A program made the translations under genes and the position numbers. Positions 1-64,000 of a stretch of 64,000 bases of DNA are shown here, piece by piece. Each line of letters opens with the position of its first letter. Within the stretch, counting starts at the first letter, position 1. Under the pieces are notes generated by a model. That model was not told where the DNA came from. It worked only from the letters and a program-made list of their open reading frames with translations, and did not search any database. Origin of the DNA: an uncultured Acidobacteriota bacterium (GTDB lineage Bacteria; Acidobacteriota; UBA6911; RPQK01; JAPXNP01); NCBI GenBank assembly GCA_963777605.1, contig CAVZRV010000035.1, positions 64,001-128,000 on the forward strand, read 5' to 3'.

Positions 1-254
1 ACCAGGTGTACTCCGGGAACTGGCTCTGGGCGATCTTAAACTTGAGCAGGCCGTCCTCCCAGATGTGCATCCCCTTCACCTCGATGGACTCCTGCCTTCC
101 GCCCGGGTAGAGCACCTTGAAGTCGAGTGTACCAGGTCCGGTCTGCGGCGCTCGTCAGCCGGAACTTCTGGGCCTCGAAGCGCCAGCTGGCGATCTCGCC
201 GGATTTGCGTTGCGCCTCCATCCGGTCGGCGAAGGCCCGCTCCGTCTTCGTCAT
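1..254 (-). pseudogene. DUF1064-like PD-(D/E)xK nuclease, frameshifted and running off the window start
   Basis: MTKTERAFADRME...WRFEAQKFRL...WYT continues in another frame (shift near 125) as DFKVLYPGGRQESIEVKGMHIWEDGLLKFK, giving a YT(P)DF...EVKG motif. Confidence 0.6.
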
Positions 255-706
255 CAGGGGAATGGTCGGTGTCGCGTTCGGCTCACTTCCCGGATCCAGG
301 CGTGGCCGATCATCACAATGCGGCTGCACAAATTGACTGGGTCGGCGGCAAGAAGCTGAAAGAACTTGCTTTGCTGCACTTTCAGTGCGATATTCCGGGA
401 AGTCTTATGCGGGCAGAAATCAAAAAGCCCGCATCTTCTCGGAATCAATCTGGTTCTGTTTGTGTCTTGGGAGACCTCACACGAAGGCAGGAATCAGCCT
501 GATCACGCTTGGCGTTCTGGGGTGGCTCCGCAGTTTACTCTCAAGATTCGGATGGCCATTTGCGGGAAATCGCCTGGAATCCGCAATGGCCGATTCCAGA
601 CTGACGCATAACAAGTCATTCCAGCGAAAGGTCAGGAGCTGCGCTTCTTGTCATCCGCTGAGTTCCAACCTTAGGCGCGCTCGAGGTGCATGGGAGAGAA
701 ACAGGT

Positions 707-841
707 ATGAAGAGGAACGGATTGCAGGAGAGTGGGTCTCCTTCTCAGTTTATCGACGCGAGAATCGAGGAGCTTGGCGACTGGCGGGGCAAAATGCTCA
801 GCCGGATCCGTACATTGATTAAAGAGGCATTGTCAACTTAA
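707..841 (+). pseudogene. Truncated DUF1801 (YdhG-like) protein N-terminus
   Basis: Hand translation MKRNGLQESGSPSQFIDARIEELGDWRGKMLSRIRTLIKEA, then an early stop at an IS6-like end sequence. Confidence 0.6.
826..840. mobile_element. Solo IS6-like terminal inverted repeat
   Basis: GGCATTGTCAACTT resembles the IS6 ends at 43523 (GGCACTGTCAAGT) and 58954 (GGCTTTGTCAAGTT); it lies exactly where the DUF1801 gene is truncated. Confidence 0.45.
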
Positions 842-1092
842 GGCGATAGCGGAAGGCAAGAGAAAGAAGACTCGAGGCGCGGAAAAGGACCCGACTCAGG
901 GAGGCTTTGCGAGATCCGTGCCTCGATCGCACCTTACGCGCTGAAACTCGAAACCTCGGAACCCCGAAAATCTCGCGGAATCCGAAACCCGCCACCGGGG
1001 AGTTCCCGGCCGGTCCGGAGAACCTTCCGGGTACTGGATGCGTTCTCCTGCTGTGGCCTCTGCGCCAGATTCAGAGTGCCCGAGGAGTTCAC

Positions 1093-2454
1093 ATGCACTG
1101 CGACCGACACACAATTCTGTTTCCAGCCTTCACGATGCTGCTGTCCTCCTTCCTGGGGGCGGCTCTGGCGATGGACGATTGCCCTGCCCGGAAAGTAGAT
1201 TCCTTGTTTCAGACGATCGGCACGGCAGCGCCGGGAGCTGCGGTTCTGGTCACCGAGAACGGCCGGGTGTTGTACGAGCACGGATACGGCCTGGCAGACG
1301 TCGAGAAAGGGGTGCCCATGACCCCGACCACCCGAGTCTGCATCGCATCGGTGACAAAGCAGTTCACCGCTGCCGCCGTCCTGATTTTGACCGAGCGAGG
1401 TCGGATCAATCTCGATCAGCCGGTTCAGGCTTATCTGCCCGACTTCTCACACGGCGATATCACGGTCCGGCAGCTGCTCACCCACACCTCCGGCCTGCCA
1501 GACTTTGTCAATTATGATCAGGCGAATGCGATGCCTCTCGACGCGAGCCCGGGGGATCGCCTGAACTACAGCAATACGGGGTACATGGTGCTGGGCAAAC
1601 TCATAGAGAAAGTCTCCGGTCTCTCCTATGCCGCGTTTCTGGATGAGAACATCTTCAAGCCCCTGATGCTGGAAAACACGGGTCTCGACTCGGCGGCGTC
1701 GGTCTCCTCGCGAGCCCAGGGCTACCTGAACGAGGGCAATGGTTTTCGGGCGACGCCTCCCCATTCCGTGGAAGACGCCTATGCCGCAGGCGGACTGTAT
1801 TCTACGGTCGAGGATCTCTATCTGTGGGACCAGTCCTGGTATGACAATCGCCTACTTCGTCCCGCCAGTATCGAGGCCGCATTGACTCCGGTACAGTTAA
1901 ACGATGGCCGAAAGGCTCCCTATGGATTCGGCTGGATGATCACCGAGTTTCGCGGCGCGCGTGAAATCTCCCACGGAGGCGACATCACCGGTTTCAACTC
2001 GTTCATCGCCCGCTATCCGGACCTGCACTTCAGTGTTGTGGTGTTGAGCAATATCGGGATGCGTCCGCCCGGGCCCCTGCCCAGCGCCGCCGACCTGGCC
2101 CACACGATTGCAGCCATTTACCTGGGTGAGAAGCTGGCTCCCGAACAGGTTCCAGTTCCCGCTGAGGTCGATGCGTCCGTTCTGCGCTCCTACGTGGGGC
2201 GCTATCGCCTTGACGCCCCGGCACAGATCACCAGCGAGTCCGGCGAAATCTTTACCATCACCCTCGAAGACGGCCACCTCCTGGGAGAAAGCAAGAATGG
2301 GAAAGGCGAGCTGTTTGCGGACTCGGAGACAATGTTTCATCCGGTTGGATTTCCGGTCAAGATTACGTTCCTCCGCAGCCCGGGTGGAACGGTCGATGAA
2401 CTACTCTTCAGCCTGATGGGACTGCGCGAATTCGCGGCCCACCGTGTAGACTGA
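1093..2454 (+). CDS. Secreted serine hydrolase, beta-lactamase/AmpC-like family, with DUF3471-like C-terminus
   Basis: SxxK (SVTK), YxN (YSN) and HGG motifs; signal peptide; GAGGAG RBS before ATG 1093. Confidence 0.88.
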   Translation: MHCDRHTILFPAFTMLLSSFLGAALAMDDCPARKVDSLFQTIGTAAPGAAVLVTENGRVLYEHGYGLADVEKGVPMTPTTRVCIASVTKQFTAAAVLILTERGRINLDQPVQAYLPDFSHGDITVRQLLTHTSGLPDFVNYDQANAMPLDASPGDRLNYSNTGYMVLGKLIEKVSGLSYAAFLDENIFKPLMLENTGLDSAASVSSRAQGYLNEGNGFRATPPHSVEDAYAAGGLYSTVEDLYLWDQSWYDNRLLRPASIEAALTPVQLNDGRKAPYGFGWMITEFRGAREISHGGDITGFNSFIARYPDLHFSVVVLSNIGMRPPGPLPSAADLAHTIAAIYLGEKLAPEQVPVPAEVDASVLRSYVGRYRLDAPAQITSESGEIFTITLEDGHLLGESKNGKGELFADSETMFHPVGFPVKITFLRSPGGTVDELLFSLMGLREFAAHRVD

Positions 2455-2526
2455 GGGGACCACAGCAACAGCCGAGGGGTTCTGGAAATCGGGCGGTTGA
2501 GTGCATTTCGCACTTTGCATTTCGGC

Positions 2527-2829
2527 TCACTCCTCGGCAATCTCTCTCTGGGGCGGGGCGTAGACCATCCTCCGTCCGCGGACATAGGATTCGTCGGCCA
2601 GAATGCCTGCAACCGCATGGGCGTGGCCAGCCTCCATGGGGGCGTTCGGCTCCTGGCGCGTCCTCAGACAGTCGAGCCAGTTCTTCATGTGGTGAACACT
2701 TTCAACCGTTGGCAGTCTCGAGCCGGATGTGATCCGGTCGAGCTCCCCCATCCCTTCGCAGCTGAGCGGCCATTCCCCGTTCGAGGACCAGTCGTTGCAA
2801 TCGATGGAACCCCGAGTCCCGTAGACCAT
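2527..2829 (-). pseudogene. C-terminal fragment of a Gfo/Idh/MocA oxidoreductase
   Basis: YGTRGSI...HMKNWLDCLRTRQEPNAPMEAGHAHAVAGILADESY is typical of the family C-terminus; no NAD-binding N-terminus. Confidence 0.65.
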
Positions 2830-2973
2830 GTTGAAATGGAATCCCCCATTGCATTGGCTCGAGCAGTAGGAAAGCTTCCATCAGGGACCGGGCGTCCATT
2901 TTTCAACTTGAGCATCAAGGTGCGACTTCAGGAACTTGGAATGAACCACGGTGACTAATAAAGAGAAGGTGAG

Positions 2974-4485
2974 GTGCCCGTGAAATCCGGAAGACTTCGT
3001 CCGTTGGGCCCGCTATCCATTGGTTTAGTCGCCATCATAGGACTGACCACAAGCAACAACATGCTGTCCAGTAGCGCAGGACTTTATGATCGCCTGCATC
3101 CCGTTCTGGAGCAGGCAGTCGCAGACCTCAAGGCGCCCGGGATGGTAGTCGCAGTCATTCGCGGCGGGAGGATAGACTACCTGGAGGCCTTTGGCGTTCG
3201 GGACCTCGAAGAACCGAATGCACTGGTGACGCCTGAGACACTCTTCCAAATGGCCTCGGTCACCAAGACCTTTTCGGCGACCGGCGTGCTGCAACTGGTT
3301 GAGCAGGGGAAACTGGATCTGGATGCCCCGGTGGCCCACTACCTGAACTATTTCCGGATGGCAGATCCCTGGTACGCCCAGATTACGGCGAGGCAATTGC
3401 TGAGCCACAGCTCCGGAATGCCGAATGTGGAGAATCCCGAATTCGAAAATGCCCAATTTGACAGCGGTGCCCTGGAACGGTTCGTCCGAAGCCTTGGAGC
3501 GCGGTCCCTTATCGCTTCTCCCGGAACCGAATTCCACTACAGCAATATCGGTTACGCTGTGCTTGGAGACCTCGTTGCCAAGATCAGCGGCGAAGTATTC
3601 GAAGAGTACGTTCAGAAGCACATTCTGCAACCACTCGCTATGAACCAGAGCACACTGCTGCTCGAGCGGGCTCGCAACAACGAACTGGCTGGCCCCCATA
3701 TTGTGAGTCTTGCCTACGAGATCACCTCAACTCGCTTGTTTCCGTATAACCGGGCGCTTTCTCCCGCTGCGACACTCTTCTCGAACGGCTCGGAAATGTG
3801 TCGTTGGGCATTAGCGAATCTCAATCGGGGTGCTTTGGACGGCGTGCGAATTCTGGCGGACTCCACCTACGAGCTCATGTGGCAGCCCACAGGTGAAGGG
3901 TTCTCGCATATGGGGTTGGGTTGGTTTCTTTGGACCTATCGAGGGCACAGAATGGTCGGGCATTCCGGCAGCGACCTGGGTTTCGTAACCGACCTGCAAT
4001 TGATGCCAGAACAGGGAATTGCCGTCGTCGTGATGATGAACCGCGACCGCGGATCGATTCGTCCCGTCGTAAGTGCCGCACTGGACGCCGCTCTGGGACT
4101 ATCCCCAGAACCCATTGTGGTCAAACCTTGGCTGGCCAAGCAAATCTATAGGATGATCAACAGCGAGGGTGTGGCATCGGCGATAAAAAGGTATCGGGAG
4201 CTCAAGAAGCAACCGTCCGAACAGCTCGACTTGAATGAATGGGTCCTGAACGACGTCGGCTACCACCTTTTGCGGCAGGGAAGAACGGATGAAGCAGTCC
4301 ATGTCTTCGAGGTCAACGTGGAAGACTACCCGGCATCATCCAATGCGCATGACAGTCTTGCCGACGGATACTGGAATTTGGGGGACCGCGATCAGGCGGT
4401 GTATCACTATCGAAAGTCGCTCGAATTGAATCCGAACAACCGGAAGGCAGAAGAGCGCATCAAGGCGAAATCAGAGATGCCCTGA
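2974..4485 (+). CDS. Serine hydrolase (beta-lactamase family) with C-terminal TPR
   Basis: SVTK, YSN and HSG motifs; C-terminal LNDVGYHLL...NAHDSLADGY...SLELNPNN TPR. Confidence 0.88.
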   Translation: MPVKSGRLRPLGPLSIGLVAIIGLTTSNNMLSSSAGLYDRLHPVLEQAVADLKAPGMVVAVIRGGRIDYLEAFGVRDLEEPNALVTPETLFQMASVTKTFSATGVLQLVEQGKLDLDAPVAHYLNYFRMADPWYAQITARQLLSHSSGMPNVENPEFENAQFDSGALERFVRSLGARSLIASPGTEFHYSNIGYAVLGDLVAKISGEVFEEYVQKHILQPLAMNQSTLLLERARNNELAGPHIVSLAYEITSTRLFPYNRALSPAATLFSNGSEMCRWALANLNRGALDGVRILADSTYELMWQPTGEGFSHMGLGWFLWTYRGHRMVGHSGSDLGFVTDLQLMPEQGIAVVVMMNRDRGSIRPVVSAALDAALGLSPEPIVVKPWLAKQIYRMINSEGVASAIKRYRELKKQPSEQLDLNEWVLNDVGYHLLRQGRTDEAVHVFEVNVEDYPASSNAHDSLADGYWNLGDRDQAVYHYRKSLELNPNNRKAEERIKAKSEMP

Positions 4486-4534
4486 CTGCGGCGACTGTAC
4501 CCGCATTTGGGTTCGAAGTCGGACTGCACGAACC

Positions 4535-6181
4535 ATGGTTCAAAGACTGACATTATCACTGGTAACGGTGCTGACCCTGGCAGTGGCTATCGCCCCGCTC
4601 AGAAGCCGGAGACTCGAAGGGGCGGAGTGCCAGCCGACCCTGATCATCTGGAATGCCCGGGTGTGGACCGGCAATCCGAATCAACCGCGAGCGGAGGCAG
4701 TTGCATTTGTAGGTCATCGCATCCTCCTCGTTGGTACGAACGAGGAGGTGCTGTCTTCTCGCCAGCCTTCGACAAAGCTGGTTGATGCTGGAGGAAATTC
4801 GGTATTACCCGGGTTCATCGATGCCCATTTTCATCTTCTTGATCTCAAGCCGCCCAAGGAATCGATCAATCTGCGCTGGGCGTCAAGCAAGCGGGAGTTC
4901 ATCGAAACTGTCGCCGGATATACCCGATCGGTTCCGGAGGGAGAATGGATCCTGGGAGAGGGCTGGGACGAACGGAAGTGGGGCGGTGAGCTGCCCGAAA
5001 GGGGATGGATCGACTCCGTTACCGGACACAATCCGGTCTGGCTCGTAAGGAACCACGGAGGAGCCGGACTGGCCAATTCGCAGGCTCTGAAGGCAGCCGG
5101 AATAACTGTGAGTTCGAGCCGAAACCTTCAGGGAGTTGCCCTCGATCCGAATGGAATACCCACCGGGCTGATTCGCGGAGGGCCTATGTGGCTCATCGAC
5201 GCCGCCCAGGTTGAAAGACACTTGGGGACTGCAGGTGATGAGGCCGAAGCCCTCATGCACCGTCTCGCTGCCCTTGGGGTCACCTCGGTACACCACACCG
5301 GGAACTGGCAGGAACTACTCGTCTTCCAGATGCTGGATCGAGAGCACAGGCTTCCCATTCGGATCTACGCCGGGGTCCCGTTTCTGGGCTGGGAGAGGCT
5401 GCGCGACTATATTGCTGCTAACGGCAGGGGGGATCGCCTTCTCCATTGGGGCGGTCTGAAGCTTTTCAGGGATATCCCCTGGATCGAGGGAGATACGTCA
5501 ATTCCGACAAGGCTGGACCGCTGGGCAATTCTCCCGACTGAGGGCGAGGTAAGAGAATGGATTCTGGAGGCATCGAAGGCGCGACTGCAGATCATGGTCC
5601 ACGCCGGCGGGCTGCGCTTTCTGAAGCTCTTCAATCAGGTCCACGAGGCTCTGGGTTCTCCGGATCTCAGATTCCGGATCGAACACGCCCACGACATTCC
5701 ATCCGACTGGATTCCTTTATACGCGCGCGCCGGCGTGATCGCGAGTATCCAACCTCCTCTTCTGGCACACTTCGACATTAGAACGAAGCTGGGGCAGGCC
5801 AAGCCGATAAACCTCTTTCCGTGTCGAGCGTTGCTCGAGTCGGGAGTCACCATTGCATTTGGCACCGATGCAATCACGGCCAGTTCCCTGCTCTCGCCCT
5901 TTGAGGTGATAAGGATGGCTGTCGAACGCCCCGGTCCTGATGGACGGAGGTTAAGTCTTGAGCAGTGTCTGCAGGCTTATACCATCTCCGCGGCATATGC
6001 GGAGTTCGAAGAGAAGGAGAAAGGCACCATCGAACCGGGCAAATGGGCAGACACCATCCTGCTCGACCGTGACCTGTTCGCACAGCCAATCTCAGACCTC
6101 GGAGAGATTCGGGTCGTTCTCACTGTCATGGACGGAGAGATCGTCCATGGAGGTGCTTTGTATTCTGCGGGGGCCAACTAA
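4535..6181 (+). CDS. Amidohydrolase family 3 (YtcJ-like) metal-dependent hydrolase
   Basis: PGFIDAHFH, RIEHA, FGTD and KGTIEPGKWAD motifs; signal peptide. Confidence 0.88.
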   Translation: MVQRLTLSLVTVLTLAVAIAPLRSRRLEGAECQPTLIIWNARVWTGNPNQPRAEAVAFVGHRILLVGTNEEVLSSRQPSTKLVDAGGNSVLPGFIDAHFHLLDLKPPKESINLRWASSKREFIETVAGYTRSVPEGEWILGEGWDERKWGGELPERGWIDSVTGHNPVWLVRNHGGAGLANSQALKAAGITVSSSRNLQGVALDPNGIPTGLIRGGPMWLIDAAQVERHLGTAGDEAEALMHRLAALGVTSVHHTGNWQELLVFQMLDREHRLPIRIYAGVPFLGWERLRDYIAANGRGDRLLHWGGLKLFRDIPWIEGDTSIPTRLDRWAILPTEGEVREWILEASKARLQIMVHAGGLRFLKLFNQVHEALGSPDLRFRIEHAHDIPSDWIPLYARAGVIASIQPPLLAHFDIRTKLGQAKPINLFPCRALLESGVTIAFGTDAITASSLLSPFEVIRMAVERPGPDGRRLSLEQCLQAYTISAAYAEFEEKEKGTIEPGKWADTILLDRDLFAQPISDLGEIRVVLTVMDGEIVHGGALYSAGAN

Positions 6182-6230
6182 TCTCATATCACTCGTGACA
6201 TAACCATCACTGGAATCTGATAGGCCCATT

Positions 6231-6491
6231 TCAGGGATCACTGCGGCTTGCAACTGATTGGAATTTGAACAACTCGGCGACGTCGACTCCAAAAGCATTC
6301 GACAGTCGATTCAAGGTCTTAAGCGACAAGTTCCGCTGGCCATATTCAATGCGCTGGTAGTACTTGTATTCGAACCCAGACCGGCACATATCCTTCTGCC
6401 GAGGTCCTCCCTGGAGGGGGAACTGGCGAACTCCGCTATCCACTCCTCCTTTGGGCTTGTAATTTCCTGTGCACTTTCTGCCAGAATTCAT
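6231..6491 (-). pseudogene. XRE-family HTH regulator with a disrupted N-terminus
   Basis: QKDM...FEYKYYQRIEYGQRNLSLKTLNRLSNAFGVDVAELF is an HTH_3 pattern; the plausible first helix (FWQKVHRKLQAQRR) lies in another frame. Confidence 0.65.
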
Positions 6492-6556
6492 AAGGCCGGA
6501 TCTGGTCTACCTCGCTTCCCTCATAAACAGCCCTGCTTCACCGACTCCGATTCTCC

Positions 6557-6697
6557 TGTGTGAGACCCTGTGTGAGAGAATCTGGCCAAAACGTGGAAAA
6601 TCGTCCAAAATCGGCAAAACGGCGATTCCTCTAACTTCAGCAAGTTATTGAAAATGAGTAGGTTGTGAAGATCGTCAGGTTCTGCTTTGGGAGCAGG
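6557..6697 (+). repeat. att-like arm block ending in a tRNA-Pro(TGG) anticodon stem-loop
   Basis: TGTGTGA x2, phased AAAA tracts and an IHF-like AAGTTATTGAAA, closely matching 32207-32330; then CTGC-TTTGGGA-GCAG at 6682-6696. Confidence 0.65.
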
Positions 6698-6865
6698 TCA
6701 TCGCTGAACGCGCCCTTGCTTTCGCGGCCAGGCTCTGGGGTTGTATTTTTCTCGTTGTGCAGTCCAAGGATTTTTGCGCAAGTGAGGTGGGCCAGTTTGG
6801 GGAAGAGTGGAAGAGCGTCGCCCCAGCCGCGCGGCGGAGCTTCCGCTCGCCGCTATCCAGCCGAA

Positions 6866-7755
6866 TCAACGGTCGCGCTCGATTGCTGCGGGCCCGGCGC
6901 GGGAGTGGGTTCGTTGTCGGAAGGCGGCTGCGGCTTTTTTGACGGTGTGTCTTGCGTAATACCGAGGATCGTCTTGTCGGAGCGGAATTCGGCCATGGCG
7001 GTGATGATCTTTTCCTCGGGGACTCCTCGGGCCAGGGCTCGCATGGCGTAGGCCCAGTCTTTTTCGGATTGGGAGCGGTGGCCGTCGGGGAGTTGGCGTT
7101 CTCCGGAGATTGGGGAGAGCTGTTCGGGGGTGAAGCGAGGGAACTGGTCGGGGCGGTAGATTTCGTCGGAGAGTTTCTCGGCGGTGACCGGATGGGGCGG
7201 GTCGTATTTGTGGTTGAGGAAGCCGGGGATTCGGAGGACCCGGGAGGAGTCGGTTGCGGCGGGGTCGGCGCCGGTTTCCCGGACGAGGGCTCGCTGGATT
7301 CCTTCGGCCTGGTCTTGCTCGAAGCCTTCCGCCTTCCAGATGATCTGGTACTTTCCGGCCGAGCTCTGGACGACATAGTTCGGGGTCGGAATGTCGGTTC
7401 GTTCGAGGAGACGATTCAGCGCTTCGGGGCCTCCGTGGTCGAGATCGAGATAGATGTGGCGGATGGTGCCGATGTCCTCCTTGGTCCGGCCGGTTGCCTG
7501 GGGTCGGAGGGCATTCATGGAGAGATAGACTTCGTAACGGCGGGAGTTCATGAAGCGAAGCCAGCGCTGGAAGTCTTCGGCGGCGATTCGCTCGGCCGAG
7601 GCGATCCGCTGAACCACGCCGCCATGTCTTCGGTTGACGAGGACGAGCGCGACTCGGTCTTTGGGTTCGAAGTTGTCGCGGATATAGGCGGCGGCCGTTT
7701 CCGAGTCGGTGCTCTGGTCTTTCAAGGTGTCGGTTCTTGATGCTGGGTCAATCAT
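6866..7755 (-). CDS. RepB'-type (RSF1010-like AEP) DNA primase; probable frameshift near 6970
   Basis: YLDLDHGG, SSAGKYQIIW, D..RVLRIPGFLNHKY and SQSEKDWAYAMRALARG; the tail DPRYYARHTVKKA is in the shifted frame. Confidence 0.8.
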
Positions 7756-8719
7756 GGTCTGCTCCATTTCGGCGGTACAGGACTTGGAGTTCATACCGGT
7801 CCCGTCCCGGATCGTAGTGTTGGATTTCGAGGACCTCCGCGACCTGGCGCCTGCCCTTTCGTCGCTCGATGTGCAGAAGGAGATGGATCGAGTCGGCGAT
7901 GCTGCTTCGCACGGCCGTGTAGGGCAGTTCGACACCGCTTTGAAGGACACAGCTCGTAAAGCGAGCAACGGCTTGCTCGGCCGAGTTGGCGTGGATCGTG
8001 GAGAGCGTTCCGGAATGGCCGGTATTGAGCGCCTGGAGGAGATCGAAGGCTTCCCCGCCCCGCACTTCGCCGAGGATGATCCGATCGGGCCGGTGGCGAA
8101 GGGCCGCCCGCAAGAGATCCCGGATCGTGACGGCCGGCAGTCCCGGATGATCGCGACGGGCCTCGAGGCGCACCAGGTTGGCCTTATCGATCTGGATCTC
8201 GGCCGTATCCTCGATCAGAATCAATCGACACGATGCGGGGACGAAGGCCGTCAGTGCGTTGAGCAGCGTCGTCTTGCCGCTGGCCGTACCGCCACTGATC
8301 AGGATGTTCTTCTCCGATTCGATGGCCTTCTGCAGCGTATTGACGAGATCGGTGGTCAGCGTGCCGATCCGGATCAGCTCTTCGGCGGTAAAGCGCTTGT
8401 TGTGGAACTTCCGGATGGTCAAGGTGGTTCCGCCGACAGAACACGGAGGAAAGACCGCGGCGACCCGCGAGCCGTCCGGAAGCCGCGAGTCGAGGATCGG
8501 CTTTTCCTCGGAGATCTCGTCGTCAAGTGCCCGGGCGATGTTTCGGGCGGCAATCTGCAGGCTCTTCTCCGAGATCTCGACCCCACGAACCGGCTCCACC
8601 AGGCCGTGTCGTTCGATGAAGACGCGGGAAGGGGCATTGATCATGATTTCGCTGACTTCCGGGTCCCGGATGAGGTTTTCGATCGGTCGAAGAAAGGGCA
8701 GGATCACGTCGAAGCTCAT
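7748..8719 (-). CDS. virB11: VirB11/TrbB/CpaF family secretion ATPase
   Basis: Walker A GGTASGKTT, IEDTAE, LRHRPDRIILGEVRG and NTGHSGTLSTIHANS. Confidence 0.93.
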   Translation of the reverse strand: MSFDVILPFLRPIENLIRDPEVSEIMINAPSRVFIERHGLVEPVRGVEISEKSLQIAARNIARALDDEISEEKPILDSRLPDGSRVAAVFPPCSVGGTTLTIRKFHNKRFTAEELIRIGTLTTDLVNTLQKAIESEKNILISGGTASGKTTLLNALTAFVPASCRLILIEDTAEIQIDKANLVRLEARRDHPGLPAVTIRDLLRAALRHRPDRIILGEVRGGEAFDLLQALNTGHSGTLSTIHANSAEQAVARFTSCVLQSGVELPYTAVRSSIADSIHLLLHIERRKGRRQVAEVLEIQHYDPGRDRYELQVLYRRNGADHD

Positions 8720-10719
8720 CCGATTTCTCCTTGATCGAGCTGTTCGAAGTAGCTCAAGTTTCGATCCCGAAAGTAGGGCTTCAGGTAGCAGTAAGACGGC
8801 GGATGGGGATTGAACCCGTCGTAGGCCAGGACGATCGACTGGGCGTTTCGGAGTTCGGCGAAGATCTTGGGTTCGAAGACGGCGTCCCGGACGACGCTGT
8901 AACTCTTACTGGCGCTGACACTCGACTTGTGGGCCGTGGTGCGGCCGGTGAGCACACTGACCCGGGCGTCCTGGCCGTGCTCGGAGAGGTTGTAGTGAAG
9001 CCGCAGCTGTTCTTCTTTTCCGCACAGTTCGCTGGCCACCCGAGTGCTGAAGTCGTCGGAAAGGGCCAGGAAGATCTTGGTGCGAAAGGTCTGAAGCAGC
9101 GTCCGCCAGGATTCCCCGGGCAGGGTGGATCGAAGCGAACTGATGCTCTGCGTGGCGACGATCGGAATGCAGCGGGCCTGCCGGGAGAGGCTGAAAAACT
9201 TCTCGTCGCCGGTCGGATCGCTCTCACCGACAGTGGCAAAGGAATGGTACTCGTCGCAGAGGAACAACACTTCCCGCCAGTACCGGTCATCCTGGGATTC
9301 GATCCTGGGGATCCGGTCCAACATGGCCCGCTGGAAGTCCTGTTTCAAGAAAGTGCCGATCGCTCGGGCCAGGCCCGGATTGGCCGAGACGGGGAAGTTC
9401 AGAGCGCAGACCTTGCCCTGTTCGATCAGCTCGGAGAAAGGAGGCAGCGGCTTGCCGTATCGGCCGTCGCGGTTCATCTCCGGGTCGTAGCATTCCTTCG
9501 GAGGGCAGAACGTGCGTCTTGACGGCCGGGTTGTCGTCGAAAAGCGAAAGAAAGACGGAGATTCCTTCGACGATCGAGGTTCGGAGCTTGGGCTCGATCC
9601 GCATCCAGTCGTGAAAGAACCATCGCTCGACGGCTTCGAACTGAGCCTGCTTATCCTCCCTGGCTGCTTCGGACGCCCCGGCGGTCTCGGTCTGGATTTC
9701 ATACTGGATGCCGCGACGCTCGAGTTGATCGACGAGGTCTTCGGTCAAGACCGCCTTGAGCCGGTTCGTCTCCGGATCCATTTCGAAGGGGAGATCTTCC
9801 AGATGCTCGTGATCGAGAAACGCGTCCGGGTGGATCATCAGGGTGGTCGTCTCGCGAAAGCGGTGTCGTCCCTCTTCGATGCGCTTTTCGAGAAGATCGG
9901 GATTGATGGCGCATTCGTAGACGTCGAAGAGCGTGACGTAGTCGTAGACGACCTTGTGGAGCAGGATGATGAACTTGACGAGGTTCGTGTAGGCCTGCTG
10001 CCAGAAGGGCTCCTTGCCTTTGCCGAAGAGGTTGTTCAACAAGTGACGCGATCCCGTAAGCCAGGGCGTAGGCTTCGAGATCGTTGTGAAGCGGGTTGTA
10101 GCGATACTCGGAAGCGAGGCTCATTTCGACGTAGTCGTCGGCCCGGCCGTGTCGCGTCAGGATCTCGTTCACCTTGTGGCAGAAGTCCCCTTTGACTTCG
10201 AGTACCAGGCCGCTCGGCCGCCGATCGGGATCGCTTGCCCGGTAGGCCAGGATCTGCTCGGCGAAGGGAACCATGCAGCAGCTCGTCTTGCCCGTACCGG
10301 TCGCACCGAAAATGGCCAGGCCGGTAAAGAGTCCCCGACGGGGGATCGTCAGCCAACGGGGACGCTCGGCCGGTACGGGCTTTTTGGGATGGTGGACTTC
10401 GCCGAGGACGAGGTAGAGCTCGTCGCGTTCTGTGGGTTCGACATAGCGGGGCAGGCGTCCATGGAGGGTGCCGCTGTTTCTTCGGACGAGGAAGATGTAG
10501 GCCAGTGAAAGCGTGGCCGAGGTCACGATGTAGGGCGAAGTGAAGGAGAGCGCGACATAGATCAGTTTGAAGGCCAGAAAGAGTGCGCGGGCGTTCTGCG
10601 CCGATGAGTTCGAGGACCGGGTTGTCCTTGGGAAAGGGGAGCCAGTACTGGACCAGGACCGTCGTTGCGGCGGCAACGAGGAAGCTCACGAATGGTTTGT
10701 TTTCGTAGAGTCGTTTCAT
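8716..10719 (-). CDS. virD4: Type IV coupling protein (VirD4/TraG-like), split by at least 3 frameshifts
   Basis: N-terminal TM segments; Walker A GATGTGKT; LVLEVKGDF; YNPL; FWQQAY; Walker B FLCDEYH; VATQSISSL, spread over ORFs 10036-10719, 9699-10676, 9287-10042 and 8716-9702. Confidence 0.85.
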
Positions 10720-10822
10720 GGCCTGCAGAAGACACGTTCGAGGGTTGCCGGTTCATGAACTCGGTGTGAGTCGTGAACCTCAGGAGGCAAGCAGGGATGC
10801 TTGCCCTACGCTGTAGTGAGTT

Positions 10823-10923
10823 GTGGGGTGGGCGGGAGCGACCCTGGCCGAACCTTCGGGGGAGGAGTTAAGGTCTGGGCGCCTCAGGCGCCCAATGACC
10901 GGGGTCGCTCCCGCCCACCCCAC
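10823..10923. repeat. Perfect 22-bp inverted repeat with a nested palindrome (candidate oriT or ssi)
   Basis: GTGGGGTGGGCGGGAGCGACCC (10823-10844) and its reverse complement (10902-10923); inner TGGGCGCCT-C-AGGCGCCCA (10876-10894); intergenic upstream of virD4. Confidence 0.7.
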
Positions 10924-11080
10924 GACCCCGCGAAGCGCCCAAAGGGACGCGACGCGGTTTCGCAATGTATTGATAATTCTTGGCTTTGGCCTTATCGAGC
11001 GGGTGAAGCTGCGGTGAAATCTACGGTCGAAACCCTGATGCAGACAAGTCGTCGATCGTCTTGGCGGCGCAAGAAGTGAT

Positions 11081-12106
11081 TCAGCGCCTGTTAAAGCTGT
11101 CGAGAAAGTCATAGTTGTGCTCCAGGCGAGCAGGTTTGAAAGTCCACAGAAATCGGAAACGGTAAGCTCCGCGATCCTGGATCCTTTCGGTGACCGCACG
11201 ATCGCCATCCTCTTTCCAGAGTCGAAGAGGGATTGGGTGTCCGGGCTGTTGAAGAGTCGGCGAGCTCTCTTCAGACGGATCAATCTGTCCCGGCTCAGGG
11301 ATTGAAACTGTTTGGTTTCGTAGAGGTGCTCCAGACGGAAGTACTCGAGAAGGCCGGCAGCATAGGTCTCGTTTGCTCGCCTCGGAGTCGAGCAACGCGA
11401 CAAGGGATTTCACTCTGCGTCTTGCCGCCTGAAAGTGTCGTTCCGTGTCCGCGATGTAGAAGAGCCGAAGCGTGCCCAACTGCTGAACAGTCGGCTGTAC
11501 TGGTTGAGAAACGTGTCGAAGCCCGCCAGCGATCGAGCCCCCGAGTCGACGTAGCAGAAGGAGACCACAGGCGAAGAGTCTGCGTCGTCAGACGAGACAA
11601 AGAGGGGAAACTTATCGACGAAGTAGCGGATGGTTTCGTCATCCGATTGCTTCGAGGAGTAGAGCTTTCCTCGGTAGGAGATCCGGACGAGAGTTTCCTC
11701 GTGATTGGTGAAGTAATCGACCTTCTCGCGTTCGGTGGCCAGGTAGGTTCGCTCCGGATCAGTCAGCACAAAATCGAGGGCCATCAGTTTGGTCTTGATG
11801 GCGGAGGGAGCATCGCTGGCGGCGGTTGCGGTTGTTCGGATCGCCCAGAGCCTCGAAGAACGGACGGGACGAGAGGTGAAAGACCCCGGTGTTGTTCGGA
11901 AAGACCGTGGCGCGGCGAGTGGCGATTGGCCGCCGATCCTCCACGAGTTGGATCACGGTCGTACCGTTACGGCAACCCACGAACGGTCTGTACTGGCGGC
12001 GCACAAAGTAACCGCCATGAAGGGCTGCGAGTACGAGAAAGGCGGCTTCCCGTTCGTTGTACCCGAATTCCTGGAGTGCTTCGATCCGCTGTTGCTGGGT
12101 CATCAC
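11081..12106 (-). CDS. Conserved T4SS-associated hypothetical protein (wHTH-like N-terminus), at least 2 frameshifts
   Basis: MMTQQQRIEALQEFGYNEREAAFLVLAALHGGYFVRRQY / LDFVL...YLATEREKVDYF...YFVDKFP / LLEYFRLEHLYE; start overlaps the stop of the upstream gene. Confidence 0.6.
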
Positions 12107-13019
12107 CTGAGGATCTCCGCAGTGAGTTCCCGTTCCTCTTTGACGGTGGAACCGGAAGACCGGGAGGTGCCGGCGAAGTAGATCTTGAATCCGGCCTGCC
12201 GCTTTTGAGCGAGTTGGCCGGGACGGTAGTGCTCGGTTGCCAGTTCCAGATCCCGATGGTCCAGTTCACCGTCCCGCGTCTCGTATTCGATCCGAAGATC
12301 CGGGAAGGCGACCCGGCCTCGAACGATCGGCAGATCGTGGCGGCTGGCGACCTCCTTCTGCTTTTCTCGGAGTGCCGCGTTCGTCTCCGCGTTGTCGCAG
12401 TTTCGAAAGCGGGCGAAAGACTTTCTCTTTAAGCTCGTAGTCCAAGACGACCCGGCGGATCTTTCCTCCCTCGAGTCGGATCTTTTCGGCCTCGAGCTGA
12501 TACATGCGGTAGATGGCGGCGTCATGGCGCGCTTCAGCCGGTTTGACGAAGCCGGAGTAAAGCTTCTGATTTCCGAGGCGATCCCGGGTCTCGGGGTGAC
12601 GGTTCAGGAAGCGTGCGCCTTGACGGGTCAGGACAACGACGTGGGTGCGATTTCCTGTCGGCAAGACAAGCCGAATCCGGCGGGCGAGCCGCTGACGGAT
12701 GAGGTTTCGAAGATCCTGTTCGGCCCGGGATCGGTTTCCCTCGTAGCGAGAAGTCGACCAGGTCCCGGACGTCGATCATTCGAAACCGCCCGATTTCCGT
12801 CATCGTCTCGAGTTCGGATTCCCGCAACTCGAAGCTTCGATTCCGCGACCAGCGGCGCTCGCGAGCGTTTGTCCGCGGATCGTCTTGAACCGGTCGTTCA
12901 GTTGAGGGCGTGCGCGGAAGGTCTTTACTGTCGACTGAGCCGCCGGCACGCGACAGGGATCGGTGGTTGGGCTCGTCGCGAAGATCCGGGTGAGGCTCGC
13001 GCTCCAGTCGTCCCCTCAT
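12103..13019 (-). CDS. Replic_Relax-like wHTH + PD-(D/E)xK protein, candidate relaxase; frameshifted
   Basis: LRESELETMTEIGRFR / VVVLTRQG...ARHDAAIY / FPDLRIEYET...DLELATEHY; located between the Mpf genes and virD4. Confidence 0.62.
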
Positions 13020-13312
13020 GGTTCCTCCCGCAGACGCTCGCTGAGTTCCTCGGAGATGCTCTGCCCAGATCTCAACTGTTTCTCGAGGTGAGCCAGCTTC
13101 TCTCCGGTGTTCTTCAGAAAGAGCCTTCGGCTGAGGACAAAGACTCCGGCGAGCAGGTTGAAAAAGAACCAGGCGGAGACACCCAGAATCGTCCATCCGT
13201 AGTCGGAGACTAAGAGGTGCCGGTAGGGGATCAGGAAGCGGAGTTCCTGCATCAGGTAGAAGAGTGCCGCCAGAAAGAGAATGCTCGTCACAAAGAAAGC
13301 GTTTTTGATCAT
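13016..13312 (-). CDS. Small two-TM membrane protein of the tra operon
   Basis: 98 aa with two hydrophobic segments; tightly packed in the operon. Confidence 0.7.
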   Translation of the reverse strand: MIKNAFFVTSILFLAALFYLMQELRFLIPYRHLLVSDYGWTILGVSAWFFFNLLAGVFVLSRRLFLKNTGEKLAHLEKQLRSGQSISEELSERLREEP

Positions 13313-13316
13313 CGCG

Positions 13317-14006
13317 TTACTGAAAGGCCTGGTCTTCCCGGAAGTAGGTGATGGTCAGACCCAGCGGATTGATCGGTACCAGGGTGTTGGGGACCTGGTC
13401 TTTGACGACGAAGACGAAGTGGGCGACCCAGAGGTCGCGCCGGATCTCGAGATGATCCTGGGCCGTGTAGTAGATCTTTTCGAAGTCGACCGATGCCTTG
13501 TAGGGCGGCGAGCGAAGGTCCTCGATCGAGACGTTACGGACGTTGATCTCGATCTCCTCACCGTTTCCCGCCAGAAACTCTTCGATCGTCTGGTTCTTCC
13601 GGTTGGCTTCGATCGTCGCATCGGCCAGGCGCCCGTCGAGAAAGTAGAGCGAGGAGGAGTAGTTCTCGCGAACCGTGGCCCTAACCCGCCCGTAGTGGCG
13701 GGTGACGAACTGGATCAGGAAGTACTTGATCTCGGGGGCCTGCGGTTTGTATCGGAGGGCATCGTATTTGACGGCCTCGGCCCGCCCCACGTCGTCGATG
13801 CGGATCACGAGCGGCTTGAGGTCGGCGAAGGCCCGATAGGTCTTGAAATTCAGGAGGATCAACCCGACCAGCACCACCGAGAGGCTCAGCAAGGCGATCT
13901 TCAAGTAGGTGTTCGTCACCAGAGCCGAGCCGAACTGCTCCATGTAGAGCCGCTTGGCCTGGCTGAACTCTTTCGGGGGCGGCGGTAACAGGGGTGTCTT
14001 ATCCAT
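13317..14006 (-). CDS. virB8: VirB8/TrbF family protein
   Basis: Single TM, then PLVIRIDDVGRA; C-terminal NPLGLTITYF. Confidence 0.88.
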   Translation of the reverse strand: MDKTPLLPPPPKEFSQAKRLYMEQFGSALVTNTYLKIALLSLSVVLVGLILLNFKTYRAFADLKPLVIRIDDVGRAEAVKYDALRYKPQAPEIKYFLIQFVTRHYGRVRATVRENYSSSLYFLDGRLADATIEANRKNQTIEEFLAGNGEEIEINVRNVSIEDLRSPPYKASVDFEKIYYTAQDHLEIRRDLWVAHFVFVVKDQVPNTLVPINPLGLTITYFREDQAFQ

Positions 14007-14015
14007 AATCTTCGC

Positions 14016-14843
14016 TTAGCTGAACTGGCGCGGCAGAGCGGTTTCGCCCGCCCGGCCGGTAAAGATGCCGTTGACGAGACTCGGGACTTTCAGGAGGCCA
14101 TAGATAAACGCCACAAGCAGAAAGAGAAACGGGACGAACAGGATGGCCAGTCGCGCTCCGTCAAAGGGTGGCGGATGGGCGTCGAGAAAGCGGATCAAGA
14201 GGTTTCCGAAGATGAAGACGAAGGCGTGCGCGATCACCTGGTAGAAGGCGTACTGAATGAAGGCCCGAAACCATCCCCAAAAGAGCCATTCGAAATGGGG
14301 AACGATGAAAAACGGAATGAAGATCGGACCCACCAGGACGATGACGCCCAGCGCCGCCCAGCCGAACGAGATGACTCCCAATACGGCCACCTGGGCGAGA
14401 ATGACGGCCAGCATCACCACGACGTATCGGATGATCGAGAGGACGTCCAGAAAGTAGGGCCACTCCATCGTGTAGACGACTTCGTAAAGGCGCAGCTGCA
14501 CTTCGCTTGCCGTCGCCAGCTCGATTCGATTGGACAGGAAGATCCCCTGCTGAATGATGACGTCCTTAAAGCTCAGGCCGAGTGCCGGCAGGGGCCGATC
14601 GTAATAGGTGATCATGGCCTGACAGAACGCGATCGTCAGAATCAGGCTGGCGAGTCTCGACATTCGGAAACCGCCCTCGTGATCCGAAGCGGAGAGAGCG
14701 GCGCGGATTCCAAACCACGAGATGAGGATGATCGCGAAACCGGTAAAGAGATTCCGACCCATGATCAGAAACAGGTTCGTGTGGCGGGTCAGCAAATCGA
14801 TGATGGCTTGCTGAATCGCGGTGAAGTAGTTCAGGTCGGGCAT
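14016..14843 (-). CDS. virB6: VirB6/TrbL family polytopic membrane protein
   Basis: Multiple TMs; VGPIFIPF...WLFWGWFRAFIQY; position between virB5 and virB8. Confidence 0.85.
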   Translation of the reverse strand: MPDLNYFTAIQQAIIDLLTRHTNLFLIMGRNLFTGFAIILISWFGIRAALSASDHEGGFRMSRLASLILTIAFCQAMITYYDRPLPALGLSFKDVIIQQGIFLSNRIELATASEVQLRLYEVVYTMEWPYFLDVLSIIRYVVVMLAVILAQVAVLGVISFGWAALGVIVLVGPIFIPFFIVPHFEWLFWGWFRAFIQYAFYQVIAHAFVFIFGNLLIRFLDAHPPPFDGARLAILFVPFLFLLVAFIYGLLKVPSLVNGIFTGRAGETALPRQFS

Positions 14844-14860
14844 TTCGCCAATCCCTCTCC

Positions 14861-15696
14861 TCAGGGCAATCGAAAGTTCTGAAGCACTTCGGTCGTCCCC
14901 CGGATCCCGGCCATTCCGATATCCAGGGCTTCCCGCTCGAAGGCGATATGGGTGTTGATGGCTGCGGCATCCGCATCTCGCCGCCGTTTCGAATCGGTGA
15001 TCTCGTGCTCGAGGAGCGAGACGAGTAATTGGTTGGTGTCCTGCGTCGTTCGAAGTGCGATCGTTCCGGCGGCGTTGATCTGGTTCAGAACGGCAATCTG
15101 GGAGTTGTCGTCCTCATTGTCCGAAAGGGAGTCGTTTTCGAGAGACGAATGGCCCGTTCGACGGCGTCTGCATGGTCGCGGAGGCTGCCGACAAGTTCGA
15201 TCCCGTGGAGATTGGCGGCATCGGCCAACTCCACGGTCCCGTAACGGGTCATCACCCGTCGAAGCTGAGCTTCGGGAATCTCGGCAATCGCCCGGCCGTA
15301 ATCGGAGAGTTCCTCGATGGCCTGCCGGTAGCCTTCCAGAACGGATCGTCCCCGGTTGATGGCTTTACTCCAGGGACCGGTCGTTCCATACCGGTCGGCG
15401 GCCTCGGATCTCCGCCAGGGGGTCAAGGCAGCCCGGTAGCGTTCCTTATCGGCCATCTGTTGCGCCATAAACAGGAGATGGTCGTACTCCTGCTGCAATG
15501 CCCGGACGGTATAGACCACCTGCCAGAAGGTCTGAACCTGCCAGCTCCGCATCGACTGCATTTCGCCGTAACGAAGGACGGCGTTCGCATAGTTGGTCGG
15601 ATCGTAGACGAGGGTCGGAAAGAAGAGCTGGGCATTGGCGGACGATGCCAGCACCGTAACGATCAGGATGAAAACCGCGATCTTCTGGAGCTTCAT
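14861..15696 (-). CDS. VirB5/TrbJ-like secreted helical protein; frameshift near 15150
   Basis: Signal peptide plus VYDPTNYANA; continues in a shifted frame as ENDSLSDNEDDNSQIAVLNQINAA...NFRLP stop. Confidence 0.7.
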
Positions 15697-15833
15697 CAGT
15701 GCCCTCCCCGCCCGGCGAACATAAAGATGATCGCCAGCAGATAGAACACCGAGACAAAGACCAGGAATCCTCCGATGAGGATCCGGTACAAACAGGGTGA
15801 AAGCAGACGAAGTAAAAGCAATCGGAAAATCAT
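15696..15833 (-). CDS. Small hydrophobic 45-aa protein in the tra operon
   Basis: GGAGG RBS before ATG 15833; stop overlaps the next start. Confidence 0.45.
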   Translation of the reverse strand: MIFRLLLLRLLSPCLYRILIGGFLVFVSVFYLLAIIFMFAGRGGH

Positions 15834-15846
15834 GGTTCCTCCTCCC

Positions 15847-17188
15847 TCAAAAGTCCGCCGGCTCGGGATGGTCCGCATAGGCCGGAACCAGGAGGTCCCC
15901 GGCCAGAAGGATCTTGATTCGGTGACCTTCGCGGACCGTAAAGGTCGGCAGCACGTTCAGATATCGATTGAGGATCTGAAGCGACGAGGCGGATACGCTT
16001 CGTGAGACGCCTTGGCGGTAGGCATCACCGGCCGAGTAGTCATTTCCGTAACGGGTCCCGGCCTGGGCCAGACCGGCAATGGCGCCGATGGCCAACGACA
16101 CTCCGAAGAGTCTCAGGTAGTGGCGATCCACCTTGTCCTTGAGACCGGTTTCTCCGATTTGATTGAGGCCCTGAAACTGGTCGAGATCGAGCGAGAATCC
16201 GTCCGGCATGATGATCCGATGAAAGACGACCGCGAGGCGTTCCTGGCCCAGTTGATCGACTTGTGCGGACCTCACCCAGGATCCGGCTTCCTTTGGGGAT
16301 CAGCAGTCGCTGACGGTCGCGGGAGTAGACGTCCTCGGTGAGCATGCAGTTGACCGGCCCGGCAAAGGATCCGGTCAGACGGTTGGTCAGGACCGACTCC
16401 AGGACGGTGCCTTCGAAGAGGCGATACTGTTTCCTGTCGGCTTCGCTCGTATCCTTCAGGACAGGAGGCCGGCGCCGCTTCGTTGCGGTCGGCTCAGCAT
16501 TCGGCTCGGCGATCGGCTCCTGCGCGGCCGCCACTTCTTCCGCAGGAGATGCCGGATTCGGTACTTGCGGTGAAGGCGGGACCGGGCCAGACGCCGGCAC
16601 ATAGAAGGGGAGAGGCGACTGGCGATAATCTGGCCCGGCGGTGGGAGGGATCAAAGCGGATAGGGAAGGCGGGTTCTGGGTCGCAAACAGCGTGTCCTTT
16701 TGTTCGGGTTTCGGTCGATAGCTTTGCGCGACATTCGAGGCGAAAAGCGCCTGGTAGGCTCGCTCCTCCTTGTCGCGCTCGACGGAGCTTCGTTCACGGC
16801 TGACGCGTTCCGGACGATACTGAGGCGGCGGGTAGGAGTTCGCCGGATCCGCGAGTGGTTCCGGCTGAGCGCCCAGGGACTGCTGCGCCTGCTCGAGGCG
16901 TGCTCGTTCGGCGGCAAGTCTTTGGGCCCGTTCTTCGATCCTTCGCCGATACTCCTGGATCCGGCTTTCGTTGGGATCGATGACCGACTTCACCTCGGCG
17001 GGCCCTTCGGCTGGAGGCGCCGTCCGCTGGGGAGTGTCGATGGCCAGTACGACGATCATCAGGAGCGCCACACCGAGGATCACCCAGGTCTGGATATTCT
17101 TCGGCAGGACCCCGGCGGGTTTTGTCACTCGATCGAGAACTGCCGGGGGCCGGGGGTTCTCCTGGTTGGTTTGCGGCTTTTCCGTCAT
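15847..17188 (-). CDS. virB10: VirB10/TrbI family protein; frameshift near 16270
   Basis: TM, Pro-rich linker, EGTVLESVLTN, LLIPKGSRILG / RLAVVFHRIIMPDG...GLKDKVDRHY...PTFTVREGHRI. Confidence 0.88.
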
Positions 17189-17192
17189 GGGC

Positions 17193-18062
17193 TTAGTCCT
17201 CGTGACTGAATTTCAGCTTCTTCTTGCCGATGGCGAGATACCCTCGATCAAGCACCTTCGAAACAACATAGGTACCGTCGTGGTAATCGAACTGGATGAG
17301 GTTGGGCTTTCCGTCCTTGATCTCGTAAAGCGCCGGCACCTCTTGCGGATTTGCCCGAATGAAGGTGAACTTGCCGTCGTTATAGATCGAGGTGACGTTA
17401 AAGGGCTTCTTTGCGGCCTTGAAGCGATACCCGAATTGGAGCTTCAGCGGATAGGTGGACCGAAACTGTGTGGTCTCCTCTTCGATCCGGGCTTTGGCTT
17501 TCTCTCGGGTCTTTCGCGTCTCTTCTTTGGCGATCTCGACTTGGCGGCGAAAGTCATCGATCTGATAGGCGGGAACGAAGCGTGGATCGGACTTCATGGC
17601 CGAGAGCATTGCGGTGTCTTTGAGTTCGACGAAGAGCTTCAGATCGGGTTGGGCTCCGGCCTGTTTGGAGACTTCCGTGAGGACGAAGGAGTAGACGTTG
17701 CCGCTTGCCGTAATCAGATTGAGATTCGTCTCGGCGCCGAGCTTCGAGGGTTTGACGTAAGCGAAGTTCTCGACGCCTTCGACGACCCAGTATTCCTTGT
17801 CGCCGCAGACGAAATCGAGAATCCGTTCGTCTTCAGGCAAAACGATCAGGGTCGTATAGCGAAGCTTCGCCTGGACGTCGATGACGTCGCGACGGCCATA
17901 GTGAACCAGGCGTGAGGACTGCTGCCCGGGTTCCGGCAGCATCACCTCTGTATTCGGTGAGTCCAGTGCGACCAGACTTCTCCCCGAGGCAAAAAGCGAT
18001 CCGCCGAGGAGGATCAGGCAGGACATGGCGGACGCAATCAGACAAATGGAGGGTCGTTTCAT
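17193..18062 (-). CDS. virB9: VirB9/TrbG family protein
   Basis: Signal peptide; YTTLIVLPEDERI, VKP...TNLNLIT, IYNDGKFTFI and PALY motifs. Confidence 0.88.
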   Translation of the reverse strand: MKRPSICLIASAMSCLILLGGSLFASGRSLVALDSPNTEVMLPEPGQQSSRLVHYGRRDVIDVQAKLRYTTLIVLPEDERILDFVCGDKEYWVVEGVENFAYVKPSKLGAETNLNLITASGNVYSFVLTEVSKQAGAQPDLKLFVELKDTAMLSAMKSDPRFVPAYQIDDFRRQVEIAKEETRKTREKAKARIEEETTQFRSTYPLKLQFGYRFKAAKKPFNVTSIYNDGKFTFIRANPQEVPALYEIKDGKPNLIQFDYHDGTYVVSKVLDRGYLAIGKKKLKFSHED

Positions 18063-20535
18063 GGGTTGCTCCTTTGGGAAGGGCGGCGAGTGCCGCGAGC
18101 CAGTTCTTCGAGGCCCGGCCCGAAGCCCAACTGTTCGAAGATCTTGCTTCGGCGATGGTCGTCGTAGGGATCGCTCGTATAGAGCCAGTAGCCCTTCTCT
18201 TCGATATTGAGATTGACGACTTTCGAGAGATCCGGGCGTTTGATCAGGATCTGGCGCTTGGGGATCAGCTGCGCAATCCGATCCGCCTCGGTTTCGTTCA
18301 GGTGGAAGATGCGCCGGTAGGTCTCGCGATCCATGCCGGGATTGGCCAGAAACAGGGTGGTCGCGCAGCTTTCGAGCACGATCTGTAACATCTCGTTCTG
18401 ATCCAGATCGGCACTCGACTGAGTCGACAGGATCATGGCCGCATTGCGCTTGCGCCAGGTCTTCAACGCCTCGGTGATGTAAAGGCGAATCGTGGGATCG
18501 CGCATGAATCGCCACGCTTCATCCATCACGAAGACCTTGAACGTGGTGGCCAGGCTCGGATCCTGAATCGAAGCCGAAGCCCGGTGGAGGATATAGAAGA
18601 CGAGCGGCTCCAGGACCTGCGGATAGCGGTCCATACCCTCGAAATCGAAGCACTGAAAGCGCGAGAAGGACAGGTTGTCCTGGACGTTATCGAACAGCGC
18701 CGCATAGGGCCCGCCCCGGACCCAGCGATAGAGATGCTGGCGCAGGTCGCGTCGGAGGATATTGGAGAGGGTGAAGAGCCGTCGCTGTTCCGGTTCGACC
18801 TCGTAGAGGTTTTCGATCTGCTCGAAGAGGTCCCGCTCGTCGTTTTCGTCTAAGCGGTAGCCGCCCGACTGGATCAGCACCTTGATGAAGGAGAACAGGA
18901 ACTGAAAGTTCTCCTTCGTCGGCGGCAGGCTGAACGGGTTGATGACAAACGACTGCCGTTCGAGTCCGACCGGCAGGTAGCTCCCCGAAAAAAGATGCGC
19001 CAGGTGGCGATAGCTTCCGCCCAGATCGAAGATGAACGTGTGAGGGTCATATTTCTGGAGGTGGGTGATCAGGAAGTTCAAGAGGAACGATTTGCCGGTT
19101 CCCGTCGCCCCGAGGACGAGCGTGTGAGCGACGTCCCGATAGTGGAGATTGAGGAAATAGGGCTGGTTGTGTTCGGTCTCGAGGACGGCGAGGTGCTCGG
19201 CACCGAGATGTGCGTTCCACATCTCTCCGGTCTCGAGCGTAAACAGGAACGACAGGTCGGCGTAGTTCGTGTTGAGCAGGTAGAGATGGCGAAGGTTATG
19301 GAGGGTGTTTCCGGGGATCGTCGCCAGAAACGCGTTCAGCAGGTTGTAGCGCTCCTCGATCGAGGACCGCATCGAAGGCCGAAAAGACCTTGAAGAACTC
19401 GGCGGCATCCTTCTCCAACTGGACCCGGTCCGCGTCCGTGAAGTACGACCGTCAAGGAGAAGCGGCCGAAATAACGGCCTTCGATCTCCATCTCGCTCAG
19501 GCAGTGTCCGAGATCGACGACCAGGCCGACTGCGGCATCGTCGGTCAGCATCTCGCCGGGCGCCGGCGGCGCTCCGTTCTGATTCTGCTGGAAGAGGTAG
19601 CTTGCGAGGCTGTGCTTGGCATTGTGAAAGTGCCGGCGCTTACGCCGGATCAGCCGCCGCATCCGGGAACTGTCTTCCCGTTTGAATTCGCTCGTGAGAA
19701 TGAAGTTGGTGGGGATTTCCAGAAGCCCCCGCAGAAGATGCGTGATGGTGTGTGACGGCGGATCCTTGAGCGTCAGGACCTTCACGTACCGATCGCCCAG
19801 ACGCAGGTGGTCGCGGTGACATTCGAGCGGTTCGTCCGAGACGAAGTAGTCGAGAAAGAGATCGTGTTTCAGTGAGACCGCATCCGCCTTGTCGGGCGTC
19901 AGGTTGACCAGATGCCGGAAGAACCGGAAACACTCGTCCTTGGGAAGAAGCGTGAAGTCGGCGACTTCGCGCAACTGAATCAGAAAGCTGTTCACGCGGT
20001 TCGTGAGCACTTCGCGATGCCGATCCAGTTCCGCCTCGAGAAGACCGACCTGCTGCTCTCCCGAAAGCATCTCCATAAATCCAAGCTTCGGATTGGAGAG
20101 GAGGCGCGAGAGCCGCTCCAGCCGGCTTCGACGATGTCGCCACCCTTCGTAGAGGACCGTGAAGTAGATTTCGAAGGAGTAGAGTTCGTTCGCCTTCGAC
20201 TCCAGGTAGTCGACTCGTCCCTTGATGGCTTCATCGACGACCGGGTTTTCGAAGGTCTGCCTCGGAATCGGGGCGTGGCTTCGCTTGAGAAGGTGCTGGT
20301 AGATGCGGAACTTCTCGTCGAGGATCTTCAGGGAAGCCTCGAAACGGCGGGCGATCCGGTCGAGCTGGTCCGGATCGAGGCACTCGTAGTCGACTCCCCG
20401 AACCCGGATCACCACACCGAGATCCCCGCTTTTGGTCAGGAAGGTGTGCGGATCGACGAACCCGTAGAGGTTGATCAGCTCACTCAGGGCGCCGGTCTGT
20501 CGGTAGTCCTTAAGAATTCGGCTGAGCTTGACCAC
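18059..20535 (-). CDS. virB4: VirB4/TrbE conjugation ATPase; frameshifted near 19350-19440
   Basis: FLTKSGDLGVVIRVRGVDYE; HTLVLGATGTGKSFLLN; FIFDLGGSY; FVMDEAW; WRKRNAAMILSTQS. Confidence 0.9.
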
Positions 20536-20826
20536 GAGGTCTCCTTTCGAGTTCGAAGCGGGGCAGCTTCGCCGGATCGTATTGAGCCCGAAACCGTGAA
20601 GATTCAGCAGGATGCGAAGCATCTGCGGATCGCTTGCCGTCATCCAGCGCGCCACCGCGTAGAGGACCGCGAACATGAGCAATCCGGTCACGAGGCTTCC
20701 GAAGAAATTGAACGCAGCCGCTCCCACGACCAGGGCGAGAAAGAACAGCCTTCGTTCGGCGCCGAGCACCGTCAAAGGCTTATTCACCGACTTGTAGACT
20801 GGATGGGTTGTAGACTGCTTCGACAA
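20510..20826 (-). CDS. virB3: VirB3/TrbD family protein; an indel near 20600 makes it appear fused to VirB4
   Basis: HPVYKSVNKPLTVLGAERRL, two TMs, DPQMLRILL; the natural tail RFRAQYDP lies in a shifted frame. Confidence 0.8.
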
Positions 20827-20856
20827 CGGGCTTCCTCCCTTCTGCGTATCCCGGTT

Positions 20857-21183
20857 CTAGGGGAACAGCCAGGCCATGAAGTTGACGGCGCCGATCGCCA
20901 TTCCGATGCCGAAGAGGATCCCGGCAAAGACCCGTTTGCTCTGCCCCTCTCCGTAGGCGAACATCAGCCCGCCGACGACGATGGCGACCAGACTCAGGCC
21001 TCGAGCGATGGGTCCGGTAAAGGCAATCTGCAGGACGTTGACGGCGTTCTCCCAAGGGGAAGCCTGGGCCAGTACGGGAGTCGTGAAGATCAAGGACAGG
21101 GCCCAGAAGACCCAGGCCCGGCTGAGTCGCCTCGCCTTCGGCTCCCTTTGTAGAGACTGCGATTTGAACCTATCGTGTTGCAT
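20857..21183 (-). CDS. virB2: VirB2/TrbC pilin
   Basis: Signal ...VLA then SPWENAVNVLQIAFTGPIARGLSLVAIVVGGLMFAYGEG. Confidence 0.9.
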   Translation of the reverse strand: MQHDRFKSQSLQREPKARRLSRAWVFWALSLIFTTPVLAQASPWENAVNVLQIAFTGPIARGLSLVAIVVGGLMFAYGEGQSKRVFAGILFGIGMAIGAVNFMAWLFP

Positions 21184-22774
21184 CTTGGTTTCCTCCATTG
21201 AAGAGTTGGGGTTGTGGACTGGTATTGCTGAGTGATTCGCCGAGATCCCGGCAGTCTTCGAGTTCCAGAAACTCCTGCTCCGAGACCAGTTCAGGACACG
21301 TTCGGGCGATCTCGTCTTCGACGGCAGATCGGGCCAGGCGGGTCAACTCGTCCTCGCCTCGATCGCCCAGAAGTCGCCTGTAGGAGACTTTCCGGCTTTC
21401 GATGCGGGCCTCGAAATCGGCTTCGAGCCCCTCGTCCCGGATGTACTGCTGGATGCGGCAAGACTTAAAGGACTGAAAACGCGCGTGGCGTTCGGCGTCT
21501 CGTCTGCGATCCTCTTCGTCGCGGTCGTCCCAAAACAACGGCGCATGGCAGCCGAATGACGGCGGCACGGGCCGGTTTTCCTTGAGGAATGCGACGAGAA
21601 ATCCGACCGGGTTCTCAAGAGCCCCCTGGGCTGCGACCGAGTCGATGTACTCCAGTTGATCGAAGACGGGCTGGTTGGGATCTAAAGACCTTGCAAGGCT
21701 TCGCGCATCCCGTTTGGAGAGTCCACGCTTCGAGAGCTCGGCGACGAGGCCTTCAAAGGGCTGCCGTGATTCGTGCTCCGGTTCCTCTTCGGGCTTCCCG
21801 CTTGTCGGCGGGGCGGCTGATGGCCCGACCTCACCCTGGCTGCGATCCTCGTCCCTGCGAAACTTCGGGCCATGATGCAGGACGAGCTTGAATCCCTGTC
21901 CATCGCTGGTCTTGGCGATCTTCCAGTCGGCGAGATAGCCGTGCTCCGTCAGTTCGTCAAGCGAAGGCCCCAGCTTTTCCCGAATCTTCGAGGCGTAGCG
22001 ATACTCGGTCACGCTCAGAAGCCGAGCCAGCTCGTCATAGCGCTTCTCGAACGAGCCCTGGTTCTTCGTCGCGTAGAGCACGACCTGCAGCGGGAAGATC
22101 AGGGCTTTGGCGATCGGGTTCTTGAGCCGGTAGTAGGTCGGCCAGTCGATCGGCAGGGAGTGATTGCAGTTGAGGTTCCGCAGTTGCCAGTCGGAGAGGT
22201 AGACATAGTGTTTCTCGGCAATCGTTCCGTCTTCGAGTCGTTCTCCCCGCGAGGTGAAACGTTCGAAAACGTGAAATGCAGCGCTTCGCCATTCCTTGCG
22301 ATCGGCCAGAAAGACCGCCTGATCGGAGAGGATCAGGGTCCCCGTAATCCGCTCGAGCCATTCCCGGATGTCGCGGTAGTTCTTGCCGGCATCGGTCTGC
22401 CCCAGGAGTTTGAGGATCTCGGAACTCGAGAAGGTGATCGGGTTCGTGACTCGTCCCTTTCTGAACTTGATCCCCTGGATGATCCACATCAGGGCCAGGT
22501 ACTTGTCCTGATCGGCGGTTGTCGGCAGGCCATGAACGGCCGTCGGAATGATCGTGACCCGTTTCTCTTCGCGCTGACCGTTGACCAGCTTCGTGATCTT
22601 GACGGTCTTCTTCCGGGTGTTCCGGATCGTTCGAGACGAGGGCGTAAAGAACCCCAGTGAGGCCAGGTTCGCCTCCACGTTGACGAAATCGGGGATCTGG
22701 AGTTCCGCAGCATCGGCTCGCTCCGACTCCAGGATCTGCTGCAATTCGACGGCGGACAGGGCTTCGGGTTGCAT
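21170..22774 (-). CDS. Plasmid-type replication initiator (RepA-like, wHTH)
   Basis: GLPTTADQDKYLAL, ITFSSSEILKLLG, YYRLKNPIAKAL and LDELTEHGYL; iteron array directly upstream. Confidence 0.75.
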   Translation of the reverse strand: MQPEALSAVELQQILESERADAAELQIPDFVNVEANLASLGFFTPSSRTIRNTRKKTVKITKLVNGQREEKRVTIIPTAVHGLPTTADQDKYLALMWIIQGIKFRKGRVTNPITFSSSEILKLLGQTDAGKNYRDIREWLERITGTLILSDQAVFLADRKEWRSAAFHVFERFTSRGERLEDGTIAEKHYVYLSDWQLRNLNCNHSLPIDWPTYYRLKNPIAKALIFPLQVVLYATKNQGSFEKRYDELARLLSVTEYRYASKIREKLGPSLDELTEHGYLADWKIAKTSDGQGFKLVLHHGPKFRRDEDRSQGEVGPSAAPPTSGKPEEEPEHESRQPFEGLVAELSKRGLSKRDARSLARSLDPNQPVFDQLEYIDSVAAQGALENPVGFLVAFLKENRPVPPSFGCHAPLFWDDRDEEDRRRDAERHARFQSFKSCRIQQYIRDEGLEADFEARIESRKVSYRRLLGDRGEDELTRLARSAVEDEIARTCPELVSEQEFLELEDCRDLGESLSNTSPQPQLFNGGNQDATR

Positions 22775-22800
22775 TCAGACCTCTCCCCATCCGGTCGAAG

Positions 22801-22860
22801 TGAACAACAACAACTGTTTGTTGAAACAGTTTTGAAATTGTTTTGAAGATGTTTTGTATT
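22801..22860. other. AT-rich putative DNA-unwinding element of oriV
   Basis: Phased GTTTTGAA-like repeats in an AT-rich stretch between the iterons and the rep start. Confidence 0.65.
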
Positions 22861-22900
22861 CCGAAGAGGCAGTCAGGGTGCGGGTTTCCGGCCGGTTCTC

Positions 22901-23045
22901 TTCCCTTGAAGTACGGAGATTCTTCCCTTGAGGTACGGTATTCCTTCCCTCGAGGTACGGGAATCCTTCCCTCGAAGTACGGTTCTTCCCCCGGAGTACG
23001 GTCCGATTTCCCTCGAGGTACGGAGGGATTTCCCTTGAGGTACGG
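22901..23045 (+). repeat. Iteron array, 7 x 16 bp, consensus TTCCCTYGARGTACGG
   Basis: Copies start at 22901, 22923, 22945, 22967, 22986, 23008 and 23030 (spacing 22,22,22,19,22,22). Confidence 0.88.
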
Positions 23046-23313
23046 CAAGCGTGGGATGAATGGGGTGAGGAGAGGAATCCGGAATGCTGAATGCCGAGAT
23101 CGCGAATGGCGATTGTCGGACGGAGAGGAGCCGCCCGGCGGCGTTCGACGGTCCGTAAAATGTGTCTGCGCAACCATGTGTCCTGTTTCTTTCCTGCGGT
23201 CCGTAACTGGAGCGCCGAATTCAACTTAGGACACAATCAGGAAAGACCCGGCTAGACTGGTTATTAGTGGTTAGTGACCCAAACGGACCACTTCGTAAAA
23301 GGTCGTCCCCGTT

Positions 23314-23358
23314 CTTCTAATCCGTAGGTCGCGCGTTCGAATCGCGCCGGGCGCGCCA
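23314..23358 (+). repeat. 3' half of tRNA-Arg(TCT), att core; not a functional tRNA
   Basis: CTTCTAATCCGTAGGTCGCGCGTTCGAATCGCGCCGGGCGCGCCA has the anticodon loop, T-arm and CCA; no D-arm or 5' acceptor strand upstream. Confidence 0.85.
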
Positions 23359-23660
23359 CCCCCAACCCGCGTCGGACGGGGCTTTCCGGCTATTTGGCTA
23401 TCTCACCAAACACCCTCGATAAGGGGGATTGTGCCCGTGATTGTGCCCGCGCCGATCCAACTCCAACTCACTTGCTCAGCGACAATGACATTTCCCTGGG
23501 AAATGTAGTTGACGTCGGGGACTCACTGGAACCAAGAGAGAGCGCTATTCTGATCTACCGCAAGAACGCCCAGATGTTTCTGAGGGTCAAAATGGCGTCG
23601 CCGGGAAACGAGACTGGCCGATGGAAATTCCAACAGAAAGATCTTGGCTACCTGCGCCCA

Positions 23661-25610
23661 CTACCTCAGCTTTTCAAAGGTCACACTTTGGACGACAAAA
23701 CTGCAAACCTTCGCGTCGTCACCTCGCTTGAACCGATAATCTCCCAGCCAAGGGCCGACAAACGCATCCTGCTCCTTTGGTGTCAGCACCAACTCCATAA
23801 AGGGATGCCTGAGTTTGAGTTTCTTGTTGTCGACGACAATTGGGTAAACCATTCCCAGTTCCTCACTGTAATAGAGCCCTGCATAGGAGCGGAGTTCTTG
23901 ATCGGAGGGTTCCCAAGCGGGTAAGCGCTGAAGTGTAGAATCCTCACCACCCCACCTAAACGTGACCAGCGGGGCCTTTCCTTCAATGGCACTCTCGAAT
24001 ACCACCTCGATATCGATGTCTTCGTTGACAAAAGTCGTATCAGAGACCGGCTGCAGAGGAAAGGAAGTCGGAAGGTTTGGATTCTCCACCTTTGCGCGCA
24101 TATGCGAGCCTTCTACCTCGAAGGTCAGGACCAGAGGCTGCTCAACTCCTCCTCCATACCGGCCGGCGTAACTTGCCAGCAAGGCTGAATCCACCTCTTT
24201 GGTCCTGGGATCTCCTGGCGTTTCAGGTGTCTCCTGTTCGGTCATAGGAGGGCCGATGAACTCCTCGACGAGACCATCAATAACGGCTGGAAAGATCCGC
24301 GTGTTGAACAGCAAGATCAGCCCCCCGTTAATCTCCGGATAGTAAGCTATCTCCGCGTTGATGCCGCCATCATAGCCACTATGGCTATAGCGAAGAAGTC
24401 CACGGCGCCTCTCGATTTCGAGGCCAAAGGAATACCGGCTTCCACCCCTTTCATCGGACGGAGTCGACTCGGTTAATCGCGAGATGAGTTCTTTCCCCCC
24501 GAGGCGGGCATCATGGAAGTTGTCCAGCCAGCATCTGAGATCGTCCACCGTGGAATAGATGCTGCTGGCTCCGTACAAGGCTTGAGTGTCGTACTTCTCA
24601 ACGAACTCGTTCCCCTGCCTGCGGTAGCCCTGAGCACTTCCCGGTATCACCTGCCCAGGAGTGATCTTGACCACTGTGTTGTCCATGCCAAGCGGATTGA
24701 AAACATTCGACTTCATCCAGTTCGAGAATGACGTGTGCGTGGCACGCTCGATGACTTCCGCAAGCAGGATGTAACCGGTGTTGCTGTATCGATACTCCAA
24801 ACCCGGAGCATTTTGGAGCTCTCGCTGTCGCTGTGCCGACTCAATGAGTTCCTTCCTCTGCCAGGCCCCTCGAACTCCCTTCATTGGAAACGTCCTAAAA
24901 ATGTCCCTGTATCCGCCGGTATGGTTCAAGAGGTGAAGAAGCGTGACCGGTGTCCCGTAGTCGCGAAGCTCCGGAATGTAACTCCGAACCTCGTCGTGGC
25001 AGGAAACTTTGCCCTGCTGTTCGAGCAGGGCAATGGCAAAGGCAGTAAACTGCTTGGAAATCGAGCCGATGTTTGCGGCGGTATGCGTCGTGAACGGGAT
25101 CTCGTGCGTCAGATTGGCAAGACCAACGGACCTGGAATATTCAACACCGCCATCAACAACGACGATTAACGCCCCGCCAGGCTCCTTCGCTCGGTAGTAC
25201 GCCTTCAACAGCTGGTCGGCTCGCTCTTGGGGAGTCGTTCCCAGTTGCTCGCGCGACATTATTTGCAGCGTATATCTACCGCCACTGCCTCGGGCGATCG
25301 ACACCCTGATCCGGTAGGCTCCTGCAACTGCAGACGAGAAGTGGAAGCGCTCCAAAAGGCCGTAGTTGTCGTAACGCCCTATCCGGTTCCCTGCGGGGCC
25401 GAAAATCGTGATGGCGGAATCGACTTCGTCCGAATTCAGTTCACCGTAGATGAACTGGTTGGCGGGCAACTCAAGACCGTAGACTTGTGGCGCTTCTGCG
25501 TCGATGCTCCCTTCAACCTGGCCTAGCCCGAGTCGTACGGGTTGCTCCTCCTGAATCGCGGTTGCACTGCCGAAAGACAGAAGGAAGAGGGTGGCGATTC
25601 GCACGATCAT
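23661..25610 (-). CDS. Secreted serine hydrolase (beta-lactamase family) with an N-terminal PPC-like domain and C-terminal repeats
   Basis: SISK, YSN and HSG motifs; signal peptide; GGAGG RBS. Confidence 0.87.
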   Translation of the reverse strand: MIVRIATLFLLSFGSATAIQEEQPVRLGLGQVEGSIDAEAPQVYGLELPANQFIYGELNSDEVDSAITIFGPAGNRIGRYDNYGLLERFHFSSAVAGAYRIRVSIARGSGGRYTLQIMSREQLGTTPQERADQLLKAYYRAKEPGGALIVVVDGGVEYSRSVGLANLTHEIPFTTHTAANIGSISKQFTAFAIALLEQQGKVSCHDEVRSYIPELRDYGTPVTLLHLLNHTGGYRDIFRTFPMKGVRGAWQRKELIESAQRQRELQNAPGLEYRYSNTGYILLAEVIERATHTSFSNWMKSNVFNPLGMDNTVVKITPGQVIPGSAQGYRRQGNEFVEKYDTQALYGASSIYSTVDDLRCWLDNFHDARLGGKELISRLTESTPSDERGGSRYSFGLEIERRRGLLRYSHSGYDGGINAEIAYYPEINGGLILLFNTRIFPAVIDGLVEEFIGPPMTEQETPETPGDPRTKEVDSALLASYAGRYGGGVEQPLVLTFEVEGSHMRAKVENPNLPTSFPLQPVSDTTFVNEDIDIEVVFESAIEGKAPLVTFRWGGEDSTLQRLPAWEPSDQELRSYAGLYYSEELGMVYPIVVDNKKLKLRHPFMELVLTPKEQDAFVGPWLGDYRFKRGDDAKVCSFVVQSVTFEKLR

Positions 25611-25890
25611 CTGAACCTCCCTCAAGGCCTTGTTAAGGGCCTCGTTGTTGGAGATTGAATTGTGAGCAGTAGTAGAAGCTCAGGGCACCACCGCCTGACT
25701 GATCGGATTTTCCGCGGAACGCAGCTCCGAAATCAGGAAGACCTTCCGTTTCGAGTACGGGCTGGGAATGATTCTCGACATTGGACCGGTTTGGATTGAG
25801 GTTGACCAACACGACCCGCCTCTCCGTGGCCTGACAGCGGTCCTTTCCAGAGTCTAACTCACCCCGGGAGACCCCACAAGCGCCCCCAAG

Positions 25891-26040
25891 GTTCTTCTAA
25901 TCCAAATGAGTCACGGCGGGCGCGCCACCTCAAACCCGCGTCGGACGGGGCTTTCCGGCAGGTTGGCTTTCTCTCCAAACACCCTCGAAAGGGGGGGGGT
26001 GCTCGAGATTGTGCCACCGGCAATCCAACTCCTACTCACT
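25891..26040 (+). repeat. Degenerate direct copy of the 23311-23470 tRNA-Arg att block (T-arm lost)
   Basis: GTTCTTCTAATCC...GGGCGCGCCACC..AACCCGCGTCGGACGGGGCTTTCCGGC...CCAAACACCCTCGA...GATTGTGCC...ATCCAACTCC. Confidence 0.8.
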
Positions 26041-26356
26041 CAAACCAAGATGAAGATGAGTTTTCCCTCACGCGGACGAAGAAGTTTGCTCGTCGGAGAA
26101 TTATCAAGGCACAATTCGCCAAAGTCAGGTATGACATGAAGCGTCTCTTAAATCCGAGGCCTGACCGACTCAATCTCGCTGAAGACCCACAACTTGAACT
26201 ACTTATGGGTTTGAAAATTCCCGGGGTTGGACGTCTTCACCTGCAAACCGCTGGTCGGGTCAACCAGGATCACCGCTGACTACTGACCGGGAGCAATTAT
26301 CGAGATTCTGTGAGGTCAGGCTTCTCAATACCGGGAGGAAGCACACCTCTTCTGTT

Positions 26357-27010
26357 CTACAAGCCAAGAATAATTGAAGCACCAAGTCCGAGCAAATCAC
26401 TAGCAGACCTTAGTCTTCGCACTAGCAGCTCCCAACTCACCGATCTTAGGAAGTTGGGGTCCATAATCTTCTCAGCAATGAAGTTTAACAATTGCGTCGC
26501 CTCCGAAGTACTTATACGGCCGAACTCGATAACTATTTTTCGATTCCCTTTTATCCAACTCTCAGGGTGTACATCAGTGATTAACATGGAAGGATTTGCC
26601 GCTGGAGAGAGAAAATCTTTCAATCAAGTCAATCCTGCTCTCCTCACTTAAAGGAACCGCGATCACAGCCTTGTTGCCTCCACGCACAGCGATGTCCCTC
26701 ATTGAATTAAAGATCAGTTCTTCGATAGGCATACGACTTACTGCTCCAAGAACAACTGTCAAATAGAGGTCGACACCTGGCGAGATCTCACACGTATATC
26801 TCACTAATTCTCCCATCTACTAATTCCTTCCGAGAGAAGTTCCACTTCGACTGGAACTGCCTTTACAATTCCAGCTGTCAAATTATATTCTGGATACTTG
26901 CAGGATAGATAAAGGTGCATTCCATCATTGCAGTGCTGAAGGACATCTATCTCAATGTAGTCTCCTGCAATCTTCTTCATCGTCGTCGTATAATCGCTTG
27001 GCCAACTCAC
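26357..27010 (-). pseudogene. AT-rich hypothetical gene in three overlapping ORF pieces
   Basis: ORFs 26804-27010, 26574-26816 and 26357-26623 overlap end to end; no family recognised. Confidence 0.35.
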
Positions 27011-27079
27011 TATTCTGTAATCTTCAGCTATCTTTCGATGAAAATCACGCCAAACCTCATTATAAAGCCGAGGGTATTC

Positions 27080-28622
27080 TCAGTTCAGATGAAATTCATC
27101 TCCCAACCGAAGCTTTTTACAGAGAATTTGCTCCGTTTTCACACTACAGAGGTTTTTGACAAAATCGACAAATTTCCCCGCCACGCTACTTGTGACACAA
27201 CTGTTTACAAGAATCCATTCGAATTCACGTTCGCTATCGAAAAAGAGATTGTAAAGTTCAACAAGCGCCCTAGACATTAGCAGGTTGGCTTCATCCATAC
27301 TGTCTGTTATTTGTCTCAAACCTGACTCGAAAGAATCAACTAAGAGAGCTCGACATTGCTGTCCTCGAATCGAAGCATCCGTGAGGAAATACGTGAGAAC
27401 ACCCACCGGAATTCTCATACCAAAAGAAGTTATTCCTTCCAGAAATAGGTAGCCTGATGCCTCGTCCGCTAAAATTGCAATAGAAGATCGCTTCTCAGAC
27501 CCATAGGGCCCAAAGTTGCATGACAAAAGTGTACGATTGTCAAGGAGGTTCCTTCCTAGGCACAGAGATTCGGTTCGAACCTCAAGCTTTTTGATTCCAT
27601 AGGCCTGCATTGCGAGGAGCCGGACGAGTCCAGGATATGATCTGAGAGTCGCCTTCTCGTCTTCAACGTGTGCCTGTACCAGCTTGTCGACAAAGCGAGA
27701 AACCACTTTGCAGCTGTGACATCCGAGCAACGCCTCAAAGAACCTGTCCCATGATTTTGTATCGTCCGAAGTGAAGCCTATAGAATTCGCAATCTCGGAC
27801 CAAATTCTAAGGTCTTCAGCTTCAAGGTCGGCTTTCGGCATATCTTCATCTCTTGCCACCATTTGCCTCCACCCTGGCTTGGCCATTTCGCGTTGGAAGG
27901 ACTCCTTCTTGCGCGCTACGACCTCTCTCACTCGGCGAAGTGCCGTTTCGGCGTTACCGTTGTTGGAACTGGCAAATTCGGAAGACGCAAGGCATATGTC
28001 AAAAGTCGTCTTGGAACCATGAGCCTTTACGGAGTTCGCACGGTCCATCAGTCGACTCATGCAGGGCAGAGTCACGAGACTTGGAGGATCCCACATACCG
28101 AACGAGGCAAAGGGCATCAACCTCGACTGGATCGTGCACTTCGGAACCCCAAACGCCATCAGCCTCAAGACCTCTTTGATCTGGGCTCTTTCGTCTCCTG
28201 CGTAAGTGGGGGTTGGGAAGAGCCGATCTCGCCCGGCGTTCTCCCACAGAAGGCCTCTGGATGGAAATCGCCGCTATGAGTTGGGCTCTACTGTCAAATT
28301 TCTCGGGCTTCCAGGCTACGAAAAGATCCGCAACGATCAGGCTCATCACCATTGCCTGTAGGTACCCTTCCAATACATCTTGGGAAGAGAATCGTTCTTG
28401 AATGAGGTCCATCTTCCTCGGATCGAGCAGGTTGGACACATACTCCCGGTCTTCCGCCACCATGATCATCGAATCCGGCCAGATTCGCCGAGAGACTGGA
28501 TGCAGATGGTGGCTCCATCCAAGCGCAAGCCGCCGGGCAGAGTCGGTGAATGTCCTCGAAAGTGACCTAGCCGAGTCGGCGCGAGACCTGAGGCCAGTCC
28601 CTTGCGTCACGATGGGGTACAT
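27080..28622 (-). CDS. Hypothetical protein(s), probably one frameshifted gene, AT-richer than its flanks
   Basis: Overlapping ORFs 27999-28622 and 27080-28168 with globular composition; no motif recognised. Confidence 0.4.
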
Positions 28623-28866
28623 CCGCTTGCAGCTGGGCCGGGTTGGACTGGTACGCGGGAAGTAGCCAGCCGCACAGCGGGGGTGGTGCCGGCTCCCCGA
28701 GATGATGGAAGGAATCCGTCTCGCTGGAGTCTCCCCTGTTGGGCTTCCCTATGATACCTCGGGAAGTGTACCTGAATGTGTTATTACGATATTGATTGAC
28801 GGAAATGCAAAGTTGGAGCAGACTACCTTCTACACGGAACACCCAATCCAGCGAGGGAGATCGGAC

Positions 28867-30366
28867 ATGTCTTCACGGATTCGACTCGTACTTCTAATTT
28901 TAATTCTGGTTGTTTTCTTGAGTCCGGCATGGGGGCAGGGTCAGGCTCCTTTCGTGCCGGGGGAGGTTGCGGTTTACGCCACTCCCGACGAACTGCCCGG
29001 TCAGACCGTCGCGAAGTTCCTCCCTGCCGGTCGGATCACGGTCTTGAAGACGCAACCGGGACGGGAGTTCGGGCTGGCTCAACGCCTGCGAGAGAGCGGG
29101 TTCGTGGCCGGAGTCAATCTCCGAGCACAGGCGTTTCAGACAGCAGGTGCCGTTAACGACCCTCTCTATTCTCCTTACCAGTGGCATCTGGCTCACGTTC
29201 AGAGTGAGCAGGTCTGGCCGACAGCAATAGGTTCGGGCGCTAAGGTCGCGGTCTTGGATACCGGGTTGGCAACCAACGGTTCGAGAGATGGTATCGGCTG
29301 CGTTGTTGCGGGGTACGATTTCGTCAACGGCGATAATGATCCGGTGGATGGCGACGGTCACGGAACCCATGTTTCGGGAACGATTGCTCAAGCGACCAAC
29401 AACCATACGGGTGTGGCCGGGCTGGCCTACGGTTCTTGTATCATGCCGGTCAAAGTCCTCGACGATTCCGGATCCGGGTCGTTCTCCGACATCGCAGCTG
29501 GGATCTACTGGGCGGTTGACGCCGGTGCCAACGTCATCAACATGAGCCTCGGGATCAATGCCCGATTTGGCATCACCAGCGATCCCATCATGAACCCGGC
29601 TCTGGACTATGCATACGCGCATGATGTCACCGTGGTCTGCGCCTCAGGTAATGACGGAAGCCGCAAGAACGTGAGCTATCCTGCTAGTTACAATACGACG
29701 ATCGCGGTGGGAGCCACGGACTATGCCAATCAGGTGACCCGTTATTCCAACAAGGGTACTGGACTCGATCTGGTTGCTCCCGGAGGAGACAGTGCCGACC
29801 TAAACGGTGACGGTTACATGGATGGAGTCCTTCAGGAGACTTTCGGGACCGGAGGTTGGGGGTACTACTTCTTCACTGGAACTTCGATGGCGTCTCCCCA
29901 TGTCGCAGCGGCGGCGGCGATTCTAATCGGTGCAGGAAGTGCAACCACTCCGGACGAGGTCTACTCGGCCCTGACCGGCAGTGCTCTCGACCTCGGTGTT
30001 CCCGGTTACGATTCCACTTCCGGCTACGGACTCTTGCAGGTTTTCGACGCTCTTGGAGGAGTCGGTCCAATCGACGCAGATGGCGACGGCTTCATCCCGC
30101 CTGACGACTGCAATGAGGGCGATCCATCCATCAATCCCGGTGCGTCGGAGATCTGTGGCGATTTCGTGGACAATAACTGCGACGGGGTGATCGACGAAGG
30201 CTGCGCTGTCGGGGGCTGTACCGATCAGGACGGAGACGGCTGGTGTGTCGAGGATGGAGACTGCAATGACGCCGACCCACAAGTCTATCCCGGTCATCAG
30301 GACTCGAAGGGGCGCTGGGGCAGAGACGGCGTTGACAACGACTGCAACGGAATCATCGACGGATAG
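28867..30366 (+). CDS. Secreted S8 subtilase with C-terminal Cys/Asp-rich metal-binding (MopE-type) repeats
   Basis: Catalytic triad VLDTG, HGTHVSG, GTSMASPHV; two DxDGDG...DCN..DP...PG...DNxCxG repeats. Confidence 0.92.
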   Translation: MSSRIRLVLLILILVVFLSPAWGQGQAPFVPGEVAVYATPDELPGQTVAKFLPAGRITVLKTQPGREFGLAQRLRESGFVAGVNLRAQAFQTAGAVNDPLYSPYQWHLAHVQSEQVWPTAIGSGAKVAVLDTGLATNGSRDGIGCVVAGYDFVNGDNDPVDGDGHGTHVSGTIAQATNNHTGVAGLAYGSCIMPVKVLDDSGSGSFSDIAAGIYWAVDAGANVINMSLGINARFGITSDPIMNPALDYAYAHDVTVVCASGNDGSRKNVSYPASYNTTIAVGATDYANQVTRYSNKGTGLDLVAPGGDSADLNGDGYMDGVLQETFGTGGWGYYFFTGTSMASPHVAAAAAILIGAGSATTPDEVYSALTGSALDLGVPGYDSTSGYGLLQVFDALGGVGPIDADGDGFIPPDDCNEGDPSINPGASEICGDFVDNNCDGVIDEGCAVGGCTDQDGDGWCVEDGDCNDADPQVYPGHQDSKGRWGRDGVDNDCNGIIDG

Positions 30367-30432
30367 CGATGGGCTGGGCGTCTTCGAAGGTAAAGCCGGC
30401 TGTAGTTAGCGGCAGTGCCTTCCAGTAAAAGG

Positions 30433-30605
30433 GTTCCGAGTTAGTTCCGTTCGAGATGGTAAGAAGTGGTAAATTCTGGTAATCCGACCTGTCCGCGGTT
30501 TCCCGATAAATCATTGTTTTGTTGAGCTTTGTTAAGTTTTGGTAACCCTCCGAGCTTGAACTTACAAACCGGAGGTCGCGAGTTCGAGTCTCGTCGGCCC
30601 CGCCA
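30433..30605 (+). repeat. att-like arm block plus 3' half of tRNA-Val(TAC) (30561-30605)
   Basis: GTTCCG x2, TGGTAA x3 at 10-bp phase, then CTTACAAACCGGAGGTCGCGAGTTCGAGTCTCGTCGGCCCCGCCA. Confidence 0.8.
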
Positions 30606-30677
30606 ACGGCGGTAGAGTTCAGTTTGTCTGGGGAAGCAGCAAAAACCGAATACATCCGGATCTACAGACAGCAAGTT

Positions 30678-31190
30678 CTACAGGTTCAAACTGAATTCCG
30701 TCAACTGGACACTGCTTTTATCAAGATACATTCTCGTGTAAGCCCTCTTGATCACCAACTTTGCCTGCACAATTCCTTTCGCCCTCATTCCTCCGACAAC
30801 CTTCTTCTCCGGTAGGAGAGCCTCGATTGACTTCTTACCCGCATCACAGCACAGGGTAACGACGGTTTGGAAGTCGCGGCACTTGTCCCTGATTCTTTGC
30901 CGATTGCGCTCATCCAGAATGCACAAGTTCACCATTGGGTACTTGCCGACCCATGAGTCTGCGGTGATCTCCTTCTCGCGAAGCAGGCTCTTCAACCGCT
31001 CAATTTCTTCACCCATCGCAACGGCCCTGAAACCCGTCGGAGCCAGCTTGAGTGCAGGCGCACCCTGAGGTGATTTCTGAAGATGAAGACTCATGTTCGC
31101 ACAGACCGGACAGCCGAGCAGGAAGACATGGCTTTCTCCTCGAAGGTCATTGAGGACGTCTGAGTCGGAGCGTGATTCACAATAGATCAT
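30678..31190 (-). CDS. Cys-rich protein resembling the N-terminal part of MetV (MTHFR small subunit)
   Basis: VFLLGCPVCAN, NLC and VVTLCCDAG cysteine pattern. Confidence 0.55.
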   Translation of the reverse strand: MIYCESRSDSDVLNDLRGESHVFLLGCPVCANMSLHLQKSPQGAPALKLAPTGFRAVAMGEEIERLKSLLREKEITADSWVGKYPMVNLCILDERNRQRIRDKCRDFQTVVTLCCDAGKKSIEALLPEKKVVGGMRAKGIVQAKLVIKRAYTRMYLDKSSVQLTEFSLNL

Positions 31191-31286
31191 ATGGCCCTCT
31201 TTCGCGGTGACCGCCTTATACAGTTAGGAACACGATCCCGTGCCGAACCACACCGCCTTTATCCGGGCGGGAGGTGATTCATCGCG

Positions 31287-31676
31287 TCACGCGGTGGCCG
31301 GGGGCTTCCCGACGAGCGAGTAGCCGTAGCCGGTCACGAACCCGACGTGCAGAGCGTAAATCAGTGCGAGCATTACGGTGAACGGAATCCCGTACACGAG
31401 ATTCAGAGCCAACTTGTACAGGATCAACAGGATGTAGAGAGTCACCAAGGAAACAACCACGGCCCTTCTGGCCTCAGATTCCTCGGCATTTCTGACCAAG
31501 AGTGTGAGCAGGGCTTTGAATAGGACGAATATGCCCAAAGCCCGGGCGATCAAGAAGGAATCGCCGGCTGACTCAAAACCGATCAGTGAACTGCAGAGAT
31601 TCGGGAAGAATACAAAGCCAGCCCCAAACAAGAACGCATACACAGAGTTGACGGTAAAGACTGTCTTCAACCGCAT
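31287..31676 (-). CDS. Four-TM membrane protein
   Basis: Four hydrophobic segments; GAGGAGG RBS. Confidence 0.75.
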   Translation of the reverse strand: MRLKTVFTVNSVYAFLFGAGFVFFPNLCSSLIGFESAGDSFLIARALGIFVLFKALLTLLVRNAEESEARRAVVVSLVTLYILLILYKLALNLVYGIPFTVMLALIYALHVGFVTGYGYSLVGKPPATA

Positions 31677-32206
31677 CTGGACACCTCCTCGACGGCCGGA
31701 ACGAACAGTCTGATCAATAACCTGCGGCTACCTGCCGTCGTGGTCTTCAACCGATCTGGCGGGAGGTGCCGCCGGCACCCAACCTTAGCGCAGCCCTTGA
31801 TCTAATTACCATGCTATGCCGTCCCATCGGGAGTGGCAACCCGGAGCCCTCTTGCAGGAACTCCCGATATACGCGAGCGCTGCGCTCGAACTTGTTGCTG
31901 TTCGGGTCCGCATCCATCGCGAAGTGCGGCCGGAGCTCCTCGCGAGTGAAGGGGAGGTAGTTCGGGTCGATCATGGCAGGAAGCCTAATTGGGAGGCTGC
32001 ACTCATCCAATGATGCAATTGTGGCTCATACAGCCTCCGCCGGGTGATCCGGGCTGTGGGTTCGAAGGGTCCGAAGGTGTTCCCCCGTATCCGAGTTCGG
32101 TAACCCGTCACCCGTTTGTCACCCACTCTGATTCCGAGGTGTCCCTAATCTTCCGGTTTCTCGGTCGGTGGTCATCGAGAACTGATAAAGCAGTTCCCTT
32201 CCCTCG

Positions 32207-32462
32207 TGTGTGAATCTGTGTGTGAAAAAATATCCAAAATCTGCCAAAACGTGGAAAATCGACCAAAATCGGCAAAACGGCAACCCGCTTGATTTCAGCA
32301 ACTTATTGAAAATGAGGAGGTTGTGAAACACGAGGGTTCCTGTCTTCTAATCCGTAGGCCGCGCGTTCGAATCGCGCCGGGCGCGCCATTTTCTCCTTTC
32401 TTTTCAATATTTTCCAGCATTCCCATGAGCCCTCTCGTACAGGGAAACTGACAACTGTGTGA
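32207..32462 (+). repeat. attP-like junction: arm block, tRNA-Arg(TCT) 3' half (32344-32388), downstream arm motif
   Basis: TGTGTGA x2 upstream and x1 at 32456; the core differs from 23314-23358 at one position. Confidence 0.8.
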
Positions 32463-32569
32463 GAAAACTCCTTTCAAGACGTCTAAAATAATTCTTCGGA
32501 TCGAACCAAAAGAACTTGTCGGACATGACAACGGTTACGTTGATGATTTTCGGCAGATCAACCAGACGG

Positions 32570-32712
32570 CGTGGCGGTTCATGAAGGTTAAGAGCTGTGA
32601 AGGTTTTTTGAATCGCCTCTGCCAGAATTTCGCCGGTGAGATTGACTGAACTTGCGAAGAGATGGAGATCGTAGAAATCTTTCATCCGGCTGTTCAGTTC
32701 ACCCAACTTCAC
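32570..32712 (-). pseudogene. Fragment of an AbiEii-family nucleotidyltransferase toxin
   Basis: VKLGELNSRMKDFYDLHLF...LAEAIQKTF. Confidence 0.7.
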
Positions 32713-32902
32713 CGTTTCGGCTCAAGTGAAGAGCGCTTCGAGTATCTGGTTCGCGGGCAGTTCATCGAAGTCTGGCTCGACGAGAGCGCTTCCGGGACGG
32801 AACCTACACTGTTTCAGTGAAGACGGCTATGCTGAACACCAACCGCCCCATTGCATTGACGGGGGCAGAGCCTTCGGGAGAGACTGAATCGAGGCCGTAT
32901 GC

Positions 32903-33929
32903 TATGCGATATATCCAGCTAATGGTTTTGTTGCTGCTTCCCTCCACTGCACTCAGTGCCGAAATCAGTATCTGTGTCTCCTATCCGGATGGTGAGCCTG
33001 CCCAGCGAATCAAGGTTCAGGAGGTGGGCCTGGAAAGAGCTAATATTCACAGTGACCTTCTTGGAACTACTGACAACCGGGGGAGGATCGAAACTTCTAT
33101 TAGAATAAAGCCACGAACCATCCCTGACGATTTGAGAGGCAATTACGTGTACGCCTATAGATATGTCGTGATGCCAGATGAATTTCAATGGGAAGTGTCA
33201 GATATCTATTGGACCGTCTTCCCGGATCAAGACGCTGAATCGTTTGGAAAACACTTTTCAAACAGGGAGAATTGGTCGATCGGGAAAAAGGTAAAGATCT
33301 CACAAAGTACTCGAATAGAGTGGAATGTTATCCTAAAGAAGAGCGCCGACACTGAAGTTGGCTTTAGAGATCAATCCAATAACCCAATAAAGAATTTGAG
33401 GGTATCGGTTGAGCTCGATTTGCAGGCTCAAAGTCATACCGGGTTCGGAGGGAGCATCACGGTAGCTGATACCTATACAGACGACAACGGAAATATTACT
33501 CTCCATAATCCAGGAGACTTCTTCTACAGCTTTTCACTACCATATCAACGTCAATACATGACGCCTGATCTTGATTATTGGTCAGATACCATAACCAAGA
33601 GGCTCACAGATGGAGACAATTTAATCACATTCCATAGATGCGTTGAGAAGCCACTCAGAGTTGTTGTATGGGACACAGTCACGGGAGAGCCTGTTTCTGG
33701 AGCAAGCATCATGGCAACGATGAAATTCGCAGGCGCGGTACAAGGAGGCCCGCTGGGGGCTGGTATTGTCACGGATGCAAACGGGATTTACATGTCGAAT
33801 GACTTTTGTACAGAGCACCTGGTTGAGTTTGGGGTAGCCAAGAAGGGTTACAGGCCTTCCTTGATAAGCATTGACAACTATATACCCGGCAATTTCTATA
33901 GGTTTCGATTAGAACCGGAAAGCAAATAG
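32903..33929 (+). CDS. Secreted hypothetical protein with carboxypeptidase-regulatory-like beta-sandwich domains
   Basis: Signal peptide; repeated D..GEPVSGASI / TDxNG motifs; AT-richer than flanks. Confidence 0.7.
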
Positions 33930-34133
33930 AACACCCGTCCAGTAGCGACCGTGTCCCGAGGAGATGTTTTCGTGGTCCCCGACAGGTGGATTCTGACTCC
34001 AGCTCCATTTCCACACCAGGGAAATGTCATCCTCGAGCAGGTGGACGACCGTTGGATGTTCAGTCTCCATGGCGGTTTCCCGAGACCGGCGCTATACTCG
34101 TTGAGACGTTAGGCATGTCTTGAGGGCAGAGCA

Positions 34134-34430
34134 ATGAACCAGGACGAGGTCATCGCCAGACTGAAACAACATCGCGATCGGTTGCGCCCGTACTCCGTCC
34201 AGGCGCTCTACCTCTTCGGCTCGGTCGCTCGGAACGAAGCTTCCGCAGCCAGCGATGTCGACCTGCTGGTCGAGTTTGAAGCGGGTGCTCACATCGGACT
34301 GTTCGACTTTGTCCGACTGCGCCGCCTTCTGGCAGAGATTCTCGGATGCGAAGTCGACCTGGTGACCCGCGATGCTCTCCATCCGGCGATGAAAGACAGC
34401 ATTCTCGAGGAGGCCATCCGTGCCGCGTAG
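34134..34430 (+). CDS. mntA: MNT minimal nucleotidyltransferase antitoxin
   Basis: LFGSVARNEASAASDVDLLVEF, 98 aa, overlapping the HEPN gene. Confidence 0.9.
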   Translation: MNQDEVIARLKQHRDRLRPYSVQALYLFGSVARNEASAASDVDLLVEFEAGAHIGLFDFVRLRRLLAEILGCEVDLVTRDALHPAMKDSILEEAIRAA

Positions 34431-34764
34431 GTCCTGGCGCTTGTGGGCCGAGGACATCCTTCAGGCGCTCGAGACGATTCACGACTATACCCGGGACATG
34501 GATCGCGACGACTTCATCCGCGACCGCAGAACGATCGATGCCGTGTTGAGAAACCTGATCGTCGTCGGGGAAGCCTCTCGAAAGATGCCGGCTGAAGTAC
34601 AACAAGCCAATCCTCAGATTCCCTGGCAGGAGATGTCGGACATGCGCAACGTGGTCGTCCATGAGTACTTCGGCGTCAGTGTTCCGATCATCTGGGACAC
34701 CATCGAACGGGATCTGCCTCCTCTCATTCCTGCGTTTCGCCGCCTCCTGGACGAGTCCGAGTGA
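34420..34764 (+). CDS. hepT: HEPN (DUF86) RNase toxin
   Basis: DAVLRNLIVVGEA, IPW and RNVVVHEY (Rx4H). Confidence 0.9.
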   Translation: MPRRSWRLWAEDILQALETIHDYTRDMDRDDFIRDRRTIDAVLRNLIVVGEASRKMPAEVQQANPQIPWQEMSDMRNVVVHEYFGVSVPIIWDTIERDLPPLIPAFRRLLDESE

Positions 34765-35040
34765 TTGGCAACCTTGCACAGGCGCCCATGACTCTCATAA
34801 GTCCTTGGCCTACCCCCGTTCTTTGTACCAGGGCCTATGAGAGTCTGTGGTTCATGGTGACGGATTCCGGGGTTTCTGGCCCTATCCTGTCGTTCCCCCT
34901 TCGCCTCTCAACAGAAACGCCGAATCTGTCTCATTGATGGAGCAGCGCCGAAGCCGAATGCAACTGCCGACCTTGCCTGCCTGACCGATTGACCGGACGG
35001 GTGAGAGCCTGTACATTCGCTCATTCCCCCAGGGATCAAC

Positions 35041-37086
35041 ATGACCGGATTTGGCGCACGCAGATGGGGTCCAATCATAATAGCGGCATTTCTCAGCTTC
35101 GCTGCACCACATGCCGCTGATACCCTCCATCGCAGCGCGGCCCCCCAAAAGGTACAAAAACCTCCTGTAATCGACGGGCGCCTGGATGATGATGCCTGGA
35201 AAGAGGCCCCTGTACTCAGTGACTTCATCCAGTTTGAGCCGGACAAGGGAGCACCGGCCACTGTCCGGACTGAGGTGCGCGTTCTTTATGACGACACCCA
35301 TATCTATTTCGGATTCAAATGCTGGGATCCGGATCCCGACAAGATCGTACTGGGCACCGCGCGTGACGGTCTGAGAATGGGCACGGACAGTGTGGATGTC
35401 CTGGTGGACACATTCCACGACATGCGTACTGGTTACTACTTCCGCACGAATCCTCTCGGTGTCCAGCATGACGGACTCGTTTCGGACAACGGCCGGGTAG
35501 CGGACACGACCTGGGACGGAGTCTGGCAGTCGGAAGGCGCCTGGATACCGGAAGGATGGAGTGCGGAAATGGCGATTCCCCTGTCAACGGTCAAGTACCG
35601 GGAAGGCGAAGATCAGACCTGGGGCTTCCAGACCAGCCGCTACCTGCCTCGCAACCTTGAGAAGAGTTTCTGGACAGGGCCGCTTGAAGACTATAGAAAG
35701 ATGGATGGAAACGGGACCTTGACGGATCTCGATCTGTTGGCTCCTTCCCGGAGGCTGGAGCTGATCCCCCACCTACTCACCCAATTTGAGAAGGAAGGTA
35801 AAACACAGGTCGAAACAGGTCTGGACGCCCGCTATGATTTCACTCCCTCACTTTCGGGTCACCTAACCGTCAACCCGGACTTTGCCACGGTGGAAGCCGA
35901 CGACGAACAGGTGAACCTGACCCGTTTCGAGTTGGGCCTGCCGGAAAAGCGTCAATTCTTTATGGAGGGCAGTGCCGCATTCTCCCAGCGTATCCAGCTT
36001 TTCTATTCTCGGCGCATTTCGGATATCTTCGGCGGAGCCAAGCTATACGGCAAACTCGGGAACAACGAGATTTCCACGATAATCGTCCAGAGCAAGGAGG
36101 ATGACTACGGCCTGGATTCAGCCAATTACAGCGTCTTTCGGATCAAGCGCGACGTGTTGAGCAGCTCTTCGATCGGATTCTTGACAGCCAACCGCGTGGT
36201 CAATGGACGCGCACAGGGAACGGCGGGGCTGGACGCCGCACTCTTCTTCTCGGAAACTTTCAATCTGACCGGGCAATTCGCCGTCGGGTATGGAGAGGCC
36301 GGTAAGACGGACACCGCCTTCTTTATCCGACCCAGTCATGACACCTCGACTTTCCACATCCATCTCAGATTCACTCACCTGGGCGAGTACTTTGGCGACA
36401 ACGTCAACGCGGTGGGATACATCCAGGACGATAACCGAAACGAGCTCGACTCCGCGATATCCAAGACATTCTGGACCAACGGCTCTTTCCTCGACAAGAT
36501 CGACTACACGTCGAACTACAATGTTTACTGGGGCATGGACAAGGCACTTCGCTCCTGGGATGCGTGGAATGCCCTGACACTCGACCTCAGGAACAGATTC
36601 AGCTTCGATGTTCGCCATGAAGAGGAATTCAAACTGTTCGAAAAGGAATTCCGCAATCGTCAGACAACCTTCGGATCCGGATACAACACCCGCGAGTGGC
36701 AGTCCGCCGCAGTAAGCTGGACATTCGGGCGCAATTTCGATTCGGACTTCACCTTGATCGGCGCTGAACTGCGACGCAAACTGTCGGAGAATCTTTCCCT
36801 CGAGTACGGCCTCTCAAGGTTGACTCTCGACCCTGATCCCGAACTCGACAGTACGTGGATTCACTCGTTTCGTGCCACCCAGTATTTCCAAAAAGATCTT
36901 TACTTCAAGTTCTTTTACCAGACCAACTCCGCAATCGACAAACGGAATCTCCAGGCTGTATTCGCCTGGCGTTTTCAGCCTCCTTTCGGCCTGCTTCAAC
37001 TGGCCTATCAAAAGGGATCCTCCAGATTTGGAGAGCGTGGTGACCAGGGCGATATCCTCTTCATCAAGCTGGCTCTTGTGTTATGA
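35041..37086 (+). CDS. CBM9-like + DUF5916 outer-membrane protein
   Basis: PVIDGRLDDDAW, WSAEMAIP and TVNPDFATVEAD..QVNLTRFELGLPEKRQFFMEG. Confidence 0.87.
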   Translation: MTGFGARRWGPIIIAAFLSFAAPHAADTLHRSAAPQKVQKPPVIDGRLDDDAWKEAPVLSDFIQFEPDKGAPATVRTEVRVLYDDTHIYFGFKCWDPDPDKIVLGTARDGLRMGTDSVDVLVDTFHDMRTGYYFRTNPLGVQHDGLVSDNGRVADTTWDGVWQSEGAWIPEGWSAEMAIPLSTVKYREGEDQTWGFQTSRYLPRNLEKSFWTGPLEDYRKMDGNGTLTDLDLLAPSRRLELIPHLLTQFEKEGKTQVETGLDARYDFTPSLSGHLTVNPDFATVEADDEQVNLTRFELGLPEKRQFFMEGSAAFSQRIQLFYSRRISDIFGGAKLYGKLGNNEISTIIVQSKEDDYGLDSANYSVFRIKRDVLSSSSIGFLTANRVVNGRAQGTAGLDAALFFSETFNLTGQFAVGYGEAGKTDTAFFIRPSHDTSTFHIHLRFTHLGEYFGDNVNAVGYIQDDNRNELDSAISKTFWTNGSFLDKIDYTSNYNVYWGMDKALRSWDAWNALTLDLRNRFSFDVRHEEEFKLFEKEFRNRQTTFGSGYNTREWQSAAVSWTFGRNFDSDFTLIGAELRRKLSENLSLEYGLSRLTLDPDPELDSTWIHSFRATQYFQKDLYFKFFYQTNSAIDKRNLQAVFAWRFQPPFGLLQLAYQKGSSRFGERGDQGDILFIKLALVL

Positions 37087-37593
37087 GGAGCTGCATCCGG
37101 GACCTCGTTCCAGAACCGTTAAATGCAGTGTCCCCGCACAGACGGTTTGCCAAAACATATACCCGGCTTGATCGAAATCCGGGCCCACAGATCTCCGCCT
37201 TTCATCTGCGAGCTTCGTCAGCGAAGAACAGCAGACAACCGTGGAACTGGGGCAGCAAATCAAGAAGTGAAGCTGAGCTCCGGTTGCTACTTTGCATCGT
37301 CCGTGAAATACGAGAAATTAACCAAGAACTGCTGCAGTACTGGCAGGGTGAAAGAGACTGAGTCAACATGCTCACTTATCAAATTCGGCCCCGTGTCTTT
37401 TCTACTCATGGAGATGATTCGCTACGCTTTCCTGCAGAGGGTGAAGTAAAGTTCCGGTTCTCCCCTCTTCAGCCGTTCGGTATGGAGGCCGGGAATGGCC
37501 ATACGGCGGTGCGTTCGGTTCCAGAGACGGCCCTGTTCGATGCCAACACCGGTGCTCACACGATTAATAGTGGAACGGCTCCAGGAACACGCC

Positions 37594-38301
37594 ATGCGTT
37601 ACAAGACAAACTTGGACCCATTTGCACGTAGAGAGGAAGGCTCCGAGACGAGGCAGAACAACGGAGGCGGAGAGCGGTCTTTCTTTATTTCTCGCTTGCT
37701 CACACTGCAGTACCTGGCCGCTGTCACGCTTTGCCTGGACGTGATCAGTCCAGACCAGATTTCGATCATTCCGAAGCTACTCATGGTGGGAATGCTGGTC
37801 GGTCTCGCCACGATTCTCCTCCTCTTGATGATCAAACCGGTCTTGCAAGTCGGGCCCCGGGGATTCAAATATCTCTGGCTCGAACCGTTTGAATGGGGTG
37901 ACATTGAGGAGATTGTCTACTTCAACGTCAGAGGTCTCGCCTCCATGAAAGTCACTCTCGATCGCGCGGTATTGAGCCGGACTCCATCCAGAATTGTCAG
38001 GATGATCTTCAAGGCCGGTGGGCGACACCTGTGGTTCAGAGGATGGCGGGGTATCGATCTGGAACAACTCACCGACGCGATTGGCGGATTTTCGAGATCA
38101 AAGAGGTCTTTTAGGGTGGAGTCCTTGCTTGGAGTATCGATGGTCGTAGGGATCGGGTTCACCCCCTTGGAAAAAGGCCTCATGTTTCTGTACGTGTCCG
38201 TTTTTCTCGTTTGGGCTGTGTCCGAATATCGCAAGCGATGGAAGAGACTGGCTCGGCGACGGCGCAAGCTCGAAAAGCTTCGAACTGACCAGCGTAACTA
38301 A
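37594..38301 (+). CDS. Hypothetical membrane protein
   Basis: Long ORF with 3-4 hydrophobic segments; start uncertain. Confidence 0.55.
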   Translation: MRYKTNLDPFARREEGSETRQNNGGGERSFFISRLLTLQYLAAVTLCLDVISPDQISIIPKLLMVGMLVGLATILLLLMIKPVLQVGPRGFKYLWLEPFEWGDIEEIVYFNVRGLASMKVTLDRAVLSRTPSRIVRMIFKAGGRHLWFRGWRGIDLEQLTDAIGGFSRSKRSFRVESLLGVSMVVGIGFTPLEKGLMFLYVSVFLVWAVSEYRKRWKRLARRRRKLEKLRTDQRN

Positions 38302-38408
38302 TGTTGCGCCTTCGGGAGGTAGAGTAGACAATGAACCTAAGAATCGGATTGGGTAACACCGCCTCGGTTAGTCGACACTGATCGGGTGAACAAAGGAGGC
38401 GCTCAACC

Positions 38409-39380
38409 ATGAATAGGGCCACCTGCCCGCTTTTGTACTTGCTACTCTTCTCAGGCCTCGCTTTGGGCGGTCAGGAGTACACAATAATTACCTGCAAAAT
38501 GGAGGAATTCCACCCGGGATTTTTTCGGATCACGGAAGACGGAATCAGTCGAACTCCACACTGTCGATGCGACTCGACTGACTTTCGTGCAGGTAAGCGA
38601 GATGGATTTCACATCCGAGTCGAACACTGGTCCAGTTCTGCACATCAACTCGTCTTCTATTTAGACGTGCCCGAGCCAGTTCGTATCCATCGGTTCGAAG
38701 TAAACTCTTCCTGGTCAAACTTCCGACACCTTGGGATGCACTCTTCGTTGCCGGTCCAAGTCGATGCCCAGAGAACATTTCGCTTGACCCCGACCAACTC
38801 TTGGGACTTCACCGCCGGAAATAGTTTCAACGTCCAGATTGAAGTCTCCCTACTTTCTGAAGCACCGGAGCGCCGCCACCTCATCGAGTTGTCCGGCGTT
38901 CTCGAGGAACGAAACGGATCGAAACCATTTAAGACGATTGAACTTAAGCCCGAGAAGACCGACAGACAGGTAGCCCCGGAAGAGTTTTCACGTGCGATTC
39001 GTGGAGGCCCATGTTCTGGCGTGCTCTTCTATGTCGCGAGCCGCGTACTGGATCGGGAGACCCTTATCCTTCGCCTGGAGGTAGGTCCTCCGATCGAGAT
39101 CCGTGGCATCAAGGTTCTGGGACCTTACAGCAACCCTGACGGGTTTCGCTCGCTTGTTTCCGTGTTTGGAACGAGAGTGGAGGAGGCGCTCCCGGCAAAG
39201 ACCGATCGACTCAACGATGTCTACTACCGTCTGAATCCCGAACATCGAATGCAGTCCTCAGGATCACTGGAGAACCTGGAGATCGAATTCGAAATTGAGA
39301 TCGGCGGATGCCCATCGACGCACGGAGAGGTGAACGAGGGAACCGAAACTCTTCGGTATCGAGCCCGCCCGATGAAATAG
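38409..39380 (+). CDS. Secreted hypothetical protein
   Basis: AGGAGG RBS, signal peptide, 323 aa. Confidence 0.7.
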   Translation: MNRATCPLLYLLLFSGLALGGQEYTIITCKMEEFHPGFFRITEDGISRTPHCRCDSTDFRAGKRDGFHIRVEHWSSSAHQLVFYLDVPEPVRIHRFEVNSSWSNFRHLGMHSSLPVQVDAQRTFRLTPTNSWDFTAGNSFNVQIEVSLLSEAPERRHLIELSGVLEERNGSKPFKTIELKPEKTDRQVAPEEFSRAIRGGPCSGVLFYVASRVLDRETLILRLEVGPPIEIRGIKVLGPYSNPDGFRSLVSVFGTRVEEALPAKTDRLNDVYYRLNPEHRMQSSGSLENLEIEFEIEIGGCPSTHGEVNEGTETLRYRARPMK

Positions 39381-39422
39381 AGCAATCCATTCAGCAAAGG
39401 CGATGCCTCAGTCCGGATCTCT

Positions 39423-39986
39423 CTATTGCTCCTTGTCTCTAGCGACAAGTCGCATAATTCCCTCCACGATCAGACTGTGCTCAACTTGCGACTCACCACA
39501 GCGGAATGTAATCGCAAAATCGAACATGGCGCCAACCTTGAATTCGGAGGAGAGGGAAAAGTACATCTGTTCGCTCTTCTGAACGTGGTGTGGATACGCT
39601 GGACCGAAGACCCCTTCCCCGTCGACAGTGGCGAAAGCCGGACTTGGGCGATACCTCTGCGGTAGACGGACACCGCTGATCTCAGCTGGGTGCTCCGTAT
39701 CGAAGCGGAGATTGATCTGGCCCTCTTTGGCGGGCAGTCCGGACAGGGAAACTCGGCCGCAGGCGCCGACCGTCATCGTGGCAGTCTTTCCGTCGTCGGA
39801 AATTTTCGTCCTGACTCCAGAGATCGAAGCATTGCCGAACTCTGGTTCAATCGACCTGATGACATGGAAATCCTCGTTGGGAACCCCCTGATTCGGCTGA
39901 CCCAAAACCGGAGCCAGAAGTCCCACAAAAGCCAAAGCAAGGACCAGAACGAACGTGACCATCGGCCGCACCCCAGCTCCTACCAC
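39423..39986 (-). CDS. Secreted hypothetical protein
   Basis: Signal peptide; weak by-eye similarity to 38409-39380. Confidence 0.65.
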   Translation of the reverse strand: MVGAGVRPMVTFVLVLALAFVGLLAPVLGQPNQGVPNEDFHVIRSIEPEFGNASISGVRTKISDDGKTATMTVGACGRVSLSGLPAKEGQINLRFDTEHPAEISGVRLPQRYRPSPAFATVDGEGVFGPAYPHHVQKSEQMYFSLSSEFKVGAMFDFAITFRCGESQVEHSLIVEGIMRLVARDKEQ

Positions 39987-39996
39987 CTTGCTTCAG

Positions 39997-40596
39997 TTAC
40001 TTCGGATGTTCTAAGCGGTTAGTCCAAGGCGGTGTGAACACATAATCGCAATCGCTTTCGAGAGCCCCTTGGAAACGCTCCAGGCTCTGATACAGGGCCC
40101 AACGGACACCCCTCCAGGTCGAGGCTGTCTGAACGTAGTCGTCGTGTGAGAAGAACGTGGCCATACTCGAATTGAAGGCAAGCGGCATATAACGCTCAAC
40201 ACTCGGATCACGCTTGAGAATGACTTTGTCCCAATACTCGACGAAATACTTCACCTCGTACCAATAGGGCTCATTGTTTTTCGGCGTGACATTTGGCGAG
40301 ACCTCCCGAGTCCTGCTCGTAATCGAAATAGTAAGCTGCGGCAGCCACATCTCTCCTGCCGAGTCCGGATCGGATTCGACGACCGGCACCCCTAACTCGG
40401 CAAGCCTCTCGAGGCAGTAGTCTCGGGCGACCTCGGAACTGATCTGAGTCTCCAGCAGGTCAATTCTCACTTCGAGACGGATTCATTGATCATCTCTAAA
40501 CAGCTCGGAAAGTGCGCCCTGGCCGAAAGCGGAAGATAGAAGAGCAGAGCAAGGAACGAGTCCAAGACAGACCAGCACAATTTGACGGACTGTCAT
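39997..40596 (-). CDS. Secreted hypothetical protein with a frameshift after the signal peptide
   Basis: MTVRQIVLVCLGLVPCSALLSSAFG from 40596 is out of frame with the 39997-40470 ORF. Confidence 0.5.
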
Positions 40597-40754
40597 CGCA
40601 ATTTTAGATGTTACGCTAGGGACGATTGAGCGGCAACCATCTTTCGGAGCCGTTGGCGCCACAAGAGCGCGAGCTGTAATGACATCCCGTACAGATCTGA
40701 TTGAGCCCTTGGTGCCGTGCCTCCATCCGTTCTCCAGAATCTCGCGGCAACATC

Positions 40755-40894
40755 TGGTAACTTCTGGTAGGCACCGATCTGTCTTTGCTGGATCGTAACT
40801 GTTGATTTGGTTAGGGTTTGGTAGGAATTGGGAGAGCGTTTCCGCCTAGCTGCAAAACCTTTATTCAGCGGTTCGAATCCGCTCGCCGCCTCCA
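40755..40894 (+). repeat. att-like arm block plus 3' half of tRNA-Cys(GCA) (40850-40894)
   Basis: CTGCAAAACCTTTATTCAGCGGTTCGAATCCGCTCGCCGCCTCCA preceded by TGGTAA/TGGTAG repeats; no 5' half. Confidence 0.85.
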
Positions 40895-41002
40895 ACTTCT
40901 TGTCCACGGCAGCTATTGGGCGTCATTCATCATCTGGGGAAATGAGTTGCCCTCCCTGGGAATTCACAACGAGGGAAAACACCCCGCCCAGTCAACGATT
41001 CG

Positions 41003-41317
41003 TCACGCGACTTGCAGTGGCTTGATGCGTTCGACATCTTTCTCGATGGACTGCCCCGCGTCCCAGAGATCGACCGACCGCTGCGCGTTGAGCCAGAATT
41101 CGGGTGTATTGCCGAACAATCGGGCCAGGCGAAGCGCCATTTCCGGGCTCAAGGCCCGCCGCTCCCTCAGCAGCTCATTGACCGTCTGACGGGACACACC
41201 GATCGCCCGTGCAAGCGCGGATGCCGTCAGGTCGAAATCGGGGAGAAAGTCTTCCCTCAACATCTCGCCCGGATGGGTCGGTCGAACGGTCCTCTTTCCT
41301 GTGTTGTTAAAGCTCAT
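41003..41317 (-). CDS. higA: HigA family antitoxin
   Basis: PTHPGEMLREDFL...LARAIGVSRQTVNEL...EMALRLARLFGNTPEFWLNAQ. Confidence 0.93.
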   Translation of the reverse strand: MSFNNTGKRTVRPTHPGEMLREDFLPDFDLTASALARAIGVSRQTVNELLRERRALSPEMALRLARLFGNTPEFWLNAQRSVDLWDAGQSIEKDVERIKPLQVA

Positions 41318-41330
41318 ATCGAACCGGCTC

Positions 41331-41612
41331 CTAGTGGTAGTCCGTGATCTCGACATCGTAGGCATCGCCATCGACGAATCGAAAACAAATTCTCCACTGG
41401 TCGTTGACTGCAATCGCATACTGGCCGCGCCGTTCACGCTCAAGGGCATGCAAACGATTGCCCGGCGGGACTCTCAGATCGTCCAAACAGGTCGCAAGGT
41501 CCACATACTCCAGCTTTCGGACAGCCCTCCTGCTTACGTCGGGCGGAATACGCCTCGATTTGCCAGTGACATACAGTGCCTGCGTTTGTCGATCGGCAAA
41601 CGTCTTGATCAC
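41331..41612 (-). CDS. higB: HigB (RelE-family) toxin
   Basis: MIKTFAD...DLRVPPGNRLHAL...GQYAIAVNDQWRICFRF...EITDYH. Confidence 0.93.
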   Translation of the reverse strand: MIKTFADRQTQALYVTGKSRRIPPDVSRRAVRKLEYVDLATCLDDLRVPPGNRLHALERERRGQYAIAVNDQWRICFRFVDGDAYDVEITDYH

Positions 41613-41619
41613 CGGCCAA

Positions 41620-41648
41620 ACTGTAACGCGTCACGTGACGCAAGTCAA
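41620..41648 (-). promoter_or_regulatory. Sigma70-type higBA promoter with a palindromic operator
   Basis: Minus strand TTGACT-17bp-TACAGT; perfect palindrome GCGTCACGTGACGC (41628-41641) in the spacer. Confidence 0.75.
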
Positions 41649-42026
41649 CCGCAATCCTTGCAGCCAGCACACTACCGTTGTGTTCTTCCACCGGCATTGA
41701 TTAATCGAGCACCTTCCAAAACTCCTCGATGGTGCAAGATTCACGATTCTGGCCGAAGAGGCTAGCTGGCCCAACCCAAAAGGGCCAAAGCGAAACCGAG
41801 ACAAGGACCCAAATCGCACGAGTGGCTGCTTCCAACCTTCAATGGCGTCTCATCGCAGCTTCAAATTCTGAGTCACATCAGACGAATAGACAACCAAATC
41901 CAAAAGGCCAAGAAATCATTGACCGGGAAACCGTCCAGTTCGGCCTCGATTTGTGCGGCCTGATGATATCTGGAAGACAGTCGGGTAGGGGGGATACAAT
42001 TCGACTCTGCTGGTGGCACAAATCGC

Positions 42027-42809
42027 GTGAGTATCAGAATACTGGCTTTGGCATTGTTTCTGGCGGGCATTGGAGTACCTGCAAGAGCCTCCTCCTGTGT
42101 AACCGTCGGTGAGGCTGAGATCCAGCGCCTGTGTAATGGTCCCCTTCTGAACCGATCGATCCCTTGCGAACGTCCCTCAGGACTCAGAGCCGACCTCGAC
42201 GGTGACGGGAGCTGGAGACGGTCATTGCATCGGCCAGCAATGACCTGGAAACCGGCTTCCTGACGGTTGTCTCGGAATCGGATACCGTGGTCTTCCAGCT
42301 TCCCTTCGGCGGTGCGAGTTATGGGTCTGACCCGTACAACCTTCGGTGCGTGAACCGTGGCAAGTCGATGCCACTCGGAATCGTGGCCCCGTTTGGCGTG
42401 CTCGGGAGTACCTTTGCAGGGACCTACAACGTCCTGCTGAGCTGGTCCAGGAGGATATTATGTCTACACAAGGATTTTCACGCCGGGTGGCGACGTCACG
42501 ACAGAAGACCTAAATGGCGACGGTATCGACGAGATCCTGGTCCAGAGTTACGTGAACGACTATCCACCGATGACCGTGTTCTGGTGGGACGTATACGAAT
42601 GGACGGATTCAGCGCCTCAACTCGCAAATGCTGCCTTCCCGGAGTTTTTCAAGAGAAAGATCGAAGAGTATTACCAACCCAACGTCGACAAGGCACAGTC
42701 TGTCCAGCCAGAATCCAAACTAGACAAACGCTTATGGAAGGAGTTCCTGGACGTCAATCGCAAGATGATTTCCCAGGCACAAGGGATCATCGAAGAAGCG
42801 GAGCAATAA
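42027..42809 (+). pseudogene. Secreted hypothetical protein in at least 3 frameshifted pieces
   Basis: Signal peptide and ADLDGDG; later EDLNGDGIDEILVQSYVNDYPPMTVFWWDVYEW in another frame. Confidence 0.55.
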
Positions 42810-42887
42810 TCCAACGCAAAAAGGCCACCTTGAATCTGCCTCCCTCCGGCTCACCGCCACTCTCACGGGTGAAGAATTGGTCATGAA

Positions 42888-43013
42888 TGGTAGGTGCCGA
42901 TCTGTCTCGGCTGGATCGTAACTGGCGATTTGGTTAAGGTTTGGCAGGAATTGGGAGAGCGTTTCCGTCTAGCTGCAAAACCTTTATTCAGCGGTTCGAA
43001 TCCGCTCGCCGCC
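42888..43013 (+). repeat. Second direct copy of the tRNA-Cys att block (CCA end lost)
   Basis: Co-linear with 40765-40890 at an offset of 2123 bp. Confidence 0.88.
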
Positions 43014-43522
43014 GCCGGCCACGTGATCCAACTTCGAAGCCTGAAGACCCACGAGTCGATCCGGAATTGGGCAGGCAAATGACGCGATCCCGAGAGTCGA
43101 CAGGCCCGTTGTTTCATCTGCCGGTTCCGGGGGCCAGATTCCGGACCTCCAAACCACTCGTCTTGGGGGGCTCGGTGCACGCAGCGAGTGTTGAGGGATT
43201 CTTCGCAATTTCCGGAAACCGTCGCAGCGGAGACAACAACGTAAAGGAATGGCTGAGCCGTGGTAGAGAAGACCGAGTTGGGCGCTGCAATCCCAACTCG
43301 TCCATTTAGCAGGCTCCCTCATCTAGATGCCGGGAGACGAAAAATCCAAGATTTGTTTTGAGGTTTTCCACCTTTGGACGCTCTTGACTAGTAGAAGGGA
43401 AGAACCTCGGTTTCCTGGTTATTTTCGGTTGGTATGTGCCGTCAGGGCTTTTTGGCCTCTGTGGCAGTAGTTTGCCTGCTGGTTTCAGGCATTGCTTTGA
43501 CGGGATTCTCTGCCCTTTGGGG

Positions 43523-43906
43523 GGCACTGTCAAGTCGATGGGCTCGTTGAGAAAATACAGGAATGAACTCGCTCTTCAAAGGTCATCGTTTTCCTGCTGA
43601 GATCATTGGTTATGAAGATTCAGGGCCAACAGTTCTATCTTTGGAGAGCAGTCGATCAGGATGGCGATGTTCTCGACATCCTGGCAACCAAGAGGCGAAA
43701 CACGAAAGCAGCTAAGCGGTTCTTCCGTAAGGTGTTGAAAGGACAAGGGGAACCGCCGTGGAAACTGATCACCGACAAGCTTAGCAGGCTACTCCGCGAC
43801 AGAGCTTTCTCCCATTGGAGAGAGGTGACCTGCGCCCGCTGAGCAGCACTCTGCCTGGGCGTTTTCTGTCTTCAAATCTCATGGCCACCATTAACTTGAC
43901 AGCGCC
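43523..43906 (+). mobile_element. Internally deleted IS6-family element
   Basis: IRs GGCACTGTCAAGT / ACTTGACAGCGCC; remnants FKGHRFPAEII, YLWRAVDQDGDVLDIL...AAKRFFRKVL...ITDKL and RAFSHWREVTCA. Confidence 0.85.
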
Positions 43907-43951
43907 CGACCTCAGTGAGTGATGAGCCGGCGTTGCACTTTGGTATACTTT

Positions 43952-43965
43952 TGCACTATAGTGCA
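43952..43965. promoter_or_regulatory. Putative TetR operator
   Basis: Perfect palindrome TGCACTATAGTGCA ending 6 bp before the tetR ATG; half-site TTGCACT at 43933. Confidence 0.65.
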
Positions 43966-43971
43966 TACCCA

Positions 43972-44571
43972 ATGAACCCGATTCCGACTCGGGCACCATC
44001 TTGGACGACGACATCAGATCGGATCTACAGGGCCGCGATCTCGTTGTTTCGGCGGAGGGACTTCACTGAAGTGACGATCGAAGACATCACTTCTGCGGCC
44101 AAGACCTGTCGACGTACCTTCTTCAACCATTTCCCCACGAAGGAGCACGTTCTGGCCCGCCTCCACCAGGAACTGACGGCAGACTGTCTGGCACGGGCGG
44201 AGAAGGCCACACCGCACGACGGCTGGGAACGCATCGATGCCGCCTTTGATGCCTTTGCTGTCGCGGTCATGGCCGAACCCATCCTGGGCAGATCACTGCT
44301 TCGGTTGGTCTTCGTGAGTGATGTCCTGGCCAGCCAGGACCAGCAGGACGTTCTGATTCTCGGCGACTGGTTGAGACGCCAACTGCACGCCGCCATTGCC
44401 GCGGGCACGCTCGGGCACTGGATCGACCTCGAGACTGCTGGCTCACTGCTGATGGGGATTCTCAGTTCCGGCACGACGCAGTGGCTGACCTCGTTTCCGA
44501 ACGCATCGGTGCCACTCGATCGGGATTTTCGGTCGAAGCTGCAATTGGTCCGCAAAGGAATGGAGACCTAA
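43972..44571 (+). CDS. TetR/AcrR family regulator
   Basis: RIYRAAISLF...VTIEDITSAAKTCRRTFFNHFPTKE. Confidence 0.9.
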   Translation: MNPIPTRAPSWTTTSDRIYRAAISLFRRRDFTEVTIEDITSAAKTCRRTFFNHFPTKEHVLARLHQELTADCLARAEKATPHDGWERIDAAFDAFAVAVMAEPILGRSLLRLVFVSDVLASQDQQDVLILGDWLRRQLHAAIAAGTLGHWIDLETAGSLLMGILSSGTTQWLTSFPNASVPLDRDFRSKLQLVRKGMET

Positions 44572-45774
44572 GTGAGATTACTGTACCGACTCAGTTCGGC
44601 CCTCGCGATAGTAGTTCTGGTTCTCGGATGGGTCCTATACCTGGCGCGCAACTCGGCCGTGGCCGTCGTCATGGACCTGCTGCCCGTAGCCCTGACGCTC
44701 TTCGGCTTCAGCGTGTTGCTTTCGCTCGTGATCGTCCTGAGCTCGGCTCGAATGCGTTGGCCAACCGTCGTCGTGGCCATCGCTGCGCTGGTTGGGCTGG
44801 GATTCTCGCTTTGGAGCCTCGTCACCAGAGTTCCCAGCGAGGACGTGGTCTTCACGAGCGGATCCGTCGAACTCAGGGGCACGGTCTATTCTGCCCAGAC
44901 GGAGAGTCACCCTCCGGGGGTTGTCCTCGTCCATGGTTCGGGGCGGGAAACCCGGTCGGAGCACCGGTTTTACGCCCGTTTTCTGGCCCAGAGAGGAATC
45001 ACCACGCTGGCTTTCGACAAACGCGGAGCCGGGGCATCCGGTGGTAGCACGTACGAAGCGGACTACCTTGACTATGCCGACGATGTCGTGGCGGCGGTCG
45101 AATGCCTTTCACGGATGCCTAATGTGGATCCAAACCGGATTGGGCTGGTCGGCTTCAGCGAAGCGGAGTGGGTTGCCCCGGTTGCGGAGAACCGCTCGGA
45201 CTCGATCGCATTCATCGTGATCATTGGGGCGTCGGGGTTGCGGCCTGTCGACCAGGTCGAGGAAGAAATTCGACTTCGACTCGAAAGGAAGGGCTTTGCC
45301 GAAGCTGATGTGCAGAAGGCGGAAGCACTTTATCGCCTCTACTCAGACTATCTCCGCGGAAAGGCCGATGCCCCTCGAGTGCGGGCCGAGATTGAGAATG
45401 CCTCCCGAACCCCCTGGTTTGCGGCTGCAGAGGATCTCCCCGATCAGGTGTATCCACGCGGGGAGTACGCCTGGTGGCGTCGAGTGATGGATTTTGACCC
45501 GTCACCGTACTGGCGCCGGGTTGACGTGCCCGTCCTGCTACTCAAAGGAACGGAGGACGATCGCTCCGCGGCAGCGCCCTCCGCCCAACGCCTCGAGGCC
45601 ATGATTTCCGCTCCGTGCGATGTGCGCCTTTTCCAGGGAGCCGATCACATGCTGCTTCAGTGGCCCATCGCTCCAAGGGTTCCCCCTCCCGTTTTTGCTG
45701 ACGGATATCCCCAGATCGTAGCCGACTGGATCCTCAGGACCGTTCGGGGCCCGGAGGAGAATACTGGGCCATAG
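44572..45774 (+). CDS. Membrane-anchored alpha/beta hydrolase (S9/S15-like)
   Basis: Three N-terminal TMs; VHGSG, DKRGAG, nucleophile elbow GFSEA, GTEDD and GADH. Confidence 0.85.
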   Translation: MRLLYRLSSALAIVVLVLGWVLYLARNSAVAVVMDLLPVALTLFGFSVLLSLVIVLSSARMRWPTVVVAIAALVGLGFSLWSLVTRVPSEDVVFTSGSVELRGTVYSAQTESHPPGVVLVHGSGRETRSEHRFYARFLAQRGITTLAFDKRGAGASGGSTYEADYLDYADDVVAAVECLSRMPNVDPNRIGLVGFSEAEWVAPVAENRSDSIAFIVIIGASGLRPVDQVEEEIRLRLERKGFAEADVQKAEALYRLYSDYLRGKADAPRVRAEIENASRTPWFAAAEDLPDQVYPRGEYAWWRRVMDFDPSPYWRRVDVPVLLLKGTEDDRSAAAPSAQRLEAMISAPCDVRLFQGADHMLLQWPIAPRVPPPVFADGYPQIVADWILRTVRGPEENTGP

Positions 45775-45869
45775 CCCTCCTCGGCGCGCAGGGTTTCTTC
45801 CAGGAGTCTTCCAGAAGCGGAGAGGAACGGAAGAAGGGCCGGCAGTGGCCACCGGCCCGGAGGGACGAC

Positions 45870-46109
45870 TCAGTCGGAAGCCGGGGGCTCCTGGAGTTCC
45901 AGGATTCGCGAGTAGGCGAGATCGGCGACCTTGGCGAGGACGAGCAGGTCATCGCGGCTGAAGCTGCGGGTGGTCTTCCACGAGTCGCCGTCCTTATAGA
46001 GGCGCTCGAAGGTGACCGAGTGTCGGATCCCTCCCGAGTTGTCGTTCGCCCAGATGGCGGCTTTGATGGAACCGATTCGGACCGTCGCTGTGGGTTTTGT
46101 GTTTGCCAT
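45870..46109 (-). CDS. Small mobile-element-associated protein, putative PC4-like ssDNA-binding fold
   Basis: KPTATVRIGSIKAAIWAN...VTFERLYKDGDSWKTTRSFSRDDL; AGGAG RBS. Confidence 0.7.
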   Translation of the reverse strand: MANTKPTATVRIGSIKAAIWANDNSGGIRHSVTFERLYKDGDSWKTTRSFSRDDLLVLAKVADLAYSRILELQEPPASD

Positions 46110-47184
46110 GATTTGTTTCTCCTTTTCTGTGTGATTTTTCTTTCGCCCCGAACTTGAAGAAAAATCCACAGAACTCGAAGGGAGAAACCCGCACCCGGTC
46201 GGCGAGGGGCGAAAAGTCCGGACAGGCAACAGGAATGACAGGCTCGCCCCTGGCGTGACCGTTGCCCGGACCGCCCAACGTCGATCGGATAAAGAGCGGG
46301 CATGGCGGATCGGAAACCCAGACGACGTCCAGAGAAGTTCGAGGCGGGACAGACTGGGCTCATAACTCGAAGGGGGCGCCTACCGGTCCAGCGAAAGCGT
46401 CGATGAAACGGCGATAAAGGTGGACGAGCACGCTGTGTGGCTATTTGCGACACGAAGTCGTTTGATGAAGTTGTCCCCACGTAGTGTCGGGGGCCACCCG
46501 TACCAACGGGTGAATCTAGGGGCATGAATCAAGAGCTGCCCTGACAATGTAACGAAGCGCGACAGTTGGTCGCGCGGGACGCAAATCGCGAGAGGCGTGC
46601 CCTCCCGGCACCCACAAACCGGGTGAGTGCTAGATAGCGGGCCAAGGTGAAGATATCTAAATCTGTGATAAAGATCGTGAACCGCAGCAAGCGTAAGTGG
46701 TTGAGACGCTTGACCAAACGGTATTGGAGGCGGGTAGAACGTTTAGAGCCTGCGTTCTCGTGGTCCACACGCCTCTCGGTCAATAGCAGACACCTAACCC
46801 CGCGCACTTCTCAATCGGAACGTGGAAACCCGTATCGCTCCCTGACTAGCCGGGACAGCGGGCCGCGAAGTTCGCCTAGGCGGTGCGCGTTTGGGATGTC
46901 GGAAAAAGCGAAGGCCGCGACGTAATGTTGCGGATACAGGTTTCAACGTCACCCGGCACGAAAGTGACCCTACGTCCGACGGGTCTTTCGTCGCCAGAGA
47001 GTTTGGAGAACCGCCATCATGAGGAAAGGCAAATGACAGCCGTCCCATGAAGGTAAACTCCTTCAGCCGATCGCGCTGACCGTCAGACGGCGGTATATTC
47101 AGAGACACTGAAACCAGAAAGCTATCCGGGTTGGGCCGAAGGAGCAGCTCCGTACTCCGGATATTCGTCCAACAGGGGGAAAAC

Positions 47185-48159
47185 ATGCCTGCAGTCAATG
47201 ACACGCCACCCGAGTTCGTCGAACAAGACCTCAATCGTCTCCGGCAACATCTCGACGCTCAGCTGCCGGTCAAAGGAACGAACGAGAACGTTCTTCTCGC
47301 TACCTGGAATATCAGGGCGTTTGGCGATTTAACGAAGAAGTGGAGCAGCAGCCCGAACGACAGCCCCAAGAGGAATTTTCACGCTGTCGTCTGCATTGCC
47401 GAGATCATCTCTCGCTTTGACGTTGTCGCGGTCCAGGAGGTCAAAGGGAACATCCGAGCGTTGCGCTATCTGCTCAGGAAACTCGGCCCCCGGTGGGGAT
47501 TCCTCATGACCGACGTCACTCGCGGTGACCCGGGTAATGATGAGCGGATGGCGTTTCTTTTCGACACGGGGAGGGTCAAACCGTCCGGCCTGGCTTGCGA
47601 ACTCGTCGTTCCAGAACGAGTCCAAGGTGCCGTTCCTGACCCTGCTAGTGCTTTTCAACGCCAGTTCGTCCGAACCCCTTATGCCTGCAGTTTCCTGTCG
47701 GCGGGTAAAACCTTCATCCTCATTACACTACATGTCCTTTACGGCGAAACGCCCCGGGACCGAATTCCCGAACTCGAGGCAATCGCCAAATGGCTCCATG
47801 ACTGGGCCCGCGATTCCAACAGCTTCGATCACAGTCTGATCGCCCTTGGCGACTTCAATATTGATCGCGTGGGCGATCCGCTCTATCGGGCGTTCACATC
47901 CACCGGTTTGACGACACCCGCCGACCTGAATGCCGTCCCAAGGACGATCTTTGCCAAACCCGGCAAACCCCAACTGGACAAGCATTACGATCAGATTGCC
48001 TGGTTTGAAAACCGCCAGGGGATTGATCAGCTCTCGCTCACCTATCACCGCGGCGGATTCGTGGACTTCCGCGGCCTCGTCATGTCCGACATCTCCGACC
48101 AATCGCTTTCGTGGCGCATCTCCGATCACTTTCCGCTCTGGGCCGAGTTCACGGTCTGA
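47185..48159 (+). CDS. Endonuclease/exonuclease/phosphatase (DNase I-like) protein
   Basis: ATWNIRAF, AVQEV, LGDFNID, YDQI and ISDHFP motifs. Confidence 0.9.
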   Translation: MPAVNDTPPEFVEQDLNRLRQHLDAQLPVKGTNENVLLATWNIRAFGDLTKKWSSSPNDSPKRNFHAVVCIAEIISRFDVVAVQEVKGNIRALRYLLRKLGPRWGFLMTDVTRGDPGNDERMAFLFDTGRVKPSGLACELVVPERVQGAVPDPASAFQRQFVRTPYACSFLSAGKTFILITLHVLYGETPRDRIPELEAIAKWLHDWARDSNSFDHSLIALGDFNIDRVGDPLYRAFTSTGLTTPADLNAVPRTIFAKPGKPQLDKHYDQIAWFENRQGIDQLSLTYHRGGFVDFRGLVMSDISDQSLSWRISDHFPLWAEFTV

Positions 48160-48473
48160 TGGAACGTGTTGAAGGGAGCCGAATCCTGTTTCCACCTTTG
48201 CACCCGCCCAATACTGGCGCGGGACCTCAAACTCTCCAAGAATCTCATTTGAAACCAGATAATCGATATTATCCTTGAAGGTCTGCGAACCTCGAAGGGT
48301 GAACTTGACGGGCGCTTTGCTGTCTGAAATGGCTTTTGTATTCCTGTCTTGATACGATCTCAATAATTCAGAAAACGGCAGCCGACTCTGACATGGCGAA
48401 GATGAAGTTGGTGGACAGCACGGTGCCGTGCCGGGGCCAAGAGCGCGTCGAAGTTCAGTAAGGAGCCTGTCGA

Positions 48474-50141
48474 ATGCCCTTTCCTCTCGCCACGGTTCAG
48501 AGCGCACTGCAGGATCAATGGAATGTAGCCGTGATTGGTTCCGGCTACGGTGGTTCGATCATGGCGGCCCGGCTGGCCCAGGCGGGAGTCCCGCAGATCT
48601 GCGTGCTGGAACGGGGAAAGGAATGGCTGCCCGGCGACTTCCCGGACTCTCTTGGAGAGCTGGCAGACAACCTGCGATTGAGCAACCTGCCAGCCAACAG
48701 ATTGGGACTTTTCGACTACATGCTGAACAGCGAGATCGATGTGCTCCGGGGGAACGGCCTGGGTGGAACCTCCCTGATCAATGCCAATGTGGCGATTCGA
48801 CCGGACGACGAGTTCTTTGAAAAGGCCCACTGGCCCACCGAGATTCGGGAGCTTTTCAGCAGCGGCGAACTCTGGAACTACTACTCCCGGGCCGAGGTTG
48901 CCCTTGGTGTGATGCAACATCCCCGGGGAATGCAGCTTCGCAAGGTCCTGGCGATGAAGAGGAGAGCAGATCAGCTTCCTGGCAGTGACTTTCGACTTCT
49001 CAATCTGGCCGTAAACCATGACATCGATGGAGTGAACGATGAGGAGATCGAACAAAAGCCTTGCATCGATTGCGGCGACTGTTTTTCAGGCTGCAATGTC
49101 GGTGCCAAGAATACCCTGAACTTCAACTATCTTCCGATGGCCCGAAATGCCGGGGCGAGCATTTTCACCCGAATTGAGGTCTCTCACATCGAGGCGCGGG
49201 CAGATGGCAAGTATGTTGTCCATTACAACGCGAACGAAAACCATGGCCAGGGTCCGGAGCGCTTGCTGGTTGCCAATCATGTCATAGTCAGCGCCGGGGC
49301 TCTCGGCTCAACCGAGATTCTACTGCGATCAAAACAGAATGGCCTCGAGATTACCGGCCAGTTGGGTGCTCACTTTTCGGGCAACGCCGATTTCGTCGCG
49401 ATCGCATACAACAACAACGAACGCACGGATGTACTGGGGTATGGAAACCAGCCGGGAAGCATGCGCTCCGCAGTCAAGCCCGGACCCTCGATCGTGAGCG
49501 GGCTCAGCTATAACCGGAGCCTCGACTTTTCCCGCCGCTACATTGTGGAAGACTTTAGCTTTCCCCTCGCTCTGGTCGATGCCGCCCGACGCGCCTTTCC
49601 TTTCATTGTGGGACGCGACACGGACTCGGGAATCGCAGACAAGTTCCTGGAACTCCAACGCATGGGGATGGACCTGGTTTCCTGGAACCCGCTGGGAGCG
49701 CTGAATCGGACGATGGTCTACCTGGCGATGGGAGCCGATGACTCAGTCGGCAAGATCAGCCTCGATCCTTTGGGAAAGCTACGAATCGATTGGCCCGGGG
49801 TACCGGATCAGGCCATTTTTCGCGAAATGAACGCAGAGATTGAAAGGCATGCAGAGACACTCGGCGGGACCTTCATCGAGAACTTCCGATGGACTTTCCT
49901 GGGTGGCCGCAACCTGATCACGGTACATCCTCTGGGTGGTTGTCGGATGGCAAGAGATGCCGATCAGGGCGTGGTGGATGCCCGTGGAAGAGTCTACAAC
50001 GGCGAAGGAGGAGTGCACGCCGGGCTGTTCGTCGTCGACGGTTCGATGGTTCCGTCAGCTGCTGGGGTCAATCCTTTTCTAACGATTTCGGCTTTGTCCG
50101 AGAGAATCGCCGAGCAGTTGGCAGCCGAACTGACTTCGTGA
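48474..50141 (+). CDS. GMC oxidoreductase, cholesterol oxidase-like
   Basis: VIGSGYGGS, LERG, GLGGTSLINANV, CxxCGxCxxGC, TVHPLGGC and GVNPFLTI. Confidence 0.9.
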   Translation: MPFPLATVQSALQDQWNVAVIGSGYGGSIMAARLAQAGVPQICVLERGKEWLPGDFPDSLGELADNLRLSNLPANRLGLFDYMLNSEIDVLRGNGLGGTSLINANVAIRPDDEFFEKAHWPTEIRELFSSGELWNYYSRAEVALGVMQHPRGMQLRKVLAMKRRADQLPGSDFRLLNLAVNHDIDGVNDEEIEQKPCIDCGDCFSGCNVGAKNTLNFNYLPMARNAGASIFTRIEVSHIEARADGKYVVHYNANENHGQGPERLLVANHVIVSAGALGSTEILLRSKQNGLEITGQLGAHFSGNADFVAIAYNNNERTDVLGYGNQPGSMRSAVKPGPSIVSGLSYNRSLDFSRRYIVEDFSFPLALVDAARRAFPFIVGRDTDSGIADKFLELQRMGMDLVSWNPLGALNRTMVYLAMGADDSVGKISLDPLGKLRIDWPGVPDQAIFREMNAEIERHAETLGGTFIENFRWTFLGGRNLITVHPLGGCRMARDADQGVVDARGRVYNGEGGVHAGLFVVDGSMVPSAAGVNPFLTISALSERIAEQLAAELTS

Positions 50142-50205
50142 TGGGGGAGAGAACAATCCGTGACAGGACCTGATGACTAGCGAACTGAGAAATCAACGGG
50201 TAGTC

Positions 50206-50595
50206 ATGCCTACTATCGATGAACCACCACCCGCCTTTGTTGAAGAAGACCTCGAGCAGTTTCGATCACAGCCTGATCGCACTCGGCGACTTCAACAACG
50301 ACCGGATAGGGGATCCGCTCTATCAGGCCCTAACCTCCACCGGCCTGTCAACGCCGGCCGACCTGAATGCCGTCCCGAGAACGATCTTCGCTCAACCCAA
50401 CCAGCCTGAACTCGACAAGCACTACGATCAGAACGCTGGGTTGAAAGCCATCAAGGAATCGACCAACTGTCCCTCCGATACCGGCGCGGTGTCCTCGTCG
50501 ACTTTCGCGACCTGGTCATGCAGTCACTGTCAAACCAGTCCCTTTCCTGGCGCATCTCAGATCATTTTCCTCTATGGGCCGAGTTCACCGTCTGA
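50206..50595 (+). pseudogene. Internally deleted paralog of the EEP nuclease at 47185
   Basis: MPTIDEPPPAFVEEDL joined out of frame to SFDHSLIALGDFN...WRISDHFPLWAEFTV. Confidence 0.88.
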
Positions 50596-50854
50596 ATCAG
50601 TTCTCAGTAAGTTTCAGAGGAGAATTCAAAACCGGCAGGCTGCGTTCTTCTGGCGTTAAGTCAAGAGACCGGCGGATCTGTTTTGGGGACCAGGTCCTCG
50701 AAGCCTGCGTTCCCGCTGTCATTCCGGATGCCTCATTGACAGCGCGGCATCCCGGGCGTATACAGGAATCAACAGCTTTTTGCCTCTACTGCCCCACGGA
50801 ACTTAGTCAGCGATTCCGGGACAGAAGTCAGACCCCCGTAGGTGGAGGTGAGCC

Positions 50855-51460
50855 ATGGACTGGAGCGACCTGCGCGGTACTTGCACCGTCTTCCTTACGG
50901 TCACTACCTGGATTTCACTGTTTGTCTTCGGCGTGACGGTTAATTCCGATGCCTACCTGACCGCCATTTCCAGTAGCGGCACCGTCATGGGGGCAATCCC
51001 AAACCTGGCTGGTTACGTTCTTTCCGGGACCTGGACCAACGTCCTTTGCCTCTGCGTGATGGCCAGTCTCGCTGGCGAGTTCAGCCCGGATGCGATCGTA
51101 AGATCAAGATTGAAACCCGTGGTCCGTGCGGCCGTTGCGCTGGGTTTCCTGGTCTTTCTCGGGATCGCAACGGGGCAGTCGATCATCATGGGGAACATCT
51201 CCCTCCCCGAATCGGTTGCCGCGGCTGACGACGGGGGTGTCCCCACGGTCAGTCCCGGGCAGTACTTTCGGGTGGCTACTTTCGGTTCCCTTTTCAGTTT
51301 TCTGCTGGGCCTTCGACCGAGAGTCGTCGCCGGCCTGGTTGCGAAGATTCTAAGTCGGACTCCAGGCGAGGAGCAGGGTTCGAAGGCCGACCAGCAGTGG
51401 GTCATGGTTCGGAAGAGCCGGAATTTGTGGGAGGCTCCGACTTCCCCGGCCAGCCTGTGA
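50855..51460 (+). CDS. Hypothetical membrane protein
   Basis: GGAGG RBS; about 4 hydrophobic segments. Confidence 0.65.
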   Translation: MDWSDLRGTCTVFLTVTTWISLFVFGVTVNSDAYLTAISSSGTVMGAIPNLAGYVLSGTWTNVLCLCVMASLAGEFSPDAIVRSRLKPVVRAAVALGFLVFLGIATGQSIIMGNISLPESVAAADDGGVPTVSPGQYFRVATFGSLFSFLLGLRPRVVAGLVAKILSRTPGEEQGSKADQQWVMVRKSRNLWEAPTSPASL

Positions 51461-51578
51461 GCAGAAAATGCCCAGCCCACTCCGCGAGAAAGCCCGTCGG
51501 GCTGGTGAAGAGATTTGAAGCGCTGGTCCGAACGGGATCGTGTCGGGAACGGTCGGCCGAAACAACAGGAGGAAACGG

Positions 51579-52454
51579 ATGGAACGAGACGGGAAGCTCC
51601 GCTTAAAGCTAACGGATGTATATGGCGAAACGCTTAAGGAAAAGGTGGGGATTGGCCTACGCAATCAGACCCTCGGAGACCGGAGGAGAGTCAAAGCTGT
51701 CAGTGCCTCACGACGATTCACCATCACCGAACTTCTTGGCGCTCCCCAAGGCCTATACCAGGTGAAGGTCGATCCCCCCTCGTACCTTCCAATTCGGCAT
51801 TTCGTCAACCTCAGGGCGAGCGGGATCACCGACCATGAAATGACCTTCGCCATCGATCCCGGAAAGATCAAAAGCGTCAGATTTCCGCCCTACGAAGAGC
51901 TTGCAGCGGGCTCAAAGGACCTGTTGGATCGAAGCAGCAGCGTACTGTCCTTCGAGGGCCGGAGCGGCAAGACGCTCTACGAAGATCTTGACGATGTTCG
52001 GAGAGCCGGATTTCTGAACATCGCAACCAAGTGCAGCGCAACGCCTCTCGGAAACGAGCGGGCCGTGCTGCCTTACGTGGAGGAACTGCGGGAAATCCGG
52101 GGAGACCGCTTCTTCGTGCGGGTCCCCAAGGAGTTACGGGAAGAAGTCAAGAACAGCGTGGCGTTGGGTTTGTTTCGCTCGGTTGACGGTTCCCTGCACC
52201 ACCCGCCGGCCGGGTTCACGGATGCAGGGAGTTTCAAAACTGAGGATTCGTATGGCAATTTGCAGTTGACCTTCTTCATGAAAGAAAACGGGGAATGTGT
52301 GGCGGATATCGACATCGATGATGCCGCAGGGATCGGCCACGTCTTTCAAGTCCTCAAGAACACCCTCACCGGGCGGCCGACCCATCCCTACGATATCCAC
52401 GAAATTCTGGTCTTTCACCAGAAGCTCGACCCGGGATACCGATTTGTGGTCTGA
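51579..52454 (+). CDS. Hypothetical protein with an N-terminal beta-sandwich and an acidic/His-containing C-terminal motif
   Basis: AGGAGG RBS; GSFKTEDSYGNLQLTFF, ADIDIDDAAGIGHVFQV and THPYDIHEIL. Confidence 0.7.
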   Translation: MERDGKLRLKLTDVYGETLKEKVGIGLRNQTLGDRRRVKAVSASRRFTITELLGAPQGLYQVKVDPPSYLPIRHFVNLRASGITDHEMTFAIDPGKIKSVRFPPYEELAAGSKDLLDRSSSVLSFEGRSGKTLYEDLDDVRRAGFLNIATKCSATPLGNERAVLPYVEELREIRGDRFFVRVPKELREEVKNSVALGLFRSVDGSLHHPPAGFTDAGSFKTEDSYGNLQLTFFMKENGECVADIDIDDAAGIGHVFQVLKNTLTGRPTHPYDIHEILVFHQKLDPGYRFVV

Positions 52455-52515
52455 CCGCACCTGTCATCGCACCCCGACTCTTCTCTGCGGGAGAACGGGA
52501 AAGGAGAGCAAACCA

Positions 52516-53030
52516 ATGAAAATCCTCCGTCACAGACTCGTCTTCGATGATGGCGAGCCTGGTTCGGGCGGGAGTTCCCCGACACGGAAGTCATCCAGGC
52601 GACCCACAAGCACGAGAGCGAACCGGCCGGCTGGCACGTCTTTACCGAAGCTCAGATCGATGCGGCCCTGAAAGCATCGCTTCTCCTGATCGAAAAGTAC
52701 GGCCTCAAAGATGTCCTCGGTCATGAAGACGTTTCTCCCGGCCGGAAACAGGACCCGGGACCGGCCTTCCCCATGTCCAGCTTCAAGGCCCGGCTGCTGG
52801 GTCGCCAGGAAGAGGGGTCCATGTCGTTGAAGACCACAACGAATCTGAACATCCGCACCGGCCCCGGGACCCAGTTCCCGACGATCGAAGGTGGCCCGCT
52901 GCCTCCAGGTACTTTGGTCGTCGTCCTCCGCCAGGATGGGAGCTGGCGGTTTGTCGACGTGCTCTCCACAATCAACGGGGTGATGGATCTCCAGGGGTGG
53001 GTTCATGGGCGGTTTTTGGGACCGGCTTGA
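52516..53030 (+). pseudogene. Internally deleted N-acetylmuramoyl-L-alanine amidase (Amidase_2) with C-terminal SH3b
   Basis: MKILRHRL start joined out of frame to ...FTEAQI...VLGHEDVSPGRKQDPGPAFP...LNIRTGPGT...GWVHGRFL. Confidence 0.78.
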
Positions 53031-53235
53031 AACGAAGACCCGCTCGGAGGGTTAAAGGAAGAAAGGGAGCGAGGCCATCCCTGAGCTTGATCTCCCGCGC
53101 CGGATCTGCTCGGAGAGAGGCAAGTTGCGGGGACCCAACTCCACCGAGTCGACCGATCCGCGGTTCACAGCTGTCGGCCAATGCGTGAGATCATCCGGTA
53201 TGGCCTGAACCGGGCCGAAAAAGGAGCGATCCGGC

Positions 53236-54760
53236 ATGCGAAGTCTCACAGCAAGGGCGCTTGCTCTTTCCGTTGTTCTCGTCACCCTTCTGACCGTCTT
53301 CGGCTTTCCGGCATATGGGCAGGCTGGGTTCGGGGACGATCGGGTCATGCTGCAGGGTTTCTACTGGGAATCGCACCGCCACGGCCATTCCGGATCGCTT
53401 CCCCCAGTATGGTGATAAGAGCTGGTATGAGATCGTGTCCGAGCAGGCGGAAACGATCCGGGACGGTCGATTCGATCTGATCTGGCTCCCCCCACCGTCA
53501 TTCGCCGGGGAAATCAGCGCCGGCTACAATCCCAAGGAATATTTCAACCTCAACAACAGCTACGGCCCTTTCGAGACACATCGTTCGATGCTGGAAACCC
53601 TGCTGGAACATGGAATCGAGCCGGTCGCCGACATCGTCGTCAACCATCGGGACGGATCCACGGGCTGGGCCGGATTTACAGACCCCGCCTGGGGCACATG
53701 GGCGATCACCCGATTCGACGAGGCCTTCACGAATCCCGCCTCGGAAGTGTTCGACACTCCCCTGGCGGAAAGGGGAGCCGAAGAAGAGAGCCCGGTCGAG
53801 TATGCCGGGCACGTTGGCACAACCTACCAATACCCTTCGTTCCGGGACCTGGATCACACCAATCCAACGGTTCGGCGAGACCTGATTCGGTATCTATTGC
53901 AGCTCAGATCGATGGGCTACCGGGGCTGGCGCTATGACATGGTCCACGGCTACCACGCCAGATGGGTGGCAGTCTACAACCGGGCGACGCGGCCGACCTT
54001 TTCCGTGGGCGAATACGACTGGGACAAACACGCGGCGCAACGGGGATGGAGCTGGTACACGGCTACAACCGCAGGGGATCTCACGACGGCGAGCGATGTC
54101 TTCGATTTCACCACCTTTGCGACGCTGAAAAACAACAAGGGGAACTACCTGGCTCTTTACGGATATGGGAACGGCATCGGAATGGTGGGAGACACGACCA
54201 ACGGGCAGGCCTGGAAAAACCGGGCGGTGACGTTTCTCGAGAATCACGACACGGGATACCGAACCAATGAAGATGGCTCAGCGGAGCTTCACCACGAGTT
54301 CGACAGCTTCATGAATGACTGGCAGGTCGAGCAGGGCTACGCCCACATCCTGACCCACCCCGGAGTCCCCTGCGTCTACTGGAAGCACTACTTCGACTGG
54401 GGGACCGACCTCCAGGCGAAGATCCGCGCCCTCATCAACGCGCGGAAAGTCGCCGGCATTCACTCGGGCAGCACGGTCTACACCCAGCAAAACGCACAGG
54501 CGCGCGGCGTCTATGCCGCCGCCGTTACCGGTTACTTCGGCGTCCTCTATGTGCGCATCGGAGGGAGCGACGCCGATTGGCAGCCCTCCTACTCAGACTA
54601 TCGGGACTATCGGGAATACGCCCGGGGGTCAGGGTGGACCGTCTGGGTCGGCCTTCCCGGTAATCCCGATTTCCAACAGGCTCCCCTCAAGACGGCCCTG
54701 CCGGTTCCCGAGTATCGAGGACCCGAGGAGATCGCAGTTCCCGACGAGTGGCTGAACTGA
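53236..54760 (+). CDS. Secreted GH13 alpha-amylase; one frameshift near 53390
   Basis: Signal peptide plus VMLQGFYWES in one frame; DIVVNH, GWRYDMVHGY, VGEYDW and FLENHDT in the next. Confidence 0.88.
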
Positions 54761-55256
54761 TCCTCATCCACAAACGCAATCAGGGGCATCTCTAAAGCTG
54801 AGTGGGTCGAGTGCACACGATGCGACGGGATTGCCCGTTTATCACCGAAGTCAGCAGTCTTCAGATGCCGGGGTTATTTGCTTGCGACTTATCACTCAGT
54901 CCGATAAAATTCCATGCAACTCACAACGCAATTACCGACTCTCGGTTACACACTGCGTCCAGTAGCGGCTTCCAATTGGATTATCGAGACGGAATCACGC
55001 CGAATCGTTTGGAGCTGCTGGAAAGGAGGTCAGTCATGCGTAGGTCGCCCCGGGTAATACCGGAAGCCAGACTGCAGTCCGTCCCTCCGTGATCGACATG
55101 GCTTCGATTCATCAGGCAAGAGTACGCACACCATAAACTGGCTGCGCAACCATAAGGCGCGAGCCCTTGGCGCTTGGAGGAGACCCCGAGGCACTCCAAT
55201 CGAGAACCTCCGATCATGTTCAACCCTTCAGACAATGTCTCAACAGAGGTCGCAGC

Positions 55257-55508
55257 GTGAGTGAAACAGAGAGAATTCGTGAAATCAAGGCGAGAGCCGA
55301 ATCCGACTTGCTCAAGATCCCGGGTGTGACCGGAATTGATATCGGTTACAAAAAGGTCGGAGGCCGGAAGACGGCGATTCTCGCGATCCGAGTCTATGTC
55401 GAGAAAAAGGGAGATGTCGCCGAGAACCAGTCTATACCTTCAGAAATTGAAGGCGTCCCGACCGATGTGATCGAGCGGAAGTTTGTCCTGCACGCCGATC
55501 AGCAGTGA
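55257..55508 (+). CDS. Stand-alone copy of the N-terminal domain of the downstream protease
   Basis: [32 protein letters not shown]...IP....[14 protein letters not shown] aligns with the first ~80 aa of 55598-57004. Confidence 0.82.
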   Translation: MSETERIREIKARAESDLLKIPGVTGIDIGYKKVGGRKTAILAIRVYVEKKGDVAENQSIPSEIEGVPTDVIERKFVLHADQQ

Positions 55509-55597
55509 CCGGTACCAGCGCTGCGCCTGGGCCGTTGGAGGGTGGGGCCGAAGCGTCGCTAAATCCGCGCGGAAGAGGACCAGAGAGGAGTCCATTA

Positions 55598-57004
55598 ATG
55601 AAGACACTGAGCGAGATTCGAAGGGTGAAGAAGTCCCTTGAGGAAGAGATCATGGGCCGCCCAGGAGTCACTGGGTGCGATGTCGGACCGAAGATCGTCA
55701 AGGGGAAGAAGACAGGCGACTTGTCCATTCGAGTTTACGTGGAGAAGAAGGAAGATGTGCCGAAGAAGGACCAGATACCGAAAGCTTTCCTGGGGGTGAA
55801 AAGCGACGTCATCGAACGGAAATTTGTGCTGCACCAGATGAAGGCGAAGCTCGAGGATTTGAAGCCGAGAGCCGACACCGGGACCTATGATCCCCTTGTC
55901 GGCGGCATCAGCCTTGGTCCCTGCCGGGTGATCGGGGGGTACGTCTACACCGGGACTTTGGGCGCTATCGTCCGGGACAATGCTTCCAATGCCCCGATGC
56001 TATTGAGCAACTTTCACGTCATGTGTGTGGACGATGCCTGGGGTGTGGGCGATACCATGGCCCAGCCGAGCCGAGTGGATACAGGGTCCTGTCCCGCTGA
56101 CGTTGTGGGCACACTTCAGCGTTCATCGCTCGGGGGTCAGGTCGACTGCGCTGTGGCAGATATCACCGCACGAAGCAATGCCTGTGAGATCGTGGATATC
56201 GGCGCCGTCAATGGCACCGGGACGGCCACTGTTGAGATGGCCGTCAGGAAGAGAGGGCGTACGACAGGCCTTACTTATGGAATCGTCGACACGGTCGACC
56301 TGACCGTCAGCATCGACTACGGGGACGGGCTCGGTTCGGTCACCTTGACCGATCAGATCGGCATCGACGTTGATCCCGCCCAGAGCGTGCAGTTCGGCAA
56401 CTCGGGCGATTCGGGTTCTGTCGTCGTCGATGACGACCGCAATATTGTTGGGCTCTACTTCGCCGGAACCGACGACGGATCGTACGGCGTCGCCAACCCG
56501 ATTCAGTCGGTCCTGGCTGCGCTGAATATCAGCGTGTGCGTTCCCAAGATCAAGGAGATCAAGGAGTTCAAGGAACCCAAAGAATTCAAGGAGTTCAAAG
56601 AGCTCAAGGAATTCAAGGAGCCGAAGGAGTTCAAGGAGTTCAAGGAGTTCCGAAAGGAATTCAAGGAGCCCAAGGAGTTCAAGGAGTCGAAGGAGAGATT
56701 CAAGGAGTTCAAGGAGAAGGATAAGGATATCTACGAAGATTTCCCAGGCGGTCCCTTCGATCCGGGTCCGTTCGATCCCGGGCCTTGGGGCCAGCGATCC
56801 CTGGAAGAGCGCTTGGCTCGTCTCGAGACGGTTGCCAACCAGTTGGTGCACTTCATCAATCCGGAGATGCGTCCCGAGCTTGCGCGCTCAGCGTTGGCCC
56901 AAGAACCAGATTTGAGGAAAACTCAGGAAAAGCTCCAGAAAGAGGCCTCGGACGCTAAACAGGCCAAGGACAGTAAGGACGTTGAAAAGCCTCGCGAGCA
57001 GTAA
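55598..57004 (+). CDS. Trypsin-like (Nal1-type) serine protease with a C-terminal xKE repeat tail and coiled coil
   Basis: GTLG, LSNFHV (His), VDCAVA (Asp), GDSGS (Ser), VGLYFAG; GAGGAG RBS; no signal peptide. Confidence 0.87.
56549..56716 (+). repeat. Coding tandem repeat, 18 x (F/I/P/L/S/R)KE
   Basis: 9-bp unit TTCAAGGAG with synonymous AAG/AAA and GAG/GAA variation. Confidence 0.95.
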
Positions 57005-57049
57005 GGAATTGGCGTGGGACGGTGACCGAGCCTCTCGTCCGGGTCTCGC

Positions 57050-57790
57050 ATGTGGATAGTTTTGGGGAGTTTCAACGACGTCGGAGCGCTCTGGGCCTAC
57101 GAGGGACTGAAGGCGAGGGGACTTGAGCCGCTTGAGTTTGTCTCAAGTGAGTCCCTCGCCTACAGTCTCTTCTGGGAACATCGTGTCGGGCGAAGTGGCT
57201 CGACCTACACGGCATTTCGGCTGGCTGATGGCCGTTGCTTCACGAGCAAGGAAATCCGGGGGGTATTGAACCGCCTGGTCCATCTGCCGACGGACCATTT
57301 CGCCGTCGCGCAGCCTGGAGAGCGGGCCTACGCCGGCCAGGAATTGACGGCGTTCGTTCTGAGTTGGCTGACTTCCCTGGGGCCAAATGTGCTCAACCTG
57401 CCCTCACCCCAAGGGCTGTTTGGCCGCTGGCGAAGGCCGCTGGAATGGCTGCAACTGGCGTCACGGGCGGGTCTTTCAACCCGAGATTACCCGGATATCG
57501 CCTCTGAAATTTCCGGTGAGGAACCGGACCGTTTCTTGCGAGGCAGCCGATCAAACCGGATGGCCTTGGTGTTGGATGACACCGTCTACGGACCTGATCT
57601 TCCCGCCAGGGTGCGGTCTGGAGCAATCCGACTGGGCCGGCTTTCCGAAACGAGACTCCTGGGCGTTTCCTTCCATCCGGGATCGGAAAAGGATTGGGTT
57701 TTCGAAAGCGCGACACCTCTTCCTGACCTGCGGCCGGGCGGAAACATCTTTCTCGATGGACTCATGGAGGCTCTGACTCAAGAACGATGA
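57050..57790 (+). CDS. Degenerate or shortened ATP-grasp-like protein
   Basis: IRGVLNRL, VLNLPS, LQLASRAGL and LLGVSF...WVFESATPLPDL parallel the downstream ligase, but the lid lysine region and ExN are missing. Confidence 0.65.
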   Translation: MWIVLGSFNDVGALWAYEGLKARGLEPLEFVSSESLAYSLFWEHRVGRSGSTYTAFRLADGRCFTSKEIRGVLNRLVHLPTDHFAVAQPGERAYAGQELTAFVLSWLTSLGPNVLNLPSPQGLFGRWRRPLEWLQLASRAGLSTRDYPDIASEISGEEPDRFLRGSRSNRMALVLDDTVYGPDLPARVRSGAIRLGRLSETRLLGVSFHPGSEKDWVFESATPLPDLRPGGNIFLDGLMEALTQER

Positions 57791-58713
57791 TTCTCTTGTG
57801 CGGCATTCCCACTGAAGGTCCCCTTGCGCTGCTTCGGGCGGAGGTGGAGAAGCTCGGCTATCCCTACGTCCTGTTCAATCAGCGGCACTTTGCCGACTCC
57901 GGGATCGACCTTCGCCTCTCATCCGGGAAGGTCGCTGGGACCATTTCTACGGCGGGACGAACCTATCGGCTCGAGGATATCTCAGGAATCTTTGTGCGCC
58001 TGATGGACGAAAGGGAGTTACCTGAGATCCTGGAGGAACCAGAGGACTCTCCACTGAAACGGCACTGCCGTAAGCTTCACGAGTCGCTTGTCGAGTGGTG
58101 TGAAATCAGTCCCGGTCGGGTCGTAAATCGAGTGGCTCCGATGGGCTCCAACTTCTCGAAGCCGTACCAGGCACAGCTGATTTGTCGGCAGGGATTCTTG
58201 ACTCCAGAGACGCTCATCACAAATGACCCGCTCCTCGCGCGAGAGTTCTACCAGACCCGAAGGAAAGTCATCTACAAATCGATCAGTGGGGTCCGCTCGA
58301 TCGTTCAGCTGATGAAACCGGAGGATCTGGATCGGCTGGATTCTTTACGCTGGTGCCCGACCCAGTTCCAGGAATTCGTCGAGGGCGAGAACGTGAGGGT
58401 CCACACGATTGGGCAGACGAACGTCTTTGCCACCCGGATTGTTGCAGAAGCGACCGACTACCGCTACAGTCGCGCGGGCCAGGACCGGGATACGGAACTC
58501 CAACCGTGGTCCATTCCCGACGAACTTGCCGAGCGTTGTTTGAGACTCGCCCAGTCGCTGGGATTGGCCTTTGCCGGAATCGACTTGAAAATCACTCGCG
58601 AAGACGAGGTCTTTTGTTTCGAGGTTAATCCCTGCCCCGCATTCAGCTACTACGAATCCTACACGGGCCAGCCGATTGCCCGGGCCCTGGCGGAATACCT
58701 GGTCGGGCAGTAA
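57787..58713 (+). CDS. RimK/MvdD-like ATP-grasp ligase
   Basis: SNFSKPYQ, PETLITND, VIYKSISG, QFQEFVEG, VRVHTIG, FAGIDL and FEVNPCP; ATGA overlap with the upstream gene. Confidence 0.9.
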   Translation: MILLCGIPTEGPLALLRAEVEKLGYPYVLFNQRHFADSGIDLRLSSGKVAGTISTAGRTYRLEDISGIFVRLMDERELPEILEEPEDSPLKRHCRKLHESLVEWCEISPGRVVNRVAPMGSNFSKPYQAQLICRQGFLTPETLITNDPLLAREFYQTRRKVIYKSISGVRSIVQLMKPEDLDRLDSLRWCPTQFQEFVEGENVRVHTIGQTNVFATRIVAEATDYRYSRAGQDRDTELQPWSIPDELAERCLRLAQSLGLAFAGIDLKITREDEVFCFEVNPCPAFSYYESYTGQPIARALAEYLVGQ

Positions 58714-58953
58714 CCCCAGCCGGCGCGGGCCGCCGGACTCTTTGCGGGCATTTTAGAAATCTCTTTCCGACTGAAGGGATCTCATGTTCCATTGAAAGAG
58801 AAACGTGTCGAAGCGAAGACGACCGTGCCCTGAATCGCCAGGGAGCAGGAGGCGATTTCCGGCGAGTTGTTGGGTGTGGAAGACCGCCTCGAAGGTGGAA
58901 CTGTGCTCTGTCCTGAACCAGCCTCGCGGTTTCACTGGAAGCAGCCACGAGGG

Positions 58954-59470
58954 GGCTTTGTCAAGTTGAGCCAAGGTCAGCGTGATCAGCCAGAATTGTT
59001 GAATGAGCACCAGCTATAAAGGCGTGTGTTTCCCTCCCGAGATCATCAGTCATGCGGTCTGGCTCTACCATCGTTTCGCCCTCAGCTTTCGGGATGTCGA
59101 GGATCTGCTGGCTGAGCGTGGAATCATTGTTTCGCACGAAGCCATCCGTTTCTGGTGTCTGAAGTTCGGACCGGAATACGCTCGAAGGCTCCGAAAGAAA
59201 CAAGGTCGATTGGGGGGACATCTGGCATGTCGATGAAGTCTTCGTCAAAGTCCAGGGACAGCAGAGGTATCTGTGGCGCGCCGTCGATCAAGACGGCGAT
59301 GTTCTCGACATTTTGGTGACGAAGAGACAAAATAAACAAGCTGCCACGCGGTTCTTTCGCAAGCTGTTGAAGGGACAGGGTTCGTCGCCCTGGAAACTGG
59401 TCACCGATAAACTCCGGAGCTATTCTGCCGCTCATGGCGATGTCTTTCCCTCGATCGAGCATCGAACAGG
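58954..59470 (+). mobile_element. IS6-family element, frameshifted and 3'-truncated
   Basis: Left IR GGCTTTGTCAAGTT; FPPEIISHAVWLYHRFALSFRDVEDLLAERG / WHVDEVFVK...YLWRAVDQDG...TDKLRSY. Confidence 0.88.
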
Positions 59471-59474
59471 TTAG

Positions 59475-61464
59475 CCCAAGTTCGACAGTTGAGCCTGTCC
59501 GGGAGGGATTTTTCGGCTTATTCTGCTGATAACTTCTCTGTTTTCAATGGCCATTTTCCGGCGAGTGCGTGTAGTGGAGACAACCCCGTTGCGGACGGGG
59601 GGTTGAGGGCCCGATACTGGGGTCATGTTCCTTCGACCCAATCGCCGGCGTCGCAAAGGGGAAACCTACGAGTACTGGACGCTGGTGGAATCGGTGCGCA
59701 CGGCGCGGGGGCCGCGGCAGCGGATCGTGGCAACGCTGGGAAAGCTGCCCGGGTTGGACGAGGAAGAGCGGGCCGGCTGGGAGGAGATTGCGCGGTTGCT
59801 GGACGGGGAACCACGCTCGGCGGCCCAGCGAAAGCTGTTTGAGGCCGATCCGGAAGACCCGCCGCAGTGGGCTCAGGTCAACCTGCGTGGAGTCCGGGTG
59901 GAACGGGTCCGCGAGTTCGGCAAGGTGTGGTTGGGGTTGGCGTTGTGGCGCCGGTTGGGGCTGCACCAGTTCTTTGCCGACCACAGCCACCAGGGACGTG
60001 AGCAGGTGGACTGGGCGACGGTGGCCTGCATTCTGACGCTGGGACGATTCTGTGCCCAGGCCTCGGAGTTGGCCTTGGGCGAGCGGTGGTATGCGACGAC
60101 GGCGTTGGAGGATCTGGTCGGGGTGTCGGCCGACGCGGTGTACGACAACCGCCTCTATCGGGGCCTGGATCAGATGCTGCCGCTGCGCGACACCCTGTTC
60201 AGCCACCTGCGGGAACGCTACCGGAGCCTGTACGGAAGCCGCTTCGAGTTTCTGCTCTACGATGTCACCAGTACCTATTTCGAAGGCCAGTGCGGGAGCA
60301 ATCCGCTGGCCCAGCGGGGCTACAGCCGGGACAGTCGTCCGGACTGCAAACAGGTCTGCATTGGACTGGTGGTGACTCCGGAAGGGTTGCCCCTGGCCTA
60401 CGAGGTGTTTGCGGGAAACCGTGCGGACGTGACCACGGTCGAGGACATTGTGGAGTTGATGGAACGCAAGTACGGGCGCGCGCAACGGATCTGGGCGATG
60501 GACCGGGGCATGGTCAGTGAAGACAATCTGGACCATCTGCGTCGGCGCAACGCCTGGTACATCGTGGGGACACCGAAAGCGAAACTGAAACAGTTCGGCC
60601 GGGAACTCGAGGAGAAGACCGAGTGGCAGGAGGTCCAGCCCGGGCTGGAGGTGAAGCTGATCGAGCATCCGGACGGGCGGGGCCAGGAGCGGTTCGTGCT
60701 GTGCCGCAGCCAGGCCCGGCAAGCCAAAGAAGCGGCCATGCTGGAGCGGCAGCGGGAGCGGTTGCGGGCACACCTGGCGGCGATTGACGCGTCGCTGAGA
60801 AAGCGGCCGCAGGATCCGGAGTCGGTGGGCCGGCGGATCGGCCGATGGCTGGGGCGCCACACGGCGGCGGAGAAACTGTTTCGGGTGGAGGTGATCGTCG
60901 AAAAGAGTCGTGCCGTCCGTTTGCAGATCGAGGAGGACGAAGGTCGACGGGACTGGGCGCAGGCCGCCCAGGGAGCCTATCTGTTGCGAACCAACTGCAC
61001 GGAGACGGATCCGGTCCAGCTCTGGAAGTGGTACATGCATCTGACCGAGGTCGAGGATGCCTTCCGGATCAGCAAGTCGGATCTGGGATTGAGACCGGTG
61101 TTTCATCAGCGGCAGGACCGGGTCGAGGCCCATTTGCTGATCTGCTTTCTGGCGTTGGCTCTGTGGCGAAGCCTCGAACAGTGGTTGAGCGCCAAAGGGT
61201 TGGGAGACTGTGCACGGCGAGTGCTGGAACAGATGTCGACGATCCGATCAATGGACGTGGTGCTGCCCATCAAAGACCGGGCAGAAGTCCGCCTGCGACT
61301 GGTGGGCAAACCCGAACAGCCCACGGCGGAGTTGATGACCCGCATGCGCCTGGGCCTGCCCACCCGACCGAAAGTGATTCAAAATGTAGTGGAGAAAACG
61401 TAAGACCGCGGACTGCATCTAAACGACTTACCGCGATTTATACCCCTTAACTGTCGAACTTGGG
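59475..61464 (+). mobile_element. IS1634-family insertion sequence
   Basis: Terminal IRs CCCAAGTTCGACAGTT / AACTGTCGAACTTGGG around a single transposase. Confidence 0.9.
59625..61403 (+). CDS. IS1634-family DDE transposase
   Basis: YDVTSTYFEG, GYSRDSRPDCKQV, MDRGMVS and VEDAFRISKSDLGLRPVFH. Confidence 0.93.
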   Translation: MFLRPNRRRRKGETYEYWTLVESVRTARGPRQRIVATLGKLPGLDEEERAGWEEIARLLDGEPRSAAQRKLFEADPEDPPQWAQVNLRGVRVERVREFGKVWLGLALWRRLGLHQFFADHSHQGREQVDWATVACILTLGRFCAQASELALGERWYATTALEDLVGVSADAVYDNRLYRGLDQMLPLRDTLFSHLRERYRSLYGSRFEFLLYDVTSTYFEGQCGSNPLAQRGYSRDSRPDCKQVCIGLVVTPEGLPLAYEVFAGNRADVTTVEDIVELMERKYGRAQRIWAMDRGMVSEDNLDHLRRRNAWYIVGTPKAKLKQFGRELEEKTEWQEVQPGLEVKLIEHPDGRGQERFVLCRSQARQAKEAAMLERQRERLRAHLAAIDASLRKRPQDPESVGRRIGRWLGRHTAAEKLFRVEVIVEKSRAVRLQIEEDEGRRDWAQAAQGAYLLRTNCTETDPVQLWKWYMHLTEVEDAFRISKSDLGLRPVFHQRQDRVEAHLLICFLALALWRSLEQWLSAKGLGDCARRVLEQMSTIRSMDVVLPIKDRAEVRLRLVGKPEQPTAELMTRMRLGLPTRPKVIQNVVEKT

Positions 61465-61836
61465 CTAACATCCATCAGCTTCTGAATGGGGGGAGGACTC
61501 TCTTCTCCGGTCATCGGTTTCCACGCCAGATTCACTCTGCCGGGCCGCGAGGTTGGGCGCAGGCCCGTTTCGGCTTGGGTTCTTCAACAGCCATTCGCGC
61601 CTTTCCGCCTTCCAAATAGGAGTCAGTACCAACCCTGCAAAAGCAGCCCAGAAAGAGAATCCGCAAATGAGGATTATCAACGCCCTCAGGAGTTCACGTT
61701 GGCTCGATACATTCAACGCCAGCAGCGCACAACTCAAAAGGAAGAGAACTGCCCCAATGAACCGCAGCCGTTTCAGAAAGCGGATGATGCGGTCATACCC
61801 CTCCAAGGATCGTTGGGGTTCTTGGTGCCTGGCCAT
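61465..61836 (-). CDS. Small two-TM membrane protein
   Basis: Two hydrophobic segments; stop codon abuts the IS end. Confidence 0.55.
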   Translation of the reverse strand: MARHQEPQRSLEGYDRIIRFLKRLRFIGAVLFLLSCALLALNVSSQRELLRALIILICGFSFWAAFAGLVLTPIWKAERREWLLKNPSRNGPAPNLAARQSESGVETDDRRRESSPHSEADGC

Positions 61837-62205
61837 TACATTCCCGGACTCAGTTTACTCGCAATCTTCGGAGCCCGGCATCCGACTGCCGGCGACACTT
61901 GGCCTTTGCACGTTGTTCAGCCCTCTCACTGTTGACTTTGCACTGCCCATGGCGGGATTCACGACTACTCCAACTCGAAATAGCTGCACCCATCCAGACC
62001 AGTTGGCCTGGCCACAAGATTGAGACGCTGCTTATTCCCGGAATCCGGGTTGATACGGATCTTGACGCTTCCAGAACAGAAACCTTCAATGCCTCATGCA
62101 GCGCCGTGACGGAGGTCCTCCACAACAAGTCGTTTTCTGGATCGCTCATCGACTTTCGGCGTCTCAATTCAAGTGTTCTTTGGCACAGCATTTCTGAGCC
62201 CGGCC

Positions 62206-63503
62206 TTACCGGGCTTGTGAGGTAACCGATCTGCCCAGCGGGAGGCTGGAAGAGACGATGCCTCGGATCGTGCGAAGGCTGGTCGCGACGATCAGTTGAT
62301 CGGAGACGATTTCGATGGTTCCTTCCGTGTCCTGTTCCGCCAGATCGGGAAGCAACTCGTCCAGAAACCAGGCTCTCTGCTCGCCAGGTTCCAGGGTTCG
62401 CTCCACCTCCTGGAGAGGACTCGGCCGAGGAAAATAGAAACGGATCGACACCGTTGCGGTTTCGTCCCGAGAGATTGGCCAGCGCCAAACCGGTATTGGT
62501 CTCTTCCGCGACTTCCTTTTGGAAGACTCCGAAGAAGCGGTAACCCGGAGTCGCTGCCTCGATCCCGGCTTCGGACACCGGATGGTTGTCTGGACCAGGA
62601 TCCTGTAGACTGAGGCGAATTCAATCGGGTACCTGGAGGTCAGGCAAGCATACCCGTGATCCAGACCGGAGCCCGAATCCACCGTGCGAATGATCTTGGG
62701 TCTCAAGCCGACGAGCTCGAATTCGGCAGGATTGCCCAGTCCTCCGTCAAGTCCGATCGCCGACAATTCCCCGGAAGGGTCCAGGAACTCAAGTCGAAGA
62801 GGGGCATTGAATACCGTAGTCGGTAGGGCTGGTCAGGCTCAACTGGGTCTGCAATTTCAGATCGGTTCCCGCAATCGGGCCGTGGGCGACCTGAGTGACG
62901 CACCTCTGAAAGACCGGCTGTTCGACGAAGACCACCCAGATCATGAAACACTGTTTCGGGAACGGCCGGGTTGTCGTACTCGATCTCGACGCGTCGGATC
63001 CTGCCCTCCTCGTTCTCCACTGGGTACAGTAAAGTCCATCAGTAGTCATCCGAGAGGTCGTGTACTTGTTTCTCACCCAATTGGACCCATCCACATCGAG
63101 ATAGCGGATTGTCGCCTCGGTACTCACTGCGGCACCAAGTTCAGCGCAAGACTTCGGACCGGAGTGTCAAAGGAAATCACGAGGGCCCCGGCGTCCGTGC
63201 CGGACGGTGCCGTTTTGAATCACCGTTCGTCGACCTGCGATTCATATTCCTCTGGTGGAGAACAGCTAGAGTTCGACTGACAGGGCGCTTCCCGGAATGA
63301 CTGGTCAACTGGATTCCCCACTGCGAGAAGAGCTCGCCGGCGTCCGAGCCTTCGGGTTGCGGCGGAGGGACGAGTTCCACCCGGTCTTCGGAGTAGAAAA
63401 TGCCCTCGTCTTGTGCCAACGCCACCATCGTTCTCATCAGGATCCCAACCCACAGTAGTCCCCACAGCAACACTCGACTCGACGCGATCCTCCTCCGGTC
63501 CAT
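62206..63503 (-). pseudogene. Secreted protein with a DUF5719-like C-terminal domain, split over about 5 frames
   Basis: Signal ...LAQDEG; later NTGLALANLSG, ERTLEPGEQRAWFLDELLPDL and EGTIEIVSDQLIVATSLRT in successive ORF pieces. Confidence 0.55.
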
Positions 63504-64000
63504 TGAGCTTCTCCAATTCCCCCCCAGTCCGTTTCAGTTCACTTTCACTCGTAACAGGCTCGCGTCCTATATCCTGCCACTGGGACCCCGGGAGAGGAAG
63601 CAAAAAAGGCCGCTGTCTCCGCTCGTCCGGTTCCGCATGTTGCCGGAGGAGCGGCGCGGATTCCGGGTAATGAAATTGTGCGAAGAACGTGCCCTGGTGG
63701 AAGCCGTAGCGGGAGAAGATCCGATCATTGGGGTGTACACAGCCCTTCTCAGCTAAACGGGACTCCGGAAACAGTCAGGGCGGCGGCTTCGCTGGAGACA
63801 AGTCGATCTAAGCCGGCGGTTGGTTCGAGCAGAACAGACCAAGAGCAAACGCTCGTGGCCCGCACAGAGAGAAGAAAGTCCAAATTGCGAGGTGCGAAAG
63901 ACGACAGTGTCAAGTCCTGATTAAAAGTTGACAGTTTGTTTTGAGGTTTTGAGTTCGTCGTCGGGCCTGTGGGAAAGTGGGAAACGCCTGAACCATTGGG

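Follow-up and report, generated by a model that had tools for sequence, protein, structure and literature searches.

A co-oriented series of tRNA halves as a probable record of the stacking of several small mobile elements within one giant island

Displaced tRNA fragments and composite elements

CIMEs, known from the accretion of streptococcal ICEs and IMEs and named as such in ICEberg 2.0 and in a review of IMEs, are att-bounded segments that lack recombination and transfer genes and lie in tandem with other elements, with a single att type that is the same as that of the helper ICE. Related integrases, according to what Williams is said to have described in 2002, share one sublocation within the tRNA, the anticodon loop, across different tRNAs. 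In islands of the Islander or TIGER type, the far end of the island is recognised by a displaced tRNA 3' fragment that keeps the direction of the tRNA gene, and crossover can have its sublocation in the anticodon loop (PMC4383910); several islands can stack at one tRNA, as set out for the ssrA islands of Dehalococcoides (PMC3146451). Islander discards candidates without an integrase and would therefore not retain arrays like the one described here; only 4 of its 3919 islands were counted as tandems of 3 or more (PMC4383910). The tripartite ICEs of Mesorhizobium have regions between unlike att sites made by several site-specific recombinases, with three integrases, three directionality factors and reassembly for transfer (PMC5882170).

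Here we analysed a stretch of 64,000 nt (the window), for which an integron-like platform of seven tRNA-fragment att sites and small cassettes had been proposed. Coordinates without a prefix refer to the window and prefixed ones (C35:, C8:) to contig numbering, C35 being the contig that bears the window (332,961 bp), other C-numbers being contigs of the same genome and G-numbers the genomes of relatives. The genome is a metagenome bin of 53 contigs with 5.68% contamination, and C8 and C35 could derive from two strains. We conclude that the series of tRNA halves is probably a stacking record of several small mobile elements, later without integrases, within one giant island.

tRNA cores and recombination arms

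The seven sites are referred to as the junctions J1 (6682), J2 (23314), J3 (25894), J4 (30561), J5 (32344), J6 (40850) and J7 (42973); a BLAST search of the genome with its own tRNA genes as queries detected the cores of J2, J4, J5, J6 and J7. Five were clean tRNA 3' halves, all on the + strand (23314, 30561, 32344, 40850 and 42973). The J2 core (23314-23358) matched positions 33-77 of tRNA-Arg-TCT at 44/45 nt (97.8%) and the J5 core (32344-32388) the 3' half of the same tRNA at 45/45 nt (100%), while the tRNA-Cys-GCA 3' half was found at J6 (40850-40894) over 45/45 nt (100%) and at J7 (42973-43013) over 41 nt (100%), with the last 4 nt altered. The J1 core (6682-6697, + strand), recognized from the sequence of tRNA-Pro-TGG, comprised the anticodon stem-loop alone (16 nt), with T arm and acceptor absent, but the arm in front of it is a genuine conserved one and the distance between the two is normal. 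Sequence and repeat comparison identified J3 (25894-25927, + strand) as an Arg-TCT core with an internal deletion, in which 10 nt towards the loop and about 20 nt towards the 3' end remain and about 11 nt between them are gone.

The J4 core (30561-30605, + strand), defined by BLAST and sequence, was a hybrid. Its first 17 nt are those of tRNA-Val-TAC from C32 onward, whereas its last 37 nt are the 3' end of a tRNA-Asp whose acceptor reads CGGCCCC and whose discriminator is G, a form present at 100% in many relatives; by BLAST, 30569-30605 matched positions 41-77 of the genome's tRNA-Asp-GTC at 97%, with no match there to the genome's tRNA-Val. The two parts meet within a 9-nt identity (overlap CCGGAGGTC). 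Because it joins a Val loop to an Asp 3' end that carries G73, the hybrid cannot be half of a functional tRNA, and crossing over of a Val-type site with one of Asp type would yield just such a core. A search for the reciprocal hybrid, an Asp loop with a Val 3' half, did not find it.

An additional co-oriented fragment, of Asp type, was detected by BLAST beyond the window (C35:141677-141723). On C35 all six BLAST-detected fragments thus lie on the + strand, as do 8/8 sites when the two degenerate ones are added, which is the non-random orientation that had been anticipated for the contig. The original prediction therefore largely holds as an observation, with respect to the + strand of all seven sites, the spacings of about 16.6, 2.6, 4.7, 1.8, 8.5 and 2.1 kb and the degenerate nature of J3, but J1 is a 16-nt arm, J3 is internally deleted, and the assignment of 30561 to Val(TAC) is correct for the first 17 nt and not for the 3' end.

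Arm-like flanks had been claimed for each site. They are real, appearing as repeats of 86-87% identity (6585-6669 with 32243-32327, copies of arm A, at 87%; 40740-40893 with 42863-43016 at 86%; 23339-23427 with 25908-25996 at 87%), but no recognisable left arm was found at J3 (25894-25927). Arm A, a conserved P-type recombination arm, lies on the + strand at J1 (6545-6681) and, as found by repeat comparison and the survey of the order, at J5 (32205-32343). It was present in 25 of the 76 genomes of the order that made up the survey set and, since codon periodicity is absent, it is non-coding. Reading 24 distinct instances, we found the cores at a fixed distance behind arm A. They were 3' halves of Arg-TCT (3), Lys-TTT (1), Lys-CTT (1), Ala-TGC (3), Pro-GGG-like (4), Phe-GAA-like (1) and Thr-TGT-like (1) tRNAs, reverse-complemented 5' halves of Arg-TCT (4) and Lys-TTT (1), and, in 5 of the 24, truncated or no tRNA sequence, these being counterparts of J1 in other genomes. 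One relative (G034) carried two arm A copies 143-157 nt apart.

Other arms behaved in a similar manner. Arm B (23190-23313, + strand), the end of the conjugative element described below, abuts the J2 core directly, has 83-89% identical copies in C6, G006, G001 and G014:C7, and in its 5 instances within 4 of the 76 genomes preceded Arg-TCT, Val-TAC (2), Arg-ACG and Arg-TCG cores. Arm C, with GGTAA-type repeats (30426-30560, + strand, left of J4; 75-79% in G013 and G009), precedes a true Asp core in G013, Arg-ACG in G009 and the hybrid in the window. The Cys-type arm D lies on the + strand left of J6 (40740-40849; 90-94% to arms at C9:46-140 and C8:1367-1467), with a second copy left of J7 (42863-42972) seen by repeat comparison. 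A P'-type arm with TGTGCC arm-type motifs, R1, is found right of J2 (23359-23521, + strand), where it clusters with the right flank of the intact tRNA-Leu-TAA on C29, and again right of J3 (25928-26040, + strand), clustering with the former copy; TGTGCC motifs also occur right of Leu cores in G021. Both J2 and J3 are bordered on the right by a P' arm common to the attL of tRNA-Leu-TAA and are therefore inter-element junctions. The flanks are thus conserved recombination arms, paired with many different tRNA cores across genomes; as an alternative to one flexible enzyme, such arm sharing could reflect fast retargeting of specific integrases.

Module contents and the surrounding island

The interval between J1 and J2 had been regarded as small cassette cargo. 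It instead contains a decayed conjugative, plasmid-like element (6853-22774), with all genes assigned by Pfam and on the - strand: a RepB primase (6853-7968), VirB11 (7748-8719), a TraG/VirD4-like coupling protein split in two (8716-9702 and 9699-10676), VirB8 (13317-14006), VirB6 (14016-14843), a split VirB10 (15847-16275 and 16040-17188), VirB9 (17193-18515), a split VirB3/B4 (18059-19408 and 19336-20826) and the replication initiator RPA (21170-22774). Six to seven 22-bp iterons (22876-23067), found as a repeat family, lie upstream of the initiator gene and are kept in the copies on C6 and in G014. With regard to the features of an ICE, the interval 6717-23313 holds a type IV secretion system and coupling protein, with three genes split, whereas no Pfam relaxase was found among the ORFs scanned and no integrase. 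In G014 and in the paralogue on C31 the coupling protein is intact, with one ORF of 666 aa. The split coupling protein, VirB10 and VirB3/B4 in the window are signs of decay, as is the internal deletion of J3. As the genome was assembled from a metagenome, sequencing errors could also account for the split genes. The predicted sub-autonomous size of the modules is correct for those of 1.8-2.6 kb but not for the 16.6-kb module.

The other modules carried a serine hydrolase of the PF00144 family with DUF3471 (654 aa, 23661-25625, - strand; Pfam), a 362-aa ORF of no known family by Pfam (27080-28168, - strand), a subtilase with MopE motifs (28702-30366, + strand; Pfam), three small ORFs of no known family by profile search (30678-32010, - strand) and, from domain searches, an AbiEii fragment (32404-32712, - strand), an Ig-like protein (32817-33929, + strand) and a HepT RNase (34420-34764, + strand). 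They further included a DUF5916/CBM9 protein (35041-37086, + strand), with a 94% DNA copy on C11, and an Xre-type HTH protein (41003-41449, - strand), of which C11 has an 89% DNA copy to the right of its Cys fragment. Two intervals, 40895-42972 (Cys/Cys) and 23359-25893 (Arg/Arg, one site damaged), have the sequence characteristics of CIMEs, with two like att sites and, according to Pfam and PHROG, no recombination or conjugation genes. The module at 32389-40849 begins on the left with the kind of right-hand flank that goes with arm A (a weak motif, 7/12 aligned) and has a Cys-type arm at its right end; these mixed ends are not predicted by off-target integration alone, and deletion or homologous recombination is therefore needed.

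By ARAGORN, neither the window nor the complete contig C35 (332,961 bp) has a tRNA gene, against 52 tRNAs and 1 tmRNA in the genome. PF00589 tyrosine integrases gave 27 matches in the genome and 0 on C35, and 26 of the genome's integrases used as queries against C35 (local tblastn, phmmer) gave spurious matches only; no PF00239 serine recombinase was found in the genome. The expected lack of both integrase and intact tRNA was thereby confirmed. Elsewhere, as had been suggested, integrases adjoin the intact tRNA-Arg-TCT (C30:2431-3786) and tRNA-Cys (C9:8098-8937, just 280 aa), and the least that action in trans would need is therefore present, with several other integrases of the genome being shortened. 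In total, the genome has 33 tRNA-fragment loci but 27 PF00589 matches, and only about 9 of the latter adjoin a tRNA or a fragment.

Rather than being a dedicated accretion platform, the array is a stretch that, as sequence comparison indicates, lies inside an island of about 140-150 kb, of a family located at tRNA-Asp in relatives. G014 has tRNA-Asp with an integrase followed, 206 kb further, by an Asp fragment, and C35:141316-141746 is 90-95% identical to the end of that island. BLAST matches to the G014 island covered 21,656 nt of C35:1-141723 versus 965 nt of C35:141724-332961. Furthermore, C35:1-13975 is an 87-93% paralogue of C8:1-12128, which lies about 7 kb from an intact tRNA-Asp with its integrase. 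To the right of the Asp fragment, the chromosomal sequence of C35 had no homology to its counterpart in G014, and for that reason we infer continuity of C35 with the C8 tRNA-Asp locus from paralogy.

Paralogy of the window was extensive (75-98%, with C31, C6, C11, C8, C9, C16 and C30). The arm of J7 and its right flank (43014-43522, matching C8:1320-816) were 92% identical to C8, and the J6-J7 module (M6) was a patchwork, in part C11-like and in part C9-like. Similar arrays were seen on C29, with tRNA-Leu-TAA and then 4 fragments over 30 kb without an integrase, and in the closed genome G021, with tRNA-Ala and then 3 Ala fragments, no integrase match, a co-oriented Leu-TAA half within the array and a very short spacing of 0.8 kb. 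G021 also carries six additional exact Leu-TAA halves, and for four of these the distance to the gene is 660 kb or more. Further co-oriented sets of mixed type were found on C53 (Ala, Lys, Lys) and C8 (tRNA-Asp ... Cys). Many contigs terminate within or close to att fragments (C9:1, C8:1326, C11:1911, C12:276, C18:1695 and C53).

Origin of the array and comparison with known systems

The att anatomy, the lack of integrases, the island context, the arm sharing, the one hybrid core and the paralogy are demonstrated features of this locus. We consider it probable, at about 60%, that integrative elements targeting anticodon loops piled up here, nested or in tandem, in a giant tRNA-Asp-type island and have since been eroded. 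The predicted nature of the sites as att remnants of such elements is supported by cores and arms, and that of the region as an accretion of them also stands, none having its own integrase. Tyrosine-integrase crossover in or beside the anticodon loop would have left the junctions, and a tRNA half with a left arm would be an attR-type or inter-element junction, consisting of P arm, core and P' arm or other DNA. The 16.6-kb interval would formerly have been a small conjugative, iteron-replicating plasmid-like element and the other intervals short remnants with accessory genes, with integrases and any intact tRNA copy lost through deletion. Mixed targets may have arisen in two ways. Integrase and arm families may be flexible in their choice of tRNA loop, with displaced, functionless tRNA halves or non-tRNA secondary sites in the island also usable; a mismatched event would be cost-free there, and insertion into an existing core would preserve orientation. 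Homologous recombination may also have exchanged segments between paralogous island copies. The order of events, off-target integration as their cause and loss by deletion are what we infer.

Rearrangement could by itself have joined separate tRNA-Arg, -Cys, -Val and -Asp islands by homologous recombination, with no off-target events, in agreement with the 75-98% paralogy with seven contigs, the C8 and C35 paralogues, the M6 patchwork and the orphan fragments scattered in closed G021. We find this rather unlikely, since it neither predicts the strict co-orientation (8/8 on C35 and all of the mixed sets of C53, C8 and G021) nor explains truncated cores exactly behind conserved arms or the J4 hybrid, where RecA-type recombination would need more than the 9-nt identity present. 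An assembly chimera, in which strains or loci were joined via repeated cores and arms, would fit the 53 contigs and contamination of the bin, the many contigs terminating at att fragments and the 87-93% paralogous copies; it is very improbable, however, as unlike cores have no common sequence for mis-joining, exact repeats at junctions are about 50 nt or less (cores 41-45 nt, longest other 49 nt, an imperfect test) and like arrays and orphans occur in closed single-contig relatives.

The integron-like platform, in which tRNA-targeting integrases from other parts of the genome would act in trans to excise and insert non-autonomous cassettes, draws on the excess of att cores over integrases, the absence of integrases from all three arrays examined (C35, C29 Leu and G021 Ala), the exact identity of most cores to host tRNA, also in G021, the very short spacings in G021 and G034 and the integrases beside intact tRNA-Arg-TCT and tRNA-Cys. 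We nevertheless regard it as unlikely. No case was found of the same cassette with the same bounding cores in two arrays or genomes, and no att cores were present within 1.5 kb of cargo homologues in relatives, all from outside the genus, leaving cassette movement in trans without supporting evidence. Circular or deletion junctions were not seen either, the one sequencing run found containing just a relative, as short contigs. J1 and J3 are damaged, with the module 23359-25893 lacking a left arm at J3, the Cys integrase and several others are truncated, and two modules are bounded by unlike tRNA types and are therefore not excisable by a single integrase. Neither an integrase-adjacent primary site nor a common promoter was seen, nor attC-type sites. 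We also give little credence to the wider proposal that Aminicenantes-type bacteria have a family of anticodon-loop integrases with many-loop arms, for which displaced tRNA halves are cost-free landing pads, and that this has led to integrase-less arrays with mixed targets, serviced in trans by a few integrases elsewhere in the genome, as a functionally integron-like form of gene capture based on tRNA att sites. As interpretation, the predicted att remnants, accretion and lack of integrases hence stand in our reading of an eroded pile-up, while cassette movement, a dedicated platform and integron likeness are not supported.

Island finders presume one tRNA, one fragment and one integrase, and this locus with its relatives breaks all three, so that att-bounded segments of a poorly studied phylum would escape them or be mis-bounded. 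If arm families tolerate different tRNA loops, this would explain island target change, mixed arrays and orphan tRNA halves, and they would be a source of integrases with relaxed, structure-guided target choice; if not, the locus would be a well-preserved record of island decay and reshuffling in a giant island.

Compared with integrons, the locus likewise has short gene-bearing modules between recombination sites, with a recombinase outside the modules, but we found no IntI with adjacent attI and promoter (Pc), no tyrosine recombinase being present on C35, and no attC-type palindromes, the sites being of attP/attR type with 110-140-nt arms and tRNA halves. Unlike att sites bound regions as in tripartite ICEs, whereas here no integrases or directionality factors were found on C35 and orientation is all direct. 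CIMEs are similar in being att-bounded, gene-poor for mobility and placed in tandem, but here there is more than one att type, damage affects several of the sites, and the array has no helper next to it. With islands of the Islander type, the locus has in common stacking and co-oriented displaced 3' fragments at the anticodon loop (five clean and two damaged, + strand); it differs in up to four or five interleaved tRNA types, in its nesting in another island and in having on C35 neither an intact tDNA at one end nor a tyrosine integrase inside. In relation to the subfamilies reportedly described by Williams, the same arm, at 75-90% identity, is here joined to at least nine tRNA cores, in both orientations, and also to non-tRNA DNA, with a hybrid core additionally present in the window. 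An integron-like system is not demonstrated; the locus is a messier, mixed-target form of a known process.

tRNA pieces on the contig and beyond

ARAGORN found 52 tRNAs and a tmRNA in the whole source genome (a bin of 6.73 Mb in 53 contigs, completeness 96.7%, contamination 5.68%), with no tRNA gene in the window and none on its 333-kb contig (C35; other contigs of this genome are named likewise). When these tRNAs were searched back against the genome with BLAST, 33 loci of tRNA pieces were found besides the intact genes, nearly all of them beginning at tRNA position 27–34 and ending at the 3′ end. Six were located on C35, every one on the + strand: Arg-TCT 3′ halves at window positions 23314 and 32344, Cys 3′ halves at 40850 and 42973, an Asp-like piece at 30569 and, outside the window, a complete Asp half at C35:141677. 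A permissive-threshold Rfam search did not report tRNA halves. Reading of the sequence added two damaged sites, one an Arg core having lost about 11 nt from its middle (25894–25927) and the other a 16-nt tRNA-Pro-TGG anticodon stem-loop from which the rest of the tRNA is absent (6682–6697). The predicted array of seven sites is real, with two corrections.

The presumed Val site, at 30561, is a hybrid core: its first 17 nt are those of tRNA-Val-TAC, beginning with the first base of the loop, as had been proposed, but its final 37 nt are the 3′ end of tRNA-Asp, with the acceptor CGGCCCC and discriminator G. The Val and Asp stretches overlap in CCGGAGGTC, and the Asp form is that present at 100% in many relatives and in G014, a genome of the same family in 10 contigs. 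Such a core is the expected remnant of a crossover between unlike sites.

Similar arrays were found elsewhere. Behind an intact tRNA-Leu-TAA on C29 stand four Leu halves, spread across 30 kb that lack an integrase; the pieces on C53 are Ala, Lys and Lys, all co-oriented, and on C8 a co-oriented Cys half is found 17.8 kb downstream from tRNA-Asp. G021, which belongs to another family and is assembled as a single contig, has three exact Ala halves behind its tRNA-Ala, at about 15, 2.7 and 0.8 kb, in an array that gave no integrase match and that encloses a co-oriented Leu-TAA half; the canonical tRNA-Leu-TAA of this genome lies at 3.549 Mb, and there are six more exact 45-nt Leu halves, four of which lie at a distance of 660 kb or more. 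Orphan halves and arrays lacking integrases are thus real in closed genomes, which argues against a pure assembly artefact. None of the conclusions here depends on genome G018, which is marked as unpublished.

Recombination arms

The left flanks of the cores fall into four arm types. Arm A (6545–6681 and 32205–32343), present in 25 of the 76 genomes of the order, consists of conserved blocks with small indels between them and lacks codon periodicity. A 70-aa ORF at 32119–32331 (−) matches every arm copy, and was rejected as a small gene with all three codon positions being equally variable. Among 24 distinct copies, with tRNA types called by eye from the loops, arm A was followed at a fixed distance by 3′ halves of Arg-TCT (three), Lys-TTT (one), Lys-CTT (one), Ala-TGC (three), Pro-GGG-like (four), Phe-GAA-like (one) and Thr-TGT-like (one) tRNAs, by reverse-complemented 5′ halves of Arg-TCT (four) and Lys-TTT (one), or by truncated or no tRNA sequence (five); the window's truncated Pro site therefore has counterparts. 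Arm B (23190–23313), at the end of a conjugative element, has five copies in 4 of the 76 genomes, which abut Arg-TCT in the window, Val-TAC on C6 and in G014 (its contig C7), Arg-ACG in G006 and Arg-TCG in G001. The core next to arm C (30426–30560) is a true Asp core in G013 and Arg-ACG in G009, while arm D lies upstream of both Cys cores of the window and of the C9:1 and C8:1326 Cys fragments. A P′-type arm flanks 23314 and 25894 on the right; it recurs to the right of the intact C29 tRNA-Leu-TAA and at the G021 Leu cores, and 23314 and 25894 are therefore junctions of neighbouring elements. The most interesting by-product of these analyses is the evidence for arm families serving many tRNA loops, together with the one hybrid core.

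Three further loci concern these arms. At G014:C6:458151–460438, the intact tRNA-Arg-TCT gene is preceded by two of its 5′ halves (positions 1–41), each followed by arm A reversed, so the arm A family also integrates in the opposite direction. At G004:C1:2362832–2367800, 4.6 kb separates two 3′ halves of Arg-TCT, each with the same P′ arm and an insertion of about 35 nt within the T loop, and a tRNA gene is absent from the 18 kb examined. At G034:C10:150352–150618, two arm A copies have conserved end motifs 143 nt apart (match starts 157 nt apart) with an identical short core-like sequence behind each, amounting to an ‘empty’ array unit.

Integrases, modules and the surrounding island

The integrase family PF00589 had 27 matches in the genome and none on C35, and PF00239 recombinases were not found. 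A candidate integrase remnant to the right of the Cys core at 42973 (42984–43322, − strand; tblastn E = 0.01) was ruled out, since its BLASTP match rests on GGGERIRTAE, the translated tRNA overlap of an integrase ORF on C9; Pfam and PHROG searches of this stretch gave nothing. Elsewhere in the genome, integrases adjoin tRNA-Arg-TCT (C30:2431–3786), tRNA-Lys-TTT (C6:56023–57117) and tRNA-Cys. Those beside tRNA-Asp-GTC (C8:18134–19108) and tRNA-Arg-ACG (C30:380542–381912) share 86% identity over 233 aa, being close paralogues at different tRNAs. Trios of adjacent tyrosine recombinase genes occur at C31:183–3406 and C31:15204–18429, and in the tRNA-Asp island of G014 at C4:896617–899941 (−) and C4:907619–910843 (+); one trio interrupts a copy of the primase region of the conjugative module described below.

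The interval 6717–23313 had been regarded as a small cargo cassette, which it is not, as it holds conjugation and replication genes: a RepB-type primase, VirB11, a TraG/VirD4-type coupling protein, VirB8, VirB6, VirB10, VirB9 and VirB3/B4, together with an RPA-type replication initiator accompanied by six to seven iterons of 22 bp. Neither a relaxase nor an integrase was found among the ORFs scanned. Three of the genes, those for the coupling protein, VirB10 and VirB3/4, are each broken into two ORFs, whereas the coupling protein is an unsplit 666-aa ORF in a 91% paralogue on C31 and in G014; the splits are either real decay or assembly error. The remaining modules encode a PF00144-family serine hydrolase, a subtilase, an AbiEii fragment, a HepT RNase, a DUF5916/CBM9 protein, an Xre-type regulator and ORFs without Pfam or PHROG match. 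A pattern scan of genome contigs gave no relatives of the hydrolase of module 2. Three PF00144-family genes lie within 25 kb (907–2454, 2974–4485 and 23661–25625), the first having 94–95% copies on C31 and C17.

G014 has a tRNA-Asp with an integrase next to it and, 206 kb further along, an Asp 3′ half; other tRNA pieces are absent from this stretch. The arm and Asp half at C35:141316–141746 are 90–95% identical to the end of that island, and BLAST matches to the island cover 21,656 nt of C35:1–141723, including the conjugative module, vs 965 nt of C35:141724–332961. The first 14 kb of C35 is an 87–93% paralogue of C8:1–12128, which lies about 7 kb from the only tRNA-Asp of the genome and its integrase; the upstream side of this tRNA is conserved beside tRNA-Asp in relatives. 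When the sequence from C35:141724 onwards, beyond the Asp half, was compared by tblastx with the flank of tRNA-Asp in G014, there were no matches. The window is inferred to sit within an island of about 140–150 kb of the tRNA-Asp family, the physical link being putative. Nothing in the G014 island corresponds to the region at 23–43 kb of the window, which therefore looks like later additions.

Beyond the last Cys site, a 384-nt repeat (43523–43906; 96–98% copies on C31, C16 and C30) breaks the homology of the site's flank to C8. It is followed by a 2.4-kb segment (43904–46324) encoding a TetR regulator and an alpha/beta hydrolase, duplicated at 96% at C35:32548–34974 with a partial further copy at C35:53319–54538. 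A match to a group II intron domain (46494–46630, +; Rfam RF02012, 67 bits) lies within 46429–46842, which is 97% identical to C31:3590–4003, and the ORF at 55505–57004 contains twelve overlapping copies of a repeat with a 9-bp period (56543–56701; KEFKE-like). The exact-repeat test gave a rough bound that undercounts, as HSPs extending across a mismatch were dropped.

Origin of the array and relation to known islands

Elements from several arm families most likely integrated in succession, with integrases and any intact tRNA copy lost afterwards. Integrases not tied to one tRNA would best account for the mixed types in one orientation, because the same arms occur with many cores, because the hybrid Val/Asp core is of the kind left by an unlike-site crossover and because arms are found joined to a bare loop followed by non-tRNA DNA. 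A mismatched event would destroy a working tRNA and cost nothing in a displaced half, so that such events should accumulate in existing arrays, keeping the orientation of the target. Flexible-target integration does not account for everything: module 32389–40849 has an arm-A-type right flank (a weak motif) at its start and a Cys-type arm at its end, a junction on C8 matches the Cys junction at 42973 and its flank as a 92% copy, and module 40895–42972 is partly C11-like and partly C9-like. Deletion must have been at work as well, along with homologous exchange among paralogous islands. A cluster of tRNA genes borne on the island is not favoured as the landing pad, with 5′ halves absent upstream of all cores, an element arm before each core and no internal tRNA in the G014 island.

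The original prediction was of an integron-like platform with cassettes moved in trans by tRNA-targeting integrases. Its prerequisites exist, the cores being mostly exact and integrases adjoining tRNA-Arg-TCT and tRNA-Cys elsewhere in the genome, but no sign of cassette movement was found: no cassette was seen in two contexts, and the relatives compared belong to other genera; two sites are damaged and unlike sites bound two modules. A sediment metagenome run (0.17 of sampled words) yielded only short contigs of a relative, at 90–99% identity, on 23200–43100, and these cover 23422–25895 and the cores with only a 55-nt skip (23465–23521) and no joints between like cores, which speaks neither for nor against circular forms or the assembly. 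We keep this platform as a minority possibility beside successive integration by flexible integrases.

That island integration leaves tRNA fragments is well known (PMC9897764). Islander defines islands by tDNA, fragment and integrase, and the 3919 islands that it reports include only 4 tandems with three or more members, integrase-less candidates having been rejected beforehand (PMC4383910). A thin literature search found no description of mixed-type, integrase-less arrays of tRNA halves. The nearest concepts are accretion with CIMEs and tripartite ICEs, and the structure is known island accretion and decay in a new variant form, nested within a giant island.

Follow-up and report, generated by a model that had tools for sequence, protein, structure and literature searches.

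Described ATP-grasp systems and their precursors

Graspetide synthetases of solved structure (PsnB, 7drm; MdnC, 5ig9; CdnC, 7mgv; AMdnB, 7m4s; PruB, 9bou) act on substrates in which a short conserved recognition motif lies beside a region rich in nucleophiles and acids. As a class, graspetides are made from a small precursor with an N-terminal leader, and the product is usually released or exported. RimK, the ribosomal protein S6 glutamate ligase, is also an ATP-grasp enzyme and adds Glu residues to a C-terminus. In the corallotide pathway, a TIGR04187-type ligase installs five KxxxD lactams in CorA, a precursor of 22 kDa, and the first graspetide synthetase needing a partner protein is described in the same work (Carter et al. 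2026, PMC13097080). For the myxomiditides, reports cover the processive formation of (KxxE)n lactams by MyxF, as well as an ATP-grasp complex, MyxD1-MyxD2, of which one partner alone cannot engage the precursor (PMC12848669). It has also been reported that a graspetide leader moved to the C-terminal side of the core is still functional (PMC13003496).

ATP-grasp loci without a predicted precursor have also been described. Those of "branch 8" combine a truncated inactive ATP-grasp protein with peptidases of unrelated families; no precursor could be predicted, and it was suggested that precursors are encoded elsewhere or that peptides are cut from other proteins (Makarova et al. 2022, Biol Direct 17:7, PMC8939145). 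The locus presented here lies in the window, the whole stretch of 64,000 nucleotides that was analysed from contig CAVZRV010000035.1 of an uncultured Acidobacteriota bacterium, and was considered together with 56 related loci. These loci fit branch 8 (and 7) as described there: a truncated inactive ATP-grasp protein (psi) is present in 54 of the 56, and the peptidases beside it are of unrelated families (Nal1-like, S8, astacin and, by eye, papain-like). They differ in that a precursor can be proposed, namely the peptidase's own C-terminal tail, where the published account of branch 8 predicts none. The original prediction that this is not a described system is therefore half right, since loci pairing a truncated ATP-grasp protein with unrelated peptidases are in print, with no precursor predicted for them (PMC8939145). 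The tail appears to be the precursor missing from branch 8 loci.

Gene content of the locus and homology of its products

Four co-oriented, closely packed open reading frames are present at 55257-58713 on the + strand, in agreement with the arrangement first described (ORF listing; coordinates verified by translation). They encode a free NAL1_N-like module (55257..55508; 83 aa from GTG 55257, the longest frame opening at TTG 55167), a NAL1-like chymotrypsin-fold serine protease with a C-terminal tail (55598..57004; 468 aa), psi, a degenerate ATP-grasp paralogue and putative scaffold or recognition subunit (57050..57790; 246 aa), and lig, an intact graspetide-synthetase-like ATP-grasp ligase (57787..58713; 308 aa). 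The last two share an ATGA overlap, as expected from their proposed translational coupling. Conservation across the 56 related loci and the window is limited to lig, psi and the gene with the tail. Neither a small precursor ORF nor a transporter is conserved among them, and the absence of both had been correctly noted from the window.

The protease frame is open from GTG 55505 (499 aa), but the true start is almost certainly ATG 55598, because GAGGAG sits 8 nt before it, the database gene call (P0121) gives 468 aa and the homologues in the family alignment open with MKxLxEIR. The triad predicted to be intact (H140, D183 and S272; 56015..56413, with His at 56015-56017, Asp at 56144-56146 and Ser at 56411-56413, all on the + strand) occurs in the contexts SNFHVMC, GQVDCAV and SGDSGSV and is invariant in 57/57 aligned family members. 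The family is large, with 1337 homologues at E<=0.001, and its profile matches rice NARROW LEAF 1 (NAL1, 7y77) at E 1.3e-8 across the N-terminal module and His region; a further stretch of the match spans GDSG. Both the window protein and its homologues give Pfam Nal1_C and NAL1_N matches, which for the window protein itself score under the gathering threshold. Chymotrypsin-order triad and NAL1 homology together place the enzyme among NAL1-like serine proteases; the likeness concerns the fused enzyme only and is one of sequence, and the window protease differs from rice NAL1 in being bacterial and in bearing a K/E tail.

The small first gene had been labelled a pro-domain, a label that has to be replaced. 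Its product gives a weak Pfam NAL1_N match (E 0.005) and shares 53% identity with the protease N-terminus of L002, a near-identical locus; judged by this identity, it is a paralogue of that N-terminus. Free copies upstream of the protease are also found in L003, L070 and L072. The NAL1 region matched by the family profile is an ATP-binding, trimer-forming domain, and NAL1-family proteases assemble into trimers and hexameric cages, according to PMC12012508. The free module is probably an oligomerisation module.

The psi protein has no match in Pfam or NCBIfam. Its kinship is seen by hhalign against the ligase family (probability 97.6%, E 3.2e-12) and in an AF2 model (pLDDT 91.8) whose best Foldseek matches are PruB, AMdnB, MdnC and PsnB (E about 1e-10). 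All this bears out its reading as a degenerate ATP-grasp protein: psi is a paralogue of the ligase without the central ATP-binding (nucleotide) subdomain.

At the ligase level, homology to the solved graspetide synthetases is full-length. The lig profile matches PsnB at 2e-41, CdnC at 1.3e-34, MdnC at 1.2e-32 and RimK at 1e-9, and lig itself matches the Pfam RimK domain at 6e-9. Among curated families, TIGR04187 (SAV_5884) scores 128.8 bits (2.5e-37; cut-off 350), TIGR04184 (MvdD) 94.3 bits (cut-off 475), TIGR04185 (MvdC) 86.2 bits (cut-off 425) and the RimK family TIGR00768 45.4 bits (cut-off 143.4). Since lig falls under every curated NCBIfam cut-off, the type of reaction is not transferable by family membership. 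Eleven positions (K164, R170, Q193, Q195, R204, H206, D224, R226, D266, E279 and N281) are invariant in 28/28 ligases, including D266, E279 and N281, which we take to be Mg-binding, and the FQE segment aligned with PsnB and MdnC is retained. In a tree, the 19 ligases linked to HFI-type tails, that of the window included, form one clade (SH-aLRT 95) that adjoins a clade with TIGR04187, MvdC and MvdD members and is far from RimK; the tree was rooted on very long outgroup branches that include RimK, which leaves its deep branching order uncertain. The expected proximity to graspetide synthetases rather than to RimK, for which the placement among MvdC, MvdD and RimK had been proposed as a check, is thus seen in profiles, NCBIfam scores and tree alike. 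By its homology, lig is an intact member of the graspetide-synthetase lineage. The putative precursor departs from that class, as the motif is C-terminal to the tract, the carriers are large and neither a protease nor a transporter is conserved.

Co-occurrence of the tail with the ligase pair

The forward sample comprised 56 ligase loci on contigs from one genome per species, and the motif was scored as [HAS]F[IV]..RP.[LVI] on the same strand within 1.8 kb upstream of psi. The psi gene lies directly upstream of lig in 54/56. A conserved motif with a K/E(D) tract, putatively in recognition and core roles, accompanies the ligase: the motif is found upstream of psi in 44/56, and 40 of these 44 have at least 50% K/E/D over 20 aa ahead of it, while in the remaining four (L032, L036, L049 and L051) such a tract is scarcely present or absent. 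Where ligase identity is 46% or more, the motif is there throughout (24 loci); this count includes L018, whose contig breaks off and leaves no more than a tblastn tail match. It is missing in nine psi-lig loci with enough upstream sequence, mostly from Streptomyces and other actinobacteria at 38-44% ligase identity. In the reverse sample, 13 metagenome loci recovered by HFIxPELRP alone, psi is next in 12 and lig is there too in 11; the contig of L072 ends inside psi, and L081 has neither gene. The original prediction turned on whether ligase homologues are linked to KE-repeat tails in other genomes, and linkage was found in both directions (44/56; 12/13). A wider expression, allowing G too in the first place, matches 35 times in the six frames of the 6.7-Mb genome of origin, and only the window copy lies in a K/E context. 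When 401 genomes were sampled from the phylum, two had a match to the tail profile, and these two were also the ones with a close ligase; as they are near-identical kin, this co-occurrence is weak support.

The tail is joined to a variety of N-terminal partners: Nal1-like, Peptidase_S8, Astacin, TIG, B_lectin, Tyrosinase, Big_2, papain-like (by eye) or none. It is also found on Ig-repeat proteins and on domain-less K/E-rich proteins, and five loci with a stand-alone tail have no nearby protease. From these neighbourhoods, the constant partner of psi-lig is the tail and not the protease. It had been suggested that the fused protease releases the product; as a general logic this was rejected, because the system does not always include the protease. 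The proposal derived from Makarova et al. 2022 that neighbouring peptidases cut other cellular proteins into peptides for the ATP-grasp enzyme, the tail being unrelated to the ligase, fits the observation that the most frequent neighbours are peptidases, from unrelated families, and that its authors found no precursor in the loci they describe (PMC8939145). We regard it as very improbable, as non-peptidases (tyrosinase, Ig/TIG repeats, lectin) and domain-less proteins bear this tail too, some loci lack any peptidase, and it is the motif that tracks psi-lig both ways, its type following the ligase clade in the tree.

The tail of the protease is very probably the substrate of psi-lig. For the two ATP-grasp branches left without a precursor in the account of Makarova et al. 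2022, the comparison points to a concrete substrate next door, the C-terminal tail of the neighbouring gene's product, marked by a recognisable motif. The psi-lig pair recurs in many bacterial and archaeal lineages, and such a substrate would supply the missing precursor of orphan peptide-crosslinking enzymes in both. A further family, group 32 of Carter et al. 2026, noted there for "diverse families of neighboring proteases" (PMC13097080), may overlap with the present ligases.

The tail and its putative modification

In the window protease, the tail opens with a K/E tract of period 3 (xKE), the putative core and modified region (56546..56728, + strand). Its 61 aa hold 21 K, 18 E, 2 D and 2 R, and the 18 KE dipeptides counted match the (xKE)18 first read from the sequence. 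The tract is followed by 51 residues and then by the K/D-rich end; these comprise a Pro/Gly-rich linker of 24 residues (56729..56800) and a stretch of 27 residues with a helix and an HFIxPxxRPEL motif, the putative recognition (follower) sequence (56801..56881). The optional K/D-rich C-terminal end of 17 residues occupies 56951..57001, all on the same strand. Among 24 aligned tails, linker columns are variable and the motif is the best-conserved portion, with R, H, F, I, R and P invariant in 24/24, which fits the recognition or follower role that had been assigned to it.

Composition offers indirect evidence on the chemistry. The long frames of the genome of origin hold 3.0% K, 6.2% E and 8.4% R, so that a K/E tract by chance is excluded. 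On average, 89 tracts contain 27.2% K, 22.0% E, 8.4% D, 2.4% R, 1.2% S and 2.0% T. With K so far above R in tracts (27.2% vs 2.4%) and below it in the genome (3.0% vs 8.4%), it is lysine, and not positive charge, that the sequences indicate to be selected; Ser/Thr nucleophiles are nearly absent. The pattern K[DE]h.[DE] is present in 105/198 tails, against 27.4 (sd 4.8) when shuffled. No universal K-to-acid spacing was found across tracts, the median share of K with an E/D partner being 0.50 at +1, 0.33 at +4, 0.49 at +5 and 0.47 at -2. Tract length ranges over 25-240 aa and the register varies too. At the DNA level the window tract is a 9-bp tandem repeat (17.9 copies, score 161); a slippage-prone repeat of this kind, with varying length and register, is also expected of a charged spacer.

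A reading in which the tail is the substrate but the tract only a charged spacer, for instance a single alpha-helix, would place the modified residues in or after the motif, at the K/D-rich end or at the E/D beside R-P. Such a spacer could well evolve as a tandem repeat of changing length and register, and four of the 44 motif-bearing loci do almost without it; moreover, about 15/24 close tails share a well-conserved end segment, AKQAKDxKDxEK, K[DN].KD.[ED] follows the motif in 79/229 and the B-type motif retains an acid before R-P in most loci. However, the K/D-rich end is missing from 150/229 tails (about two thirds) and, without exception, from B-type tails, where 3-47 residues (mostly 3-21) follow the motif, and a spacer needs no 11:1 excess of K over R in genomes where R exceeds K. 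In Aquimarina, the whole tract-plus-cap unit is repeated three to four times ahead of a single motif, and these units look like multiple cores. We therefore judge the spacer reading unlikely.

Serial Lys-Glu/Asp lactam formation guided by the C-terminal motif is the best reading of these sequences. It would involve three parts: lig as the catalytic graspetide-type enzyme, psi as a dead ATP-grasp protein, most likely in a heteromer with lig and helping to hold the substrate, and, as substrate in place of a small peptide, the C-terminal tail borne by the product of the gene immediately upstream. This tail is a portable module made of a Lys/Glu(Asp) tract of variable length, a Pro/Gly linker, an amphipathic helix ending in HFIxPxxRPDL and an optional K/D-rich end. 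The helix and motif would dock onto psi-lig as a natural follower sequence; lig would then use ATP to phosphorylate Glu/Asp side chains of the tract, and neighbouring Lys amines would attack them to form a series of side-chain isopeptide (macrolactam) rings, each with a loss of 18 Da. The window copy of the module is attached to a cytoplasmic serine protease of NAL1-like type that probably forms cages; the outcome would be a decorated or rigidified enzyme tail instead of a free peptide. Follower-directed lactam modification by psi-lig, taken as the whole explanation, is an account in which we place slightly more belief than doubt.

Parts of this scheme have published precedents. Corallotide and rosaritide biosynthesis (CorA/CorB; partner MirC) shares a large precursor, repeated Lys-to-Asp i,i+4 lactams, a TIGR04187-type ligase and a partner protein; CorA differs by its N-terminal leader, KxxxD units, 2OG oxygenase and restriction to Corallococcus, and MirC belongs to the PPIase-associated rosaritide cluster and is not called an ATP-grasp paralogue in the passages that concern it (PMC13097080). 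The myxomiditide pathway likewise offers serial directional lactams on tandem Lys/Glu units and an ATP-grasp enzyme active only with a second one that engages the precursor, but on small microviridin-type peptides with an N-terminal leader, full-length partners and i,i+3 spacing in the systems reported (PMC12848669). With respect to the solved graspetide synthetases, lig differs in having a domain-deleted paralogue as obligate neighbour, a putative recognition motif C-terminal to the putative core, Lys as almost the sole putative nucleophile, tails of proteins up to about 1,600 aa as putative substrate and loci without a conserved protease or exporter. RimK acts on the C-terminal tail of a full-size protein, as is proposed for lig; it differs in adding Glu to the C-terminus, in its much weaker similarity (1e-9; 45 bits vs a cut-off of 143) and in its position as a long-branch outgroup.

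Another possibility is that psi-lig makes Lys-Glu isopeptide bonds between molecules, joining tails of neighbouring subunits or other proteins into polymers or covalent cages, or that it extends Glu side chains or termini like RimK/TTL-type enzymes. Trimers and hexameric cages of the kind described for the NAL1 family would gather several tails (PMC12012508), and an engineered graspetide synthetase is reported to yield cross-linked protein dimers (PMC13003496). The weak matches of lig to the RimK Pfam domain and TIGR00768 point the same way, as does the near absence of signal peptides (1/100 tailed proteins; 0/114 protease homologues), from which it follows that the product stays where ATP is. 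We nevertheless hold this to be quite improbable, given that lig is far nearer to intramolecular macrocyclases (2e-41) than to RimK (1e-9), in agreement with the tree, that tail C-termini are not conserved across the family and that no oligomeric domain is known in many of the tailed proteins.

A broader idea, which we offer tentatively and with more reserve than conviction, embraces both outcomes: a natural "graspetide tag" for whole proteins, in which a ligase/pseudo-ligase heteromer would read an HFIxPxxRPDL-type C-terminal motif and close the period-3 Lys/Glu tract before it into successive isopeptide rings, or else cross-link one tail to another. Subtilisins, astacins, tyrosinases, Ig-repeat proteins and cage proteases of the cytoplasm would thereby acquire covalently rigid or polymerised tails, in bacteria and archaea alike. 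Such a tag would be a class of protein-level modification rather than a peptide natural product, and would explain why two orphan ATP-grasp branches stand constantly beside unrelated peptidases. Were the lactam reading true, lig would be the first natural graspetide-type enzyme steered by a C-terminal recognition sequence, and the first with a dedicated pseudo-enzyme subunit and with full-size enzymes as normal substrates. Protein engineering would also gain a handle, a short motif by which a ligase is brought to any fused protein to staple a Lys/Glu tract there.

With a profile of the motif region, 505 cluster representatives are matched at E<=0.001; in the 150 matches listed the motif is at the C-terminal end, with carriers of 57-872 aa, and other tailed proteins reach 1,590 aa. 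The close-relative form HFIxPxxRPDL, at the end of the amphipathic helix, is replaced in the distant half of the family by G[RQH]AFIxPxERPxVG.

Organisation of the cassette

The four tightly packed ORFs of the original prediction are all present in the window in the same orientation. The first of them (55257-55508, + strand) encodes a free NAL1_N-like module of 83 aa that is paralogous to the N-terminal ~80 residues of the protease encoded by the second gene, with 53% identity in the near-identical locus L002, and is a stand-alone version of that N-terminal module. The reading frame of the protease gene is open from a GTG at 55505, and its true start is almost certainly the ATG at 55598, as supported by a GAGGAG 8 nt before it, by a database gene call of 468 aa and by homologues that begin with MKxLxEIR. 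The protease core has a His/Asp/Ser triad ordered as in chymotrypsin, each residue being invariant in 57/57 aligned relatives, and the family profile matches rice NARROW LEAF 1 (NAL1; 7y77, E 1.3e-8). The stretch initially named a pro-domain corresponds, with a weak match, to the Pfam NAL1_N region, whose counterpart in NAL1 has been described as a domain that binds ATP and provides the trimer interface within a hexameric cage (PMC12012508). On this basis the stretch is probably an oligomerisation module, and the pro-domain label is abandoned. None of the four cassette proteins was matched by PADLOC.

The other two genes encode the predicted pair of an intact ATP-grasp ligase (57787-58713) and a pseudo-ligase (57050-57790), a description that proved correct, with the stop of the latter overlapping the start of the former in the sequence ATGA. 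The ligase matches the RimK-type ATP-grasp Pfam domain; in NCBIfam it comes closest to the graspetide maturases TIGR04187, MvdD and MvdC, every score lying below the cut-off. When a family profile of 28 members was compared with solved structures, PsnB ranked first (2e-41), followed by CdnC and MdnC, while RimK reached just 1e-9. No variation is seen across 28/28 sequences at eleven conserved charged or polar residues, among them D/E/N positions in the C-terminal domain and an FQE segment alignable with PsnB and MdnC. The pseudo-ligase has no family match in Pfam or NCBIfam; profile-to-profile alignment with the ligase nevertheless spans its N- and C-terminal parts (probability 97.6%, E 3.2e-12) and shows that the central nucleotide-binding subdomain is deleted. 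Its AlphaFold2 model (pLDDT 91.8) finds PruB, AMdnB, MdnC and PsnB as best fold matches (E about 1e-10, TM 0.65-0.73). A predicted complex of ligase, pseudo-ligase and tail, with a score of 0.28 and a mark of 0.32, is counted neither for nor against.

Translation and repeat analysis bear out the description of the protease tail as a K/E tract followed by a conserved C-terminal region. The 61-aa tract contains 21 K, 18 E, 2 D and 2 R, with 18 KE dipeptides, corresponds to a 9-bp DNA repeat in 17.9 copies, and is followed by a Pro/Gly linker, the conserved segment ([27 protein letters not shown]) and a K/D-rich end.

Linkage of the tail to the ligase pair

The ligase family holds 4449 proteins at E<=0.001, the best 119 non-self matches being 57-64% identical. 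A scan of one genome per species yielded 56 ligase loci, distributed among Acidobacteriota, Chloroflexota, Actinomycetota, Proteobacteria, Nitrospirota, Myxococcota, Bacteroidota, Cyanobacteria and Margulisiibacteriota and including four archaeal records. The pseudo-ligase lies immediately 5' of the ligase in 54/56. Conservation across loci is limited to the ligase, the pseudo-ligase and the gene preceding them, the next-ranking cluster consisting of shadow ORFs antisense to the ligase. No common transporter or tailoring enzyme was found among the genes conserved across loci, in line with the absence of a transporter already noted for the window.

In 44 of the 56 loci the gene preceding the pair ends in [HAS]F[IV]x(3-6)RPx[LVI], and a K/E/D-rich tract precedes this motif in 40 of these 44. 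Among the 12 loci lacking the motif, two have less than 260 bases of upstream sequence and one has the pseudo-ligase inverted; the other nine are mostly from Streptomyces and other actinobacteria, with ligase identities of 38-44%. Two flavours of the motif can be distinguished. The first, HFIxPxxRPDLxxGALxxEPD, is preceded by an ERLxxLE helix and is present wherever ligase identity is at least 46%, as well as in locus L022. The second, G[RQH]AFIxPxERPxVG, lies close to the extreme C-terminus and belongs to distant loci, including those of archaea and cyanobacteria. In the Streptomyces loci L050 (ORF 50-6196) and L052 (ORF 29-6196), the pair is preceded by a ~2,050-aa protein with a hydrophobic Gly/Ala-rich end that carries neither K/E tract nor motif, and this sub-branch may use a different substrate.

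Placement of the ligase in a tree, already proposed with the original prediction, was carried out by quick maximum likelihood with most of the 56 loci left out, together with L056 (frameshifted ligase) and L092 (same gene as L043). The 19 HFI-linked ligases form a single clade (SH-aLRT 95), separate from an adjoining clade that contains bona fide TIGR04187 members, one MvdD and one MvdC. These are the two features for which the tree is relied upon; AFI-linked ligases appear as a basal grade, with a root that is unsure because it is set by two very long RimK-type outgroup branches.

The linkage was also followed from tail to ligase, by searching metagenome contigs with the pattern HFIxPELRP alone. 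Among 13 confirmed loci the pseudo-ligase lies directly 3' in 12, accompanied by the ligase in 11; one of the remaining contigs ends within the pseudo-ligase and one locus has neither gene. The predicted association of ligase and K/E tail is thus observed in both directions. This two-way synteny, the C-terminal position of the tail and the co-variation of motif type with ligase clade indicate that the tail is very probably the cognate substrate of the pair; the helix and motif of the tail would act as the recognition element.

A word-based search with the 75-aa tail region retrieved just 2 proteins and was too insensitive, so it was replaced by a full profile scan. The helix-motif profile retrieved 505 cluster representatives (E<=0.001) among 1.84 billion proteins, with the match at or near the C-terminus in the 150 matches listed. 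A genome-wide sorting tag, with many tailed proteins per genome, was rejected since the window's own genome holds a single tailed ORF. Across 401 sampled genomes of the phylum, tail and close ligase occur in the same two genomes, which are close kin. Directly 3' of the cassette lie IS remnants with a DDE_Tnp_IS240 fragment (59003-59474) and a 592-aa DDE_Tnp_1 transposase (59625-61403), in a stretch with a G+C of 0.64-0.65 versus about 0.57. The mobile elements, the raised G+C and the patchy distribution suggest that the cassette arrived horizontally.

Carriers, composition and possible chemistry of the tail

The N-terminal partner of the tail is interchangeable. Carriers include NAL1-like proteases, subtilases (Pfam S8), astacins and papain-like proteases (these last identified solely by eye), a lectin-like domain, a tyrosinase (E 1e-40), repeat proteins of the Big_2 and TIG types reaching about 1,600 aa, and domain-less proteins of 150-470 aa that are nearly entirely K/E-rich. 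The protease-tail fusion is common and not a one-off, since 71 of the 120 best relatives of the window protease carry the motif by a strict pattern and another 16 of 19 inspected among them carry a variant. The proposal that the fused protease releases the product, as a leader peptidase would, fails as a general logic because the tail also ends non-proteases and five stand-alone-tail loci have no protease nearby. In a crude hydrophobicity scan, signal-peptide-like N-termini were detected in 1/100 tailed proteins and 0/114 protease relatives; it is therefore likely that tailed proteins encounter the ATP-dependent ligase in the cytoplasm, where they may also stay.

In composition, 89 tracts average K 27%, E 22%, D 8%, R 2.4% and S+T about 3%, in comparison with K 3.0% and R 8.4% in the window's own genome, and a K-acid-hydrophobic-x-acid arrangement is ~4x enriched over shuffles. 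That the tracts are rich in K, E and D and poor in S/T, and in R even though R outnumbers K in the genomes concerned, that this arrangement is enriched, that relatives of the ligase make side-chain esters and amides, and that some tails repeat the tract unit before one motif are all reasons to see in the tract a putative modified core joined by Lys-Glu/Asp lactams. Even so, the tract would also pass for a charged spacer, given that its length and register are highly variable, that a universal Lys-to-acid spacing was looked for in the tracts and not found, and that it is nearly absent in 4/44 motif-bearing loci. We consider the chances of the lactam core to be about even. If lactams are formed, they might make tails rigid or resistant to proteases, join cage proteases into covalent assemblies, or serve in regulation.

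Several variants of the tail were observed. In Aquimarina (L025 3936-6119; L031 3209-5038) a whole unit, a K/E tract ending in KEKDKDIIENP plus a Pro/Gly spacer, is repeated 3-4x before a single helix-HFI motif, and these tails look like multi-core precursors. Some NAL1-like proteases (P0133, P0175, P0229) replace the period-3 xKE tract with KK.EPEP(I/P) units of 7-8 residues and keep the same end motif. Several long tailed proteins (L003 4071-6122, L004 2199-4442, L007 3071-5827, also P0252 and P0303) have a ~110-aa Cys-containing domain (C.DF ... LLL.LCC), with no Pfam match, between two K/E tracts, the helix after the first tract lacking the HFI motif. At L049 (around 6140-6271) a 42-aa ORF directly 5' of the pseudo-ligase combines a Lys-rich start with the motif SFIRPEERPDL and may be a minimal precursor. 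A strict KD[KR][DE]h cap, found in just 19/229 tails, was discarded as a defining element.

Relation to described ATP-grasp families

Published precedents make each element of the mechanism plausible by analogy. Lys-Asp lactams of i,i+4 spacing have been reported in a 22-kDa precursor, as have synthetases that depend on a partner (PMC13097080). Processive lactam formation on (KxxE)n is also on record, together with an ATP-grasp that requires a second ATP-grasp to engage its precursor (PMC12848669), and so is a leader that remains functional when placed as a follower, with a short recognition tetrapeptide that contains R-P (PMC13003496). That tetrapeptide, RPFG, is reported to be what ThfB chiefly recognises in graspimiditide leaders (PMC13003496), and ThfB is related to the best NCBIfam match of the ligase. 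The R-P that is invariant in the tail motif (56864-56869) recalls RPFG, a resemblance to be taken as a lead and not as evidence.

The architecture had been considered undescribed. A literature search at the level of main texts and result listings returned no paper naming the tail or motif; the locus type itself, compared by description only, fits branch 8 of Makarova et al. 2022, whose loci typically encode a truncated, inactive ATP-grasp (PMC8939145). According to the same source, loci of branches 7 and 8 hold peptidases of several unrelated families, their precursors were not predictable, and the peptidases were proposed to supply peptides from other proteins. The tail offers an alternative, in which it would be the substrate and the peptidases would occur in these loci as its carriers. 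In Carter et al. 2026, the new group 32 is characterised by "diverse families of neighboring proteases", and long repetitive precursors mark groups 34 and 35 (PMC13097080). The family may be branch 8 or group 32, or its precursor may already be called in the supplementary tables of either study. From comparative analysis, the cassette is rated as a putative system of graspetide type in which the ligase has a pseudo-enzyme partner, recognition relies on a natural follower and the substrates are of protein size.

A second type of tail was observed in 8 of the 120 best NAL1-like protease relatives (P0144, P0155, P0158, P0165, P0174, P0196, P0225, P0235), which end in PF.L[AS]TPH[HR] and then a coiled-coil-like stretch, in place of the K/E tail. 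In the Streptomyces locus L048 (around 4416-5603 and 3496-4086, both - strand) this motif ends an astacin-like ORF just 5' of a second, different ATP-grasp gene, whose product clusters with TIGR04187-like enzymes in the tree. It may represent a parallel system with a tail on a peptidase, perhaps Makarova's branch 7.
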